Shown: positions 1 to 64,000 of the stretch, in pieces
Position numbering within the stretch: the first letter of the stretch is position 1
Layout of the letters: the number at the start of each line of letters is the position of its first letter
Assembly: GCF_964355755.1 (NCBI RefSeq)
Contig: NC_092680.1
Coordinates: 4,712,001 to 4,776,000, forward strand
DNA from: Antedon mediterranea
Lineage: Eukaryota; Animalia; Echinodermata
Direction: 5' to 3'
Length of the DNA: 64,000 nucleotides
Translations under genes and position numbers: made by a program
The notes under the pieces: generated by a model
The model's input: only the letters and a program-made list of their open reading frames with translations
Databases searched by the model: none
What the model was told of the DNA's origin: nothing

Positions 1-3000
1 ACGGGTTTATTAAGCTAGTCCTATAGTTGCGATGTTTATCGTGATTTTTTTCCCCTGATGAGTAGTAGTTGAGTGAATTGAACGGTGGGTTGGATGAGTA
101 ATAGGAAGGAGGCACTCCTGTTATTAAATCCAACAATTCTGTGCTGTCACCGTCGATGTTTTAAGTAAATCATAAAGTGTTGGTTAAACGAAGTAAAATG
201 CAAGGTGAACATAATTTAGCAATGAAAACTATTACTGTAAAATGACAACTTTATTAAGTTTAATTTATATAATTTATCCGTAACCTCGAGACCTCGCGAG
301 TGTCTGTCCAGTATCAAATCTGTCTATTCTTCGAACCAACGTAAATCAAAATATTATCTAGGATTCTCTCTGTGTTAAAGTGGGAATACATATATACAAA
401 AAAAAAACCTGTGAAAAGGCGCACTGATGTTGGTTCGATAATAGACAGACAAAAACCTCTGTATCATAACAGGTCAACGTTTACATCACATTAGTAGACC
501 AGAAGAAATTGAAAAAAAAATCCTCCTACTGCTAATACAGGTAGGGTACAACTCTCCCCTGCTTTGCTTACTAATATCACTTTGTTTAAATTTTTGCACG
601 GTACCGTATTGTCTAAGTACGTTATAATAATAATAATAATAATAATATTTATCGGTTACTATCCTTTAAAAAACGGAGGAACACTCGCGGAACAAGAGGT
701 TCGACCTATACAAAATGTTTAAAGAAATAGTAGTTACAATATATACACAGATACAAAAAGTTAATAACGGTTCACAATTACAAACGTCAAACGCAAATTC
801 TACGGACTTAATACAGTAACAAAAAAAATATCTAAAAATAAAAACGTTGCTATCCAATGCATATTTCTTTAACAAAGCTATGAATAGAATTATTTGGATA
901 TAGTAATACGTAGGGGAGAGGGCATGACATAAAGTACCCGATTTATTTCACGATTTGGTAATAAACAGAACAGTTATTCAAGTGCCAAGTGTTCAATTAC
1001 CCTGTATATATTGGCCCTGAAATATTAAACATCTTCCAAAATCAAAACATAGTAATTAGGTATCATGTTTTCCTGTTCCATAGACAAAATAGTAAGTTGC
1101 TGCTAAAGCGGAAATTAGGAGGCTCTAGCCATTATTTTTGTTTTTATTGCTTTGACTGTTTTGCCTTGTCATAATAAATGTTTTCGTTCAGATGTTATAA
1201 TGCCATTGACAAACTTTGGAGGGTACCCATGAGTAGTAAACTATGTATGATTATAGCATGAAAATATATAGGCATAATGTGTAAAAAAATATTCTAAGTT
1301 TCAAAATAAATACTTTATGCCTGGTTATAGATTGTTTTATTGCTCTTGTAGCATTTCTTAATTTTAACTGTAATACTTATATATAGCATTACGTGTTATA
1401 AGTATTGATTTCCAGAATAATCTATATATTCGTTTCCAGGAAAATCGATATAGTGGTTACATCACAACATCTTATTACCATCTCGAGTTATCTGTATCTT
1501 CAATGTGGACTGAAATGTTAAATAGCACGCCCTCTATCCGCATTTTGCCAAAGATTTTAGGAAGGAACTTCTAGTATTTAGTTCGGTCAGAGTTTCTAAG
1601 CTTAAAATTAGGCTTGTATTTAACTAAAATGTACGTTAATTGACATAAATAGAAGTTACTTCGTGATACACTCTGATTCATTATTGTAGAAAACAAGGAG
1701 ATGGAAATTAGTGAGAATAAACCAACGTAACCTTGTTTTAAAAGATTCTTATTTTAGTTTTGTTGGAGATTCAGTTCGGTAGGTCTGCTGTCAAAATACG
1801 TAACGTGAGACATTGGACTGGCAAGCAATCATAAATTGTAGGTTTACCGGTAGTCGGATACAAAAATGATGTCTGTACTTCATTTTGTAATCCTTAGAAA
1901 TGAAAAAATAAAGTTTGTTCTTCCTGTTTGTTTCCAACCGCTTTGAATAAGTCAATGTATGATGGATAACTAAATGGAGCGTACAGTATACGAAGAATCG
2001 AAGAATTAGAGGTTATTACTGCATTCGTGAAGGCGGTCATTGCTCTCTCTGCCCCCCTCCCCCCACCCCTTGATGAAAGAAAGAATCTTACATGGTATAG
2101 CATAATCGCCTTAAAAATGTGAATATTCCTTTATGCTGTTCTGAACACCTTTTCACCAACTTTCTGTGCCTTCCTGTTTCAAATAGCACGTTGCGTTCCC
2201 TTTCATGTTTGTAGTATTTTTCTTCAAACAAATACTGAGAATTTACCCATATCAGTAACATTATGAAGATGCTTATAATAAAGATTGAAAGGGGTGAGTG
2301 GGGGGAGGGGGGTTCTTTTCAATATTCCAAAATTATCTTTAAATACAAGTATAACCTTCGCGTGCTAAACCGTTTGGTGCCATCGAAACATTAATTGTCT
2401 CCGTCCTGGTGCATGGATGTAAAATTGTACAATTCCAGATCTTATCAGGGAGATCCTTTCCGCATAAACTTAGAGAATGTTTGGTTTTTAGCCAATATTT
2501 AATATCATGTAAAACTAAACAGGAATATGGTTATACCAGACAAAAATCTTATGTCGTGCTTCATTATTAGTTTATTTTCTCTATAGTTAATTAAAACATG
2601 TTTGGCAATTTTGCCTAAAATATTTGGTCAATTTCCAGCTAAAAGTGAATGTAAACAGACTGCTGTTCCAAAAGTGTAACTGTTTTAATGACACCAGACG
2701 CCATGGCAACATTTTCTTCAATGTGTGACATTACATTAAATTTTGTTTTTCGTTTCTTTAAATGGAATAGATGCGATTATATTTTTATTTGAGTATACTT
2801 GTTATTGATAATGCCTCTTGGTCAAGGAGACACGGATGTATGAACCTAGACAATCTGATGTATCTTAGATTACCCATTGTGGTATACCGGTATTTGGAAA
2901 AACCCCGTTTAAGGGAATATTTAAACTAACTGTTTAAACTTTGATTATTCTAACGTAGTAGAGGCGCCTGTTTTGGGGTTAAATTTGTTTGAAAAATAAC

Positions 3001-3277
3001 ACCGTCTTACCTACTGTAGCTTTACTTACATTATGATATTATTAAATACAGTAGAGCTAGCCAACTTTCGCTATTTAATTTATTAATAATGTGTCCTGTA
3101 TCATAGAAATATTATAGAGTACATTGCACTATGTGACACCTGTATCAAGCCATAAGCCTTATCTAGCCATTATCTTAACATAATACAGGCTTCACATGTT
3201 ACACTTACTGTGACACTGTATTACATAATTTGCCGAATATACAGTAAAGAGATCGGAAGTAAGTGTGTGTAGTGTAA

Positions 3278-3400
3278 AGCTCTGTCTACATTATCTAACT
3301 TTATGTGACAACAAATGTGATGTGCCCATATATGGACACAATGACGTCATAATTACATTTTTTTTTAGTCACACTATAATTTGATAGTGTAGAAAGAGTT
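3278..3400. mobile_element. Harbinger-type MITE family A copy (TIR AGCTCTGTCTACACTATCAAACT)
   Basis: TIR-bounded (degenerate right TIR) and homologous to about 15 copies in the window. Confidence 0.75.
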
Positions 3401-6400
3401 CTCATCTTCATTAAACAACATGACGTTGAAGAAATGGATAACGTTGAATATGAATACACAACATGTGTACTCTTAATATACATTTTAGTTTCCTGAATGG
3501 AGGATTTAAAACAATATTCATCTTGTTCGAGTGAGTTTCTCCGAATAGAGCTGACGTAATTAAAGGTTTTTTAAAGGAATTGATGGAACATGGATCACTG
3601 TAGTTGAATACGTATAAGAATTTCGTGTATTATTCATATACTGTCCATAAGCAAAAAAATTAACTGAAGTTTTAGCTGATCTTTCAGGCATCAATTTAAT
3701 TAACACAAAACATCATCTTAACGGAGGAGATTAGCTTAGTCCTTGCTTTTACCGGTACTATTTTTAGAGACATTGATCTTATTGGAAGTTATTAATTTAA
3801 TAGTGTAGACTTAGCGGTCTCAATTAGAAGCACAAGGACTCTCAGGTTCACAAATAACTAAAAATTATAAATATTTGCTTTGTGTTCCGTAACTTTTACT
3901 CTTGGATAATATAATAATGTTTGCTAAAATACTGTTACTTTAGTTTAATTAATTCTTTTTGTTTCACTTTCATAATAAATCAATTTACAATGTAATTAAC
4001 ACACGAAATACACTGTAATTTTCTTCTTTGGTTTAGTGTGATGCCGACTTTTAGTTTCAATCTCATTTTCTTAATTAGACTAGATTTGTTTGGTTTCATG
4101 CTGCATACTGAACGTTGTTTCATTTCAGGTGTAGAAGCCACAATTTCTGTCGAATAATCTATTGTTTGCTTCTTGTTTTTATTTATTTATTTTATTTATT
4201 TATTTCATTTTATTTATTTATTCTTTATTTCAAGCCAACAGTGTAAAACACCAATAACAGGTTGAAAATAAAATAACTAAACTATAAAATATAAGCCAAT
4301 ATAAGTATATACCAAAATGTAAAATTATAAGTAATTTATAGTTATTCAATTCGAATACAAATTATATACATGATAAACCCGTAATTTAAAAAGAAAATAG
4401 TCACACGGAAGGCCATTTTAACGGTTTATTTGTCGTTTTTTAAAGTAAAGTGAGTTTTTATCCAAAACTGAAAAGTTTTAATGACCTATTCAAAGTTTGA
4501 AAGTCCAAATTAGGAAGGGGTTGAAGGGGAGAGGGTTAATATATCTTTAATGTTGTTTCACAGTGGAAAGGAGCTGTTTAACAAATTGGCAAAACTAGAT
4601 TTCAATGAAGTTAAGATATGTTAGTGCAGTTTTATTAAACTATATTATTTTTGTCGACTAAATTAAACTTAATTATAGACCTAGACTGAATAAGTGAACA
4701 TCTGCTGGTACAGGATCATAGCTGAATAAATTATAAATGCAATTCATTATATCTTTATTTCCTAAATATTACCCTCCTCCAGGGTAATTAACTGCATTAC
4801 GGACGTGTGTTAATATTGATAGTTTAATAGTTAGTTTAATATTGCTATTCGGTCCCACGACGAGTTGACTGTGGTCGAGTCGACCGACTTCCAATAGACT
4901 GACAAGTAAATATTGTATCCCTCCCGACGTCCACTTATAGATCTTGAAGTTCAACTCTGACCTTAAGCCTGGGGTGCGCGCATACACTGTCTTGAAGTTC
5001 AACAACTTAACCCACTGACTTTAGACCTGGGACGCGGGCACACTGATCTGGTTAGTTCTGATTCTAAATCAATTTTATATCAGTTATGATAAAGTATCCC
5101 CAATGGTTTAAATATCAGTCTGACATCAGTACGATTAGTATATTTAAACCCACGCCTGCGTGGTTGTTGATTAGAAACTTAAGATATATAACTGTATAGA
5201 GAATAACCTTCTGGATCTGCTTTCTCCATGCTGTACAACCATCAAACATGGTTTCCTACTGTTAGTATTAGTCAGCGTCGTAAAATCAGACAAGATTTCA
5301 AGACATACGTACCATTCACAAGTCTGTTAACCTATGTCCACTCTGTCGCGCTTTTTTTTTTAAACGAACTCTTTTTTTGCCTATTCATTCATTCAGTATT
5401 TTTATTTAGATTTGTTAATTGTTTGCTTGCACTTTTGCTGTTTTCCATTTTATAAATCTACGGTAAAGTTAATGTTTTCTATTTTTTATTTACTTTTTGT
5501 TTTGTTATTATTTTATTATTTCATTTATCTGTCGCTTATTTACAATAATGACATGGATTTAAGGAGGTTCATTCATTGTTTTTAATAATTTAGTTGTAAA
5601 AAAAGTTAGTTAAACCTTTTTGAATCAATTGATTTAGTTTTGTAAAAGCTCGAAATTTTGGCATAGGCCCCAAATACGGCATTATCTATGTTCCATTATT
5701 TGTCCTAGATTACAACCTACATAATATAATCTATTATTCAGTAAAATACAAAACAATTTAAAGGTTTGATTGCATAAATACAACCAATTTTTTAGATAAA
5801 ATACTGAAAATAGACACAAATTTTAAAAATAAATCAGTATAAATTGATTGACAAATTGAGTAGCTAGTTTGATCTGTACACCCGACACTTTGCGATCTTT
5901 TTATTTTTAATGGTTGGTTGCTTCCTTCCAGTTTTTCTATGTATCTAATGCGTCCTTTCACTAAAAAGATATTATAAAATAAGCTTAACATGGGACGACG
6001 GGGTATTCTAAATTATGATTAGTATTTTATTAGTTTTAAAGCTTTATAAGATCCATTCTGAAAACCTAGAATTCGTATAATATAAGGTTGCGTTGTTTCA
6101 GTTAGAAAACGTATCCTAGGAGGAGGAATCAACAGATAATGTCTTTAAAATATAAAATCATTGCATCAATTAAAAATGCAGTATTTTAGGCCTAAAAAGC
6201 AGTAACCTTTCGGTTTCTTTGGCCGATTTTTAAATAGATTGAAACCTATAGCAATAACCCATTCGGGGTACGCATTGACATAATACAGACGAAGACTTTT
6301 TTATTATTATTTATATGTATATAGGCCTACTAATCTGAATTATCTCATTTTCAGGAGGTAATTCTCTGTTGTAATGTAATAATTGATATATGATGTATGA

Positions 6401-6747
6401 TTACCTTTATAAAACTTACATTCATAATTTAAAAGTTTGAAGGCGCCAGTAAAGTTACCGACAGAAACTTTCAATTTCATTAGAACATTTCGTATTAGGT
6501 ATTTTGAGATCGTAATCGGACAGTTTTAATATTTCAGTTAAGATCTTAAAGTGAAAATGACATTATCGTTCTAGGCCTTTTGTGGGACGTTTGTATCTAT
6601 GAAGAAATATTTTATATGTCTGAACATATAGTCATCAGAACGAACAAATGCTCAGAGAGAATACCAATTGATATAATGTTACATTCATTATCAAATTGAA
6701 ATTCATCTTATAGTCTTTCCTGTTTTCTTATAAACAAACATCATTTA

Positions 6748-6881
6748 AGCTCTGTCTTCACTATCAAACTAGTTTGACAAAAAAAAGTGTGATGTGCCCA
6801 AATATGGTAGTGATATGACATCATCGTGTCCATGGAACATCACATTTTTGTTACATAAAGTTTGATAGTGTAGACAGAGCT
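6748..6881. mobile_element. MITE family A copy
   Basis: Both TIRs present, internal gcccaaatatggtagtgatat unit. Confidence 0.85.
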
Positions 6882-8113
6882 ACAAAGCTTCTTTTTTTTA
6901 TCTATCTGAATAATCGATGAATGAAGTAAAAATAAGAAAATTAAAAGCAACATGTTGTAATAATAACACGCGACATCATTGTTGTATAAATATTATATGT
7001 CTACGATAATTATGATCTTTTGTTTGAAGATTTGTGACTATTTACAAACTGTTTAAAACACCTTGACATTTTCAGTAGAATAACACAGCGTAACCTTTTC
7101 AATAATTGAAATAATTATTATTTCTAACTAAATATATAGGAAAACTAGTACTTTCGGTCATTGTTACTTAACATATTGACCTACAATTTGGCTTTACAAA
7201 TCATCATGTCCTTTAAAATGACAAACAGCTGATGTGATTTCATGAAAATGTTCGAAATGTAGGCTAAAAATATCAGAATGCGGAATTTCATATTAGCCGT
7301 TGTCAATTTGCATTAATATATTTCGACGTTAGACTTCGTTTGTAATTATAACTAGGCGGATGGAGTAACTATTAGGGCTAATGAATGTACTGCCCAAAAG
7401 TGATGGCTGGCGTAGTTACCAAAATTGGGATTCAATTGTATTTTATCGGAAACAAACTAATGGTATTTCTTGTACCGTAGTCAAACTGTATGGAGAAAGA
7501 AACAAATGAGAATTGAAACCAAACGTTAACATCATGCTACTTTTAGAAATCTTACGGATATACAGACAACACTTGTTGGTTTTTACGTCTATGACGTGTA
7601 GACCTACGACCTACGTACGAGAACTTGCATTGATATAATCAAGTTCAGGCGCGCGCGTACAACAATCAACGCGCGCGTACAATTGCAGTACCATTGTCAT
7701 ACTCATTATTTGAACGCCACATGTACGTACGTGTGTGCTGTGATCATCTTGCCGGAATTTACCACCTTGTACGACAAATCAAAATAAATGACTACAACGG
7801 TGTATGTTGACAGTATTACCGTTAATAGATATTTTTAAATATGTAGCAATAGACATATTTTGGCGTTGTCTGTTAGCACATTCAATTAACGGAAAATCGA
7901 AAGGTTGACAAATACGGTCAGACATGACATGTAGCATTATTTACCCCAGTAATGACTTTCCGAGGTGTTTTTACTGTTAATGTAAAGGAAATAACGTTTT
8001 TCTAGACGATTACTCACCGAGGTCAATTTGGTATCTTCGGTAGTAAATCGTCGACAGATTATTATAGTCTTTTCAGTTTTCAAGAGTTGGAAAACAAACC
8101 AAATTATACTATA

Positions 8114-8642
8114 AAGCTAGGTCTATACACTATCAAACATTATGTAACAAAAAAATGTGATGTGCTTATCCATATGGACATGGTGATGTCATATCACTAC
8201 CATATTTGGGCATATCACTACATGTATTTTGTATTTATTTATAGTCATCACATTTTTAGTGTATAATATTTTGAAGCCTATTTCTCTATGCCATTTTTGT
8301 TATTGTGTACTCGTTTTTGTAATGTTACCGTTCTTTGTTTTTGTCGCTCAAGTTTATGTTAGGACCCACCCCATTAGAAATAAGTTGGGGTTTTTTCGAC
8401 TTTATGGGCTATCCTAGGTTTCTTGTGTACTGTGCAATACTTTGCATGTTTCTATTTGTTTGTTTTTTATCTTTGTCTTGTAATTGTATGTTGAAACCTG
8501 AATAAAATCAAATCAAATCACTACCATATTTAAGCACATCACAATTATCAAGTATTATTCTTCAGTGTCACCTATTGTTCTTTTATTGTAAAGCCCTGTC
8601 TACACCTTTTTGTCAAACTAGTTTGATAGTGTAGACAGAGCT
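8114..8642. mobile_element. MITE family A copy interrupted by a LINE-like 3' fragment
   Basis: 5' part 8114-8222. Insert ~8223-8517 ends AATAAA(AATCA)n. The MITE resumes at cactaccatatt (~8519) and its right TIR ends at 8642. Confidence 0.75.
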
Positions 8643-9928
8643 TAACGATTAGCAAGTATTTACAGTATTTTAATGAGCCAATGTTGTTAATTCAATTCAT
8701 CACAGCACAACTATTTTGATACTGTCTGTAGACTGACCATGTACTATTGGACATTTTATTTTTTGGTTTAACATTGTCTTATTAACAAAGTAGCCTATGT
8801 GTTTAATACTAAATTCACTTTCTGAATGTTTTGTATGGTAGGCCTTACAAACAACTGAACTCGACTATTGATTGTTTTAATAGACTAAGAAATAAACTTT
8901 TACTTTGACATGGTAACGTGTTGCATTCCTATGCCGCATTCACACTTAGTCCGTTCCACAAGTATGTGTGTGAATAAATGTGCTTTAAAAAATTACAGTT
9001 ACTCATCGTCGTTTATTCTTTACCGGTTGTAAGGATATCATGATACTTTAACACATTAACACAAAGAAAGAGGGGTTTTTCTATATTTTATAGTCGTACA
9101 AGAACTTCTCTTTTCGATAAAGTCCAATGTATGGCTTAGTTAGTTAGATCCGTGTCAATAAATAACATAACTACAGTATCGATAAAAGAAATTCGGTTAT
9201 CTTTATAACTAGAAAGTATACAATTCAAGCAAATACTAACGATTATAGGCCAAAATATGAAACTGACGTGTATCTATAGGTTGACTCATATATATATAGG
9301 TCTCTATTCGGTTTTAGATGTGATTTTTCTAAACAGAAAAAAGGTTCAATACTTTGTTGTATTTATCTTACGTCACAGACCCGTACTTGTAGGCCCAGGT
9401 ATCAAAGGTCACTAAATCCCCTCGTAAGTAGTATAGTAACCTATGGGAGTATTGCAAGGGACTGCCTCCCATGGGGAATCTTATAGCTTACATACTAATC
9501 ACTTGGGACGAACTGGACTTATGAGATCGACCTATTGTAGTACCACTTTAGGAGTTTAATCTTGTGTTGTAATATTTGCTGAGACACAAAGCGTATTTCG
9601 TTTTATTCGTAGGCCTAAGTATACGGTACAAGTTTAATTCATAAATATATCCGCTCGTGATTAATAGGCCTTAAAAAGTTTTATATTAATGTTTGTTAAC
9701 TATATAAAATATTGATAGACCTACTTCTTCCCTAGACATTTATTTCATGATGTTCAAGAGGTCAAACATTTTAATAATACTAAAATTAGAAGCCATCAAT
9801 TATAATTAAATTGTTATACACATAGATAGTAATTGAGAAAGTTCTATCAAAAGAATTTTTATGGAAGACATTCATTGTATTAACTTTTTTCTGATGGGGA
9901 TAAACCTCAGCTGGTACTAATACCTTAA

Positions 9929-10154
9929 AGCGTGGTTCCCACTAGCGACGCAACGTAACGCAACGCAACGACGTTTTGACGCAAAGTGCTGTATTACGAA
10001 TCACAAGTGGGAATCGACGACGAAACAACAATGCTAGCTGCAAATATCGCAGATTTGATTTCATACAGAGGCAGGGGTAAACACAATTATCGGAAGGGCA
10101 TTTTCTTACGTTGTGTAGGTTGCGTTACGTTTCATCGCTAGTGGGAACCACCCT
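9929..10154. mobile_element. Harbinger-type MITE family C (TIR AGCGTGGTTCCCACTAGCGA)
   Basis: TIRs with TAA TSD; homologous to 30825-31036. Confidence 0.85.
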
Positions 10155-10776
10155 TAATATGCCTATGACTTGTCCAGCTCTGGGATTCATATTGTTAATA
10201 GAATTGCTTAACCTTTTTATTTGAAATTCTATCTAATCCTTTCATGAAAGATGAGCTTAATTTCTTAAAGCTTGAAGTATATAACTTCTTGGTCTTCATA
10301 TTACATGATAAATTGAATTTGTAGACATCATGAGCTATTGATCCTTATTGGCTTTATTCCAGTATAGTGCACGACTGTACGCCCTTTAGATTGCGTATAA
10401 TTAATACAAGCCGACTGCAAAAGATATTGGCGTTTTTCCATAACATGAAACAATATACTGGGTAATTATAATTAATGTGTTATTCCTGATATTGAATAGT
10501 TCTTCCATGATTAAATTACATTCCGGCTACTTATACCTTTAGTTTTTATATTATTATAATCCATGTTAGCGTTTAATTTTGTTGGCATATTTTGACTATT
10601 GTCCGTGCAACGAAACAATACGTATATTGTAAATAATAGTGATTGGAGAGATACATACATACATTATATGTATAGGCCTCTACATTACAACTTAAGCATC
10701 ATTAAAAGCAATTGTTTATTGGCATCAAACGACCACGTTTTGCCTTGGGATGAAATGATATATTGCTAATATATAG

Positions 10777-11096
10777 TGTTTGATTGGATATGTTGTTTGA
10801 TTATAATTATTTAAATATTATGATAATGTCGTGTTTGATTGGATAGGTGGTTTAATTATAATTATTCAAATATTATAATAATGTCGTATTTGATTGAACA
10901 CGGTAGGTGTTTTAATTATAATTATTTAAATATTATAATAATGTCGTGTTTGATTGGATAGGTGGTTTAATTATAATTATTCAAATATTATAACAATGTC
11001 GTATTTGATTGAACACGGTAGGTGTTTTAATTATAATTATTTAAATATTATAATAATGTCGTGTTTGATTAGATAGGTGTTTTAATTATAATTATG
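10777..11096. repeat. Minisatellite, alternating 55/60-bp units
   Basis: Unit starts at 10777, 10831, 10886, 10946, 11001 and 11061. Confidence 0.9.
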
Positions 11097-13767
11097 TAAA
11101 TTTGATTCATAAGTCTGCTATTGTATTGTGTAACGTGTAATATTTCAATTTCAATATGTGAATTGCAAAAAAAAGTCTTAAATGACTCTTAATCACTCTT
11201 ATAGTAAGTATAATGTAAGTAGACGATATCGCAGTATATTCGCCGCCTCGTCACAAATATTTACATCATTTCATAAATTTAATTTTTAAATATCGTCTGA
11301 GCAATCGATATTTAAATACGATCCTCTATGAATAAATTATTATACAGTACCAGGTCATATCAGCCAATGCCTATTATTCCTCAATCTCAATGCGTCACGT
11401 CTATTTCCACTTTTCAATTGTGTTTTTAATTGTAAGACGGCAATGTAATTAGGTCTATATTGATTCAATCTGAAATTTCATGATTCGTTTCCTATCGAAA
11501 AAACGAAAATGTTAACAACATTCAATTCACATACTTATGGTAATGTGACTTTAGTCATACAGTCTGTTTCGTGACATTAGTTTCGTGACATTAAGTTTCA
11601 CAGAGACCATAATAATTCTACCCCTTTAAAAGACCTACCGTTGTAGAGCTTAAGACATCTAAGTAAAATATCCAAAGACACGATGAAGTCATACAAATCG
11701 GGGTTTTCTTTTCTATAGAAGAATCCTGGGAACACTCCTATACAGGAGACATCCTTTTTAAATGTGTACGCTATGTTCCAGATGGAGTTTTGACTTAACA
11801 TTAGTAAAAAGATCAATCGTTTTTTGCATATATGGCGTTTCATACGTATACTACTTGAGCTTGTATTTTCCAGACAAAAATTGAAGCGCCGACTGGTGGA
11901 CTAACATAAAAAAGACAATAAATACAGACTTGGAGCAAGTCTACCCTATGTGAAACGAACGAACGAAAATGTTTTATATTTTAATACCACGGCCAATCCG
12001 TATGGATCTCTCATGGACCTAACGTCATGTATGTGTTGTTTTGTCGTTACTGGCCATCCATACTTTCAATGCTGTATCAAAAAATCAGATAACAATGCAA
12101 TATGTACGGTTGTGTTTGATTAAGCCTTTTAATGTTCTATTTCCTATATATCCTGGATATAGAATGGAAATTCAATATCATATCCAATAAAGTCGTTAAT
12201 GTCAAGGAATTTAATTTCGACTGATCGTTGCCCTGGGAGCGTCTAATCATGACTTATATTAAGACGGTTATTTATTATTCATCATTTTCTGCATATAGTG
12301 GTGATTTCATGGTTCCACTGACTTAATACGCTTTTGTTCTTTCTTTTTTGTAAGATTGAAGATATTAATATGGAAATTGTTTCTAGATATACATATGCTT
12401 AGAGACTTAAACTAGGTTATAGGTATTATTCACCGTGCCTATAAGTACCTGGTTTCATGGGCTAAATCATTATTCTCCATCCGCATTACACCTCCATAAG
12501 GAGTATATAATGTGTTTTGCATTGAGCTGGTTAACCATGTCTGCTCAGACTTACTGCCTAACTTCACATACAGTAACAATACAAAGTACAATCTAAAATG
12601 CCAGACCACACAGGATTAACAATAAGACTTATGTCCAGTTCAAAAATAGGTCATTTCGAATTGAAAATACTTATCGTGACCCTACCAGTGTTGACCGTGC
12701 ATCAAGTTAATCATCTGACCCCCATGTATAACTAACCCTCCTTATATAGGCTGTATATACCAAGTTCCATACTTTCACTAACCTTATCTTCTTTCACAAT
12801 AATTTCATAACTTACAATATCTCTCATTCATCTACCTTTAGCGTAGACTATACCGGTACTCCCTTACATTTTATGTTAACTTCTAACTTCTTCTTTTACC
12901 TCCTTACGTTGACTTTCCCTCTTATCCTCCCTTATCAATAGCATTATCAACATCTAAGTATTGCTTTCACTCATTTTCATCTAAAAGAATGAATTTAACT
13001 CAATACATCTATCTTCGTTTCATAATTTGTAACACACATAATGTGATTATGTACATTGTATTTTATACTTTTCCAAATGTACATTATTACGATGACATAA
13101 AAAGAAATTTTTTTTTTAACAATTCCAGATGAACTTTCAGCATCTTTGCTGTGTGTTTTAGATATCTTCACTTCATTTATTGACATTTTTATTCCAAGAT
13201 CAAAATAAGAACATACAAATAAAAATACGAATGCTATTTGAATGGGATATATAAATAGAAATCCAAAGCCAAATTACTGGAAAAAGTTGGAATTATTAGT
13301 TGCTGGATCACATTGAGATACAAATAAAATAAGCAAGGTAAACCAGAACGGTAAAGTAAAAACAGCTAGAAAGAGAAAGTGCCAATCTTTAGGAAAACAC
13401 TATTCCTTCGTCAGGGCTAAAGATATATCAATATAGATAAAATATCAAAGGAAAATCCTATGAACAATTTAACTGTTAATTCCTTCACTTGTCGGTATTG
13501 TATTTATTCACCCTAGAGTAACATTTACTTTACTAAGATAGATCCTTGAATAATTAGGTTATCCTTGCATGTTAATCTGATTAATACCTATGCGACAAAC
13601 AACTTGTAGATGATTGAACCGATTACAAAATTTGGATCTCAAACGTGAGTGTTTGTATATTACTATCTGAAAATGTAGACATTCCAAAGTGGCCCTAACA
13701 GAAAGGGGAAATATCAAAATCAAGATTAGCTGATAACAGTTACAGGTACAGAATAGTAAAAGTATTT

Positions 13768-13926
13768 AGCCGATTTTCCACTAGGCGAATTTGTTCGCGC
13801 GAATCGAAGGCGTCAGCTAATACGCATGCGTAGAGAAGGATGTGGAAGATGTAAACATGAATACACATGCGTACAAGCTGGCGCTTTCGATTCGCGCGAA
13901 CAAATTCGCCTAGTGGAAAATCGGCT
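13768..13926. mobile_element. Harbinger-type MITE with ~41-bp perfect TIRs (AGCCGATTTTCCACTAGGCGAATTTGTTCGCGCGAATCGAA)
   Basis: Perfect long inverted repeat with TTA-like flanks and intact CpGs. Confidence 0.85.
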
Positions 13927-16900
13927 TTAATCAAAGGTAAACGTTATGTAGGCCTATACGTTTTATGGTTGTGCGTACAATCTGTAATTTTATACTCAAA
14001 TCGCAATAAACAAAACTTTGGATAATATTTGAATGACTCTAAAGAACTATAAAGTTTGTAATAAAATCGGACAAAATAAACTATACTTCTAAGAAACAAC
14101 CAGGGCAATGTTCCATGTTTCTTATTCCTTTAACATGACTAGGCCTACTGAAAAAAAAATACATTTTTAAACTTATAAAAATATTTAATTTGTGATATTT
14201 CCAAGTTAAGTTCCTAATTTATTGTTTTGGGATACTTGTGTTTCCTTTTGTAAAGAAATTAATCTCATATGAAAAGTGGAAAAATCAAAAGTGGATACCT
14301 AAGTGGAATTTCTCAAATCTAAATTTAATGTGGAATTTTATGATTAATATTACCATTGTCATAATCAAAATTATAATAATCACTGTATTGACTTGAAGAA
14401 CTCGTTTAGTAGATTTATTATTAAGTTTAATAAGTGTTTTTATTAATTACTCTAATTGTTGTTATTGAATTTGTACATGAAACAAGATAATTAAGAACAA
14501 TTGACTATGTCATTAAAAACGAAATAATGAATCATCTATTCCAAAGTAAGAAAAACGTCAAACCCAGTATAGTTGAGAAAGAGATAATTAGTCAACAGCT
14601 GATACTCCAAGGTTGAGCAGCATGATGGGTAATTTGATTATGACGTCACATTGATAATTTTAAACTATCGTGTGCCATTGATACTAACATGTACTGGAAT
14701 TATTAACAGCTGACATGTACATTCAAAGTTGTTTATAATGTCATTGAAATTTGGGTTTTATTAATTATGTGGTTAGTGTTGTGCTAGCTAAGCTCATTCA
14801 CATCAAACACGAACTTGTTTTGACGGACGTACACACTCGTATTGAATCATCGATATCGGTTCGTTGGTCCAGATTAAGTGTGAATCTTTTCTAATGCTAA
14901 CGTTACTCTGCAATCGAAAAAACGTTTTTTCAACAAATTTGTACTTCACTGCATATTATTATTATTATTATTATTATGTATATTTTTTTCAAGAAGACTA
15001 AAGAAGATAAGATTAAACTGATAAATAAATTATATCACTTTTAAAGAATCTGGTCCTTACTGTAGTCAGTCATCGAAAAGGAGGTACTTTGGTTATAAAC
15101 ATGCAATATTTAGAAAAGATTTCCAAAAGTCTAGAGATCTCCACACACAATAGAGTTATGTACATTTATAATCACAGGATTATTACAACATATACTATTG
15201 TAAACAAATTAGTCATATATCTTAGTGGTTTTATATCTTGATTCTTTTAAAGTCTTCTTCTTATTACCAAGACTATTGTGTTTTCTTCAATGAATGATTA
15301 AAACATTTAAGTGTCTATAAGCGTGTCAATTGGGGTTGATACTTCCGTCTTCAAACTTAATAATAAAAGTGACAAATCCGTAAGGATGAAATCACGTTAA
15401 GCTCCCCTACAGTTGAAGTAGATTCAGGAACTATCATTTAATGCCAATAATGCCGAAGTATAACCAAGAGTGGATTAGGTCACATGTTGGGATACCAGTT
15501 ATTATCACAAAAACTTAAACATACTTTATATGCCTACAACATGTAATGGTATGCATATCACTAGCTACATTTACTTTCAACAAAAGTTGTAAATATATTT
15601 AGAAGAAAAAAAGTCAATACTTGTTTCATTTTTACATTTTTAAAAAGATACCTTTTATTTGTACAAAAAGACTATAGTTATAGAATACTGTAATCCATGA
15701 TTTTGGGAAGCAAATCGATTGCATTTCCTTAGCTTGTCTGGTTAGGATGAAGAAGATTTAATTTGACATTTTCATTGTGGGAATCTTTCAATATTTCAGT
15801 GCCTATGATATGTAGATTTGAACAAAAATATACTTTCGTTTTTCGATTAAAAAAAAAGTATCTGTATGTTCAGTGCGTGCGCATCCTGCCTTTACATACT
15901 ACTGCGCATGTCAGATGACCTGATACTCAATTATTATACAGTAAAAAAGTGAAAGTTTGTCAGCTTATCTGGCAAATTGTATGTATCTTATTAACTGTGA
16001 GGATTATAGACTTATTTACCGGTCGTAGGTTAGGATGTTGACTTAGAACCAGTGTGGTTTTAGAGGATGTGGAATTTATTACTGGGTCATGTTGAATAAC
16101 ATCACACTCAACATACATTCAAATATGAAATTCCTGTTCAATTATTTCAAACAATTATTAAGAACTACAAATCTTTATCACCTTGACACAAAATCTCATT
16201 TTGTTACTTTCATAAACTTAATTATTTGAATTTCTCCTTATGTATTATTTATAACAGTTTGTTATATTTAATAATCGCATCCTCAAACACTAATCATTTT
16301 TAATAATATAAAATATTAATTCATTATCAGCTTCCATGGTTTATCCTTCTTTTTAATGTTGTGTCCCTTTGTCCTTGATTTTTTTTTTTTTTTTTTGCCT
16401 TCGTTGTATTTCCTCCATCCATTTGTTGTTTTGTCAATTTGTATCAATACTTTTTAGAAATCACATAGAGAGAAATGTATTCATTTCATTCTCCAAAACA
16501 ATAATTTATTTAAAGTAAAATAAACAGTCATTACTATAAATATGAATGCAATATATTCATTTTCTTTATCAGAAATTATTGAAAGCTAAATTAGCCTGTA
16601 ACTTACTATACAATGATTTTTGTAGAACCAGCAGATAATCAGTATCATATGTGAAAATAGACATTTTCTTCTCTTTTTGTACGTGCCTGTTTTAAAAATT
16701 TTTATTTTACTATTTGTAATGTAGCCTTGTTTATAGCAGTAATGTTTTATAATGTTTGTCTATGTTTTGACGGAATCTAACTCGGTAGGAATGTAGCCTA
16801 CTGGATATAGATGTTACTAATATTGCATTGCTTTAGGAGTAGGCCTACTGGAAAAAGAGGAAATTACTGAGTCATGTTATAGTTAGTATTGTTTCAAATT

Positions 16901-17358
16901 GTGTGATTCATTTTATGATGAGATCAACATCATAAGTATTTGACTGTTTTGAATTCAATAACCTAAATTTGTCTTAAACCGAATAATGGACTTTATTGCG
17001 AGATATTCATCATGTTATGGCTCACTGTAATTGTAATCTAATTGAAATAAGCAGTAAAAGTAAGTCCAGATCTAAGTTCGGAGGAGGAAGTTTGTTAATA
17101 AGCTTGTCAGTTTTATATATCAGAGGTTCACACTCGAGCAAGGTAGAAAAAGTCGTCTGCTAAAGCGCGCGAGTATTTCACTTCCCCAGCAAACTCGTCA
17201 CTTCCCTCTGACTGATCGGCTAAGCGTATAAAGTTCCAAATTTCTAAGTGAGCGCTGATTTTCGTGCATGGATCAAACTTTGAGTCATCGGCAGGGGATC
17301 TAGGCAACCTTCGACTCTAGAGTTTCTGAGATAGAAACGATATTGTTTTCAGTTGACA

Positions 17359-20300
17359 ATGTCTTGGTTGATAAGCAAGGTTTATACTACTTTGAGAGGT
17401 GCCAATTCCTCAAGATCCACAAATAGCTCCGTAGCAACAACAAGATCATTTAGTGATGCCGATTCATTGGACCTTAACTGCACCGTCAGTCCAGGGAATA
17501 GCCAGAGATTTAGTTATATGTCATATAGTAGTGCTGATAAAGATGGGTCTTCGTGTGATGGATGGAGTCGACCGGAATCTACTGCAGGATCTATTCACGA
17601 CAGTGAGTGCCCAGATGGGTTAATTATAAAATTATATGGGGAAGATTACATATTTAGTGATGGCGAATATCGGCCAATGCACCGGGAACCAGAATCAAAA
17701 CGACTTTCCACAATTTCAATCAGCTGTTCCAACCAAAATAATGAGAACGAAAAGATTTTCTATGGAACGGATGTTAATGAACAACAATATGAATGGTCAG
17801 ATGAAAAAGAGGACTGGATTACACCCCTTGAATTTTGTGGCAGAAATAGGCAGTCTAAAAGGAGATCAGTAAGGCCTAAAAGTGAAAATGTTGACGAAAT
17901 GTGGACACGAGTCATGAAATCTGTAAATGAATCATTCGATGATGAAGACATGGATTTGAACAACACCACATTTGAAGATACTTTAAAACTAGCCACGACA
18001 CAGACTGTATCTGATATAGCCAAGAAAGAACCAGAATCAGACAATAACCAGCAAACGGTAAATTTTGACAATTGCATAAGAAATGTAAACAAAGAAAAAC
18101 AGGACAATTATATTGAAACAATTGAAGATAATAACTTCATAAATGATAATATAAACAATGATTTTATTATAAGACCTGAAACTGTACAACAGTATATAGA
18201 AGTAGACTCCCTTCCAGACTTTGATTTAGAGATTGTTTCGAAAGAGGAGGAAACGCAAGATGGTGCTGATATGTTTGTAAATGATGAACCAAAACCTGAG
18301 GATGAGGATGAATTTCGTTCTAGTTTAGCCGGAACGTCTGATATTCTAAGCGAAATTTTCAATCATTTTGGACTTCCATCTGATGTGGAGAACGAAGAAC
18401 CGTTTAAATCTGTTGAATCGACTGCGCATGTTCAGTCAATCTCGAAAATAGAGTGCGCACTCAACTCAGAAATAGATTCGTCTCGCGAGATTAAACATTT
18501 TGAACAACCAAAATCAACAACGTTTAGTAGAACTGGTAGCTACTCTTCATTAAGAGATATATTACCAGATGACGATGTCGGTCTCTTTGATGAACTTGAG
18601 TGTATATTCACTGATAAGCAGTGCTCACTTTTTGAGGATGAAGGATCCTTAAAAGAAAGCGATGAGATCAGTGCGCTGCGCAAAAGCATTGAGGATATCG
18701 TTAGTGAGTTAGACAAAAGAACACACAGTGAATTACAGCTCAAACGACTAAGACAATCCTTGAAAAAGCTTAGTAATTTTGGAACAAGAAGTATCAAGAA
18801 AAATAAACAACTTAAAACTAATTCGTCATCGGTTTCCTCGGCAACCGATACAGACGACCAGTGTGAACGCATGCATAACGCTTGCAGCAAGCCCATGAAC
18901 ACGCAGAATCCCCATTCACACGAAACCCATTCAAGCGGTAAAAATACATCAACATATTCTGATAATAAAGGGAGTTTGGATTATAGTTTTAACTTGAATG
19001 GCCTTGACTATGATCAGCCTATTGAACACGATTCTATAGAATATGCCGTAACAAATAACATATTCTCTGCTGAATCCGATGTGTTAGGTAAAAAGCAAAT
19101 AGAACGGGCAAATACACGCTTCATACCGTTTGTCGAGTCAATAAAGGCTTTGCGTTCGAATAGTGATGGTCAACAAAACGTGAAGCAACGCTTTAACGCG
19201 TTATTTAAAATCAAGGGGAAGCATACAGCTAGTAACGTTACACGCGGCGGTGAAGCTGACAAGAATCCTACTGAATTAATTCGGAACTTTCACAATAATA
19301 AGGATTTATTACTAAAAGATGATACTACCGAAAATAGCAACGGTGATTCTAAAGAAATCACATGTTCCGGAAATAAGGCAGGCGATAAATTGACGATGGT
19401 CAAAGTCCAGCCTGAATTTACATCGACTAAAATAAATAGAAGATATCGTAAAGCTTTTCGTACTGTAAAGTCTGATCAAGAGTCAATCAACGAGGATATT
19501 ATTAAGGGAGAAAGCGTAAATAGTGAGTACCCCCATGTTGAATTACACCATTTGCAAGATTGTACACAAGTGTTTGACTCTGAGTTAGGGTATGAACCAA
19601 CAAATGTTAGTGATGTTTCGCTAACGAATGCTGATTATAAAATGGGATGTATTAGTGTATACTGTAAATCAAAATCACAGGATACTGAACATTCAGAAGA
19701 TGGCAATTATTATATTAATAAGGGTGATAACCGACTTGTTTGCAATGAGGAGAATGGAAAATATGGATTCGAAAATTCCGTACTTGATAAGGATATTGAG
19801 GAATCCAGTCATGAAGATGAGCTGGAATCCAGGATAGCACACCGAGACCCCAGATTGCAAATCTCACTCAAGAATGACAGAAATAAAAATGGCATGAATT
19901 ATATTTTGCCGGAAATTCAGAGCGTGAGCCAAACCGAGTCATCATACAAACTAGGCACCGGTTTAACGAATGATTCAGCTTTATCAGTTGATTTCTTAAA
20001 AACTGAACAAGCGGACAAGGACGACCTCGACAGCGGGTTGGAGTGCCAGGACGAAGCTAGAGAGGAAGATATTGGTCGCTTTGACCTAAAACACACCAAT
20101 GAACTGTCTGAAAATTGTACTAAGGAACCCAAATACAACTCATCGTATTCCGAAGAAACAATTTCTATGAGTGATTTCAACGAGTTGCTCACTGACCGTC
20201 AAGAATACAGTAGCGAGGAAATTGAGAATTTTGTGGCAATTAAATCAAAGGAAACTGAAATTGATGATTATGACAAGATATCGGATGATGTAGATTCAGA

Positions 20301-23300
20301 CTCATTTTGGCAGGAACCTTTTGAGTTTTGTTCGAGTAACTCACCACTTAGCTCACCGTGTTTGGATGACCATGGTAAACAGAGTGCTACGGAAATACTT
20401 GAATTGTCAACACTATTCACTAACACTGTAGGCCAAAGCGATATATTTAATAGCATAGGCTACGAAATGGGGAATTCGGCAACGTCTGAGCAGCGAAGTA
20501 TTTCAGAGGACGATAACGATCACAATAAGGACGGATTTTGGGAAGTTGGTGTGAAAACAAGGCGATCGAGTGCGTTTGGAACGAAACGAGGGTCAAATAG
20601 AACATCGCAATTTTACGTTCCTCTGAGTGTCGAAGAAGATATAATCGTCCCTCAAACGGTAGGAGCGGTTTATTTAACTCCAGTTGAAGATTCTTCCACT
20701 GATGATCACATAATGCGGGATAATTTGACAGAGAGTTCCTTTGATGGAAGTCTACAGGATGGCAATCAAAGCGATTGCACTTCCGTTTCCTACAGCTCCT
20801 CGTTTGGCATTGCTTGTATATATAACGAGGATACAGAGACAGTACATAGTCACGAATCGGTAAATATACCTAATAATGAACGTGTTAGAACAGAAGATGC
20901 TGACTCTCTTATTAGTGCATCATCAACAGTGATAGATTCGGAAGAACATGTGAACGTCATCCAAAAACAATCGTCAAATCAGTCTATGAGTGCAATCAAC
21001 CAGGCTATTAATAACTCATGTTCAAAGATCAAACATTGGAAAAGTGTTGATGGTATGGTTTATCGTTTAAATGAAGATAGTAAACGTGATAAGAAACTGT
21101 TGGTTTCACTGGATCCAATTTATGATCGTCAAACTCTAACCAGCAACATGAATGAAGATTCCTTGATGAATCACGAGGAATTAAATAATAACTGTAATAA
21201 AAATGGTTTGACACTCAAATCGTCGGAAGTAGTTTTAAAGAAAAATGTACGGGTAGAAGAAATGACAGTTAATGAAATGGAAACAACAAACAGCAATGGT
21301 CTTGAACAAACAATAGAATGCTTAGAAGACGAATGGCAAAGAAATCGATTATTAAGAAAGAAAAAAAGAGATGACATGAAAAAAAGAGAGCAAGCTCTGC
21401 AGGACAAGGTTGATTGGGTTCGAGATGAAATCGTAAGTTTACATCATTTTTATAAACATAGGCCTACATGGATAATACGATTTAAATAGCTTTTACATTC
21501 AATGGCTCATGTCCTGAATAATTTGTTATGCAAATGATCGTCTATAGTAGCCATCTGGTACAACATACTGTTATTACCCTGTTTAAAATTATTCAAAAAC
21601 TGTATTTGATTTAACACAGTGTGTAAGTATACAAACACCATTTTAAACACAAATTTATCAACATGTATATTTATATAAACACAACAGGCAAATAACATTA
21701 ATTTTATATATGTATATAATTAATTCAAAAATTGCTGATAGTATATTGTAAATAAAGTGGCTATGGCTTAACCCTCCTTATATATTCCACTGCTTCACAA
21801 ATCTCGTAACAAAACAACATTTTACCTTTTGTTATATTAACGTATACACACTACTAAACAATCGCGCCCCGGCACTATAATGTATACCATTCTACACAAA
21901 GCTCAGTTTTTGTATTATCTTCACAAGGTATGGTGAACTATTTATTTACTGCATATCACATGTTAGGTAAATATACTTAAAAGTATGCCATGACATAGAT
22001 AATTCACAAGTCAAGTCCTGCACAAAGAGACAAAGTCCGTTAAATATAATTTTCTTCCATTGGTATGACTAACCCATATTATATCTGCCATAACTCCGGA
22101 AATCTATATAATAAATTTAACCATAAAATATATTCAACCACAGTACAAATAAGTTTTTATTATTCTTTTTTTTAAAAGAGAGGAAATACTAGCATAATAC
22201 TGGTAAATACTGAAAACTAAAATACTGTACAGAAATTACCAATAATCCTTAGTACTGTGAATACAGTAAATGCATGTATTTGGCTACAGAATGTTTTAAT
22301 CTTTAACATTTTGTTAATGTACATATGTCCAAAGTTACGTAATATTATTCAAGTAAACATGACAAAAACATGTCTGCTTTCCGGAATGTTATAAAATGAT
22401 CTACTAAATGAAATTAAAAAACTTTCTTACAAATTAAAAAAAAATATTTCAACAATAATTTTGAAATAACAAAATTAATAAAACAAAAAAATGTCAAATT
22501 TATTTTGGCTTCTGTGCTTCCCTTGTTTACTAAATAATGAAAAGCAAAACATGATTGAATAAAGCAAGCGACCGATATATTGTTCTATACTAAAGTTCTG
22601 TCTACACTATCAAACTCAAATGTGCCCAAATATGGTAGTAATATGACATCACCGTGTCCATATTTTGGCAAATCACTTTTTTTGTCACAATAAGTTTGAT
22701 AGTGTAGACAACGCTTTAGTACTAACATTATTGGGGAGAAGAACCTTGATCATCGTCTCTGCTATGGGTCCATAGACCCGAAAGTACCTTAGGCCTATCA
22801 ATTTCTTGATGAACGGTGTCATAACAGTATTCATGTAAAACTTGACATTTCTCGTCCATTTATTTAACATATTCCATATGTTATCGATAATAAAACACAA
22901 ACAAAAGGCGTCAATATTAAGAAGCAAATTGCCAACCATGATTACCAAGTAACTTTAGCTCATTTGTCCTCATTATTCGTCACGCGTTCCAAACTCATTA
23001 AGAATAGTAATGTTTACCAAATGAACAACATTATCATCTCGTTATTGTTGGTCACCTCATCTTCTCTGTCTTTGTAGTAGAGTTCCCACTGATTATATGC
23101 GTTGTTCTCGGTTGAGCGCAGCTGCTACCATACTTAAACAATAGGTTACATTAAGACTAACGATAAAAGTAGGTAAACATTACGTCAGACATGAAAATTA
23201 GGCCTAGGCCTACTTCATTATGCATGATGTTACCTACCTACTATTATTTCAATGTTGAACTATTATGATTGAATAGTCATTTTTAACACTGATATATGCT

Positions 23301-26300
23301 TAATATTAGTGCAGAGTGAATTTCAAAATAGTTCAGTATTCCGTATTAAAAATTAGCCTGTGTAAATTCTTTCCTCGGGCATGTTAAACATGTGATTAGA
23401 GGTTGTTGCGTGTGTCAGCATTTAGGAGGGCCTAAACATCCTATCTGCATCCTGCTTTAAGCTGAGCTAAGGAAATCATTACCAGTCACGCTTAATTGGT
23501 TAATTACCAATATTCTACGTTTTACTGTCATTTATTCTATTATTAGTCTATTAGAGATGACACTTTGAATATGCCAGTAAGAGCCATGTTGAAAAATGAA
23601 AAATTGCCCAAAATGTGTTTAATACCAACCGATTCTGCTACTGTCCCTAGGTGATATCTGTATAACTATAGAAAGTTATCCACGTTGCTGTCTGCATAAA
23701 TGCTGTACTTTTAACACCGTACACTGTCATGTAGCACAGTGTCTGTTAATTTAATACGCCTAATGATAAAGGATTGTTTCAACGCCAGTGCTAAGCTCTG
23801 TCTACACTATCAAACTTTATATGAACAAATATGTTATGTGCCCATATATGGATATGATGACGTCATATCACTGCCATATTTGGGCATATCACTACCATTA
23901 TTTTGGCACATCACATATCACATAAAAGTTTGATAGTGTATACAGAGCTAGTTGTATAATGGTGCTACCGATTTTGGACTGAAGAAACTGCACGTTAAAA
24001 CGTAAACAATAGAAATATTTTTTTTTTAAACATAGGCCTACATAACATTTACTATTAGGTTTTTTTGTGGCTAGTAATGGCAGTTTTTTTGTTGTTTTTT
24101 CTGATGAGTGACAAGACAACATTTATTAAGGGTTTAAATCAATTTTCTCTTTATTATCCTAAAACGAAAGCAGTTTTTATTTTTTTGTTTATTTTTCTTA
24201 TTATATCTGTCAATTCAATGCATCCTTTGCTTATTCATATTCATTCATCCAGGTAATTTTTCCTTCCTTTCATTGTCTCGACACTTGTTATGTAACAAGG
24301 TCATTTTCAAAGGTGATATTTTTGACGTCATAACTACCTAGATAGGATATAGTCAATGGATAAAGTAAAAGGCGCGGCGACTATCCCTAATTCCGACCCT
24401 GGACAGATTTATAATTATAATTTTCCTGATATACTGTAAAAAATGTACAGACAATTAACTTAAAGCAAATACATACACCGTGTATGCTATCATACATCCC
24501 TTTCGTATATCCAAAATTAGAATGTAGGCCTAATAATCATCTGGAAACTGAGGAAATTCATCGCAGCATATTCCACCCTGATCAGCACACTTTTCGGAAA
24601 GTGTAGGCCTACACAAGTTATAATGTGCACTCGCCCTATAAATTGGGATGTTACACTACATAACTTTCTCTCACGTGATATAGGTCATTAATACATTTTT
24701 AAATTGAAAGGTATACGCAGTGACCTTATACTTATTGTCTGTCTCACTACTGTACATACACCGAGATCATTAACATAATTTCTTTTGGCACGAACATACA
24801 ATATCTAAAGTAAACACATTATTTAACCAATACGCTCTATTAAACCTAGCAATTTGACACATAGGAAATAAGCACGGGATATCATAATTGTTATTAATAA
24901 ATTGAAGGTTTTTGGTTACCAAAGTAGGGCGACGTTAGGTTGTTTTATAGTGGGTGTAGTGTGTTTAAGAGGATGTTAGGCCTACTCTATTATTGGAGTG
25001 TGGAATTTACAGTTTTAATAAAGCCACATTTGATCCAATACGGTACATATCACACAACGTAAAAACTTTTTAGTTACATAGAACTGCCATACTCCAGTGA
25101 CCACGAGAGGCTTTAATTCAGGCACTAGTATATTCATAAACACTTTATTTTGTCATTAACAAGGTCATACATGGCTGCAGCCGCGTGCTCAAATTTGAGT
25201 TAGTGTTTACCGACCAACCGACCGACATAGTGAGCTGTAGAGTCGCGTTTTCACGCGACTAAAAACAAACAAGACACGATATATTTCTATAAGAAAGTTT
25301 TTTAAACTGCAATGCCACCGTAATTTGGCAATGATGCATGTAATAATTCTGATTGACCAGATGAACGCAGGACTGCAACTCTGTACAAGGCAATTTCTAT
25401 TCCGACGATGAAATCCCTGAAAATGGAATAATGTGTACTCAACCATTGTACTCTTCTTCATTATTCAATTCTGTACACAACAATAATGATACTTTAATAT
25501 AACAACCATGATCACGACAGAACAAGTATAATAATATGAGTTTGATAAAACCATAGAAACCTACATATATACAATTTCTTTGAAGTAATTCATTTAATAA
25601 TATATGCAGTATTGACTAAACCGCTGCTTTTAACATATGTTTATCTATACAATTCTCTTCACAATATTGGGTGTTTTCTTGTTTATACGATTACTCAGTT
25701 AGGTTGGCATGGTGATTTCCATTACACAGATATTAAACAGTAAGATGTTTAAACTGTCTATCGACAGTTTTAAATTTTTCTCAGATTTAAATCAACTTTG
25801 ACATGGAAATTTGCGAGTGAGTCAATGCCTGTTATAATTGTCGTATTTCCGACTGTTTCAACCTTTATGAATGTGCATATAAAGCGAGATAAAGCGTAGT
25901 AAAACATAATGCTATCTCTATACATTGTAGAAATTAATCAGTTACAGACCATAAATATACCAATATTAGGCTATTCTCGATAAAAATCGGTTGGGGCTGG
26001 CTGGATTGTTTGAGTACAACAAACTGATCCAACAGACCTAAACGTAGTAATTTTAGAATAATTTTTAGGCCTAGGCCTAGGCCTACACCTAATCGTATTT
26101 TGGCTATAAAGACTACATTCAGCATACTTTGTAACATATTGAAATACTGATATAACAGTACTCACTTCAAGTTATAGGCTTACTGTTTTTTTTTATTCCA
26201 TACTTCAATCATATTATAAATATTTCACTGTAATATCTCTATACGTCAACGTCTTTATTTTCTTATAGGTTCAAGGATGTCACGTGACCGTCTTGATTAA

Positions 26301-29300
26301 TTTCAATTATATTAAATATTCATAAGATTGGCTGATATCAAACATAGATTAAAATCTCTATCTTAATGATATACGGTAATCTCTCTTTAGGAATCATTAT
26401 GTTATTGTCCAATAATAATTTAGACCACAAAATAATGTTTAATTCTAAAAACTATCTTTATTTAAACACATCAAATTGTATTACAGTTTTTTTTTCTTTT
26501 TATGTTAAAATGATTTTAACCAAGTTGAATCATATCCTGGCAACCTTCCTGGCCATCATTGTCTCCTTTTTATAATATTGGGTCATTATGCAAGCCCTGA
26601 ATATTTCATAGGAAACCCCTCAAATGATACTTTAGTTTAGGCCTACATGTCAAATAATTTATTTAGAATGTTTGAATAAGATGTATATATATATATATAT
26701 TCATTTTATGAACCGTTGTAGCAAATTACTTTCTATAAATGTAGACCAATTTGCCTAAATTAAATTTGCCTAACGTAGAGCCTCTCCTTTGGGACACTCC
26801 TGAGTATACCCCTATTAAGAGGACAGTGAAACGAATATGGGGAAATATAAGTTTTACCGTTACAACCTATACCCCTATTAAAGGGACACTTTGTTGGATG
26901 GTCTCGGATGTGTCCCCTTATAGAGGATATACAGTATTATTTAGACCCTGTAAGCATACATATAGATAGCATTCCTAAACATGTTACGTGATTGTAGGCG
27001 AATTCAATCTTTCATGATGTTCAAGTTTTAAAATAATATTTACAGTAATACAAAAATGTGTAAATGAAAATACTGAATAATTATAATTTCTGTTGATTAG
27101 TAGTTTTATACATTACGGACCAGCTGTTTATAACGATGTATAATACAGAAATACTGGCAGATTATTGATTTCTAGCTAAATTATTTGTTGCACACAAAGC
27201 CCGTAATGAATCTGTAGAAGTATATAATTGATCGACTTTTTCGTTCGTATTTACCGTACAAACAATCATTATTAGCAGGATAAAATTCTATACTACGGTA
27301 CGGTAGCAATATGTGTTCAAGTTGTTTTGTAATTAATTAATATTGCATATACAGTCATAATGCGTCAACCTCTCCGCCTAAAAATCTTTCAATATTACCA
27401 ATTATTTATTCAATTTGTTTGTATATTAGGCCTACTAATGTTGTAATGGCCAGATTTTGAATTATAGAATAACCACCGTACCAATGTAGTCCTAGTAAAA
27501 AATAAATGAATAATTCTATAACCAAGGAGGAAATTGATAGTTTTAAATTAAACTCTATGCCTATATATAGTACATATACGGACTCGCGACATAAGGGAAA
27601 CTTTTTTTTTAATTCACTTTTCTTCCTTTTGTTACAGTATTTTGTTTATTTACATGAAATACAGGAACTTATTGACATCGATATATAATCTGAATAGAAT
27701 TAGTTGATTAAATCGTAATAATATTATACTTGATTTAAATTGATGGGTTAAAACTTCTTGCCAAGTCCAATGATCGCATTTTGAATTGCCGCCAATAGAC
27801 GCAATACTGCAGGATGGTTTAAGCTTGGTTCCCACTAGAACTTAACGCAAGGACGTAAACGCAACGCAAGCGTTTTAACCAATGACAAGCGAAGTTATAG
27901 ACAGTTAGCAATCACAAGCGAATAAGCCATCGCTTGTGATTGGTCAATTCACTTGCGTTGCGTTACGTCCCTGCGTTGCGTCGCTAGTGGGAACCACGCT
28001 TTAACATCTCTGACGTGATAACGTACGAGATCGGCACTGATAACGGAAGGCCTGTTCCAAGCAACTGATTCACACGCCTCATTCAGCAGTAAACGCCCTT
28101 TTCTCTTGTTACTATAGTACAAATATTTGAACAAAGTGAGCAGCAATGCTATAACATATTGCACATTCAATATAGACATAGACCTAACGTTTTCTGAGTA
28201 TATTATCGTTTTTAGTCATACTGAACCTTGGCAACAGTTTCGTGTTGAATCAGGGATAAGTTTCGATTCTGTTTCAATGAATGATTTCTGTTATAAACTT
28301 TGAACAATATTTTATATTATTTGTTTAGTTTTGCACAAGTTTTCCCGTAATTTAGTACCACGAAGATAAACTTCAAATTCATCAAAAACTCCTCAACCAG
28401 TGATGTGTACAATGGCATTAGAGAGCAACTGTACTTTTATTAATGAATTTTATCCCTCGAATTCACTCGAAAAATGCACGCGAAGTATTGTAAAAGATAG
28501 GAAACCTGTCACCAAACACGAGGATTGTAGGGGATTTTTATCTCATAATTCCCCATACCTCATAATCACTTCAATATTAATAATTAATAACATACAAGAT
28601 AACCATTTGATATTGATTCCAAATAACATAAACTACTGTTTAGTCATCTAACGTTGCTAAAGCTCAGTCTACACTATCAAACTAGTTTTGACAAAAAATA
28701 TGATGTGCCCAATTATGGTAGAGATATGCTTAAATATGGTAGTGATATGACATCATCATGTCCGGTCCATATATGGGCACATCACATTTTTTTGTCACAT
28801 AAAGTTTGATAGTGTAGACAGAGCTTTAAAATGATATTCCTTTTTATTGCATCTAAAAACAACACCAAATATTTTACGATTGTAAGTTTCTCTCTCGATA
28901 TCGTAATCTGTGTGTTCTTTACACTATAACGTGTTTATTATAATTGTGGTTACCAGCTGTCTATACGTTTCAAGTGTAATTCTCGAGGATATTTCAATAT
29001 TAATCATATTTTTTATAACAATAGTCTGCAGTATAAGTGCTATGAGGTCATACATAAATGCAGGTTTCACTTCCATTTCAACGTCTCCGTTTTGACAATT
29101 TTCTTTCTCATTTCATTTCAAGACCATTTATTTTTTCAATATAACAATTAATAATGATTAAAACATTTTAAAGATCATTATTGAGTAGCTTGTATCAGCA
29201 AAAATAATGTTTCATGTCACATGCAAGATTCCAAAGAAATAGATACCAAGAACAAACAAGAACAACAAAAAACATCTCAGAAATAATTGCTCACACATTG

Positions 29301-29890
29301 TAAAATACCGTAATTAAAATATCTTTTAAATGTATACGAAAAATGAATAGAATAGGAATTTAACATTATTAGATTTTCAACAAGTTGATTCCATGTTCGT
29401 GGGCCTGTAACAGTTAAAACGTGTGCAGTTATATTTAATCTGCAAAATGGTATTTGAAGGTAGAAAATTCTCTCATGTGTCAATATTAATTTTCTGAAAT
29501 TTGTTTCAAATACTGAAATTTGTTTCAAATTCTTAAATTTATTTTTGTTGTTTTCAGAAAAATATGAAAGAATTAGATAAGAAGCTCATGGATCAATTTT
29601 TCGAGTTAAGATCAGTTATCCACAAGATGACGTTTTCAACAAATCGACCAATCAGAGACTTGAATATATCAGATCTTGACGAAGAAGATGCTTTTTATGA
29701 AGATGCTGAAATAGTTGAATTTGATAAACAGTGTATACCCGCGCATGAGCAGTACATCCCAGCATTTAGGGGGCGAACTGTTTCTATGATGACTCCACCA
29801 TCTGAACGTCGTTTAAAACTATGGCCTCATAATAGGAGAATGCCGTCATTCACGTCAGAAGATGATGTACCATTAGACATGTTATTATGA
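17359..29890 (+). CDS. Large acidic, probably disordered protein with C-terminal FAM167-like coiled-coil motif (~1468 aa, 2 coding exons)
   Basis: Exon A 17359-21432 (ATG follows acceptor ttttcag at 17352; donor ATC|gtaagt at 21433). Exon B 29558-29890 (acceptor ttttcag, phase 0). The join reads QALQDKVDWVRDEI|KNMKELDKKLMDQFFELRSVIHKM, resembling the FAM167 motif (WLRKELxEMxxQDxQLARQLMxLRxxIxKL). Upstream exons are possible. Confidence 0.75.
22594..22715. mobile_element. MITE family A copy (intronic)
   Basis: TIRs and internal unit match family A. Confidence 0.8.
23794..23949. mobile_element. MITE family A copy (intronic)
   Basis: TIRs and internal repeats match family A. Confidence 0.85.
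26774..26934. mobile_element. Degenerate pogo/Tigger-like MITE
   Basis: gtagagcctctccttt start shared with ~30701; internal acccctattaa(a)g(a/g)ggaca repeats; inverted tgtccccttatagagg end. Confidence 0.55.
27822..28000. mobile_element. Harbinger-type MITE family B
   Basis: TIR AGC(T/G)TGGTTCCCACTAG with TTA TSD; homologues at ~30780-31105 and ~55937-56104. Confidence 0.85.
28661..28825. mobile_element. MITE family A copy (intronic)
   Basis: Near-complete copy flanked by TAA/TTA. Confidence 0.85.
29280..29480 (-). mobile_element. CR1/L2-type LINE ORF2 C-terminal fragment
   Basis: Translation PFCRLNI...GPRTWNQL...FKRYF resembles the GP.IWN.LP....F...LK tail of CR1/L2 ORF2. Confidence 0.55.
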
Positions 29891-30694
29891 TTATAAGAAA
29901 GAACATTAATTTTTTTCCAATGCAAACTATTTATTAAAACAATTCTTCCTCATAACCTCTAGAGACTGTTGTAACGGGATTTCAAATTTCATTCCCAGTT
30001 CACACAGACTTTTTGGGATATTCGTAATCTTTTGAAATTGTATTGGATTCGACCGACCACCTGCAGTTAATACAGTTACTGTCCTATAGTTGCCAATATA
30101 AGATCTTATCAATGCCAAGGCTTAGTAAAATTAGCTCGTAACAGCTCATTATCCTATGTTCAGAATTAAATACGGGACCTTTACCTTTACCTGCCTAACT
30201 ACTGTGACAGGTTTGTTTTGATTCATAACAAATATAATAAATGTTATAAATAAAATAGCAGAAATGTATATATATCAATGCTATGAAAGAAAAGGGTTGG
30301 GGATTCTATTGTGTTCTATAGGCACAACAGAGCAAAAAATAAACCAATGTGGTAAAAGTGATTACACGCATTGTCGCCCGAGCACGACAGGCTCTGTATA
30401 ATCATATTATTTATAACAGGATGAGTGATTTAGTATTATAATAAGACTATTCTGACAAGATACTGGTGCTATTTTAATGTTCTATTAAACAAATAATGGC
30501 ATACCTTTATGAAGGTGTGTTGCCATATAATAAAGTTCAACTATTTGTTAGCATATTTGCTTTATTGACAATAAAGAGACACGGATGGTAATATTTATAA
30601 TATTATACAGTAATCTATACCGGTATCTTTTATTTTTAAAATGTGTCATTACGAAGCTAGCTGAAATGTAATACTTATAGGCCTAAAGAAAGTA

Positions 30695-31133
30695 CAATAA
30701 TAGAACCTCTCCTTTGTATCAGGGTCCACAAATATTGTTAGAAACTTTCAACGGGGATATTATGCTTCTCTTATTAAATGCTTGGACGCAACGCAAGGAC
30801 GTTAACGTAACGTAAGCGTGTTAAAGCGTGGTTCCCACTAGTGACGCAACGCAGCGACGTATCGACGCAAAGTGATGTATTGCGTAATCACAAATGGGAA
30901 CCGACAACGCAACAGTGCTGCAAAAATCGCAGGTTTGATTTCACGCAGCGAGGCGGGGGCAAACACAATTATTGGAAGAACATTTTCTTACGTTGCGTAG
31001 GTTGTGTTACGTTGCGTCGCTAGTGTGAACCAAGCTTAACCAATGAATAGCAATAGTTCGAATAATCCATCGCCTGTGATTGGTCAAGCACTTATGTTGC
31101 GTCACCTTTCACTGAATTATAGGAGTTCTACTG
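30695..31133. mobile_element. Nested MITEs: pogo/Tigger-like shell containing a family B remnant, which contains family C (30825-31036)
   Basis: Outer ends tagaacctc...gagttctactg|ta. Family B is split at TAA by family C with a TAA TSD. Confidence 0.7.
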
Positions 31134-31952
31134 TACACAATAAAATCAAGATGCCTATAATGTATTTAAATCCAAGGTAACTTAAGGCAAAATAGTGGAC
31201 AATGCTAAATCATACCTCAAACAGTTAGAGAAAAATATCAATGTTTTTAATAATGTCAATGTATTTATAATCTTACAAATATTTATATTTCGTCTTTTTA
31301 ATAAACCACTTGTTAGGGTATTTATGAGTTATAAACGTTACTGGTACGTCATTATCTGATGACAATATTACTATTATTTTTTCTATAATTTTGTAATTGA
31401 AAAAGATGATAAAATAGTTGCAAAATTGTAATTGTTTAAAATTATTCGATAGACTCTACGAATGCTATAATTACAAATTCGTGCTTTTGTCAGTCTTCCA
31501 GCGTTAATACCTAGTAAAAAGGAAAAACAGAGTTGTCATTGTTGTCAATTTTAGAGAAAGATGTTCATCGAAAAAAAGGAACCATATAAACTATATAGGT
31601 TAAAAATAAGAGAAACAAAATAACTTTTATATTAAATGTGTAATTTGATTGTTTGATTTTTATATATAAGTATAACTTAGTTTATTATTATGTCGCTTGT
31701 ATGTCTATATAACCATGCTATATAAAGAAAATCAAACAGCAACAACATACAATCACGTGCTAAAAATGTATTAAGAAAAATCTGAAGCAGTGGGGTAGAA
31801 ACTCTTGCTACTTGCCAACTTGTGATTTCCTTCTTTGGTGGATCGTGACCATTTTCTAATTCTATAGGTTTGAGGAACAATGGAAAATGATAATATAGCT
31901 CACTTTTTTATGAAACACATTCTGAATTATAAGGCATGATAGGCCTTTATAA

Positions 31953-32090
31953 AGCTCTGTCTACACTATAAAACTATTTTGACAAAAAAGTATGATATGC
32001 CAAAATATGGTAGTGATGTGCTCAAATATGGTAATGATATGACATCATCCTGTTTTTGGTCACATAAAGTTTGATAGTGTAGACAGAGCT
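31953..32090. mobile_element. MITE family A copy
   Basis: TIRs with a TAA target-site duplication on both sides. Confidence 0.88.
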
Positions 32091-33472
32091 TAAGAACAAA
32101 AATATTTAAATTAGAATGCATATTGTCAAAGCGCATGTTACTAGAATACCTTAATATTTTATGTGTAATAAGTAAATAGTTTCTGAAGTATGCTGTTCTT
32201 TCAGGAGTGATGCGGTCTATCCATCCATACATGTACAAAGCACGGATATTCCGCACGTTCATATATAATTTGATAAAATGTATATGATATATTTGTAAAA
32301 TTGATACAATAGAATTGAATAAAGTAATTTTTTTCGTCAAACAATGAGTTATGATTGATTTAGAGTGAGTTATATTTTTGTAAAAAAATTAACTTTCTTT
32401 CACTTTTACACTGATTTGCATTTGTCCATCTTATGTAATACATTTTTCCAAATAACATTTGATTACAATGGAAATATCTAAACACAAATGTTAAACTTTC
32501 ATTTTCGAAGAGTGGCTGTATACCGCGCTCCATCTGTAATAGCGAATATGACAATATGATGAGTTGTGGAATGTTAATGTTGAGGGCGTGCTGCGTAAAA
32601 TACTTTCTGCGTGTGCGTCCTCGAGTGCTCGCGGTGCATCTCCATGGTAATTAGGTACTTCGGTAGTGCTTAACCCGAGTAACTTTAACAAACTGATCTT
32701 GTTGTAAGGAATACATCCATGATGTAGGCTAGGCTAGGCCCTATACTTACTGTCTTTATTTTTATATACATTTTCATGGGAGTCTGAATGAAGGTAATTT
32801 AACCATACAGCATACTAGTTGCTAAAATCATTTCGCGTTATAAGTGCAGATTACTCATTTTCAAATAGCTAGGCCTAGCATATAGAGACACGCCTACCTA
32901 TGCCTCCTAAAATGCGGACATATAGGTCGTACCTATAAATATATAGCGTGTACCTGTAGCAATACGTACAGTGTAAAATCAGGGAAGAGTGAATTTCAAT
33001 CCCTGCTTTCTTTCACAAACCGCGACTTCCGACTCAATTCCCATGTTTGGAATCCCATTTTCCGGTAGCCTGGGTACGGAAGGAAAAGACCAGCTTGCCT
33101 GACACTTATGATTTTACAAACAATAGGTGTTTCCAATACTCCCATCATATCGATAAGGATCGATTAAAATATAAAACACACAAGCAAGGCCCATTGTATA
33201 TGTGCCCATATCACAGTTTTCAGCAACCCGATTTGATAGCAGTCACCTGGTATGTACCATATCGTATTATTTCTTTTATTAATACAAACTTTAAGTGCTT
33301 GATTTTAAATATAAAAACATTTATATTATTCTTTAAATTATCATTTTGTTTAGAATCATATATGGTTGATGGTAGCAACGTAGGTTCATGTGGAAAACAT
33401 AACTCTGAGTTTTGCAATCGTTCGCGCTACCGAGTAAAACCACTTCTCACCCCTGATCGTCTGCAGCTGGGA

Positions 33473-36351
33473 ATGACGTCACGATCCTCCAAGATGTCAA
33501 ATACAACATTTCTCACAGCAAGTGGATTGATAATCATTTGTGTTGGATTATATTTTATCTGGACAAAATTTACGAAAAAAGAGGTTCGAGTTTACTATAT
33601 TTTCATATAATTAATATATGGACCAGGGAAAAGTGAAATTGTGTAATTTAACTCTGGACCTAATTTATAAACCCACAGTACTACCAATATTGCATTGTGT
33701 AGCCTATATAGACCAGTGCCACAGCACAACGTATTTGAATTACGGCCATCATGTCTATGATAAAATAAAGCATTATTACTAATAAATAAACTAATAAAAT
33801 CGTTATGTTTTTGTGCGGATTTTGATGACGAAAGAATGAGCCCATGCTGTTCTCTTAAGTTTCAGGTCGTATTTAGAGGTGGTGAATCTAGCTTATTTCG
33901 TAGTAATTTTCATAATAATAATAATAATAATAATACTTTAATTTTTATAATATAAAATATCTATATTCAAGTCTCAATTTTACATACAGGGAAAGAAAGA
34001 AAGACCTCGTAGTAACGAGAGACGCATTTCATTTGATTATGTAGTAACAATTAACGAACCTGTTCCGACATTCATCAAGAACTGTATCGAAATCATCGAA
34101 GAAAATGGTAAATATTGTATAGTATGTAATGAAGCTGTAGCTTGGTGGTTAACATGCTTGCCTCCCAAGGTTGTAACCCACGACTCTTTCAAATCCACTC
34201 CTTAAGCCTCAAATGCTTAGTTTATAAGCATGATACGTTATTAAACAGTTTATCCATCCTGTAATTGGCGAGTTTTTTGGATGCGTATGAAATTTTCATA
34301 CCAGCAAACCGTAAATAATGCTTATTGATAAAATGTTGCAGGATGGGAACGGCGGAGGAACAAAACCAATGTTGATAATGACGTTGTGACGTAAGTGATT
34401 ACATGATTAAGGTACCGTAATACTGTCATCATGTTTTAAAATTTATTTTGTATTTTATGCCTTTGTAGGAAGAGAACATCGCAACATATACCGTTCTCCC
34501 GGCAACAAGAAAAAAGTCGATAGAATATTAGACAATATTCAAGGTAACATTATAGATCTTTTGATGAATAAAACGCGGTGATTGAGCTTTTTAGACATAA
34601 CTTTCATTATTATCACAATCTAAAGATATGACTGTCAACAAGAATCAAGCATTATGATAATAACTCTTTTTTTACACTTTTAATCAAAAACTCTCCATTT
34701 AATAATTCAAGCCCATTCAACCCCCACCCATACTGTACCACTTTGTCTAGCCTTTTGTATAATCATCCTCTTACAATTTTTTTCTATTCTCTCGACTAGA
34801 TTAGAAAGTTTCAGTTTATTTATTTGTCCTCCACATTGTCTCTTATTTTTTCTACAAATATCCCTTTCTTCTACAATCTTCTATGTTTATAAAAGAATGA
34901 TAATAAACGATAAATATTAAAACAAAAGTTACCTAATTCTTTCTTCCCCAGATGCACCAACTTTGTTAGGACTAGAAGATGATATTGATACCATTTGCTC
35001 TTGTCTAAAAGCGTACATTGCTGCTCTTTCAAAACCTCTGATACCGTCTGAGCAGCAAAACGAATTCCTCAGAGTATTTACAGGTACAAATTAATTATTT
35101 TTCTAGAATACAATAATTAACTACAACTACAACTGCTTTAGTGTTTTCGAAGGTCCTCATTAGAATGTTATCTTTATACAAGACAGGCTTCATGCATATG
35201 GAGGATTTAAAATCGATTAGGTGACTGTGCAACCATGTTATTGTTAGTTCCTTATAAACAAACAACTTTTACACCAGTTATAAGTTCTTTAGTTTACACC
35301 AACATGTACTCCATTCAGACACTTCTTACTAATGGTTAATGAAGCACCAATAAAAAAATAAAAATTACACCATGTCTAAACTATCAAACTTTATGTTATA
35401 AAAAATGTGATGTGCCCATATATGGACATGATGATGTCATACCACTACCATATTTGTGCATATCACACTTTTTTTGTCAAACTAGTTTGATAGTGTAGAC
35501 AGAGCTTTAAAACGCTATGAAAACAATCGAGAGAAGTTTGAAATACAACATTTTATAAAAATCCAAATGCAGAATTTAAATAACATACTTTTTACAGGTA
35601 CAAACGAGCAGGAATCCTTAATGAGAATCATCCCAGAAATACCTACCAAGAACAGGAATGTGTTAGCCTCTCTCATGCTGCATCTCAATAGGTAGTAGGC
35701 CTATTGTTTATTAGTCCATAACAATGCATCTCTGGTTATATTTTTATGATAAACGACACATCATATATCATATTTATCACCATCAAACCACAATCACTGT
35801 ATATACGTTTCATGCGTATAGATCAACATTAAACTCTCTCTACACTATCAAACTTTATATGACAACAAAATATGATGTGCACATATGGACATGATGATGT
35901 CATATCAATACCATATTTGGGCACATCACACTTTTTTGTCAAACTTTTTTGATAGTGTAGACAGAGCTCTAGGCCTCTCCCGGTCACAATAATCATCATA
36001 CTCGTCATGTAATCATTGAAATTAAAATGATTTGTAATAATTATTTCCATAATCATCACAATCGTCATCAACACAAAATGATAATCTTTGCTTTTATCAC
36101 CATCTGTAAAATAATAGATGTTTTAATATATTGTCAACCAGTTAGATTGCCTAGTGTGAACACACCTTATCGTTTTTATTAACAGAATTGAGAGTATGAA
36201 CGCAACTTCTTCCAGTTTGAATCTTGCAATTTGCTGGTGGCCTTCGTTACTCCATCGAAACTTTACTGCTGTAGAAAATCTGGAACATGAATCGCCACGT
36301 TTGATCGAAATGATATCAGCAATGATAAGCCATGCAAACCAGTTATTTTAA
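33473..36351 (+). CDS. Single-domain RhoGAP (p190RhoGAP-like GAP domain) with N-terminal hydrophobic/TM segment, 231 aa, 6 coding exons
   Basis: Exons 33473-33583, 33990-34107, 34469-34543, 34952-35083, 35598-35691, 36186-36351 sum to 696 nt in frame with GT-AG introns (first donor is weak). Motifs: VPTFIKNCIEIIEENG, arginine finger NIYRSPGN, DTICSCLKAYIAALSKPLIP, NRNVLASLMLHL, NLAICWWPSLL. AATAAA at ~36385. Confidence 0.85.
35368..35506. mobile_element. MITE family A copy (RhoGAP intron 4)
   Basis: Internal sequence and right TIR match family A. Confidence 0.82.
35832..35968. mobile_element. MITE family A copy (RhoGAP intron 5)
   Basis: TIRs match family A. Confidence 0.85.
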
Positions 36352-36591
36352 ACGAAGCAGATTAACTGTAAAACTAAATTGTGGAATAAAATTATCAATA
36401 AAAACTTTGCAATGAAAATGATTAGGGTTGTCTGCACTTTCCAGTATTTTTAGAAATTATCTTCCATTTTGTTAGTTTTTAGAATTAGTTTTAATTGACA
36501 TAATAATATTTTCTTTCTTTTAAAATTTAAACATCCAAACTTTTATTTAATATAAATTTCATTGTGTTAATTTAACTTCGTATTTTCTTCG

Positions 36592-36745
36592 ATTCCGGTA
36601 CTTTTTTTACGTTTTTTTTTCTTTCTTTCTTTTTTGTGACGTACCGGTACAGGTACTTCTTTTACGTCTTTCTTTTTTTGTGACGTATCGGTACCGGTAC
36701 TTCTTTTACGTCTTTCTTTTGTGATGTACCGGTACGTTTTTTACT
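36592..36745. repeat. T-rich ~40-50-bp tandem repeat between convergent RhoGAP and CYP 3' ends
   Basis: Repeated accggtactt(c)ttttacg(t)...tttgtgacgt. Confidence 0.8.
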
Positions 36746-36984
36746 TCATATTGGGTACTACCTATTTAAAAGTATCGAGCATTTAAAATGTATTACAAAA
36801 TATCTTAAATAAACAATGTACAATTATAAACAGTAGTTTTAACTATATATATAAACAGTGCTCAATTTCTTTATAAAAACCAAGCCAAACAACTTTTTAA
36901 ACTATCATCAAAAATTTTACTTTTATGCAATTAAAAATCATGTTAAAATCAAGTTTAATCTTGTTTTTATTACTTTGTTTGTAT

Positions 36985-39900
36985 TTAACTAATCCATTTG
37001 TTCCCTCGAGGAATCAATTGTATTTCAAACTGGTCCGCCACTCGAATCATATCTGGCTCTGATGGTTCAGTGCTTGTAGTAAGTTTACCTTGAGGTGCAG
37101 CTAAGCTGAACCTTTGTAGAACGGCGCCGAGAAGTGTAAAAACCATCATCTTAGCGAACTGTTCTCCTAGGCACATCCTCCTACCAATTGAGAATGGAAG
37201 GAAACTAGGCGGTGTGTAGATATTGCCTTCACTGTCGAGAAATCGGTCTGCATGAGAAAATAAAATAATAATAACAAACATGAATTTGTAATTCTTTATT
37301 CGAATAAATACGATATACAGTGGGTATGTAATTGTATCTAAATGCATTTACAATTTCTAAAAAAAGGTAGTGTAGTAATTTCAATAGAACATGCTTCCCT
37401 GAATTTTGAATGTCTAGTTCACCATCGTCGGACCACACTGCAATTACATAATCATTAATCAATTATAGCAATTAATCTATCACTGTATTTAATCAGAATC
37501 CGACCCCCAAAAATAGACAATTAACAATATCAATTTATTAATCGATAGCTGATCGATCCGGGTCATTAGCCTGCTCCTCACCTGGATTGAACTCAGCGGG
37601 TGAGGTCCATCTGGATGGGTCATGGTGAACCCACCACAGGTTAGATAACACCATCGTTCCTTTTGGTATTTTATACCCACAAATTCTACAAAAAAATAAG
37701 AAAGTACAGGCCTTTATTTAGTTTGTTCAGCTACTAAATTACTGTAAAGGACATTACGTGAGCATAGTTCCACTTAAATGCTTTCCACTGTCGACATTAT
37801 ACTACTATAGTTATGTATATAATATTTCCTTGGGATTTTTTTTCTTTTCTTTTTTATCTGTCTGTTTAAATATCATCTTTTTCTATAGGTATTCTGCTTT
37901 TTTTTTAACATTCTTTCTTCAACTGTTATCGTTTATTTTTTTATTTTTTACCTACATCTTGTTTACTGTCTTTTTTAAGTAAATAGGCCTAAATGTCACT
38001 TTGAATTTAATTGAATTGAATAGGTTATTATTCATTTGAACATAATAAGGATATATTTTTTAGTTATACGGTATAGGCTATGCTAAAAATTTGATGGCGT
38101 TTTTTCTTTTCTTTTATTCACATTAATAATGTTCTCACTCTGTGTCAGTGATAGTCTGATGGGGTCCATTGAGAGAAGAAAATGAACTATGACGTAAGAC
38201 TTCGAGAACTGTAGCTTCTAGATACCGTAAGTGGCACCTGTTTTTCCAAATTGGATATTGATTTGACGAGTTCTCGTCCAGTTCATTTTGTATCTTAGTT
38301 TGTACCTGTAAAAAATAAAACGAATTTATCATTTTTCCTGGTTTTTAAAATGGATCTTTTTTTTTTCAATGGGAAAAACGTCATAATGTAAGATGACACC
38401 GACAACGTCCAGTTCATTTTGTATCTTAGTTTGTACGCGGTAAAAAATTTAACAAATTTATCATAGACTATGATATTTTTCCTTGTTTTAAAATGGATTT
38501 TTTCAATGGAAGAAACGTCACATTGTAAGATGACTTCAATACTGTTTCACTCGAACAATACACGAAGATTTATTCTGTGTTTATATGCAGGGAGACTACC
38601 AATATAACTGTTACAATGAATGGTAGAGATTTTGTATTTCGTGAATTACCTCTTGGTTAACGGTTAGATATAACATTGCCCATCTTACGGTTTGAAATGT
38701 GGACTCAAAACCACTAGCAAACATTTCCCACGATGTCATAACCCCTTCATCTTCACTCATGCCAAGGCTCAAGAGGGCGTCAACAAAGTCTCTGACGTTT
38801 TCAGGTTTGTAGCTGCATTTGTGACGTTTGAATTCTCTCATAAAAACTTTTTCTCGGATGGAAATCAGCTGGTCAACCAATAGCTGTCGTTTGTTTGGAA
38901 AGATCTAGAAGACAAATAATATTATGAAATAGCTGAGACTCGATCGATTGCGATTCAGACGAAATATATTTTCTATAATGGGTTTAATGGTTTTAAATTT
39001 ATATAGCGCAAAATACAAATAGTCTCTATGCGCTGTTTAGCGTGAAAATGAAAATTTTGATGTAAAAAAAACCACGAAATAGCCTAAGAAAAACCGAATA
39101 AATTGACAAACAGAAAAAAAGACAACAGAAAAAAAAGTCCGAAAACGGAATCTTACACCGCACTGTTTCACTAACTTGTCAAGACAAGCTAGCTATTTAT
39201 TCACAAGTGTCATAGTTAATTAAACACCGTACATTACTTTAAACATTAGATTTTATACCATTCTTAAGATCGGATCAAACACCACCAATACCATTACCAG
39301 TTATATATTGAATACCGTCTCGTATAGTAAAGTACCAACCGTATTATAGCCGAGTAGGGTTCTCAGCGAAAGGCAGTGCCACTTATATTAGCCATATAAT
39401 CTCTTTTCGATCGTGGTGGAAGTCAACGTCCTTAAAGGACGATCCGGCGTATATCTGCAGGTACGGTTTCGAGTGCACGTCTGAGAGCAGCACTTACCTG
39501 CTGTATGGAGTTATTCGGTGTTTCCCTGTCGATAATTCCCTATTTTAGATAATTTGATGCAATATACTACGGTACTGTTTCCAATTGTGGCTCCTATAGA
39601 CCAAAAAAGAACGTTTTATGTTCTAACAATACCCAACAGTTTACTGACCTTAAAAAATGGGAAAACATCCACGATGTCACCTGGTTTGAGAACTATCTTC
39701 AGGTTATTATTCGCCTGAATGAGTTCCTCTAGTTCAGGATCACCGTCTTTATATCGTACACTACATGTAATATTCATAATAATATTCGTGATCACAACTC
39801 CTAACATGCCACTAGGATCAAACGCGTTGCGTTCCATGTTAAAAGAATTCAGTAACTCATCCACATCTTTGAACATCCCTGTACTTGTATCTTCAAAATA

Positions 39901-40356
39901 CCTAAGAAACTTTGATCGAAACGCTTTTGTTGACGCGTTTTTGCGTTTAACCCACGGTGTAGAGAAATTCCGGAAGGCAATACCTCCGTCGCCTCGCGAC
40001 AACCTGCCGATTGAGTATACATGTGGACGACCAGAGAAATCATCTTTTCTCAAGACAAAAGCTTCTCTAATAACCTCTGGACTATTGAGAACTAGCACAT
40101 CTTTGAATGCAAGTGACACCATAAAGACTTCTCCATATTGTTTACCTATTTGGTGTAGCGCGACGTAGGGCGGCACTTTCTTCATGAAAAGGTCGATGTT
40201 GCCAAGTATTGGGTATCCTCTTGGTCTTGGAACTCTGTGCTTTCCAGTAGAATATGCGTTTTTTCTTAAATAGAGAAATAAAAATAAGAGGCTGACTAAA
40301 ACCAAGGAAAGCACTATTCCTCCTTCTTCTGAGGAGGAACTTATTGTAAAAATCAT
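36985..40356 (-). CDS. Cytochrome P450, clan 2 (CYP1/CYP17-like), 498 aa, 5 exons
   Basis: Exons 40356-39649, 38904-38650, 38305-38139, 37685-37582, 37247-36985 total 1497 nt in frame. N-terminal TM anchor, PRPRGYPILGN proline hinge, I-helix EMFASGFEST, K-helix EVLR, FNPDRF (PERF), haem motif PFSIGRRMCLGE. Confidence 0.93.
38276..38534. repeat. 130-bp tandem duplication spanning the CYP intron 2/exon 3 boundary
   Basis: cgtccagttcattttgtatcttagtttgtac occurs at 38276 and 38406. Confidence 0.85.
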
Positions 40357-42028
40357 AACTATATTGATAACGTTGATATAAAGTTTGCGGTATGTTGATA
40401 AAGCTACTCAATTGCCAAAACGAACATTAAAACAAGTCTGTTCACTTATATTTAAGAACTAGAATAAGAACGCGCGTAACCGCTAGGTCTGCTATTAAGA
40501 TATTTGCATATACCGTGGGTAGGTCTACTCACATCTGGCAAGTGTATATTATAAGCTTACCTTTAAATCCTAGTAAATTGATAAGCCTTCCTTATCTCTA
40601 AGAATTCTATTTAAATTTCTATTAAATATAAGTAAAATATAACGAGGCACAAGAAGAGCGTTTAATGATTTGTGAAATGTTTTACAGTAGACCTAAAGTC
40701 AGTGTAAAACTCTAACTGAATGACGTCACATGATCTGAATGAAGGCGGCTCAGCCGGCCGATCATCCACGCGACTTATTATCAAAATACCGTGTTTCATT
40801 ATTTTATAGAAATAAATACTTGGGTAACGGTACGCATTTTGTTGTTTTGACAATCATTATTATCTTATCAAAACAGTGCTTTTGTCATCAACATTTCTCA
40901 CTATCAATGAATCATTATTATAATAATATGATAGGTTCAGACCCAACATTTTTCTGTATGTTGTAGATGAACCACACCTCCACCCATGTGTTTCTTCAGT
41001 ACGAGACGACAAAGACATGTTAAATTAATGAAATACATCATTAGAAATAAATAAAAATGATTAAAAAATGAATTGGAATCGTTATGATTACAGTCGTGCA
41101 ATCCTGTATTTATTATGAAAAAAATCGGTTATTGGTAGGCCTAATACTGAAAAGTGTCTGGAAGTAATATCTGGAGAGTTTTCAAAATAAATGTCTATCC
41201 ACTGATGGTGGAACGCAAGTGGCTTCAATTTGTCTGGATTTCCGTAGTGAATCCTTTCGTATTAGGCTGCTAAAGCCAACAAATGGTCAATTCTTGAAAT
41301 ATAATAATGATTTAATATAAAGTATAACCAGAAGAGGTACTATAAAATTATGTCTTTTTACTTTTTACATTACTTTGAGGGCGTGCTTGTGATTCTTTTG
41401 TTTTCTCCGCCGTCGTGGTGGTGGTTGAAAAACGATAAACAATAATGAATCTGTCAAGCCTTCTAATATTGTAGATTTTATCGTCTTTTCTGTTAGAAGT
41501 TAACATATTTATTCGATAGCTATATTTATTTTATGACAACAATGATTTTTCGTAAGTATGTTGTATTTTGATTATCTCCTGTTTTGTTTTTTGGCCACAA
41601 AGTGGTACCTCTGGGCCCTCTAGGAATAGATCGACTGAAATACCGGCCAGGCATGCATCGCTGGGCGGGGGCTGGGTGGGAGAGCCCTGGATCAAATAAA
41701 ACTAATTGAGGGAGTTTAGGCTTAGCAACTCAGCTCTGATACTGATAATATGTATTGCCCATGTAAAGCTTTAAAACATATGAAATACATTGTTAAGCTA
41801 GGCATATAATAAGTTATAAATAATTAAATAATAATATATTATAGGCCTAGTTAGGTCACAAAATTATGCTAGGAGGCTATATAGCCTATATTTGTTTATA
41901 TTCATAATAATGTATTACTCTTTATTAAAGCAGAGACGCTGTATGTTAATAACCCCTGATTGATTTTTCACACCTCTACCTCATTCAATCGATTGAGTAT
42001 AACTGTACGATTAAACTTGCCACGAAAT
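40357..42028. promoter_or_regulatory. Divergent promoter region shared by CYP (-) and KLHL (+), including a probable KLHL 5' UTR exon
   Basis: Head-to-head ATGs 1.7 kb apart; TATA-like AAATATAAG on - near 40450; gtaagt donor at 41552 and cag acceptor near 41933. Confidence 0.45.
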
Positions 42029-45000
42029 ATGGCTGCAGTACAAGATGGAATTGAGAAGCAAGAAAAACGTGACTCATGCGATTACCAAAATTACGCATTT
42101 CCCGAGAACTTACAAACCGCATTTTGTGAAATGAGGCAAAATGAAGATATGATTGATGTAAGCTTGTGTGTCGGAGACCATGAATTCAGGTGCCACCGAA
42201 CGATTCTCGCCGCTGGAAGTCCGTACTTCCGTGCAATGTTCACCAATAATCTACGCGAGAACAGTGAAACAAAGATAGTATTACAGGACGTTAACCCAGT
42301 GATGCTTGAATTGATAATTAACTATATCTACACGTCAAAAATAATTATTACAACACTTAATGTTCGGGAACTTTTAGCAACCGCAAATTTCTTCCTATTC
42401 AAATCTCTTTTAGCTGCTTGTTCAGATTTTTTAGTACGTCAACTAGATTTAACAAATTGTTTTGAACTTCACGAATTTGCAGATCTTCATGGTTGCGTTG
42501 ATCTGAAAATGTCCGCTGAAAAATTCATTCTTCAAAACTTTGTGAAGTTCAGGAACGATGAGCAGTTTTTGAATATTAGTCCTGTACAGATGAAAGAGTT
42601 CATTGGCTCGGAGGATGTGCAGGTGCAAAACGAGAAGGAACTCTTTGATATCGTTTCTGATTGGATTTTACACGATAGAGAAAATAGAGTGCAATACCTA
42701 CCGCAGATTCTTTACTTGATTCGTCTGCCAGTTTTACCTTTAAAGACCTTGTACGAAATACAAACTGATGATTTAGTGCAAAATACCGACTGTCAGGAAA
42801 TAGTTGCTAAAGCGATCGAGGGCGCTTCTGGGCTACAGCAGGTTAAACATCCATGGCGACGACCTCGAAGGTCAAGCGACTATACAGAAGTAATGGTTGT
42901 TTTAGGTGGAGTACAAATGGCGAATTTAAAACAACGGAATAAGTAAGAATATTTGCATGAAAATAATTTAATTTCAAGAGCTACACTATCAAACTGTATG
43001 TGATAAAACATGTGATGTGCCCATATATGGACATGATGATGTCCTATCACTACCATATTTAGCATATCACCACCATATTTGAGCACATCACATTTTTTTG
43101 TTCAAATTGTCAACTTTTTTAAGTCAACTAATATTTATACATTGCCCTTAAAGGTGAAGTCTGGTTAACACTTAAAATTATATAAAACACAATAACAAAT
43201 TATGAAAATTAGCTTGCTTATTAGAGTTACTACACTAACAGCGTTGTTCTATTGCTTATGCTGCAGTTTTTCATTTGTTATATTGTATGTTGTTGTAATG
43301 ATATTTTAGTCAAATAAATAAACGAATAGAAGAAATAGAAAATACATATAGATATACATACAGATTTTTTTTAATGAGTCTAAAAATAATTTATAGAGCT
43401 GCAAATTTCTCTCCTGACAGATCATTCCAGAGTTGGACAGAGCAATATTAAAAGGTTCTTTTTTTACTAAAATACATTTTTATATACTTACGTTCTCTAA
43501 TATCTTTTTTTTTCAGTATTTCATCGTTTTGTTGTGACCCTACTGTGACACTAGATTTACCGTGGAAGAAGTTGTCAATGATGCCTTTTTCGTTGAAAAG
43601 CGTAGTAATGTACGATGCCGTTGTTTATTACAATGACATCTACATTACTGGCGGTTATGATGGCAATCGTACCAACCCTGTACCATCTGTATGGAGATAT
43701 GACACCCAGAAGGATACGTGGGATACAGCGCCACCATTAGTCTTAGCAAGGTTGGTGAGGTTAAGTTTATTCTCTAGAAGACAGTGATTAAAATCCACTG
43801 TTTATAATAGATATTGTTTACACAGGGTAAACTGAGCATGAGTATCCTTACCATTTTATTGGTCATAACAATACATATCACATGCCAACAAATTATAATT
43901 ATTGGTAGCACTCCAATAGAATGTTCAGCTTTTTGTAAACAGAATTTGTGCAACATGATATTGTTGACTGATCCATGTTAAAAAACCTCTTGTGTACGCT
44001 GTAGCTGAATCACTGCCTTAGTTAATTCCTATAGTAGCTTCCTGGCCTGGGCTAACCTTCAACATTCATTCAAAATGGAAGTAGCAACTAGCATATTAAT
44101 TGAATAAAAATTTAGAACAAAAGCAAATATGTTTTGTTTATATTATATTGCTTGTTTTATTGAGATGGAGCCAAGTTAATTTCATTAAATCGCAAACAAA
44201 TAATACAGTGTATAAAATAGAGGACCAACCTAGAAGTAAATTTGTCTCAGTTGGCCCTTTAACATGGTTACAAACAATAATAAAAACAAGTGAGAATATG
44301 AAGCATCAGTAATAATATATGCATATAAATGAAATGTTATTTGAGTAAAAGATATTTCTTTAATTCTTTTTTAAATTGAACCAAATGAACAGTATTGCAT
44401 ACTATTTGTTATACTCTACCATACTTTTAATCACATAACTAGCAGATCTATAAAAATAAAATGTGTTTCTTTATTTAATAGGTACCAGCATTGTTCAGCT
44501 GTTGTTGCGGGCAAGATGTATGTAGTAGGGGGATTTGACAAGAACTCAAAGCTCAACTCAGTTGAGTACTTTTCAGTTGAAACTAACAAGTGGCAACTAT
44601 GTCCACCAATGAAAGAAGCTGTTGCATTTCCTGCCGTCTGTGGCTACAAAAGAAGACTGTTTGTGATTGGTGGGTTGAAGCAGGATGATTGTGTGTATGA
44701 TAAGATCCAGTGTTTTGATGTAGACACCAAAAAGTGGACGGTCATCTCTACATTGACCGTCAAAAGCAAAGGTAAACCAATTTTTTTTCCGAAAGACCAC
44801 CATGTTTACCCAAAGAATTATATTAAATATTTGATCTTTGAATTACATACTATTATATTAGGTATATTTATCTATCTTTGTTTTATTTATTATCAATAAA
44901 TAAATAATAATAATATAATCTGTACTGTAAATGTATGCATTTTGTCATTTTGTAGACAGAATATAATTTCTAAAATACTATGTACTATATTATTTTTTTT

Positions 45001-46501
45001 TTTTTTTTTTTTTTTTTTTATTCGACTTCTCACTAACTCAGTTAGTGAAGGATCTGGACCAACAGGTGGTAAACACCTCTAAAACGGTCCAGTCCCAATT
45101 TGCACAGTGGCTGTGTGTGACAGTTTATTGTTTTTTAGTATTGTAGTTTAACCATGTACTGCATTGTTACTGAATATTCTGTCTAAAAGTTTCTATTATA
45201 AAGCTCTGTCTACACTATCAAACTAGTTTGACAAAGAAAGTGTGATGTGCCCAAATATGGTAATCATCATGTCCATATATGGGCACATCACATTTTTGTT
45301 CACATAAAGTTTGATAGTGTAGACAGGGTTTAAGATAAAGTGTTATTAAGGCAATATTAGAATACATTAGTAACAATACCCATTTAAAATTAATTATATT
45401 GAAGAGTTAAAAATTGTCATTTTCTAAAACGTTTTACATCCATAGTGAATCATAAACATCTATTTCTACAGTACGTTTTGTTTATTTTTGTACATTGCAT
45501 TTTACAGCTTGCAAGAGTGTCGTGCTAAACGAAATGATATACATAGTTGGTGGTTCAAGTACTGTAGTACAAGTGTATGACCCAGGACAAGATAAAGCAT
45601 TTGAGGTGGCTCCACTACTCAGCAGGCATATATGTACTAGTTGCACTGTCATAGATGGTAAGGGCTTTTTTCATGCATCCTTCAGATGGAATGTAAAGCT
45701 GTTGGTCTTGATTACATAAAATACACATATGTACGATAAAGCACTTAATACTATATTCAAAAGAATTAGGGGATCTTTTATAATATCCGTCCATAACACA
45801 ATCTTTTACTTTTCCCTCAAATGCATTGAATGTATTTTTATAACCTAATGTGTATATACTTTTTAATGTAATAATTTATAATGTTTGTATTTGATTGTGT
45901 AGTAAGATAAGTCCATATTTATTTTTTTGTTGTTGCACATCTCTTGAGAATTGTGCCTCTGTTATAAAAGAGAAACAATAAAGTTATTATTATTATTATT
46001 GTGTGTTGACCATGGTAGACGCTGCACTGTAATGGTCATCGGTCAGTAGAAGGCTTTATCCACATTTCTTCAATTTCTAGAATGAATACCAAAAGGGCTA
46101 TGAGCACTCACTGGCTAAACCCAGGGGCCCGGAGCATATGGCCACTCTGCATTACGCCACTGACGTATACCTATTGTGTATTTTTTTATTTATTTTAGTT
46201 GAAACTAAACTAATTTCACTCTTTTGTATTGACAGGTAAAATTTACGTTGCTGGTGGTGATAACATGACCGATTCTGAGAATTGGGATGTAATAGAATGT
46301 TTTGATCCGGCCTCTGGTTGGTGGACAGTCGCGGGCAAGCTTCCGTTCTCAATGTGTTGGCATAGTTCATTAACTGTGATTAAAGAAAAAGGCCCTTTCA
46401 TTAATTTGAATGAGGTGTTCATCTCTAAAGGGCCAAGCATGCTTTTTAAGACTGTGTATAGTGGTATAGAGGGTAGGCAAATAACCTTTGACCCTAGGTA
46501 G
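42029..46501 (+). CDS. Kelch-like protein (BTB-BACK-Kelch, Cullin-3 substrate adaptor family), 617 aa, 5 coding exons
   Basis: Exons 42029-42942, 43517-43750, 44482-44771, 45508-45657, 46236-46501 total 1854 nt in frame. BTB: FRCHRTILAAGSPYFRAMF, followed by a BACK domain. Kelch repeats: IYITGGYDG, MYVVGGFD, LFVIGG, IYIVGG, IYVAGG with Y/W motifs. Confidence 0.93.
42978..43105. mobile_element. MITE family A partial copy (KLHL intron)
   Basis: Partial left TIR and internal repeats; right TIR lost. Confidence 0.75.
44993..45125 (-). mobile_element. Poly(A)-tailed retroposon 3' fragment in KLHL intron
   Basis: ~27-nt poly(T) on +, AATAAA merging into the tail on -, with adjacent stem-loops. 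Confidence 0.6.
45202..45330. mobile_element. MITE family A copy (KLHL intron)
   Basis: Both TIRs present. Confidence 0.85.
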
Positions 46502-46939
46502 TAAGTACAGTGTTTCTGCAATAATTAAAGGTGCTAAAATATCTAGTCAATTTTACAAAGAAGAAACAACATGGTTGAAATACAGGTTATCAACAAACCC
46601 TCTTTTTTTATTGTTTTCTATCAATTTCTGTAGGTAATGTATGGTGTGTTACATACAGTATATATACTGGACAACATTGGGCTGGCCCAATATAATTTTC
46701 CGGAGTACATTTTAAAGAATAGGATATGATAAGTCTGTTTTTAGAAGAGTTTATAGTTTCTAAATGTTCAACTATAAGTAAAACCCTCCTCATTAATTGT
46801 AATAACATAATTTGGTACAAAAACAGGAATGGTGCTATAAATAAATATTAGTTTAGAATGTATTTGTGTACTATGCACAATTGCTAGTAATAATAATTGT
46901 TGGAAATATGAAGACTTTTTGTGGCCAAGCGTGTTGTTG

Positions 46940-47300
46940 ATTACAGGGCGTGTGTAACATTGGTTAAACCTATGGCGTATCCAGAGGTCTGGTCTGGCTA
47001 ACAGAGCATGTGTAGCGTTGGGTAAACTCATGCATGTGTACAGTAGCATTGAGTAAATCTGGGTAACAGGGCATATTATGTAGCATTTGGTAAACTCATG
47101 GTGTGGATGTGGGTCTTGATAACAGGGCATATTATGTAGCATTTGGTAAATTTGTGGTGTGGATGGAGGTCTGGATAACAGGGCATATTATGTAGCATTT
47201 AGTAAATTTGTGGTGTGGACGGAAGTCCAATTAACAGGGCATGTGTAGCATTGGGTAAACCTATGGTGTGGACGTGGGTCTAGTTAACAGGGCATGTGTA
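46940..47300. repeat. ~56-bp minisatellite downstream of the KLHL stop
   Basis: aacagggcat at 47065, 47121, 47177, 47233 and 47286, plus degenerate upstream units. Confidence 0.9.
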
Positions 47301-48819
47301 GAATTATTGTGGGATCGAACCCTACTTTAGACATGCCAGGTAAACTCAACAAAACAGTCTTTGATATGTCAAATAAAACATCCCCATTTCCTTATATAGG
47401 ATGTCATTTATCATTAATTAAGTTAAACCATAGTCGGTTTTCTAATTATTTGTCAAGAACTGCCAATAGCTTGATGGATTGAGTTAATGCAAGCAGTATG
47501 TGTGTGTAATTGATGTTTTGCATGCTTGATTTTGTAATGTATGTCAATATATCTATCTACTCTACCAAATGTATAGGTTTTGTTAATACTTAAATCATGT
47601 CCCAAATTATTCAACTGCAGTTGCTGCATTAACTCCATATTGTTTACTCTTTAACATATATATGTACACAATTATTTGGCAAGCTCTTTTGGGTAATCGT
47701 ACATTGAAACAAACTATATGTGATTGTAGTACAAACAAAATAGTTGAAAAATGTTGACATCCCTTACAGTTGAGTATATTCTTGTCCAACACATTTATTA
47801 TGATATACTTGTATGTAGCAATAACTTCAACTATGTGTATACTGTAGTTCATACTTTTAAATCGAATTGTATCTCATTGCTATACCTGTTTTATATAGCC
47901 TAATATGCAGAGGTTTCTTTAATAGTTCAGTAATGTATTTAAGAACCGTTTGTTTTATCATACTATAATTGAGGAATGTTGTATTTAAATTTTATGGAGA
48001 ATAAAAGAATTGTATGGAATCGTTTAAGATCGTAATGTAGTCTACTTTTACTGGACTCGATTCATCTTCTAATTTTGTGGTGAATCCATGATAATACTCA
48101 CATGTACTGGCATGCATTTCAGATATACATTTGGTTAAATCAGGGAAATGATTTGAATTTATTAGTAAAATCATAAAAATGAAATACAACGTGATAACAT
48201 AAATTACTAAACAATATTAAAATAATCTAAAAATTACAAAGTATTGCATTAAACACATAATATAACAATAAAATAATGTATTACAATTCATTCTTCCTTG
48301 GTTAAAAGTATACACATTAAAAAACAATAACAATAATCACCACGTCGAAAAACAAGCATTTATCTTTATTTGTCTTCTTACCTACTGAACCTCCTGTTTT
48401 CAATATTGTAAATGTTATGTTTAGCGCCCTCAATTTTAAGAACAACAGAAAATTAGGAAAAATATTATTTGTTCCTAATTTTAAATGAAGACTTTGTAAC
48501 GAGATGTCGATGATGACTGTCAACATTTTAACATTACAATAATTATCGTTCGTAGGTGATTATTGTAATTGAAAGTCATCGAAATGATGAAAATGACCTT
48601 TAATATTTATTATTGAACTGCGCTAAACTAATTCTTTTACCAATTACTCTACATCAGAACAATTAGCTTTTGTTGTATAGTAGTATCTCCTTCCCCTCGA
48701 CCTCCGCCGAGGTATATTCAGAGCGTCATTTCGACGATTGAGCATTCTCTAATTCTACGGAGCGCCATTTATGCCTTTATTTACTTCCGAAATAGAAATA
48801 GTACTATGGTAACTGGTTC

Positions 48820-49012
48820 AGTGGACCAAATTTAGCACCAGTGGAGCACAGTGATATAAAATAGAAATATGTCACTAATTTTAATATCTTTTCGTATGTT
48901 AATACACTGTGCTCAAGTGGACCCAATTTGGAGCCAGGGGAGCACAGTGATATAAAATAGAAATAAGTCACTGAATTTTAATATCTTTTTGTATTTTAAT
49001 ACACTTTGCTCA
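48820..49012. repeat. Two-copy 97-bp tandem duplication
   Basis: agtggacc...gagcacagtgatataaaatagaaata...atacact.tgctca occurs twice. Confidence 0.85.
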
Positions 49013-49014
49013 AT

Positions 49015-49222
49015 TGTCGTGGGTTCGATTCCGATGCTGGTCGGTGGAATAGAGTTAAGGCTATGCGAGCCACTGTGTTTGGGGTGCACAGATCATACGT
49101 CCCCTTTTCCACCACACATCATGAGGCGACAACATCAATGCATCTGGTGATCTGGTGATGTGGTGGAAATGACCTCAAAAGGCTGTGACCACAGTTGGTC
49201 ATACCCAGTACCGTTTTGATTT
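49015..49222 (+). mobile_element. Truncated tRNA-derived SINE-like fragment
   Basis: B-box GGTTCGATTCC at ~49022 followed by a GC-richer body; no A-box or cloverleaf. Confidence 0.4.
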
Positions 49223-51059
49223 TACGATCATTCGGGAAACCACCTCACGACGTAATACTTTAATACTAAATTGTTGTAGGCCTATATATATTCTTATAAA
49301 CACTTTTATATTGTCAAATAAATCGTTGTTCATACTGTACCATAATGTTTACCTCTATATTTATTCATTAATTTTGAGTTTTATGACTTATAAAATGTTT
49401 TTATACCAGATTAAATATATAAGCACCCACTTTTAAATGACATAAATTTACTTTTTTTTATCACTATACGTTAATTAATAATAACAAAGAATATAAATAG
49501 GTGGTATCTTTGATAATAAGAATAATCTATACAGACTTTTACGCGTGATCGAAACACCCGCGTCAATTCGATACCACGTTCTAAAACACGCACATAGCAA
49601 ACCTTCGAACCACCTGTTACTTTCAAACATAACATTCTCACAAAGGTCGGTAAAAACATATTAAATTTACGGCTCCGACATTAACATTATTTCAATAATA
49701 TCCAAACCAAATGGCTTTCCAACAAGGTAAGACTAATATTATATTTAGAACTAAATCATTTCTATTTTAAAATTATCATTCATATAAACCATAAAATATA
49801 TATTACGTAAATCCTATCTAATAATGTTAATATTTTAGCGTCCTGTATACACAGAAACAATTAAGTACGCAACATGAACTTTCAATCTCCTTATCTTGAA
49901 ATAAAATACTACTTTTACTTTAATTAGTATGTATACATCCGCCCTTATGATGAGGGCGGGCATCACTCACTGGAGCTCTCTGCTGTTACAAATTTCTCAT
50001 GCAAAAATCGCGGAATACTCATTCTTGTGATATATTAACTGATGTTAAAATACACCTAACACTTGGAAGTGACTAGCATGTGTTCAGTAAAGAAACCCAC
50101 CTAATACATGATAAATTCTGCAAAAAATATGCCAAAAGAGCATGGAAAAAGCGCTCCGCAATTATCAATTAATAGATCTAGAGATTGTACCAGATTTCCG
50201 TTCTGTATTGCAGAGGAAGACTTGCATAGGCCTAGTGTAAATTTCTGTTGTTTTTTTTTTTACTGTATCAGTTGATTTTAAAATGCCTTGTCATTCATTT
50301 ATTTCTTATGTTTTAATAACTTTATAATGTAATTTGTTAATTTTGCAAATGTAATTTCTGTTCATTTTAGGCCTTTTATTTATATCTGTATTTTGTATCA
50401 TCATTGTAACAACACTTAGGCCTAACTGCTGTAAATTTATATTTACAAAACTTTAAAAACACAATTAAATCAGGATTATAATTTGAGGTAAAATGGTTAA
50501 TAAAACACTAAAAATAAGATTAAATATTAAAATTAGGAAAATCGAAATAATAATAAAAATAATACTACTTTAACTAAATAACAAATAAAGATCATAACTC
50601 ATAACATATAAATTAAATGATATACAGTATTAACAAGAACATAAATAATAAAATAATAATAAACAATATAATATTTAAATTAAATGACATTTTTAATAAT
50701 AGGTCTAATAATATTTTCTTTAAAAATAATATATTAATAACATTGATAATAATACTAATAATTATTAATAACACTCCATCAAAGTTTAAGTATTGTACTT
50801 TTTGCTCTTTAGTTTCTTTTTGTACAATCCGTTTCCTTTCATTTAAATCTTTTTTCTTTTATTTTTTCTTTATACTTTTATTTAGCCTTCAGGCTAACAT
50901 AATGTATGTAATATATGTAAGAACGCACCGTCCAGAAGAACGTGTGCCGCCGATTTAAAGGCGTATGTTCAATAAAGTTATTACTGTATTAATTATTATT
51001 TATGGCTCTGATTACACATTTTAAAGTGCTCCCTCTATTTTTATTTAAATTAAAAGGTT

Positions 51060-51247
51060 AAAGTTCAAGTTTTGGAGAAAAAAAACACAGAAAAGGAGGA
51101 TCGACGCGTTTTTTCGGATCCCTCTCTCACACAATCACAGAGTTGTTCAAAGGCGTCCACATAAAATAAGATCTTGTTGATTGCTGTCTTTTGAAGGATA
51201 CTTATTGTTCAGAAAGGAATACCTTTTTTAGAACATACTAATTAAGT
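51060..51247 (+). other. Probable non-coding first exon of a gene whose coding exons lie beyond the window
   Basis: CpG-retaining patch and gtgagt donor at 51248, followed by a TAGGC/CTAG cluster like those after the KLHL and RhoGAP putative first exons, then CpG-poor DNA to the window end. Confidence 0.35.
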
Positions 51248-52674
51248 GTGAGTGATTAATTTGTATTTGTTTATTAGAACTATTCTGGTATATATTATTT
51301 GTATAAATCTTTGTTGGCCACCTTCACCTTCTTCTTTCTTGACGTTGGCGTAGCCTCCTAGAGAGAGGCAGGGTAGGCCTAGGATAGATAGCTAAGCTAG
51401 CCTTGCTAGGCCTAGCTAGGCTGTAGTAGGCCAGCCTAGCCCCTCTATCTAGCCTAGGCCCTAGATATTTTCTGGACTTAGGACAGTTGGCTAGGTAGCC
51501 CTAGCCTATTAATTATTGATATTAGGCCAAAGTCTGTGCTGTGAGTTGTTGATTGATATCCGCTTTAAACTGCATTTATACCCTGCACACAGCACAGTTA
51601 GGTTGTTTTACTAAACTTTAAATAATTTTTTTTCCACTTTATAATGTTCATTTGATCAAGAAAGGCCTACAGTTACAGCAGCATGATTTAATTGCTTTTT
51701 ATTCAATGAATTGAATGAAAGAGGCAGAGAGTGTAAAAAATATACTGTAGGGTAGCCAAAGAATACCGCAAAATGACATCACATTTGCAGAAAAGGGATG
51801 AGGTTATTATTATAGCATCGGTCAACCGGGTTATTTATAATTTTTCATTTCCTATCGGCATGGTTGACCATACAGTACCATATACCAAATTAATTGACAG
51901 CACGGTCAAACCATGCTTCTAATGGCTTGTTCACTACCGGCAAGGTCGACTGTGCCGATGAAACATTTTACATAATTACTGTACTGTACATACAGTTTAC
52001 ATTCAACTGTACCAATACATTATACTGTACAATGGTTGATATGTACCTTTGGAACAGTTGACCACACTTTTTGCAAAAAAGAGGCTAAACTAAATTTGGA
52101 AATCAATGGTTTAAGATATTCCCATCATCAAAATTTAATCATTTAAATTACAGTACTGGTGTTGTCTTTCCATCATTTTTTATTTTTGTGGTACTGTACA
52201 CCATGGGTTTCCAACAGGAAATATCCATGGACACATACTGTAGTGTAGTGTACAAACCTAACTTTAATATTGGTTTGTTAAAACTGACTAGCAAGCAGTA
52301 GCCTACTGTACAGTAGTATAATAATTATATTTAATAGTCGTTCATCTTTACTTACTGTATTATTAAAACATTTCAATTAATTACTAAATCAGGCCTTGTG
52401 TGTAATTGTAGCAAAATCAAGTCAGTATAGTAATTAATTAATGCTACTGTATACAATATGTCTCATGTAAAATATTGTAGAGTACAGGAGTTATTAGATG
52501 AGTAAAGTTTTTTTGATGTAATATTATTAAAATATTAAAAATATATTAACATTATTTTTAGAAGTAGTAACTGTAATGTAAATGTTTTGATAACAGTATA
52601 TACTATTATTCAGTCTGAATTTTGTGTGCAACATTCTCTGACAGTGACTGATAAGGGTGTGTTATTTCTGAAGC

Positions 52675-53449
52675 AGCTCTGTCTACACTACTTTATGTGA
52701 CAACAAAATGTGATGTGCTCATACTGTATAGACATGATGATGTCATACAGTATATTTGGTCATATCACTACCATACTTGGGCACACCATACTTTTTTTGT
52801 CAAACTATGATAGTGTAGACAGAGCTTCACTGTGACTGCAGTCAGGCATTTCAGATCTGTTGTTTGGAATGAATCCATTATGCACACACACACTTTACAT
52901 ATTAAATATTAAAATGTCACAGAGAACTGCAATAAAAAATTCCCAGAGCGTATGCTTCATCGCATAATGCAATAATGTAATTTTACATTAATTGTCACCT
53001 TGATGAAGACCGTGCCATGCTTGAAAACATTTCAGGATAGAAGTTTCTGAAACTAAAGCTTTGTCAAACTAGTTTGACGAAAAAAGAATGATGTGCCCAA
53101 TACTGTATGATAGTGGTAATTGCCCAAAATATGGTACAGTAGTGATATGACATCATCATGTCTATATACTGTACAGTTTGTATGCCCATTATATTGTCAC
53201 ATTGTAAGAAAGTGTGATACATTATTAAAAAACATTTTTTTTACTATGGGATACTGTGGACTAAAGCTCTGTCTACAGTACAGTACACTATCACTAGTTT
53301 GACAAAAAAGTGTGATACCAAATATGGTGGTTATATGCCCAAATATGGTAGTGATATGACATCATCATGTCCATACTGTATACAGTATGGGCACATAAGT
53401 AACATTTTTTTTGTCCCATAAAGTTTGATACTGTAGTGTAGACAGAGAT
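52675..53449. mobile_element. Three MITE family A copies (52675-52826, ~53057-53200, 53265-53449) carrying CAGTA/CTGTA insertions
   Basis: They align to the family A consensus once 5-bp insertions at TA sites are removed. Confidence 0.82.
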
Positions 53450-55720
53450 TAAAGTTAGTTGATTGCATGCACATTAAGCAACAACAAATAAAACAAAGCA
53501 TACTCTCTTAGTCTTACCCACAGCTGTCAGAGCGGAATACAGAAGAAACCTACAGTATAGTTTGAAAACCATTAGAACTTACTGTATCAATGCTAGCACT
53601 ATAAACTATAAGGATTTGATTAGTGCAACTAATTAATTTAATTGCATGTCTATAAAAAAAATGATATTCCTCCTTCATCTACAGTAATGGCCATACAATT
53701 TATAATTATAAAAAAAAAGGCACCAAATTCTCCGATTTAGATCTTATTATGTACAGTAGGCCTGCAGCTGTATATACAGTAATTCCAAAAACCAATAATT
53801 TAAAAAGTAAAGTTCTTATGAAACTATACAACCTAGAAAATCAATATAAAGCCACAACGCCTTCATATTTAACGTACAGTATGAATGTTCTTGATACCGA
53901 CATGTAAAAACAATCAAAGCAGTTATTCTGACAATCACTGAATATAAAATGCATGCATGTCGTAATTATTATGCAGCTAACATCTTGCAGAGATTGCATT
54001 TAAAAATGTATAAAGATTTTGTGTTTTAATAATACGCTGTGTTTAACTATGTACTGCAGTAACTGTACTGTACAAGTTGTTAGGTTCACTATTATCAGTG
54101 GGAGTACACAAATATTAATATGCACTGCTAAGTGTTATACTGTACAGTACTGTGTACCTACTGTACACAATCCCCTCCTCCCCCTACACACACACACGCA
54201 CAAATTATCATTCTACCGGCGTGAAACTATTGTTAACCTGACACTACTGTATTGTTAACCTGTTACAATTGTACTGTATTGCACCGATAACAAAATCAAA
54301 CAACAGACAAAAAAACATACAAAAATATGTTGTAATCATAAAATAATTTTACGCCTTCCTGATCATTTCATTCCAAGTCAGTGAGTGAGTAAATGTTGCA
54401 TAAAGAAGTTAGTTTGGTATGTACTGTAGATAATAATATATATTTTTAGCCTTATTCTTCTCTTGCAAACTCAATTGACGTGAACGATACAGGCACTTGA
54501 AAGCTGTTAATTTTATCACAATATTTATTAGGTCGTTTTATCTATTTTCATTATGTGAAGCTATAAAACCTTTTATCACTTTGCTTCTCATTCTTTGTTT
54601 AATAATATTTTGTATTGTATTGTACTGTAATAATGTAATGATAATAGTAATACTATACTATTTTAGTTAATTTGCATTTACTGTCAGTGAGTGCTTTTTT
54701 TTGGGGGCCGAACTGTTCGTTCAGTACAATTTTAGGATTGGAATTTAATAAAAAGTTGCTGTATACATACCATGATGAAAACAGTAGATACTGATGGGGA
54801 CTGCAGCTGTGTGAGGCCTCAGAAATAGGTACAGAGAGACCTAATGTCATTAGTGTGGAAGACTTCTCAAAACCGTCTCAACTACCCCCACCCCTTCCAA
54901 AAAAAAAAATGGTTTTAATCACAACTTATGTGGGCTGCAGTCTGTCACAAAAATGTATGAACTTTTTTTTGTGACGTCAGTGAAGATTTTCAACCCATAT
55001 CCGCCTAGCACAATTAGATCCATGTTGCACTACAGTATATCAGTAGTGTACAGTTACTCAGCATCACATTATTTGCACCATGAAAATAATTAGTTATATT
55101 ATTATTATTTGCTACCGTAGTTGTAGGCATTAACTATGGAAGAACCATGACATTGACAACAATTCTGTATCATTTCCCTGATCTACTACTATTACAATGT
55201 GGTTTTTATACTTGTGCTAGATTCATGTGTTGATGAATGAATACCTATTTGGCAAATTTCAATAATTTATGTTCATTTTCACTACAGTAGTATTGCGATC
55301 ACCATAGTGACACACTGTACCATGCCCTAAGGCAGATTCTTTGTTTTAATATTAACAATACATGTAAATTACCTATTAAGCTATTATTCTTCAATAAATC
55401 AGAATTAATAGGCTACAGTATTGGGATCAATTGTTTGCTTTCATTGTCAGGATTGTAGTAAAAGAAGTTGACTGTAATCCTGGCCATCATATACAGTAGT
55501 GTAAATAACCGTACAGTAGATTTTCTTGGCCTAATTACAGTACACTAGCTGATTACTATTGACGTCAGAATTAATAGCTAATTAATAATTGAAAAATACA
55601 CACTTATCCAAAGACTGGCAACTGTTTGGGTTTATTTTTTATAGTTACTCTGTTAATTAGTAGTTATGTTGCAAAATAAAAATAATCTGAAATCATTAAG
55701 ATTGTAACCATTATACATGT

Positions 55721-55890
55721 ACTCTAACTACAGTACACTATTAACCTTTATGTGACAAACAAAATGTGATGTGCCCATATATGGACATGATGAGGTCATA
55801 TCAGTACCATATTTGGGCATATCACTATCATATTTGGGCATATCACTACCGTATTTGGGCACATCACACTTTTTTTGTCAAACTACACTG
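55721..55890. mobile_element. MITE family A copy, degenerate
   Basis: Three internal 21-bp units; CAGTA insertion in the left TIR. Confidence 0.78.
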
Positions 55891-55936
55891 ATGGAGATAA
55901 GGTGTTTTAGCATAAATTGGTGACAGTGTTCTACAA

Positions 55937-56104
55937 CGCTGATCTCACTTGGATGCAACGCAACAACGTACTGTAAACGCAACAAAAGTGAGTTGACCAA
56001 TCACAAGCGACAGTTTGAAAGGGTCCATCATGTTGTGATTGGTCAATAAATTACAGTTCGGTTTATTGTATGTCCTTGTATTGTATCGAAGTGGAAACTA
56101 AGCT
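55937..56104. mobile_element. MITE family B copy, CpG-decayed
   Basis: Homologous to 27822-28000; CTGTA insertion at 55971. Confidence 0.72.
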
Positions 56105-57949
56105 TTAGTGAAAACGGGCATTTTTTTTTTGTTCAGCAATGTGTCCAATTGGAATGTTTGCTAGGCTATAATACCAAGAAGCATCCTAAAGATATGATTC
56201 GTAATTTTCTCTGCAGTTTATAATCTTGCTATTGTATCAGCATTGTCCACTAATACGCCGTTTAATTCCATAATGAACACAGCCTTATTGGTCAGATTGA
56301 TACAGCCACAGAATAAATCATTACCTATTGCTGTAAATGTATTATCAGTGGATTGGTATAATCCAATTGTGATTTGTTAATCCTATTTTAAATCCTGTAA
56401 GCCATGATCTTATCTCATTTCTCATCTTAAATTTCATAAACTGTAGGAATATCATGTGTGACTAATGACAATACTTGTACTTTAAAACAGATAAATCCAT
56501 AGTATATTGTGAATGTGAATACTGTGAATGTTTGCATGCAACATTAGAGAAAAAATGAAAAGCTTTTGCTGATATTCCATGAATTGCTGTACGCAATTAA
56601 TTGTGCAAGTTTGATATGCAAACCATCTTCAATGTTGAAACGCAGTCGTGCGATTCATTATGTTCAGATGCTGCTATGTATGCAATCAGGCAATTCGTTA
56701 GAGGTAGTGATTGCGTGTACGATAAACACTGAGTTAGATCACCATTAACGCTATGAATCTACATTGTTGTAGTAACGCGCCCCATTTAGTCGTATTGTAA
56801 ACACATTAATACTTAAACATTAACACATCAATTTCACTACTCAAGCGAGAATTAACTATAAACAAAACTTTCCTTCAACTTCTGTTGTTGAACTAAATTT
56901 GTTTTTGTATTTTACTTGCCACTTGTTTGAAACATCTTCATAAGAGTAGTTTTACTCAAATAATAAATTATGAAACCATCATGATATGCATTATTATGAA
57001 ATTCTCAAAGTTTTCAGTTTAATATTATTATTCTTTAGCCTGATCATTGGACATTTAACATCAAAATAAAAAAATAGGATTTTCCCTTAAGACATATAAA
57101 TTTGATTTGGTTTGATTCTGGACTTTACTAAGTGCACAGCAATAGTTTTAGCTGTTATGATTTTCCTAAGAGACTACAGTATGTATACAGTACCAAACTA
57201 CTGACATAAAGTTTGTCCTAGATCTGTTTATTCAAGAAAATATGAATGACTGGTAATTTCAAATTAACCTACCAATATTTTGTAGCTTGCTTTTTTTTTC
57301 TATACATTTTAAAAATCTAATTTTTATCTAACCATTTTGTGCTGCTCTGTGATATTTAATTGACCATTTCATTGAATCACCTTTCTGCTGTCCAAAAATA
57401 TGATCCAGTCTATTTCGTGCCTATAGCTGCTTACCAGGATAAACCGACAAATGCCTTATTTCTCCTCGAATAGCAAGATACTGTATACTTGAAAAGTAGA
57501 AAATTCATTGAACACGACCCCTCTCCCTAAATGGTACAGTCCACAAACCTCAAGTGGAAGCATCCCCAAATATCACGATCATCATAAATACACCAAAAGC
57601 AAATTTGTATCATAATTTAGTATCACAGTTTTTTGTTTTTTTTTTTGTATTTTTCTTTTAAGTTAGAAACCAGGATTTGAGCCTGAAGTGAAACTGACAA
57701 TAGCCTTTAATTAAGCATGGAGTTATTTTTTACCTCCATGCTTGAAGTTGACTGTTCAGAAACTACTCAGGCTATTGTGTTTAGGTTTAACTATCTGTAT
57801 GTACTATTGTTCAGTTCAATTTATTTGCCCTATGAACTTCACATTCTAAAGTTGATACTTTTGGAATTTATACAATGACTGCAATCATGAATAAAAGAAA
57901 TTTATATTATAAAAATACTTCCAAGGATACGATGCATATAAACCTACAG

Positions 57950-58122
57950 AGTCTATATCGTGCCTAGCTTACCTGTATAAACCGACAATAGCCCGTGCTC
58001 TCCAGAGGGAGGGCTTAGATACGAAAGTGAAAAGTTCCTAGAACACCCCTGCATTATAATGGACCCGTCCGCAACCACGCCCTCATGTGGGAACGTACCA
58101 ACGTACCACCGTCATCATTTTC
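57950..58122 (+). repeat. DIRS left inverted terminal repeat with 14-nt lE extension
   Basis: 57964-58122 is the exact reverse complement of 62889-63047. The outer agtctatatcgtgc is unique to the left end and is matched by the ICR. Confidence 0.93.
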
Positions 58123-58536
58123 TTTCGTAACGTGAGAGCGTTACGTCGTATGATACCAAGTGTTAGGATTGTACACTGTACATACTATACAAAGAGTTCT
58201 ATTACGCTGATTACTAGTTGACTTGGCCAGGATATTGAGTGTATTCCCACGGCCTGTTGCAGTACCAGCAGTTGATATTGTTCATATATCGTTGATCCGT
58301 TTTAAGTCGGGGTCTTCCTTAGATATAAGGAAGATTAAAAAGGAGAAAACAACACCCACTTCGTTGGATTTTAGGCCGGAACGGCCACGCTACCGGAAGA
58401 CAAAGGGAAAGCAATTTGCATTGCCACCTGGACTGCCTCAGCTGAGGCGTGGACGCACTGTTGCGTGAAACAACAACAAAGCCGTCGTCAGGTTGTATTG
58501 TTCTTTATCTTGCTAGGTTGCGTTCTGTGCCCGGAT

Positions 58537-59829
58537 ATGCCTAAGTCTGAATGTTGGCAATGCAGGGGCCAGCGTGCGACAGTCAAGTGGGACCGCCACT
58601 TGCTGTGCATTCACTGCCGCACCTGCAGCCAGGACCGCGCGCTTGCAACGGCCGCTGCGCCTCCACCGCAGAGTGGTACGCAGGACGATGGTTTGTTCCC
58701 ACCCGTACTGGAGGCCATCGCAGCAGCGGTGCGAGCTCTACCGAGGGAGGTTGTGCCCTCGGCATCCTCGCTTAATTATCCTCCTGTGCCAGTTCTGCCT
58801 CCGCAGTACTTTCAAGGTCGAGGGACGCACCCATCGCCGGATGTCGGTGGGTACGACGGTGACAGGACCATGACCTCGCTGCCTAGTGAGGATCGCTCCG
58901 AGGTTGCACAGGGTGGAGACGGTTTGCAGGCTCTTGTCAATCGTGTGGTTCCTGCTGTACTTTCGTACATTTGAGTAGAGTACGCCTATGACGCGCCGAC
59001 GCCCGCGCCGGCTGCGAAGAGGTACTCTACCTTTGGAGTGCGTGCTCCATTGAAGCGGGTCACGACTTGTCCAGTTGCGCCGCTGGATCCCGAACTTGTC
59101 GCTAGGGTAGAGGCTATAGCGAAGGAGCCTAAAACCCGTAGAGCTGCATCTCAAGATCTCGCAGCAGCCTTCCCGCTTCCGCAGGACCAGTTTTCAACGC
59201 TATATATCGGCACCACCGATCCCGGATGCAGCGAGAGAAGCGTGCGCGCGAGGATCAAGGTCTCGACGCCAACGGCAGATTTCTGTCTCCTTCGGCCGCC
59301 AGAACTGAGGAGGCGCTAATCGCGGTCGACCGTGGCGCACGCGAGACGTTACGAACGGTCTCGATGTCGGGCTACCTTCTGTCATTCCTCGCGGATCCGG
59401 ACCATCCACGGCACCTTGACGCGGACGTGATCTGCTTGCTTCAGCAGTTTACGGGCCTGGTCGCGGACCAACAAGTGACAATTTCAATGACCTCGGCCGC
59501 CGTGCGGAGGGTCAATTGACCGCATCACAACTAGCGAGTCGTTCGGTGCTGTGGATCTCTTCTACGGTAATTTCGCCGAGAAGAAAAATAAGTGGGCTCG
59601 CGAGCGAGAGGCACGTCGCGAGACGAGATCACGCAAAACGCCTCCAGCCCCACTGCCGGTGGTGCCATCGATCTCACAACCGCCGCCGTCGGTCCGTAAT
59701 CAGTCTGAGGTTGGGCAGACTCCTGGGCCGTCGCGACCCCGTAATTCCCGCCCCGCGCGTGGCGGTAAGCCGGGTAGGGGAGCACGTCGGGACCGCGGTT
59801 CGCGACGTGGTGACCGCAGGTGCCGGTAA
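58537..59829 (+). pseudogene. DIRS ORF1 (gag-like), disrupted
   Basis: Starts MPKSECWQC...DRHLLCIHCRTCS (Cys/His knuckle). In-frame stop at 58972, frameshifts near 59220 and 59520, Arg/Gly-rich C-terminus overlapping the ORF2 start. Confidence 0.7.
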
Positions 59830-61850
59830 CGTGCAGGCGAGGTCCGTGCCGTCCGGGGCCGGACCAGTGGGAGGTCGTCTCCTACGGTTCGTCCGAGAGT
59901 GGGAGTAGCTGATGGTAGACAGCTGGATTCTCTCCACACTTAGCTACGGCTACCGCATAGAATTTACGAGCCCTCCAGTGTGTGGAGGTCCTCGTCCGAC
60001 CACAATCCCCAAAGATCCAATAAAGCAACGAGTGCTTATGGACGGGATTGCCGCGCTGCTCCAAAGAGGAGCCGTAGTAAGGGTCGAAGAACATCATGCG
60101 GGCTCGGGCCACGAATCAACCGTATTCTTAACCAAGAAGTCCTCGGGGGACTGGCGACCAATTATAAATCTAAGACGTCTGAACAAACGATTTATTCGGC
60201 CCCGCAGGTTTCGGATGGAGACAGTCTCATCGATCCTGTTAGGGCTAAGACGAGGAGACTGGGCCGCATCGACAGATTTAAAAGATGTGTACTTTCACGT
60301 ACCAATCGCAAAAGAAGACCAACGTTGGTTGCGGTTTCGAATCAACAATTGTCTTCACCAGTTCGTCGCGATGTCGTTCGGCCTATCAACGGCTCCGCGC
60401 GTGTTCACGCGCACAGTTCGAGCGCTCGGTGCGTTCTTTCACAAGCACGGCATTCGCATATTCATGTATCTAGACGACTGGTTAATCGTGGCTCAGTCCA
60501 AGGACCGGCTGGTGAGCAGTCTCAATTGCGTCCTTCTCGTAACGGAACGCGTAGGGTTCATAGTGAACCGGGAAAAGTCGTGCCTGGCGCCGACTCAGCA
60601 TCCCATGTATCTCGGAGCGCAGATAGATCTCGTGTCGGGCAGAGTGTGCCCCTCACAGAAACGAGTAACCTAAGCCCTTGCTGCTATACAAGGCCTGATT
60701 ACCGCTTCCGCTCCGACAGCATACGACTGGCTGAGAACGCTAGGTTTCCTAGCCAGCTTTGTAGTTCTAGTTCCGTTTTGTCGGCTACGGATGCAGCCGC
60801 TGTAGTTCATCTGTTAGCCTTCTACCGGCCAGGTTCAGACTCATTAGACAAGTGGTCCCGATGTCGGCGTTCATTGTAACGCACCTCCAATGGTGGCTAA
60901 CGGACGGCCGATTGTTAGTGGGCAGATCAATTCAGAGATCAATTCCGGACACCCGAATAGAAACGAACGCGTCCGAAGCGGGTTGGGGCGGTTGCTCCAA
61001 CCAGAGTCACGTCTCCGGCGTTTGGAGTGCCGAGGAGGCGTTAGCCCACATCAATCTCTTAGAACTTTGGGCAGTAGACCGAACGTTGAAAGCGCTACTT
61101 CCAAACATGAAAAATTCACACGTCCATGTCTGCTCGGACAACACAACCGTGGTCGCGTACATCAACCGACAAGGAGGCACGGAGTCTCCGACTCTTTGCT
61201 ACCACACATGGACGCTCATGCACTGGTGCATCGCGCACAGAATAACGCTGACTGCATCGCATATTCCGGGCAGCCAGAATGAGTCGCGGACACGCTGTCC
61301 CGACTCGCTTTACGCCCGACCGAATGGCGTCTGTTGCCGAGCATAGCCACTCAAATATTCGACCACTTCGGACGGCCGCACATAGATAGACCTGTTTGCG
61401 ACGTCAGAGAACACGCAGCTCCCGACATTCTGCAGTCGATTCCGGGATGCACGTGCGTGGGCGGTGGATGCCCTGTCCATGTCATGGGACGGTTTATGGG
61501 CGTACGCGTTCCCGCCGATATCGATCATACCAATAGTTCTGACTCACATTCAGCGCTTCCGATGCCGAGTTCTGTTGATCGCACCGTTCTGGCCTCGTCA
61601 AGCGTGGTATCCGCTTCTTGCCAGTCTTCTTTACGATCACCCGCTGCGTCTTCCGGTCCGCGCGGATCTACTGACGCAAAATCGTGCGAGGTTCTCGACG
61701 ATCAACCTACAATCCCTGAACCTGACTGTTTGGCCATGTTCAGGGATCAGCTCAGAGACTCGGGCATATCATCTGGAAGAGAGTCGACTCTCACTGTCTA
61801 CAACAGCCGTCTACGACACTTCTTTCGCTGGTGCGGACAAGATAACATAG
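59830..61850 (+). pseudogene. DIRS ORF2: reverse transcriptase, RNase H and Dam-like N6-adenine methyltransferase domain, disrupted
   Basis: RT: PVGGRL..F...W, WRPIINLRRLN, DLKDVYFHVPI, FGLSTAPRVF, YLDDWL. RNase H: HINLLEL, SDNTTVVAYINRQGGT. MT: IDLFA (4-bp ATAG duplication at ~61382) and YAFPP. Stops at 59906, 60671 and ~60802, plus frameshifts. Confidence 0.92.
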
Positions 61851-62682
61851 ACCATAAGGCGATATCCTTGGGTCAGATCTGCGCTTTTCTGCATTACCTG
61901 TACGAATCAGGCTTGCAAGTGCGCACGGTGTCAGGCTACCGGTCAGCGATTGCGGCCATTACGCCGCCATTCAAGGATGGCTCGACGGTTTTCAACTTCC
62001 GCAGTAATCACGCAGTTGTTACGCGGTATGTTCAGAGAGCGACCTCCGTCTAAGGTCTTAGTTCCACGTTGGGACGTTAACGTCATTCTATCCGCACTCA
62101 CTCGCCCGCCATTTGAGCCAATGAGCAAGGCTTCATTATATAATCTCTCGCTTAAGACAGCGTTTCTGGTGGCGTTGTCCTCATGTAAACGCTGAGGCGA
62201 GCTACATGCGCTCACGCTAGAGCCAGGCCATATACGATTTGAGCGTGGTGGAGTCCGGTTATTATTCAGGAAGGACTTTCTGGCCAAGTCCCAGACGTTA
62301 AATTTTTCGCCGGCTGTGTTCGTTCCATCAATGTCCGCATTCTCGGGGGTAGTAGAGGACACATCCTGGTGCCCGGTAAGAGCACTCAAATTCTACATCC
62401 ACCGTACAGAGACGTTGCGAGAGGGTATATCTCACTTATTCGTCACATCGGTGCCCCCGTATCGGCCGGCCGCAAAATCCACGATTGCAACTGGGTCGTG
62501 GCAGCGACTCGGGCCGCTTATGAATCGTCCAGCACTTCGCGTTGTACGCTGGCGGTTCTATATCAGACATTATGACAGCGGCATGGTGGCGGACACATTC
62601 TACGTTTACTGAGCATTATTTAAGGGACATTTCTGCAACCATGGCGCCAGTAGCAGCAGCGGTGCTAAAGCCTAGGTTATAG
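61737..62682 (+). pseudogene. DIRS ORF3 tyrosine recombinase, disrupted
   Basis: ST..VY, YRSAI, PRWDVNVIL..L..PPFEP, KTAFLVALSSCKR*GELHAL (stop at 62193), CPVRAL..Y, C-terminal AAWW..HSTFTEHYLRD. The HxxR segment is absent. Confidence 0.88.
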
Positions 62683-62757
62683 GTATGTACACCTCACTTG
62701 CTCTGCTCTTTGTTAACTTACTCCCACCGCCGACTAGTTCTAGTCCGGTGCTAATCT

Positions 62758-62856
62758 GGCTATTGTCGGTTTATACAGGTAAGCTAGGCACGATATAGAC
62801 TACACAAACCAGTAGTGGTGTTAGTAGTCTATGAGTGCTAGCTTACCTGTATAAAC
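62758..62856 (+). other. DIRS internal complementary region (ICR)
   Basis: ggctattg...gatatagact is the reverse complement of the left end, joined directly to acacaaacc...gtataaac, the reverse complement of the right end. Confidence 0.92.
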
Positions 62857-62888
62857 TCCCTCCCGCCGTCCCCGCAGTCAAGTACGCG

Positions 62889-63084
62889 GAAAATGATGAC
62901 GGTGGTACGTTGGTACGTTCCCACATGAGGGCGTGGTTGCGGACGGGTCCATTATAATGCAGGGGTGTTCTAGGAACTTTTCACTTTCGTATCTAAGCCC
63001 TCCCTCTGGAGAGCACGGGCTATTGTCGGTTTATACAGGTAAGCTAGCACTCATAGACTACTAACACCACTACTGGTTTGTGTA
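62889..63084 (-). repeat. DIRS right inverted terminal repeat with rE extension
   Basis: 62889-63047 is the inverted copy of the left ITR. The extension cactcatagactactaacaccactactggtttgtgta is matched by the second half of the ICR. Confidence 0.93.
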
Positions 63085-64000
63085 ATGTATTGTGTGGTTG
63101 GTTTTTCTTCTTTTTAAGTTTGTACAATGTAAACTGAAAACAATTTATAGAATATTTCAATTGTAATATTTTTGTTTTTCTTTCAATTTGTTCCAATTTA
63201 TCTCACCTCAAATAATTTGATTGTAAAAGCAAAAAGACGTTTCCTGAATCACTGCAAAAATTTGTTTCACTTTACAGATGTCTTGAGATGAGATTAATGC
63301 TAAACTGAAACAAGTACAGTATGCTACCAATAGGATTTGATTTGACTTAAATCTATGCGACACCTAAATTAAAAAATTAAGTGCATTCAGTACATTAAAG
63401 AAAAAAAATTGTATTTTTTTTTCCGTCAAAACCCATCCACCACTGTCAATTACAATAATTACTATGATAGCAGTTTAAACGATTTACAAAAACTAGTGCA
63501 AACTGCAAATAACCTTGCGCAAACCCCCCAAAATCCCTTCTTCAAATCACACTGATTACATTATGACTTTAGTATTACTAATTTTTGTTTAGGGTTTGAC
63601 ATTACTGTACTACAAAAAAAGTTTGGCTCTTTAAACAATTTTTGTTTTGTGAAAAAAGTTTTTTTGGGGAAATTACAGATTTCACCTGTCAAACCTAAAA
63701 AATCCCCTTCCAAACTTTTTCAAACTACTATTACACAACTTTTGACTTGACAATGCAACGTTGAATGTTTGGGTTAAGGTACTTGTTGCTTGCTTGTTGA
63801 AATTACAATGCAGTACTACACACTATGTTTATAGAAAAACAGTAATCCAATTTCCTCCCATATTTAGGTCACTGCAACTTCATGCCAGTTTAAGGGGAAA
63901 TTCCCTTATTTTTTTAGTAATTATTTACTGAAATTTTATTTTTACATGTTGCAAATCCTTTGATCCGAAGAGTTTGATAGAAATTAAAAACTCTATTCAA

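Follow-up and report, generated by a model that had tools for sequence, protein, structure and literature searches.

Three families of TA-bounded short words in a 64-kb stretch of Antedon mediterranea DNA and a possible overhang-annealing origin

The stretch analysed here, referred to as the window, comprises 64,000 nucleotides of the echinoderm Antedon mediterranea (NC_092680.1, positions 4,712,001 to 4,776,000) and carries host coding exons, a DIRS element and MITE copies, among which short words bounded by TA are scattered. These fall into three types, GGC, CCG and CAG. By word count and exon check, 30 dispersed copies of the GGC-type 8-mer TAGGCCTA lie at 6187..51414, none in a host coding exon, accompanied by 17 7-mers (7260..56168; 8 TAGGCTA and 9 TAGCCTA, about 6 being expected by chance). 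Tandem TAGGCCTA copies occur at 23199..23212 (two, with a TA in common, reflecting either re-insertion at a scar or slippage) and 26066..26085 (three). At 32725..32743 two TAGGCTA are followed by the 9-mer TAGGCCCTA, again with TAs in common, and a dense patch at 51345..51530 holds two 8-mers, two 7-mers, one 9-mer and decayed forms. The CCG type includes five isolated copies of TACCGGTA within 1845..30625 (1845, 2885, 3750, 12851 and 30618), a tandem pair of TACGGTA at 27294..27305, and a three-copy tandem unit on the forward strand (36627..36750) with a doubled TA-CNGG-TA in two copies and a single TACCGGTA in the third, so that the copies differ by 6 bases (insertion, slippage or deletion). 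Words of the CAG type are densest in a hot zone at 51701..56000, where 44 TACAGTA or TACTGTA occur at 480 TA sites (9%), and where three copies of a TTAA-flanked MITE (52675..53453) have CAGTA or CTGTA inserted at positions at which sister copies show plain TA. The positions given in the original prediction were accurate to within one base (9610, 13949, 16840, 24604, 26066, 1845 and 12851), and the tandem runs it names were confirmed (23199, two copies; 26066, three; 27294, two).

The count of 30 for TAGGCCTA compares with a mean of 0.51 and a maximum of 2 in 100 dinucleotide shuffles, bearing out an estimate by eye of about 25 against fewer than one expected. TACCGGTA occurs 8 times (shuffle mean 0.68, maximum 3), and as three of these (36642, 36692 and 36727) belong to the one tandem unit there are 6 independent occurrences against 0.63 expected (Poisson p 5e-5). 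Under an order-2 Markov model of the window, the 7-mers are also in excess: 17 against 6.4 for TAGGCTA and TAGCCTA, 17 against 6.9 for TACCGTA and TACGGTA, and 87 against 17.6 for TACAGTA and TACTGTA. For every one of the five word classes tested, the observed count was reached in 0 of 60 simulated sequences. Among the 16 palindromic TA-N4-TA words only GGCC and CCGG are enriched in the window, and among the 8 TA-XNX'-TA classes only CAG, CCG and GGC, while for each of the 15 dinucleotides that might stand in place of TA on both sides, GGCC so flanked is found 0–1 times. No excess was found for the one-overhang and 1+1 words, with TAGGTA/TACCTA (the +4 words) at 38 against 35.6, TAGCTA at 11 against 12.8 and TACATA at 78 against 95, and full-retention 10-mers number 0. 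Arithmetic from the word ladder puts the excess words at about 1.2% of bases, and scar-type words occupy about 2% of TA sites across the window. The original prediction that such footprints dominate short-word composition holds in that they head the lists of over-represented words, but 1.2% of bases is not dominance.

The absence of TAGGCCTA from host coding exons, as predicted, holds for all 30 copies, including one at 21459 flagged by the exon list, which sits 26 bases beyond a GTAAGT donor joined in frame to the next exon; against 2.6 expected, this gives a p of only 0.06. One TACCGTA lies within a P450 exon and one TACGGTA within the DIRS element. A further TACCGTA, at 55847, was rejected as an insertion, being a substitution of the MITE's TACCATA, and TACAGGTA/TACCTGTA (12 against 3.4) was rejected as a CAG 8-mer (the DIRS element holds 5 copies, splice sites 2 and the three-copy tandem unit 1). 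The base beyond TA is preferentially C at the GGC 7- and 8-mers, both in the window (0.38 and 0.37 against 0.18; 12 and 23 sites) and in other animals' loci (0.33 and 0.42 against 0.22), where the two flank profiles differ somewhat (p 0.015). The same preference is seen at TACCGGTA in the window (C in 8 of 16 flanks, T in 5), and it is therefore no marker of one family.

Words of the CAG type represent small insertions at TA. In MITE copies of the window the inserted CAG bases sit between two copies of TA where the empty site has a single TA, as seen at 52722, 53135, 53274/53279, 53374/53381 and 53429. Four hot-zone MITE copies carry 11 such words at 72 TA sites, against 0 at 167 TA sites in 12 other copies, and 44 of the window's 87 CAG words are concentrated in the 4.3 kb of 51701–56000. 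Scar origin is shown for these words in the window. The corresponding GGC or CCG insertions, anticipated by the original prediction against repeat copies, numbered 0 in 16 MITE copies with 239 TA sites between them; as about 1–2 were expected, the zero carries no weight.

For the GGC family the comparable events came from other animals. The 115 loci were reduced to 87 by dropping L001–L003, L014, L053 and 23 loci above 53% GC, and to 85 for flank, word and ladder counts by removing the duplicates L017 and L062; the seed triple TAGGCC and hexamer arrays were kept out of the word counts. Since the loci were chosen for triple TAGGCC, they are biased toward GGCC-rich genomes. They include +GCCTA in a 196-base pair of sequences identical apart from it (L029/L017, an allelic pair), +GGCCTA at an empty TA (L080/L033), +GGCTA (L072) and a doubled 12-base insertion (L026). 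Six-base gaps with TA duplication made up 3 of 20, all GGCC-type, one of the three being poorly aligned. These events show the scar origin of GGC 7- and 8-mers in other animals' DNA only. No CCG-type event was present among 153 gaps in these loci, where the CCG 8-mer is enriched (8 against 2.3) and the CCG 7-mers are not (27 against 23), and for the window the case for CCG words as scars is weak. The interpretation given in the original prediction is therefore supported in part.

These patterns could be explained by TA-targeting cut-and-paste transposons with ends starting CAG, CCG and GGC. Entry of such an element would duplicate the TA, and exit, with cleavage 3 bases in from either end as in Sleeping Beauty, would leave two identical 3-base 3' overhangs. 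If these paired along their full length, mismatched in the middle, end joining would give the 7-mers. GGC and CCG finish in a self-complementary pair of bases (GC and CG), and here a 2-base pairing with one base filled on each side would give TAGGCCTA and TACCGGTA, respectively. Scars that keep a TA could be re-used, producing chains and a local hot zone. Putative sources are Tc1- or pogo-like elements for CAG and Passer-like elements for CCG. The two enriched palindromic 8-mers are both among the 4 end types permitting both pairings (GGC, CCG, AAT and TTA), and the three enriched 7-mer classes, of 8, include both 8-mer companions. In the window the 8-mers and 7-mers exceed expectation in a ratio of 29:11 for the GGC type, compared with about 2:70 for the CAG type (Fisher p 1e-15). 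That CAG cannot give an 8-mer, as originally predicted, fits the window, where TACATGTA is not enriched (5 against 3.1), but not the other animals' loci, where it reaches 18 against 6. Outside the rule's predictions are TAGACCTA/TAGGTCTA (9 against 1.7) and TAGGCCTT/AAGGCCTA (7 against 1.6) in the window. It is likely, with a probability of roughly 0.6, that all three families are excision scars formed by these overhang-annealing steps. The rule as a whole is plausible but unproven: it gives the correct window spectrum, with 8-mers only for GGC and CCG, but no GGC-ended element turned up in the window or in the other animals' loci.

For GGC and CCG the 8-mer reads the same after a 2-base pairing of 3-nt overhangs as after joining of two 2-nt overhangs without pairing, and it cannot by itself prove the rule. 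It is rather unlikely that 2-base overhangs (GG, CC) were joined unpaired in the manner of Tc1, 2+2 giving the 8-mer and 2+1 the 7-mer, with a different, 3-base cut for CAG and no single rule. This yields the same 7- and 8-mers, and 2-base overhangs are reported for Tc1, Tc3, mariner and IS630 (10.1101/659086); the excess in other loci of TACATGTA, which CA ends would give by a 2+2 join, also speaks for it. However, the Tc1 scar is typically +4 (78%; PMC13148408), yet TAGGTA/TACCTA are not enriched in the window or in other animals' loci (90 against 93), and it is left unexplained why both 8-mer families are XX-ended. The 9-mer TAGGGCCTA/TAGGCCCTA, which at 14 against 1.2 in the loci leads the 8 classes longer by one base by a wide margin (the next is 6 against 2.2), fits a 3+2 join and therefore at least three retained bases, unless it reflects G-run slippage, as it could. 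Distinctly less probable is a GG-family element starting GGCC and cut 4 bases inside, whose complementary sticky ends would religate to TAGGCCTA with the 7-mer as a minor by-product. The 8-mer does exceed the 7-mer in excess (29:11 in the window, 162:87 in the loci), and in Tc1/mariner elements the footprint corresponds to the 2–4 bases at the start or finish of the element (PMC6943129), but fully matching sticky ends should presumably have left fewer 7-mers, and the scheme cannot extend to Passer-type CCGT ends. That the words are not transposon scars at all, but protein-binding sites, slippage products or telomere-like hexamers (TAGGCC beside TTAGGG/CTAGGG arrays), is very improbable, and has in large part been disproved for the CAG words here and the GGC words of other animals: TAGGCC runs do lie inside telomere-like hexamer arrays in several, mostly GC-rich, contigs of other animals, and slippage can produce tandem runs and the 36627–36750 difference, but isolated insertions appear ready-made at plain TA with no nearby template, TA stands strictly on both sides, head-to-head TTAGG fusions need an A bias beyond TA where A is found at only 15 of 60, and the difference between alleles speaks against conservation of the site.

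As for the annealing rule's source elements, the original prediction had envisaged TA-flanked elements with terminal inverted repeats starting GGC, CCG or CAG. None was found in the window, nor were GGC- or CCG-ended ones in the other animals' loci, three of which (L064, L077 and L081) contain TA-CAG elements, and no DDE transposase was detected among 86 window ORFs scanned against Pfam. The one clean TA-GG terminal repeat in the window (13782–13912) was rejected as internal to a longer inverted repeat, and those in other loci as internal or part of telomere-like arrays. With no GGC-ended, TA-flanked element here or in the literature consulted, the 3-nt GGC overhang is one that we infer. Among the open-licence papers listed, none reported natural scars on a genome-wide scale or a GGC family at TA, and none had TAGGCCTA as a whole word. 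Reads aligned over 21301–41290 (4 runs, 1 sample, 1 study) gave tables filled by high-copy MITEs, and among the 12 indels listed of 114, all in repeats, none lay at a scar motif; two contigs over 24060–24848, with 5 and 7 gap letters, were left out of the evidence. The MITE end had 0 matches in viral contigs and the insertion-specific MITE pattern 0 in metagenome contigs. Three viral loci with triple TAGGCC were dropped, being without genome-wide excess.

That overhangs pair when ends are joined is established chemistry, and the process itself is known, but the GGC family is an orphan. The annealing rule supplies a search image, TA-GGC...GCC-TA, for a family not described in the literature consulted, and makes a prediction open to a simple excision assay. 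At somewhat less than even odds, an undescribed GGC-ended, TA-targeting cut-and-paste family common to distant invertebrates has come and gone so often that, with its CAG and CCG counterparts, it accounts for about 1% of the non-coding DNA. The ladder of 7-, 8- and 9-mers would then record overhang length and germline end-joining choices, and a transposon's terminal bases could be read from word counts even where the element itself is missing. If the scar reading is right, introns and intergenic DNA gain measurable amounts of sequence and polymorphism even from transposons of which no copy is visible, and over-represented palindromes such as TAGGCCTA should therefore not be taken as regulatory motifs by default.

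Among known systems, ISL2EU (PHIS superfamily; PMC4482050) resembles the putative GGC source in occurring in animals, in TIRs that usually start GG and in a 2-bp duplication, but it duplicates AT in A|AT|T whereas the GGC insertions duplicate TA, and with ATGGCCAT at 1 against 1.0 expected it was rejected as that source. Sailor (CC- or GT-ended, TATA duplication; PMC8533490) was rejected as the CCG source on the bases flanking TACCGGTA (C 8/16, T 5/16). Passer (pogo superfamily, DD35D) has TIRs starting CCGT and a TA/TA duplication, and such CCGT-ended, TA-flanked elements are known from other animals (PMC7386202 supplement), with no copy in the window; its footprints are 0–4 bp (PMC9976928) and, by length, could include CCG and CCGG. 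In the pogo table the 6 matches to 'Echinodermata' represent 3 CAG-ended pogoR rows, none of them Passer, and the one listed of 5 matches to 'GGC' belongs to a Tigger with CAG ends whose TIR entry is shifted. C. elegans Tc1 and Tc3 likewise leave TA-bounded scars from terminal bases (PMC13148408; 10.1101/659086), but with a 2-base overhang and a typical +4 scar, words that are not enriched here. The CAG words resemble the scars of Sleeping Beauty, which has a 3-base overhang, scars TACAGTA/TACTGTA and no 8-mer among its eight footprints (10.1101/659086; PMC6943129): the words are identical and TA is duplicated in both, and the putative CAG source would likewise have 3-base overhangs joined across a mismatch in the middle. 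Sleeping Beauty cleavage is reported to be mixed, 2- and 3-base (10.1101/659086), which makes one fixed overhang length a simplification. The clustering of CAG words recalls its local hopping (PMC2874221). Unlike in Sleeping Beauty, the CAG words have no source element in the window; they are natural and inherited, and in one zone they occupy up to 9% of the TA sites.

The window (34% GC) carries an excess of short TA-bounded words, sorted here into GGC, CCG and CAG types after the presumed terminal bases of their source transposons. The GGC-type 8-mer TAGGCCTA occurs 30 times, against a shuffle mean of 0.51 and a maximum of 2, and the CCG-type 8-mer TACCGGTA eight times (mean 0.68, maximum 3), with three of the eight lying within one tandem unit. 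The 7-mers number 17 for GGC (6.4 expected), 17 for CCG (6.9) and 87 for CAG (17.6), and none of 60 order-2 simulations attained the observed count for any of the five word classes, in agreement with the enrichment originally noted for both 8-mers and for the GGC and CCG 7-mers. GGCC is flanked by other doubled dinucleotides only 0–1 times each, so the excess is specific to TA on both sides. Over 1–57900 it sums to about 127 words or about 670 bases, 1.2% of the sequence. The originally noted absence of TAGGCCTA from host coding exons also holds (0/30) once the copy at 21459 is placed behind its splice donor, although as a depletion this is weak (p 0.06). At 35696 another copy lies in an intron, some 4 bases from its start and just past the short exon's GT donor, which would have survived the insertion. 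The genes present are one with a single ~4 kb coding exon (17335–21432; acidic, of low complexity, without a Pfam match and spliced in frame to an exon at ~29558) and several short exons, a kelch-BTB gene, and a P450 gene whose exon 1 is, in its aligned part, 100% identical to a protein attributed to the crinoid Antedon mediterranea.

The CAG words are insertions in the A. mediterranea genome, as originally noted. A high-copy MITE of 140–190 bases, with AGCTCTG ends and TTAA/TTTA-like flanks, which we take to be Kolobok-like, is present in 16 copies (3275–3398, 6746–6882, 28657–28828 and 13 more), and alignments show CAGTA or CTGTA added where sister copies have plain TA. Of the 72 TA sites in the four copies inside a hot zone at 51701–56000, 11 carry CAG words, some of them not clean, versus none of the 167 TA sites in the 12 copies elsewhere. 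This zone contains 44 of the window's 87 CAG words, with TACAGTA/TACTGTA at 9% of its TA sites and some stacked, and adjoins a GGC-dense patch (51345–51530); it looks like the product of intense local hopping around a donor since lost. One MITE copy has a 5-base insertion at ~28757–28770 that looks like a GTCC duplication around one G, at a site other than TA. A second MITE family of similar kind (9925–10157, 27817–28024, 30799–31042) and a 159 bp hairpin element (13768–13926) are also present.

GGC insertions were absent from the 239 TA sites of the MITE copies, where about 1–2 would be expected, and the indels listed from sequencing reads aligned to 21301–41290 were all repeat-derived, none of them at a GGC word. 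Since the window offered no such case, metagenome contigs were scanned for triple TAGGCC, giving 112 loci, which became 87 and later 85 (~294 kb) once viral duplicates and GC-rich array contigs were dropped. In these loci, which come from other organisms and were selected by that seed, TAGGCCTA occurs 165 times against 3.0 expected and GGC 7-mers 114 times against 26.6, with seeds and arrays masked. Loci L029 and L017 differ in 201 columns solely by +GCCTA at a TA, and L080 carries +GGCCTA relative to L033. TA is duplicated in four of 23 five-base gaps, two of them clearly GGC-type, and in three of 20 six-base gaps. These three are all GGCC-type: a clean case, one that carries a transition and one whose alignment is poor. 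The sole 12-base gap is a double GGCCTA. Insertions that create GGC 7- and 8-mers are thus seen in the DNA of other animals, and it is there, not in the MITE copies of the window, that the predicted insertions were seen. Head-to-head arrays of TTAGGG/TTAGGC/CTAGGG/TAGGCC hexamers occur in L013, L015, L031, L038, L087 and L113, mostly GC-rich contigs; TAGGCC is their palindromic turning unit, a separate origin of TAGGCCTA runs. For CCG, the predicted insertions come down to a single case at 36627–36750, where three tandem copies differ by 6 bases, a difference that slippage could also have caused, and none of 153 gaps in the metagenome loci is CCG-type. We infer a transposon origin for the GGC and CCG words of A. 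mediterranea itself.

Under the annealing rule, identical 3-nt 3' overhangs XYZ would pair over three bases, giving a 7-mer, if Z is complementary to X, or over the last two, giving an 8-mer, if Z is complementary to Y; both would be feasible only for GGC, CCG, AAT and TTA. What the window contributes is three word families side by side, which makes a within-genome test possible, and as judged from word counts the rule passes it. Among 16 palindromic 8-mers the enriched ones are exactly GGCC and CCGG, among eight 7-mer classes they are CAG, CCG and GGC, and the chance of both 8-mers falling among the four of 16 permitted is 6/120. The spectrum suggests a 3-base overhang, a pairing step and three distinct source families. 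A 9-mer compatible with a 3+2 join (retained overhang bases per end) is found 14 times against 1.2 in the metagenome loci and twice against 0.2 in the window. That CAG cannot give an 8-mer fits the window (TACATGTA, 5 against 3.1), but in the metagenome loci TACATGTA stands at 18 against 6, an excess that would be compatible with the rule only given a CAT-ended family there. The count of TACAGGTA, considered as another CAG 8-mer, is mostly accounted for by splice sites and a GC-rich DIRS-like retrotransposon (57950–63090). This reverse-transcriptase/tyrosine-recombinase element has perfect inverted repeats of 159 bp, internal complementary repeats, and RT, RNase H-like and integrase SAM domains in frames interrupted by stops; its left end recurs in decayed form at 57407–57585.

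Against a single rule for all three families, a 2+2 join yields the identical 8-mer, the metagenome loci show no enrichment of CCG 7-mers, and TAGGCCTT (7 against 1.6) and TAGACCTA/TAGGTCTA (9 against 1.7) lie outside its predictions. The latter occur at 4676, 7599, 8118, 9716, 11450, 28179, 40520, 40688 and 50700, and TAAGCCTA, the other transition neighbour, occurs twice against 1.9 in the window. Their excess might, speculatively, reflect uneven decay or be the primary product of another end, perhaps GGT, with two G-T wobbles in its pairing.

The predicted TA-flanked source elements, whether GGC, CCG or CAG, were not found in the window, nor GGC-ended ones in the metagenome loci, where TA-GG terminal repeats were only internal matches and telomere-like arrays. 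TA-flanked TA-CAG elements with clean CAGGGTG terminal repeats do occur in GGCC-rich animal contigs (L064:1479–1561, L077:2412–3182, L081:925–1690), and TA-CAG elements are also among echinoderm pogoR entries (PMC7386202 supplement). No element considered fits as the GGC source: ISL2EU begins GG but duplicates AT (PMC4482050), and Sailor, which starts with GT or CC, has a TATA duplication (PMC8533490); no GGC-ended TA family is named in the consulted portions of PMC4455052, PMC7325037, PMC10045372, PMC10379824 and PMC2874221. Footprints and overhang pairing as such are already established. A search of open-licence papers found neither a report of natural genome-wide scars of this kind nor the whole word TAGGCCTA. 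The +4 words that a Tc1-like 2-base cut would be expected to favour (PMC13148408) are at background in both the window and the metagenome loci; for Sleeping Beauty, with CAG ends, eight footprints are listed and no 8-mer is among them (10.1101/659086), and CAG is likewise without an 8-mer in the window; and Passer, whose excision leaves 0–4 bp (PMC9976928), has CCGT ends and TA/TA duplications (PMC7386202 supplement, 316 CCGT matches) and is a candidate source type for the CCG words.

Follow-up and report, generated by a model that had tools for sequence, protein, structure and literature searches.

Words of the form TAC(A/T)GTA form a dense field in the window (the whole 64-kb stretch of Antedon mediterranea DNA analysed here), and comparison of repeat copies shows that they arose as 5-bp insertions at TA, at a rate that depends on location. 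They are probably excision footprints of a cut-and-paste family of Tc1/mariner or pogo type that targets TA, ends in CAG...CTG and is likely to have favoured this germline chromatin domain over the long term. What is new here is a hotspot that is both bounded and calibrated in rate.

A word count of positions 51740-57500 gave 47 motifs (23 TACAGTA and 24 TACTGTA; binomial P = 1, both central variants being equally common), and TACAGTA/TACTGTA is the top 7-mer of this interval. The preliminary description had put their number at 40-45 by eye where about 1-2 were predicted, an estimate that stood up to counting, with 1.33 (order 0) or 2.21 (order 1) motifs expected (5.39 for order 2) and a Poisson P of ~1e-44 versus order 1; the field is thereby confirmed as a real observation. 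A change-point scan placed the best two-state segment at 51700-56000 (unstranded), a core with fairly sharp boundaries and 44 motifs, i.e., 10.3 per kb or about 16-fold the 0.65 per kb of positions 1-43,000, and a field tail at 56001-57500 (unstranded) holds three motifs at 57175, 57186 and 57479. TA density was rejected as the cause (112 per kb in the core vs. 102 per kb in 1-43 kb). The motif at 57479 may be an insertion inside an old copy of a DIRS terminus, the copy being too diverged to call.

The origin of the words can be read from two repeat families in the window. Four copies of MITE family A lie inside the field and carry 11 motifs, six of which are clean +5 insertions at TA, and none of the 11 family-A copies outside (3-45 kb) carries the motif, in agreement with the preliminary description. 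This corresponds to 6 clean insertions at 45 TA in the field copies vs. 0 at 129 TA in the outside copies (P = 2e-4), or, when all motifs are counted, to 11/45 vs. 0/129 (P = 1e-7). The two sets of copies are equally diverged by substitution (0.062 in the field and 0.064 outside). The copy at 53260..53454 (minus strand) contains five of the clean insertions (53274, 53279, 53374, 53381 and 53429) against six substitutions in 141 aligned bases, together with one further, shorter insert resembling TA-CT-TA. In the copy at 53059..53219 (minus strand), the insertion at 53135 is clean, that at 53101 near-clean (+4 net, adjoining a T run) and the motif at 53167 ambiguous. The copy at 52674..52830 (plus strand) has two ambiguous motifs, 52722 (+3 net) and 52746, and other genomic copies are shorter by 1 or 3 letters at 52724. 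The insertions that had been proposed at 53135, 53274/53279, 53374/53381 and 53429 were thus all recovered as clean +5 events at TA relative to the outside copies. Two others had been named as well: the one at 55969 is clean relative to the unrelated repeat family B, and the one at 55729, in the family-A copy at 55729..55896 (plus strand), is only probable, its left end being degenerate. The family-B copy (55940..56100, plus strand) also has decayed CpGs, with 6 remaining vs. 15-19 in three outside copies; among 10 aligned reference CpGs, four were kept, five had changed to TG, CA or TA, and one to GG. In sum, a net +5 at a pre-existing TA was seen in six clean events of family A and one of family B, vs. 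none in the 11 outside family-A copies. A search of viral contigs for further MITE-A loci yielded none, and one metagenome contig was rejected as such a locus, since its match spans 21 bases and the remainder of the MITE is missing.

The preliminary description had called the process locus-targeted. Its dependence on location is borne out by the MITE copies of the same age, but not its confinement to the locus, because the 1-43 kb background is itself about 3-fold enriched (28 motifs vs. 8.8 expected). The claim that it builds intron sequence is likewise not borne out, the inserted letters amounting to 220 of the 4261 bp of the core (5%).

Around the target TAs, A is under-represented at +1 and, symmetrically, T at -1 (9/84 flanks have A at +1 vs. 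33% at unhit TAs, P = 7e-6), and the ATATATAT/ANNTANNT target consensus of Sleeping Beauty (SB) and ZB is not matched (T at +3, 0.32 vs. 0.30). On this evidence the SB family itself is disfavoured, but a transposase that targets TA is not. Four tandem motif pairs were seen vs. 3.6 ± 1.7 under random insertion at TA, so that the repeated hits at the same TA, earlier regarded as special, are at chance level; two of the four are of mixed CTG + CAG type (52304/52309 and 54138/54143). In the core, non-canonical words exceed background slightly, if at all (TACATA/TATGTA, 1.9 vs. 1.3 per kb; TACTA/TAGTA, 3.5 vs. 2.8; TACGTA, 0 vs. 0.2). With the MITEs excluded, 36 one-mismatch neighbours of the motif (vs. 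16.5 ± 3.9) accompany 32 perfect words, an excess which points to motif gain spread over a long period. Tandem Repeats Finder (TRF) found no pentamer array with an ACAGT unit, the sole 5-mer array being one short TTGTA run, and the field is thus not an ACAGT-type microsatellite. Words that may represent other scar classes, TA-GGCC-TA and TA-CCGG-TA, are present elsewhere in the window, with none in the core.

The field lies in a CpG-depleted domain (50200..57949, unstranded; observed/expected 0.37-0.5) that resumes at 63091-64000 and is probably methylated in the germ line, for instance as part of a gene body. Methylation or CpG depletion as the sole cue was rejected because the equally depleted nearby kelch gene has 9-fold fewer scars per TA (P = 3e-9: its introns and 3' region have 5 motifs at 474 TAs, and the core has 44 at 479 TAs). 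The kelch protein itself had three distant database matches, at 28-33% identity, which say nothing about its taxon. The scar rate per TA is about 2-4 times the substitution rate per base in MITE copies of the same age, which does not bear out the earlier statement that it is far above normal turnover; at assumed mutation rates it would be high but require no new process.

TACAGTA/TACTGTA is described in passages of two sources as the canonical SB excision footprint (PMC6943129, bioRxiv 10.1101/659086), and the match asserted in the preliminary description is exact (PMC6943129). The likeness comprises identical 7-bp words, a net +5 at TA and both central variants. Following the established mechanism, an element would insert at TA and duplicate it, its transposase would later excise it with 3-nt staggered ends, and end-joining would yield TA-CAG-TA or TA-CTG-TA. 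The element would be lost by excision or selection, and the near-neutral 5-bp scar may drift to fixation and then supply a new TA target. The weakest step is that the hotspot would reflect a lasting target preference for the domain, not the trail of one element, and clean end-joining in the germline is assumed throughout. What is known of SB footprints comes from experiments on individual donor sites, whereas here, in 5.5 kb of natural sequence, 43 of the 576 TA sites bear scars. Unlike in SB, non-canonical products are scarce here and the flank preference is not ATATATAT; no transposase was found in the window. Non-canonical by-products are reported to exceed half of the SB products in cultured human cells (bioRxiv 659086), and the SB footprint spectrum is reported to differ between cell types (PMC6943129).

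Other known systems share some of these features. The Tc1/Tc3 footprints of C. elegans are likewise TA-flanked remnants of element ends left by end-joining, but their words differ (TACATGTA and TACATA/TATGTA; PMC3520976, PMC13148408, bioRxiv 659086), and they are described as genomically rare and as arising mainly in the soma (for the end-joining footprints, PMC13148408), whereas the scars here are fixed and dense. The ACAGT microsatellite of Trichoplax adhaerens has the same five letters, rotated, and is clustered near genes (PMC2871265); it is described there as tandem arrays, read as possible binding sites, whereas here we find dispersed single insertions with pairs at chance level. ZB, a native Tc1/mariner element of zebrafish, is reported to favour gene bodies, enhancers and the vicinity of start sites; its bias to transcribed and regulatory chromatin and its local hopping resemble what is proposed here, but the enrichment reported for it is slight, and it leaves footprints of 0-3 bp, compared to a local excess of ~16-fold here (PMC7913693). 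A search of the open-access literature by exact-word matching found no natural, dense, fixed TACAGTA/TACTGTA fields, which is weak evidence. Similar scar words occur as CAGTA/CTGTA in a placozoan and as TAGGCCTA in other animal genomes. Transposon activity is usually judged from surviving copies, so that excised copies go uncounted; if the words are scars, they provide a direct count of past insertion-excision cycles and show which targets were preferred in the germ line of a natural genome. Genome-wide word counts would make testable the true extent of cut-and-paste turnover and the end-joining repair of excision breaks in germ lines, and an enrichment of such words near genes does not by itself mark them as factor-binding sites. 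We regard as doubtful a stronger version, in which a chromatin mark guides a CAG-ended transposase to particular transcribed germline domains so strongly that scars per TA outpace point mutations per base, the genome keeps a fossil map of past insertion sites, and scar classes mark chromatin states.

Sequences of a related species (runs X6 and X7) have a motif at 51878-51884 which is absent from the window, and are without the motif at 51743, although the latter sits in a divergent block and its absence is weak evidence. In this related species, five letters were gained within 51756-51795, spanning one TA, and in the X6 pieces the gap letters per aligned base are alike in the core (165/1968) and outside (118/1653), so that an elevated overall indel rate is not supported. 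For a second individual of the window's own species, the eight listed pieces of X5 (which we guess to be RNA) showed indel sizes of +7, -15, +5, +1, -1, 0, 0 and +6/-3, the +5 gain lying in 53963-54128; these sizes are compatible with 5-bp scars and prove nothing.

The same scars might instead trace the path of a single element, or of a small number of them, making local hops on one haplotype, without this domain being favoured over the long term. SB local hopping (~80% within 3 Mb; PMC3271037), the return of ZB to the intron it had left (PMC7913693) and the fairly sharp bounds of the core would suit such a trail, but reported hopping scales are far larger than 4 kb (hundreds of kb or Mb), and both the related species' own motif inside the field and the decayed neighbour words, which imply long accumulation, make it unlikely. 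It is also improbable that C(A/T)G + TA was written at TA sites by something other than ordinary transposition, e.g., by a transposase, domesticated or abortive, whose substrates are very short, with no full elements ever resident. The almost purely canonical products would fit such a writer, as would the window's lack of a donor (a search for TA-flanked elements with CAG...CTG inverted ends returned only five chance-level pairs, and the ends of the two MITE families are not CAG), and in Trichoplax an abundant ACAGT repeat near genes accompanies few transposons that look inactive (PMC2871265). On the other side, ordinary transposition would itself be expected to give TA flanks, a 1:1 ratio of CAG to CTG and a symmetric target bias, and the absence of a donor within 64 kb is weak evidence. 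The boldest form of the chromatin-steered version, in which scars are written although no full element was ever resident, is speculative; we know of no enzyme that would do this.

We consider it quite improbable that scars arose evenly across the genome and were retained here by selection (e.g., as enhancer binding sites) or lost faster elsewhere. The enriched background is in line with this, and ACAGT and TACATGTA have been proposed, in passages of PMC2871265 and PMC3520976, as factor-binding sites in other organisms; the insertions, however, sit at scattered TAs of MITE copies in both orientations, with five in one 195-bp copy, the words decay, and the 51743 motif was not retained in the relative. 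CpG decay of TACCGTA/TACGGTA, replication slippage and assembly error are very improbable and were rejected on counts, length gains and contig pieces. Although the domain is CpG-depleted and TACCATA/TATGGTA reaches 1.17 per kb in the core vs. 0.35 in the background, decay predicts as many of these words as motifs, and there are 5 vs. 44, several of the five being native MITE-A sequence; the equal enrichment that the preliminary description had named as a check on decay is therefore not seen, and the motifs are length gains, not substitutions. Slippage could account for the two tandem pairs of the same type, but not for the mixed ones, and 5-mer arrays are lacking except for the short TTGTA run. 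Against assembly error, 40 of the 47 motifs lie within gap-free contig pieces of the public run X2.

The description of the host sequence as an intron was not confirmed, as no exon was identified. None of the 109 ORFs of at least 38 aa matched Pfam above the cut-off, Rfam gave no matches, PDB gave none for a 20-residue candidate, the splice-site filter left no exon candidate in 48-57.9 kb, no RNA set was among the public runs listed as containing the sequence, and strand skews carry no information on the strand of the host gene. A candidate exon at 50997..51357 (unstranded) is conserved in the related species, with 11 substitutions in 360 bases. Its conservation ends at 51356, one base before the would-be exon start at 51357, where there is a strong acceptor-like site on the minus strand, with a weaker plus-strand donor at 51371/51372.

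The words TACAGTA and TACTGTA (TA, CAG or CTG, and TA) occur 23 and 24 times, respectively, at 51740-57500 (the field), where 1.33, 2.21 or 5.39 are expected under order-0, order-1 and order-2 models, and this count bears out the 40-45 of the preliminary description. The best-scoring segment, 51700-56000 (the core), holds 44 motifs (10.3 per kb, compared with 0.65 per kb in 1-43000), while the density of TA is similar inside and outside (112 vs 102 per kb). The region 1-43000 is itself about 3-fold enriched (28 motifs observed vs 8.8 expected), which does not support a process confined to one locus, as had been proposed. The motifs are also present in sequencing data: the eight contig pieces listed for the public run X2, all without gaps, cover 40 of the 47, which argues against assembly error (X2 is possibly the window's own sample and does not represent a second individual). 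CpG decay, an alternative already named in the preliminary description, would give TACCATA/TATGGTA as often as the motifs, but the core contains 5 of these vs 44 motifs. CTGTA following GTGTA is beyond what slippage can create, CTG and CAG are mixed in two of the four tandem pairs, and TRF detected no array of a CAGTA/CTGTA unit; decay and slippage were rejected on these grounds, and an origin in any of the three trivial causes is highly improbable. The field is real, non-random, and made of insertions.

The insertions can be read directly in short repeats with copies inside and outside the field. In an alignment of 15 MITE copies of family A (excluding one near 8.5-8.65 kb that is split and incomplete), 11 motifs were found in the four field copies and, as claimed earlier, none in the 11 outside copies. 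Six are clean +5 insertions at TA, confirming those previously cited (53135, 53274, 53279, 53374, 53381, and 53429), two are probable insertions (53101 and 55729, the latter having been put forward without this reservation), and three are ambiguous (52722, 52746, and 53167). Substitutions are equally frequent in field and outside copies (32/516 vs 91/1424 bases), and age therefore does not explain the difference, which amounts to 6/45 vs 0/129 clean insertions per TA (P=2e-4; 11/45 in field copies for all motifs, P=1e-7). The one clean insertion described in the family-B copy, at 55969, was recovered as well. Contigs of other genomic MITE copies from all four runs lack five letters at 53429. 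Both families (e.g., 28657-28830, 27817-28005) have AG...CT ends in TTAA/TAA-like flanks and may be Kolobok-like, and in each of the four runs family A seems to be present in very many copies.

As stated in the preliminary description, the two words are the canonical footprints of Sleeping Beauty (SB); excerpts of the sources describe the element's three terminal bases left between two TAs via end-joining (PMC6943129; bioRxiv 659086). The field shows the same words, and the 23:24 split is consistent with such footprints. After in-silico scar removal, the hit TAs number 43 out of 576, and these sites avoid A at +1 / T at -1 (9 of 84 flanks vs 33%, P=7e-6), which might be expected of a target-selecting enzyme. 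SB and the zebrafish transposon ZB are reported to prefer ATATATAT/ANNTANNT (PMC7913693; PMC8934666). This preference is absent at the hit TAs, which counts against SB's own family, and non-canonical by-products are barely enriched in the core, which may do so too. Pogo/Tigger-type elements have CAG ends and TA targets. No CAG-ended element was found within the 64-kb window, and the ends of MITE families A and B differ from CAG. An element-free writer of the scars seems improbable, local hopping is an unlikely source of the cluster, and selection as its cause is quite doubtful. The reading we prefer, and consider reasonably probable, is that a transposon family with CAG ends and TA targets entered and left this domain many times, favouring it over others, and that the field is the record of its scars.

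In the core (MITEs excluded), 32 perfect words are accompanied by 36 one-mismatch neighbours, where 16.5 +/- 3.9 (order-1) or 19 (background rate) are expected; this excess suggests that decay of the older scars is under way. The related species (X6, X7) differs at two sites: the letters at 51878-51882 spell a motif missing from the window, and the motif at 51743 is absent, although that position falls within a divergent block. In X5, a second individual, the eight listed pieces give gap sizes (sizes only) of +7, -15, +5, +1, -1, 0, 0, and +6/-3. The MITE copies yield a scar rate per TA of 2-4x the per-base substitution rate which corresponds to 4e-9 to 4e-8 per TA per generation if mutation rates of 2e-9 to 1e-8 are assumed; local insertions would have occurred at least this often. 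Such a rate is high, yet taken alone it would call for no new process, and it lends no support to the suggested level far above normal turnover. Nor did special repeat hits at one TA hold up (4 tandem pairs vs 3.6 +/- 1.7 for random insertion at TA), and an intron-building process is not supported by scars that make up 5% of the core.

Germline methylation of the kind seen in invertebrate gene bodies is suggested for the field's domain by its CpG depletion (observed/expected 0.37 vs 0.93) and by the loss of CpGs from its family-B copy (6 left vs 15-19 in outside copies). Methylation was rejected as a sufficient cue, since CpG depletion is just as strong in the introns and 3' region of the kelch gene (0.30), which are nevertheless scar-poor (5/474 motifs per TA vs 44/479 in the core, P=3e-9), with no difference from CpG-normal regions (P=0.39). 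CpG content is mosaic along the window: depleted in the kelch gene body (43000-48000, 0.39), not depleted in the upstream genes (1-43000, 0.93) and the spacer (48000-50200, 1.06). No exon was identified in or beside the field by a splice-site filter over 48-57.9 kb and Pfam on ORFs. A candidate exon, on either strand, lies at 50997-51357; it contains three short open frames, and the piece conserved in the related species (50997-51356) stops one base before a strong minus-strand acceptor-like site (51357/51358), downstream of which, on that strand, AATAAA occurs at 51270 and 51040. A plus-strand donor at 51371 is weaker. The field could be a last or a first intron. A dense TAGGCC/GCCTA/TAGCTA patch (51370-51530) adjoins the candidate exon boundary just ahead of the field, outside the related species' listed pieces.

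Two other TA-flanked words are in excess in the window and, judged from sequence, are likely candidates for further scar classes: TAGGCCTA (30 vs 0.7 expected, from 6187 to 51407, with a triple tandem at 26066-26085) and TACCGGTA (8 vs 0.4). Neither occurs in the 51.7-56 kb core, but 2.3 TAGGCCTA are expected there (P=0.1), so that its separation from the core scars is only a hint. Excerpts of earlier work took the Trichoplax ACAGT microsatellite (PMC2871265) and the Phytophthora TACATGTA motif (PMC3520976) as possible binding sites; the background literature, likewise in excerpts, included PMC13148408, PMC2874221, and PMC3271037. A natural dense field of this kind was not found in the literature searched, which is weak evidence of absence. 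The footprint itself is textbook knowledge; the novel part is a bounded, rate-calibrated natural hotspot, which is uncommon and could be followed up across the genome at low cost.

The window, which consists of AT-rich animal DNA (34% GC), contains a cytochrome P450 gene, a BTB-kelch gene (42-46.5 kb), and a long-ORF gene (17-30 kb). The latter contains a single open frame of 1384 codons (17335-21489), acidic and serine-rich, which is likely one giant exon; 29537-29890, with no Pfam match, is probably a later exon of the same gene. The GC-rich retrotransposon at 57950-63090, free of TACAGTA/TACTGTA, has an RT frame (Pfam RVT_1), interrupted frames, and inverted segments at its termini (57964-58122 and 62889-63047) whose identity is 100%; the label DIRS-like is our own reading of the RT frame and inverted termini. 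An old, diverged copy of the same terminus (57407-57586), 400 bp upstream of this young element, suggests that the family came to the locus repeatedly.
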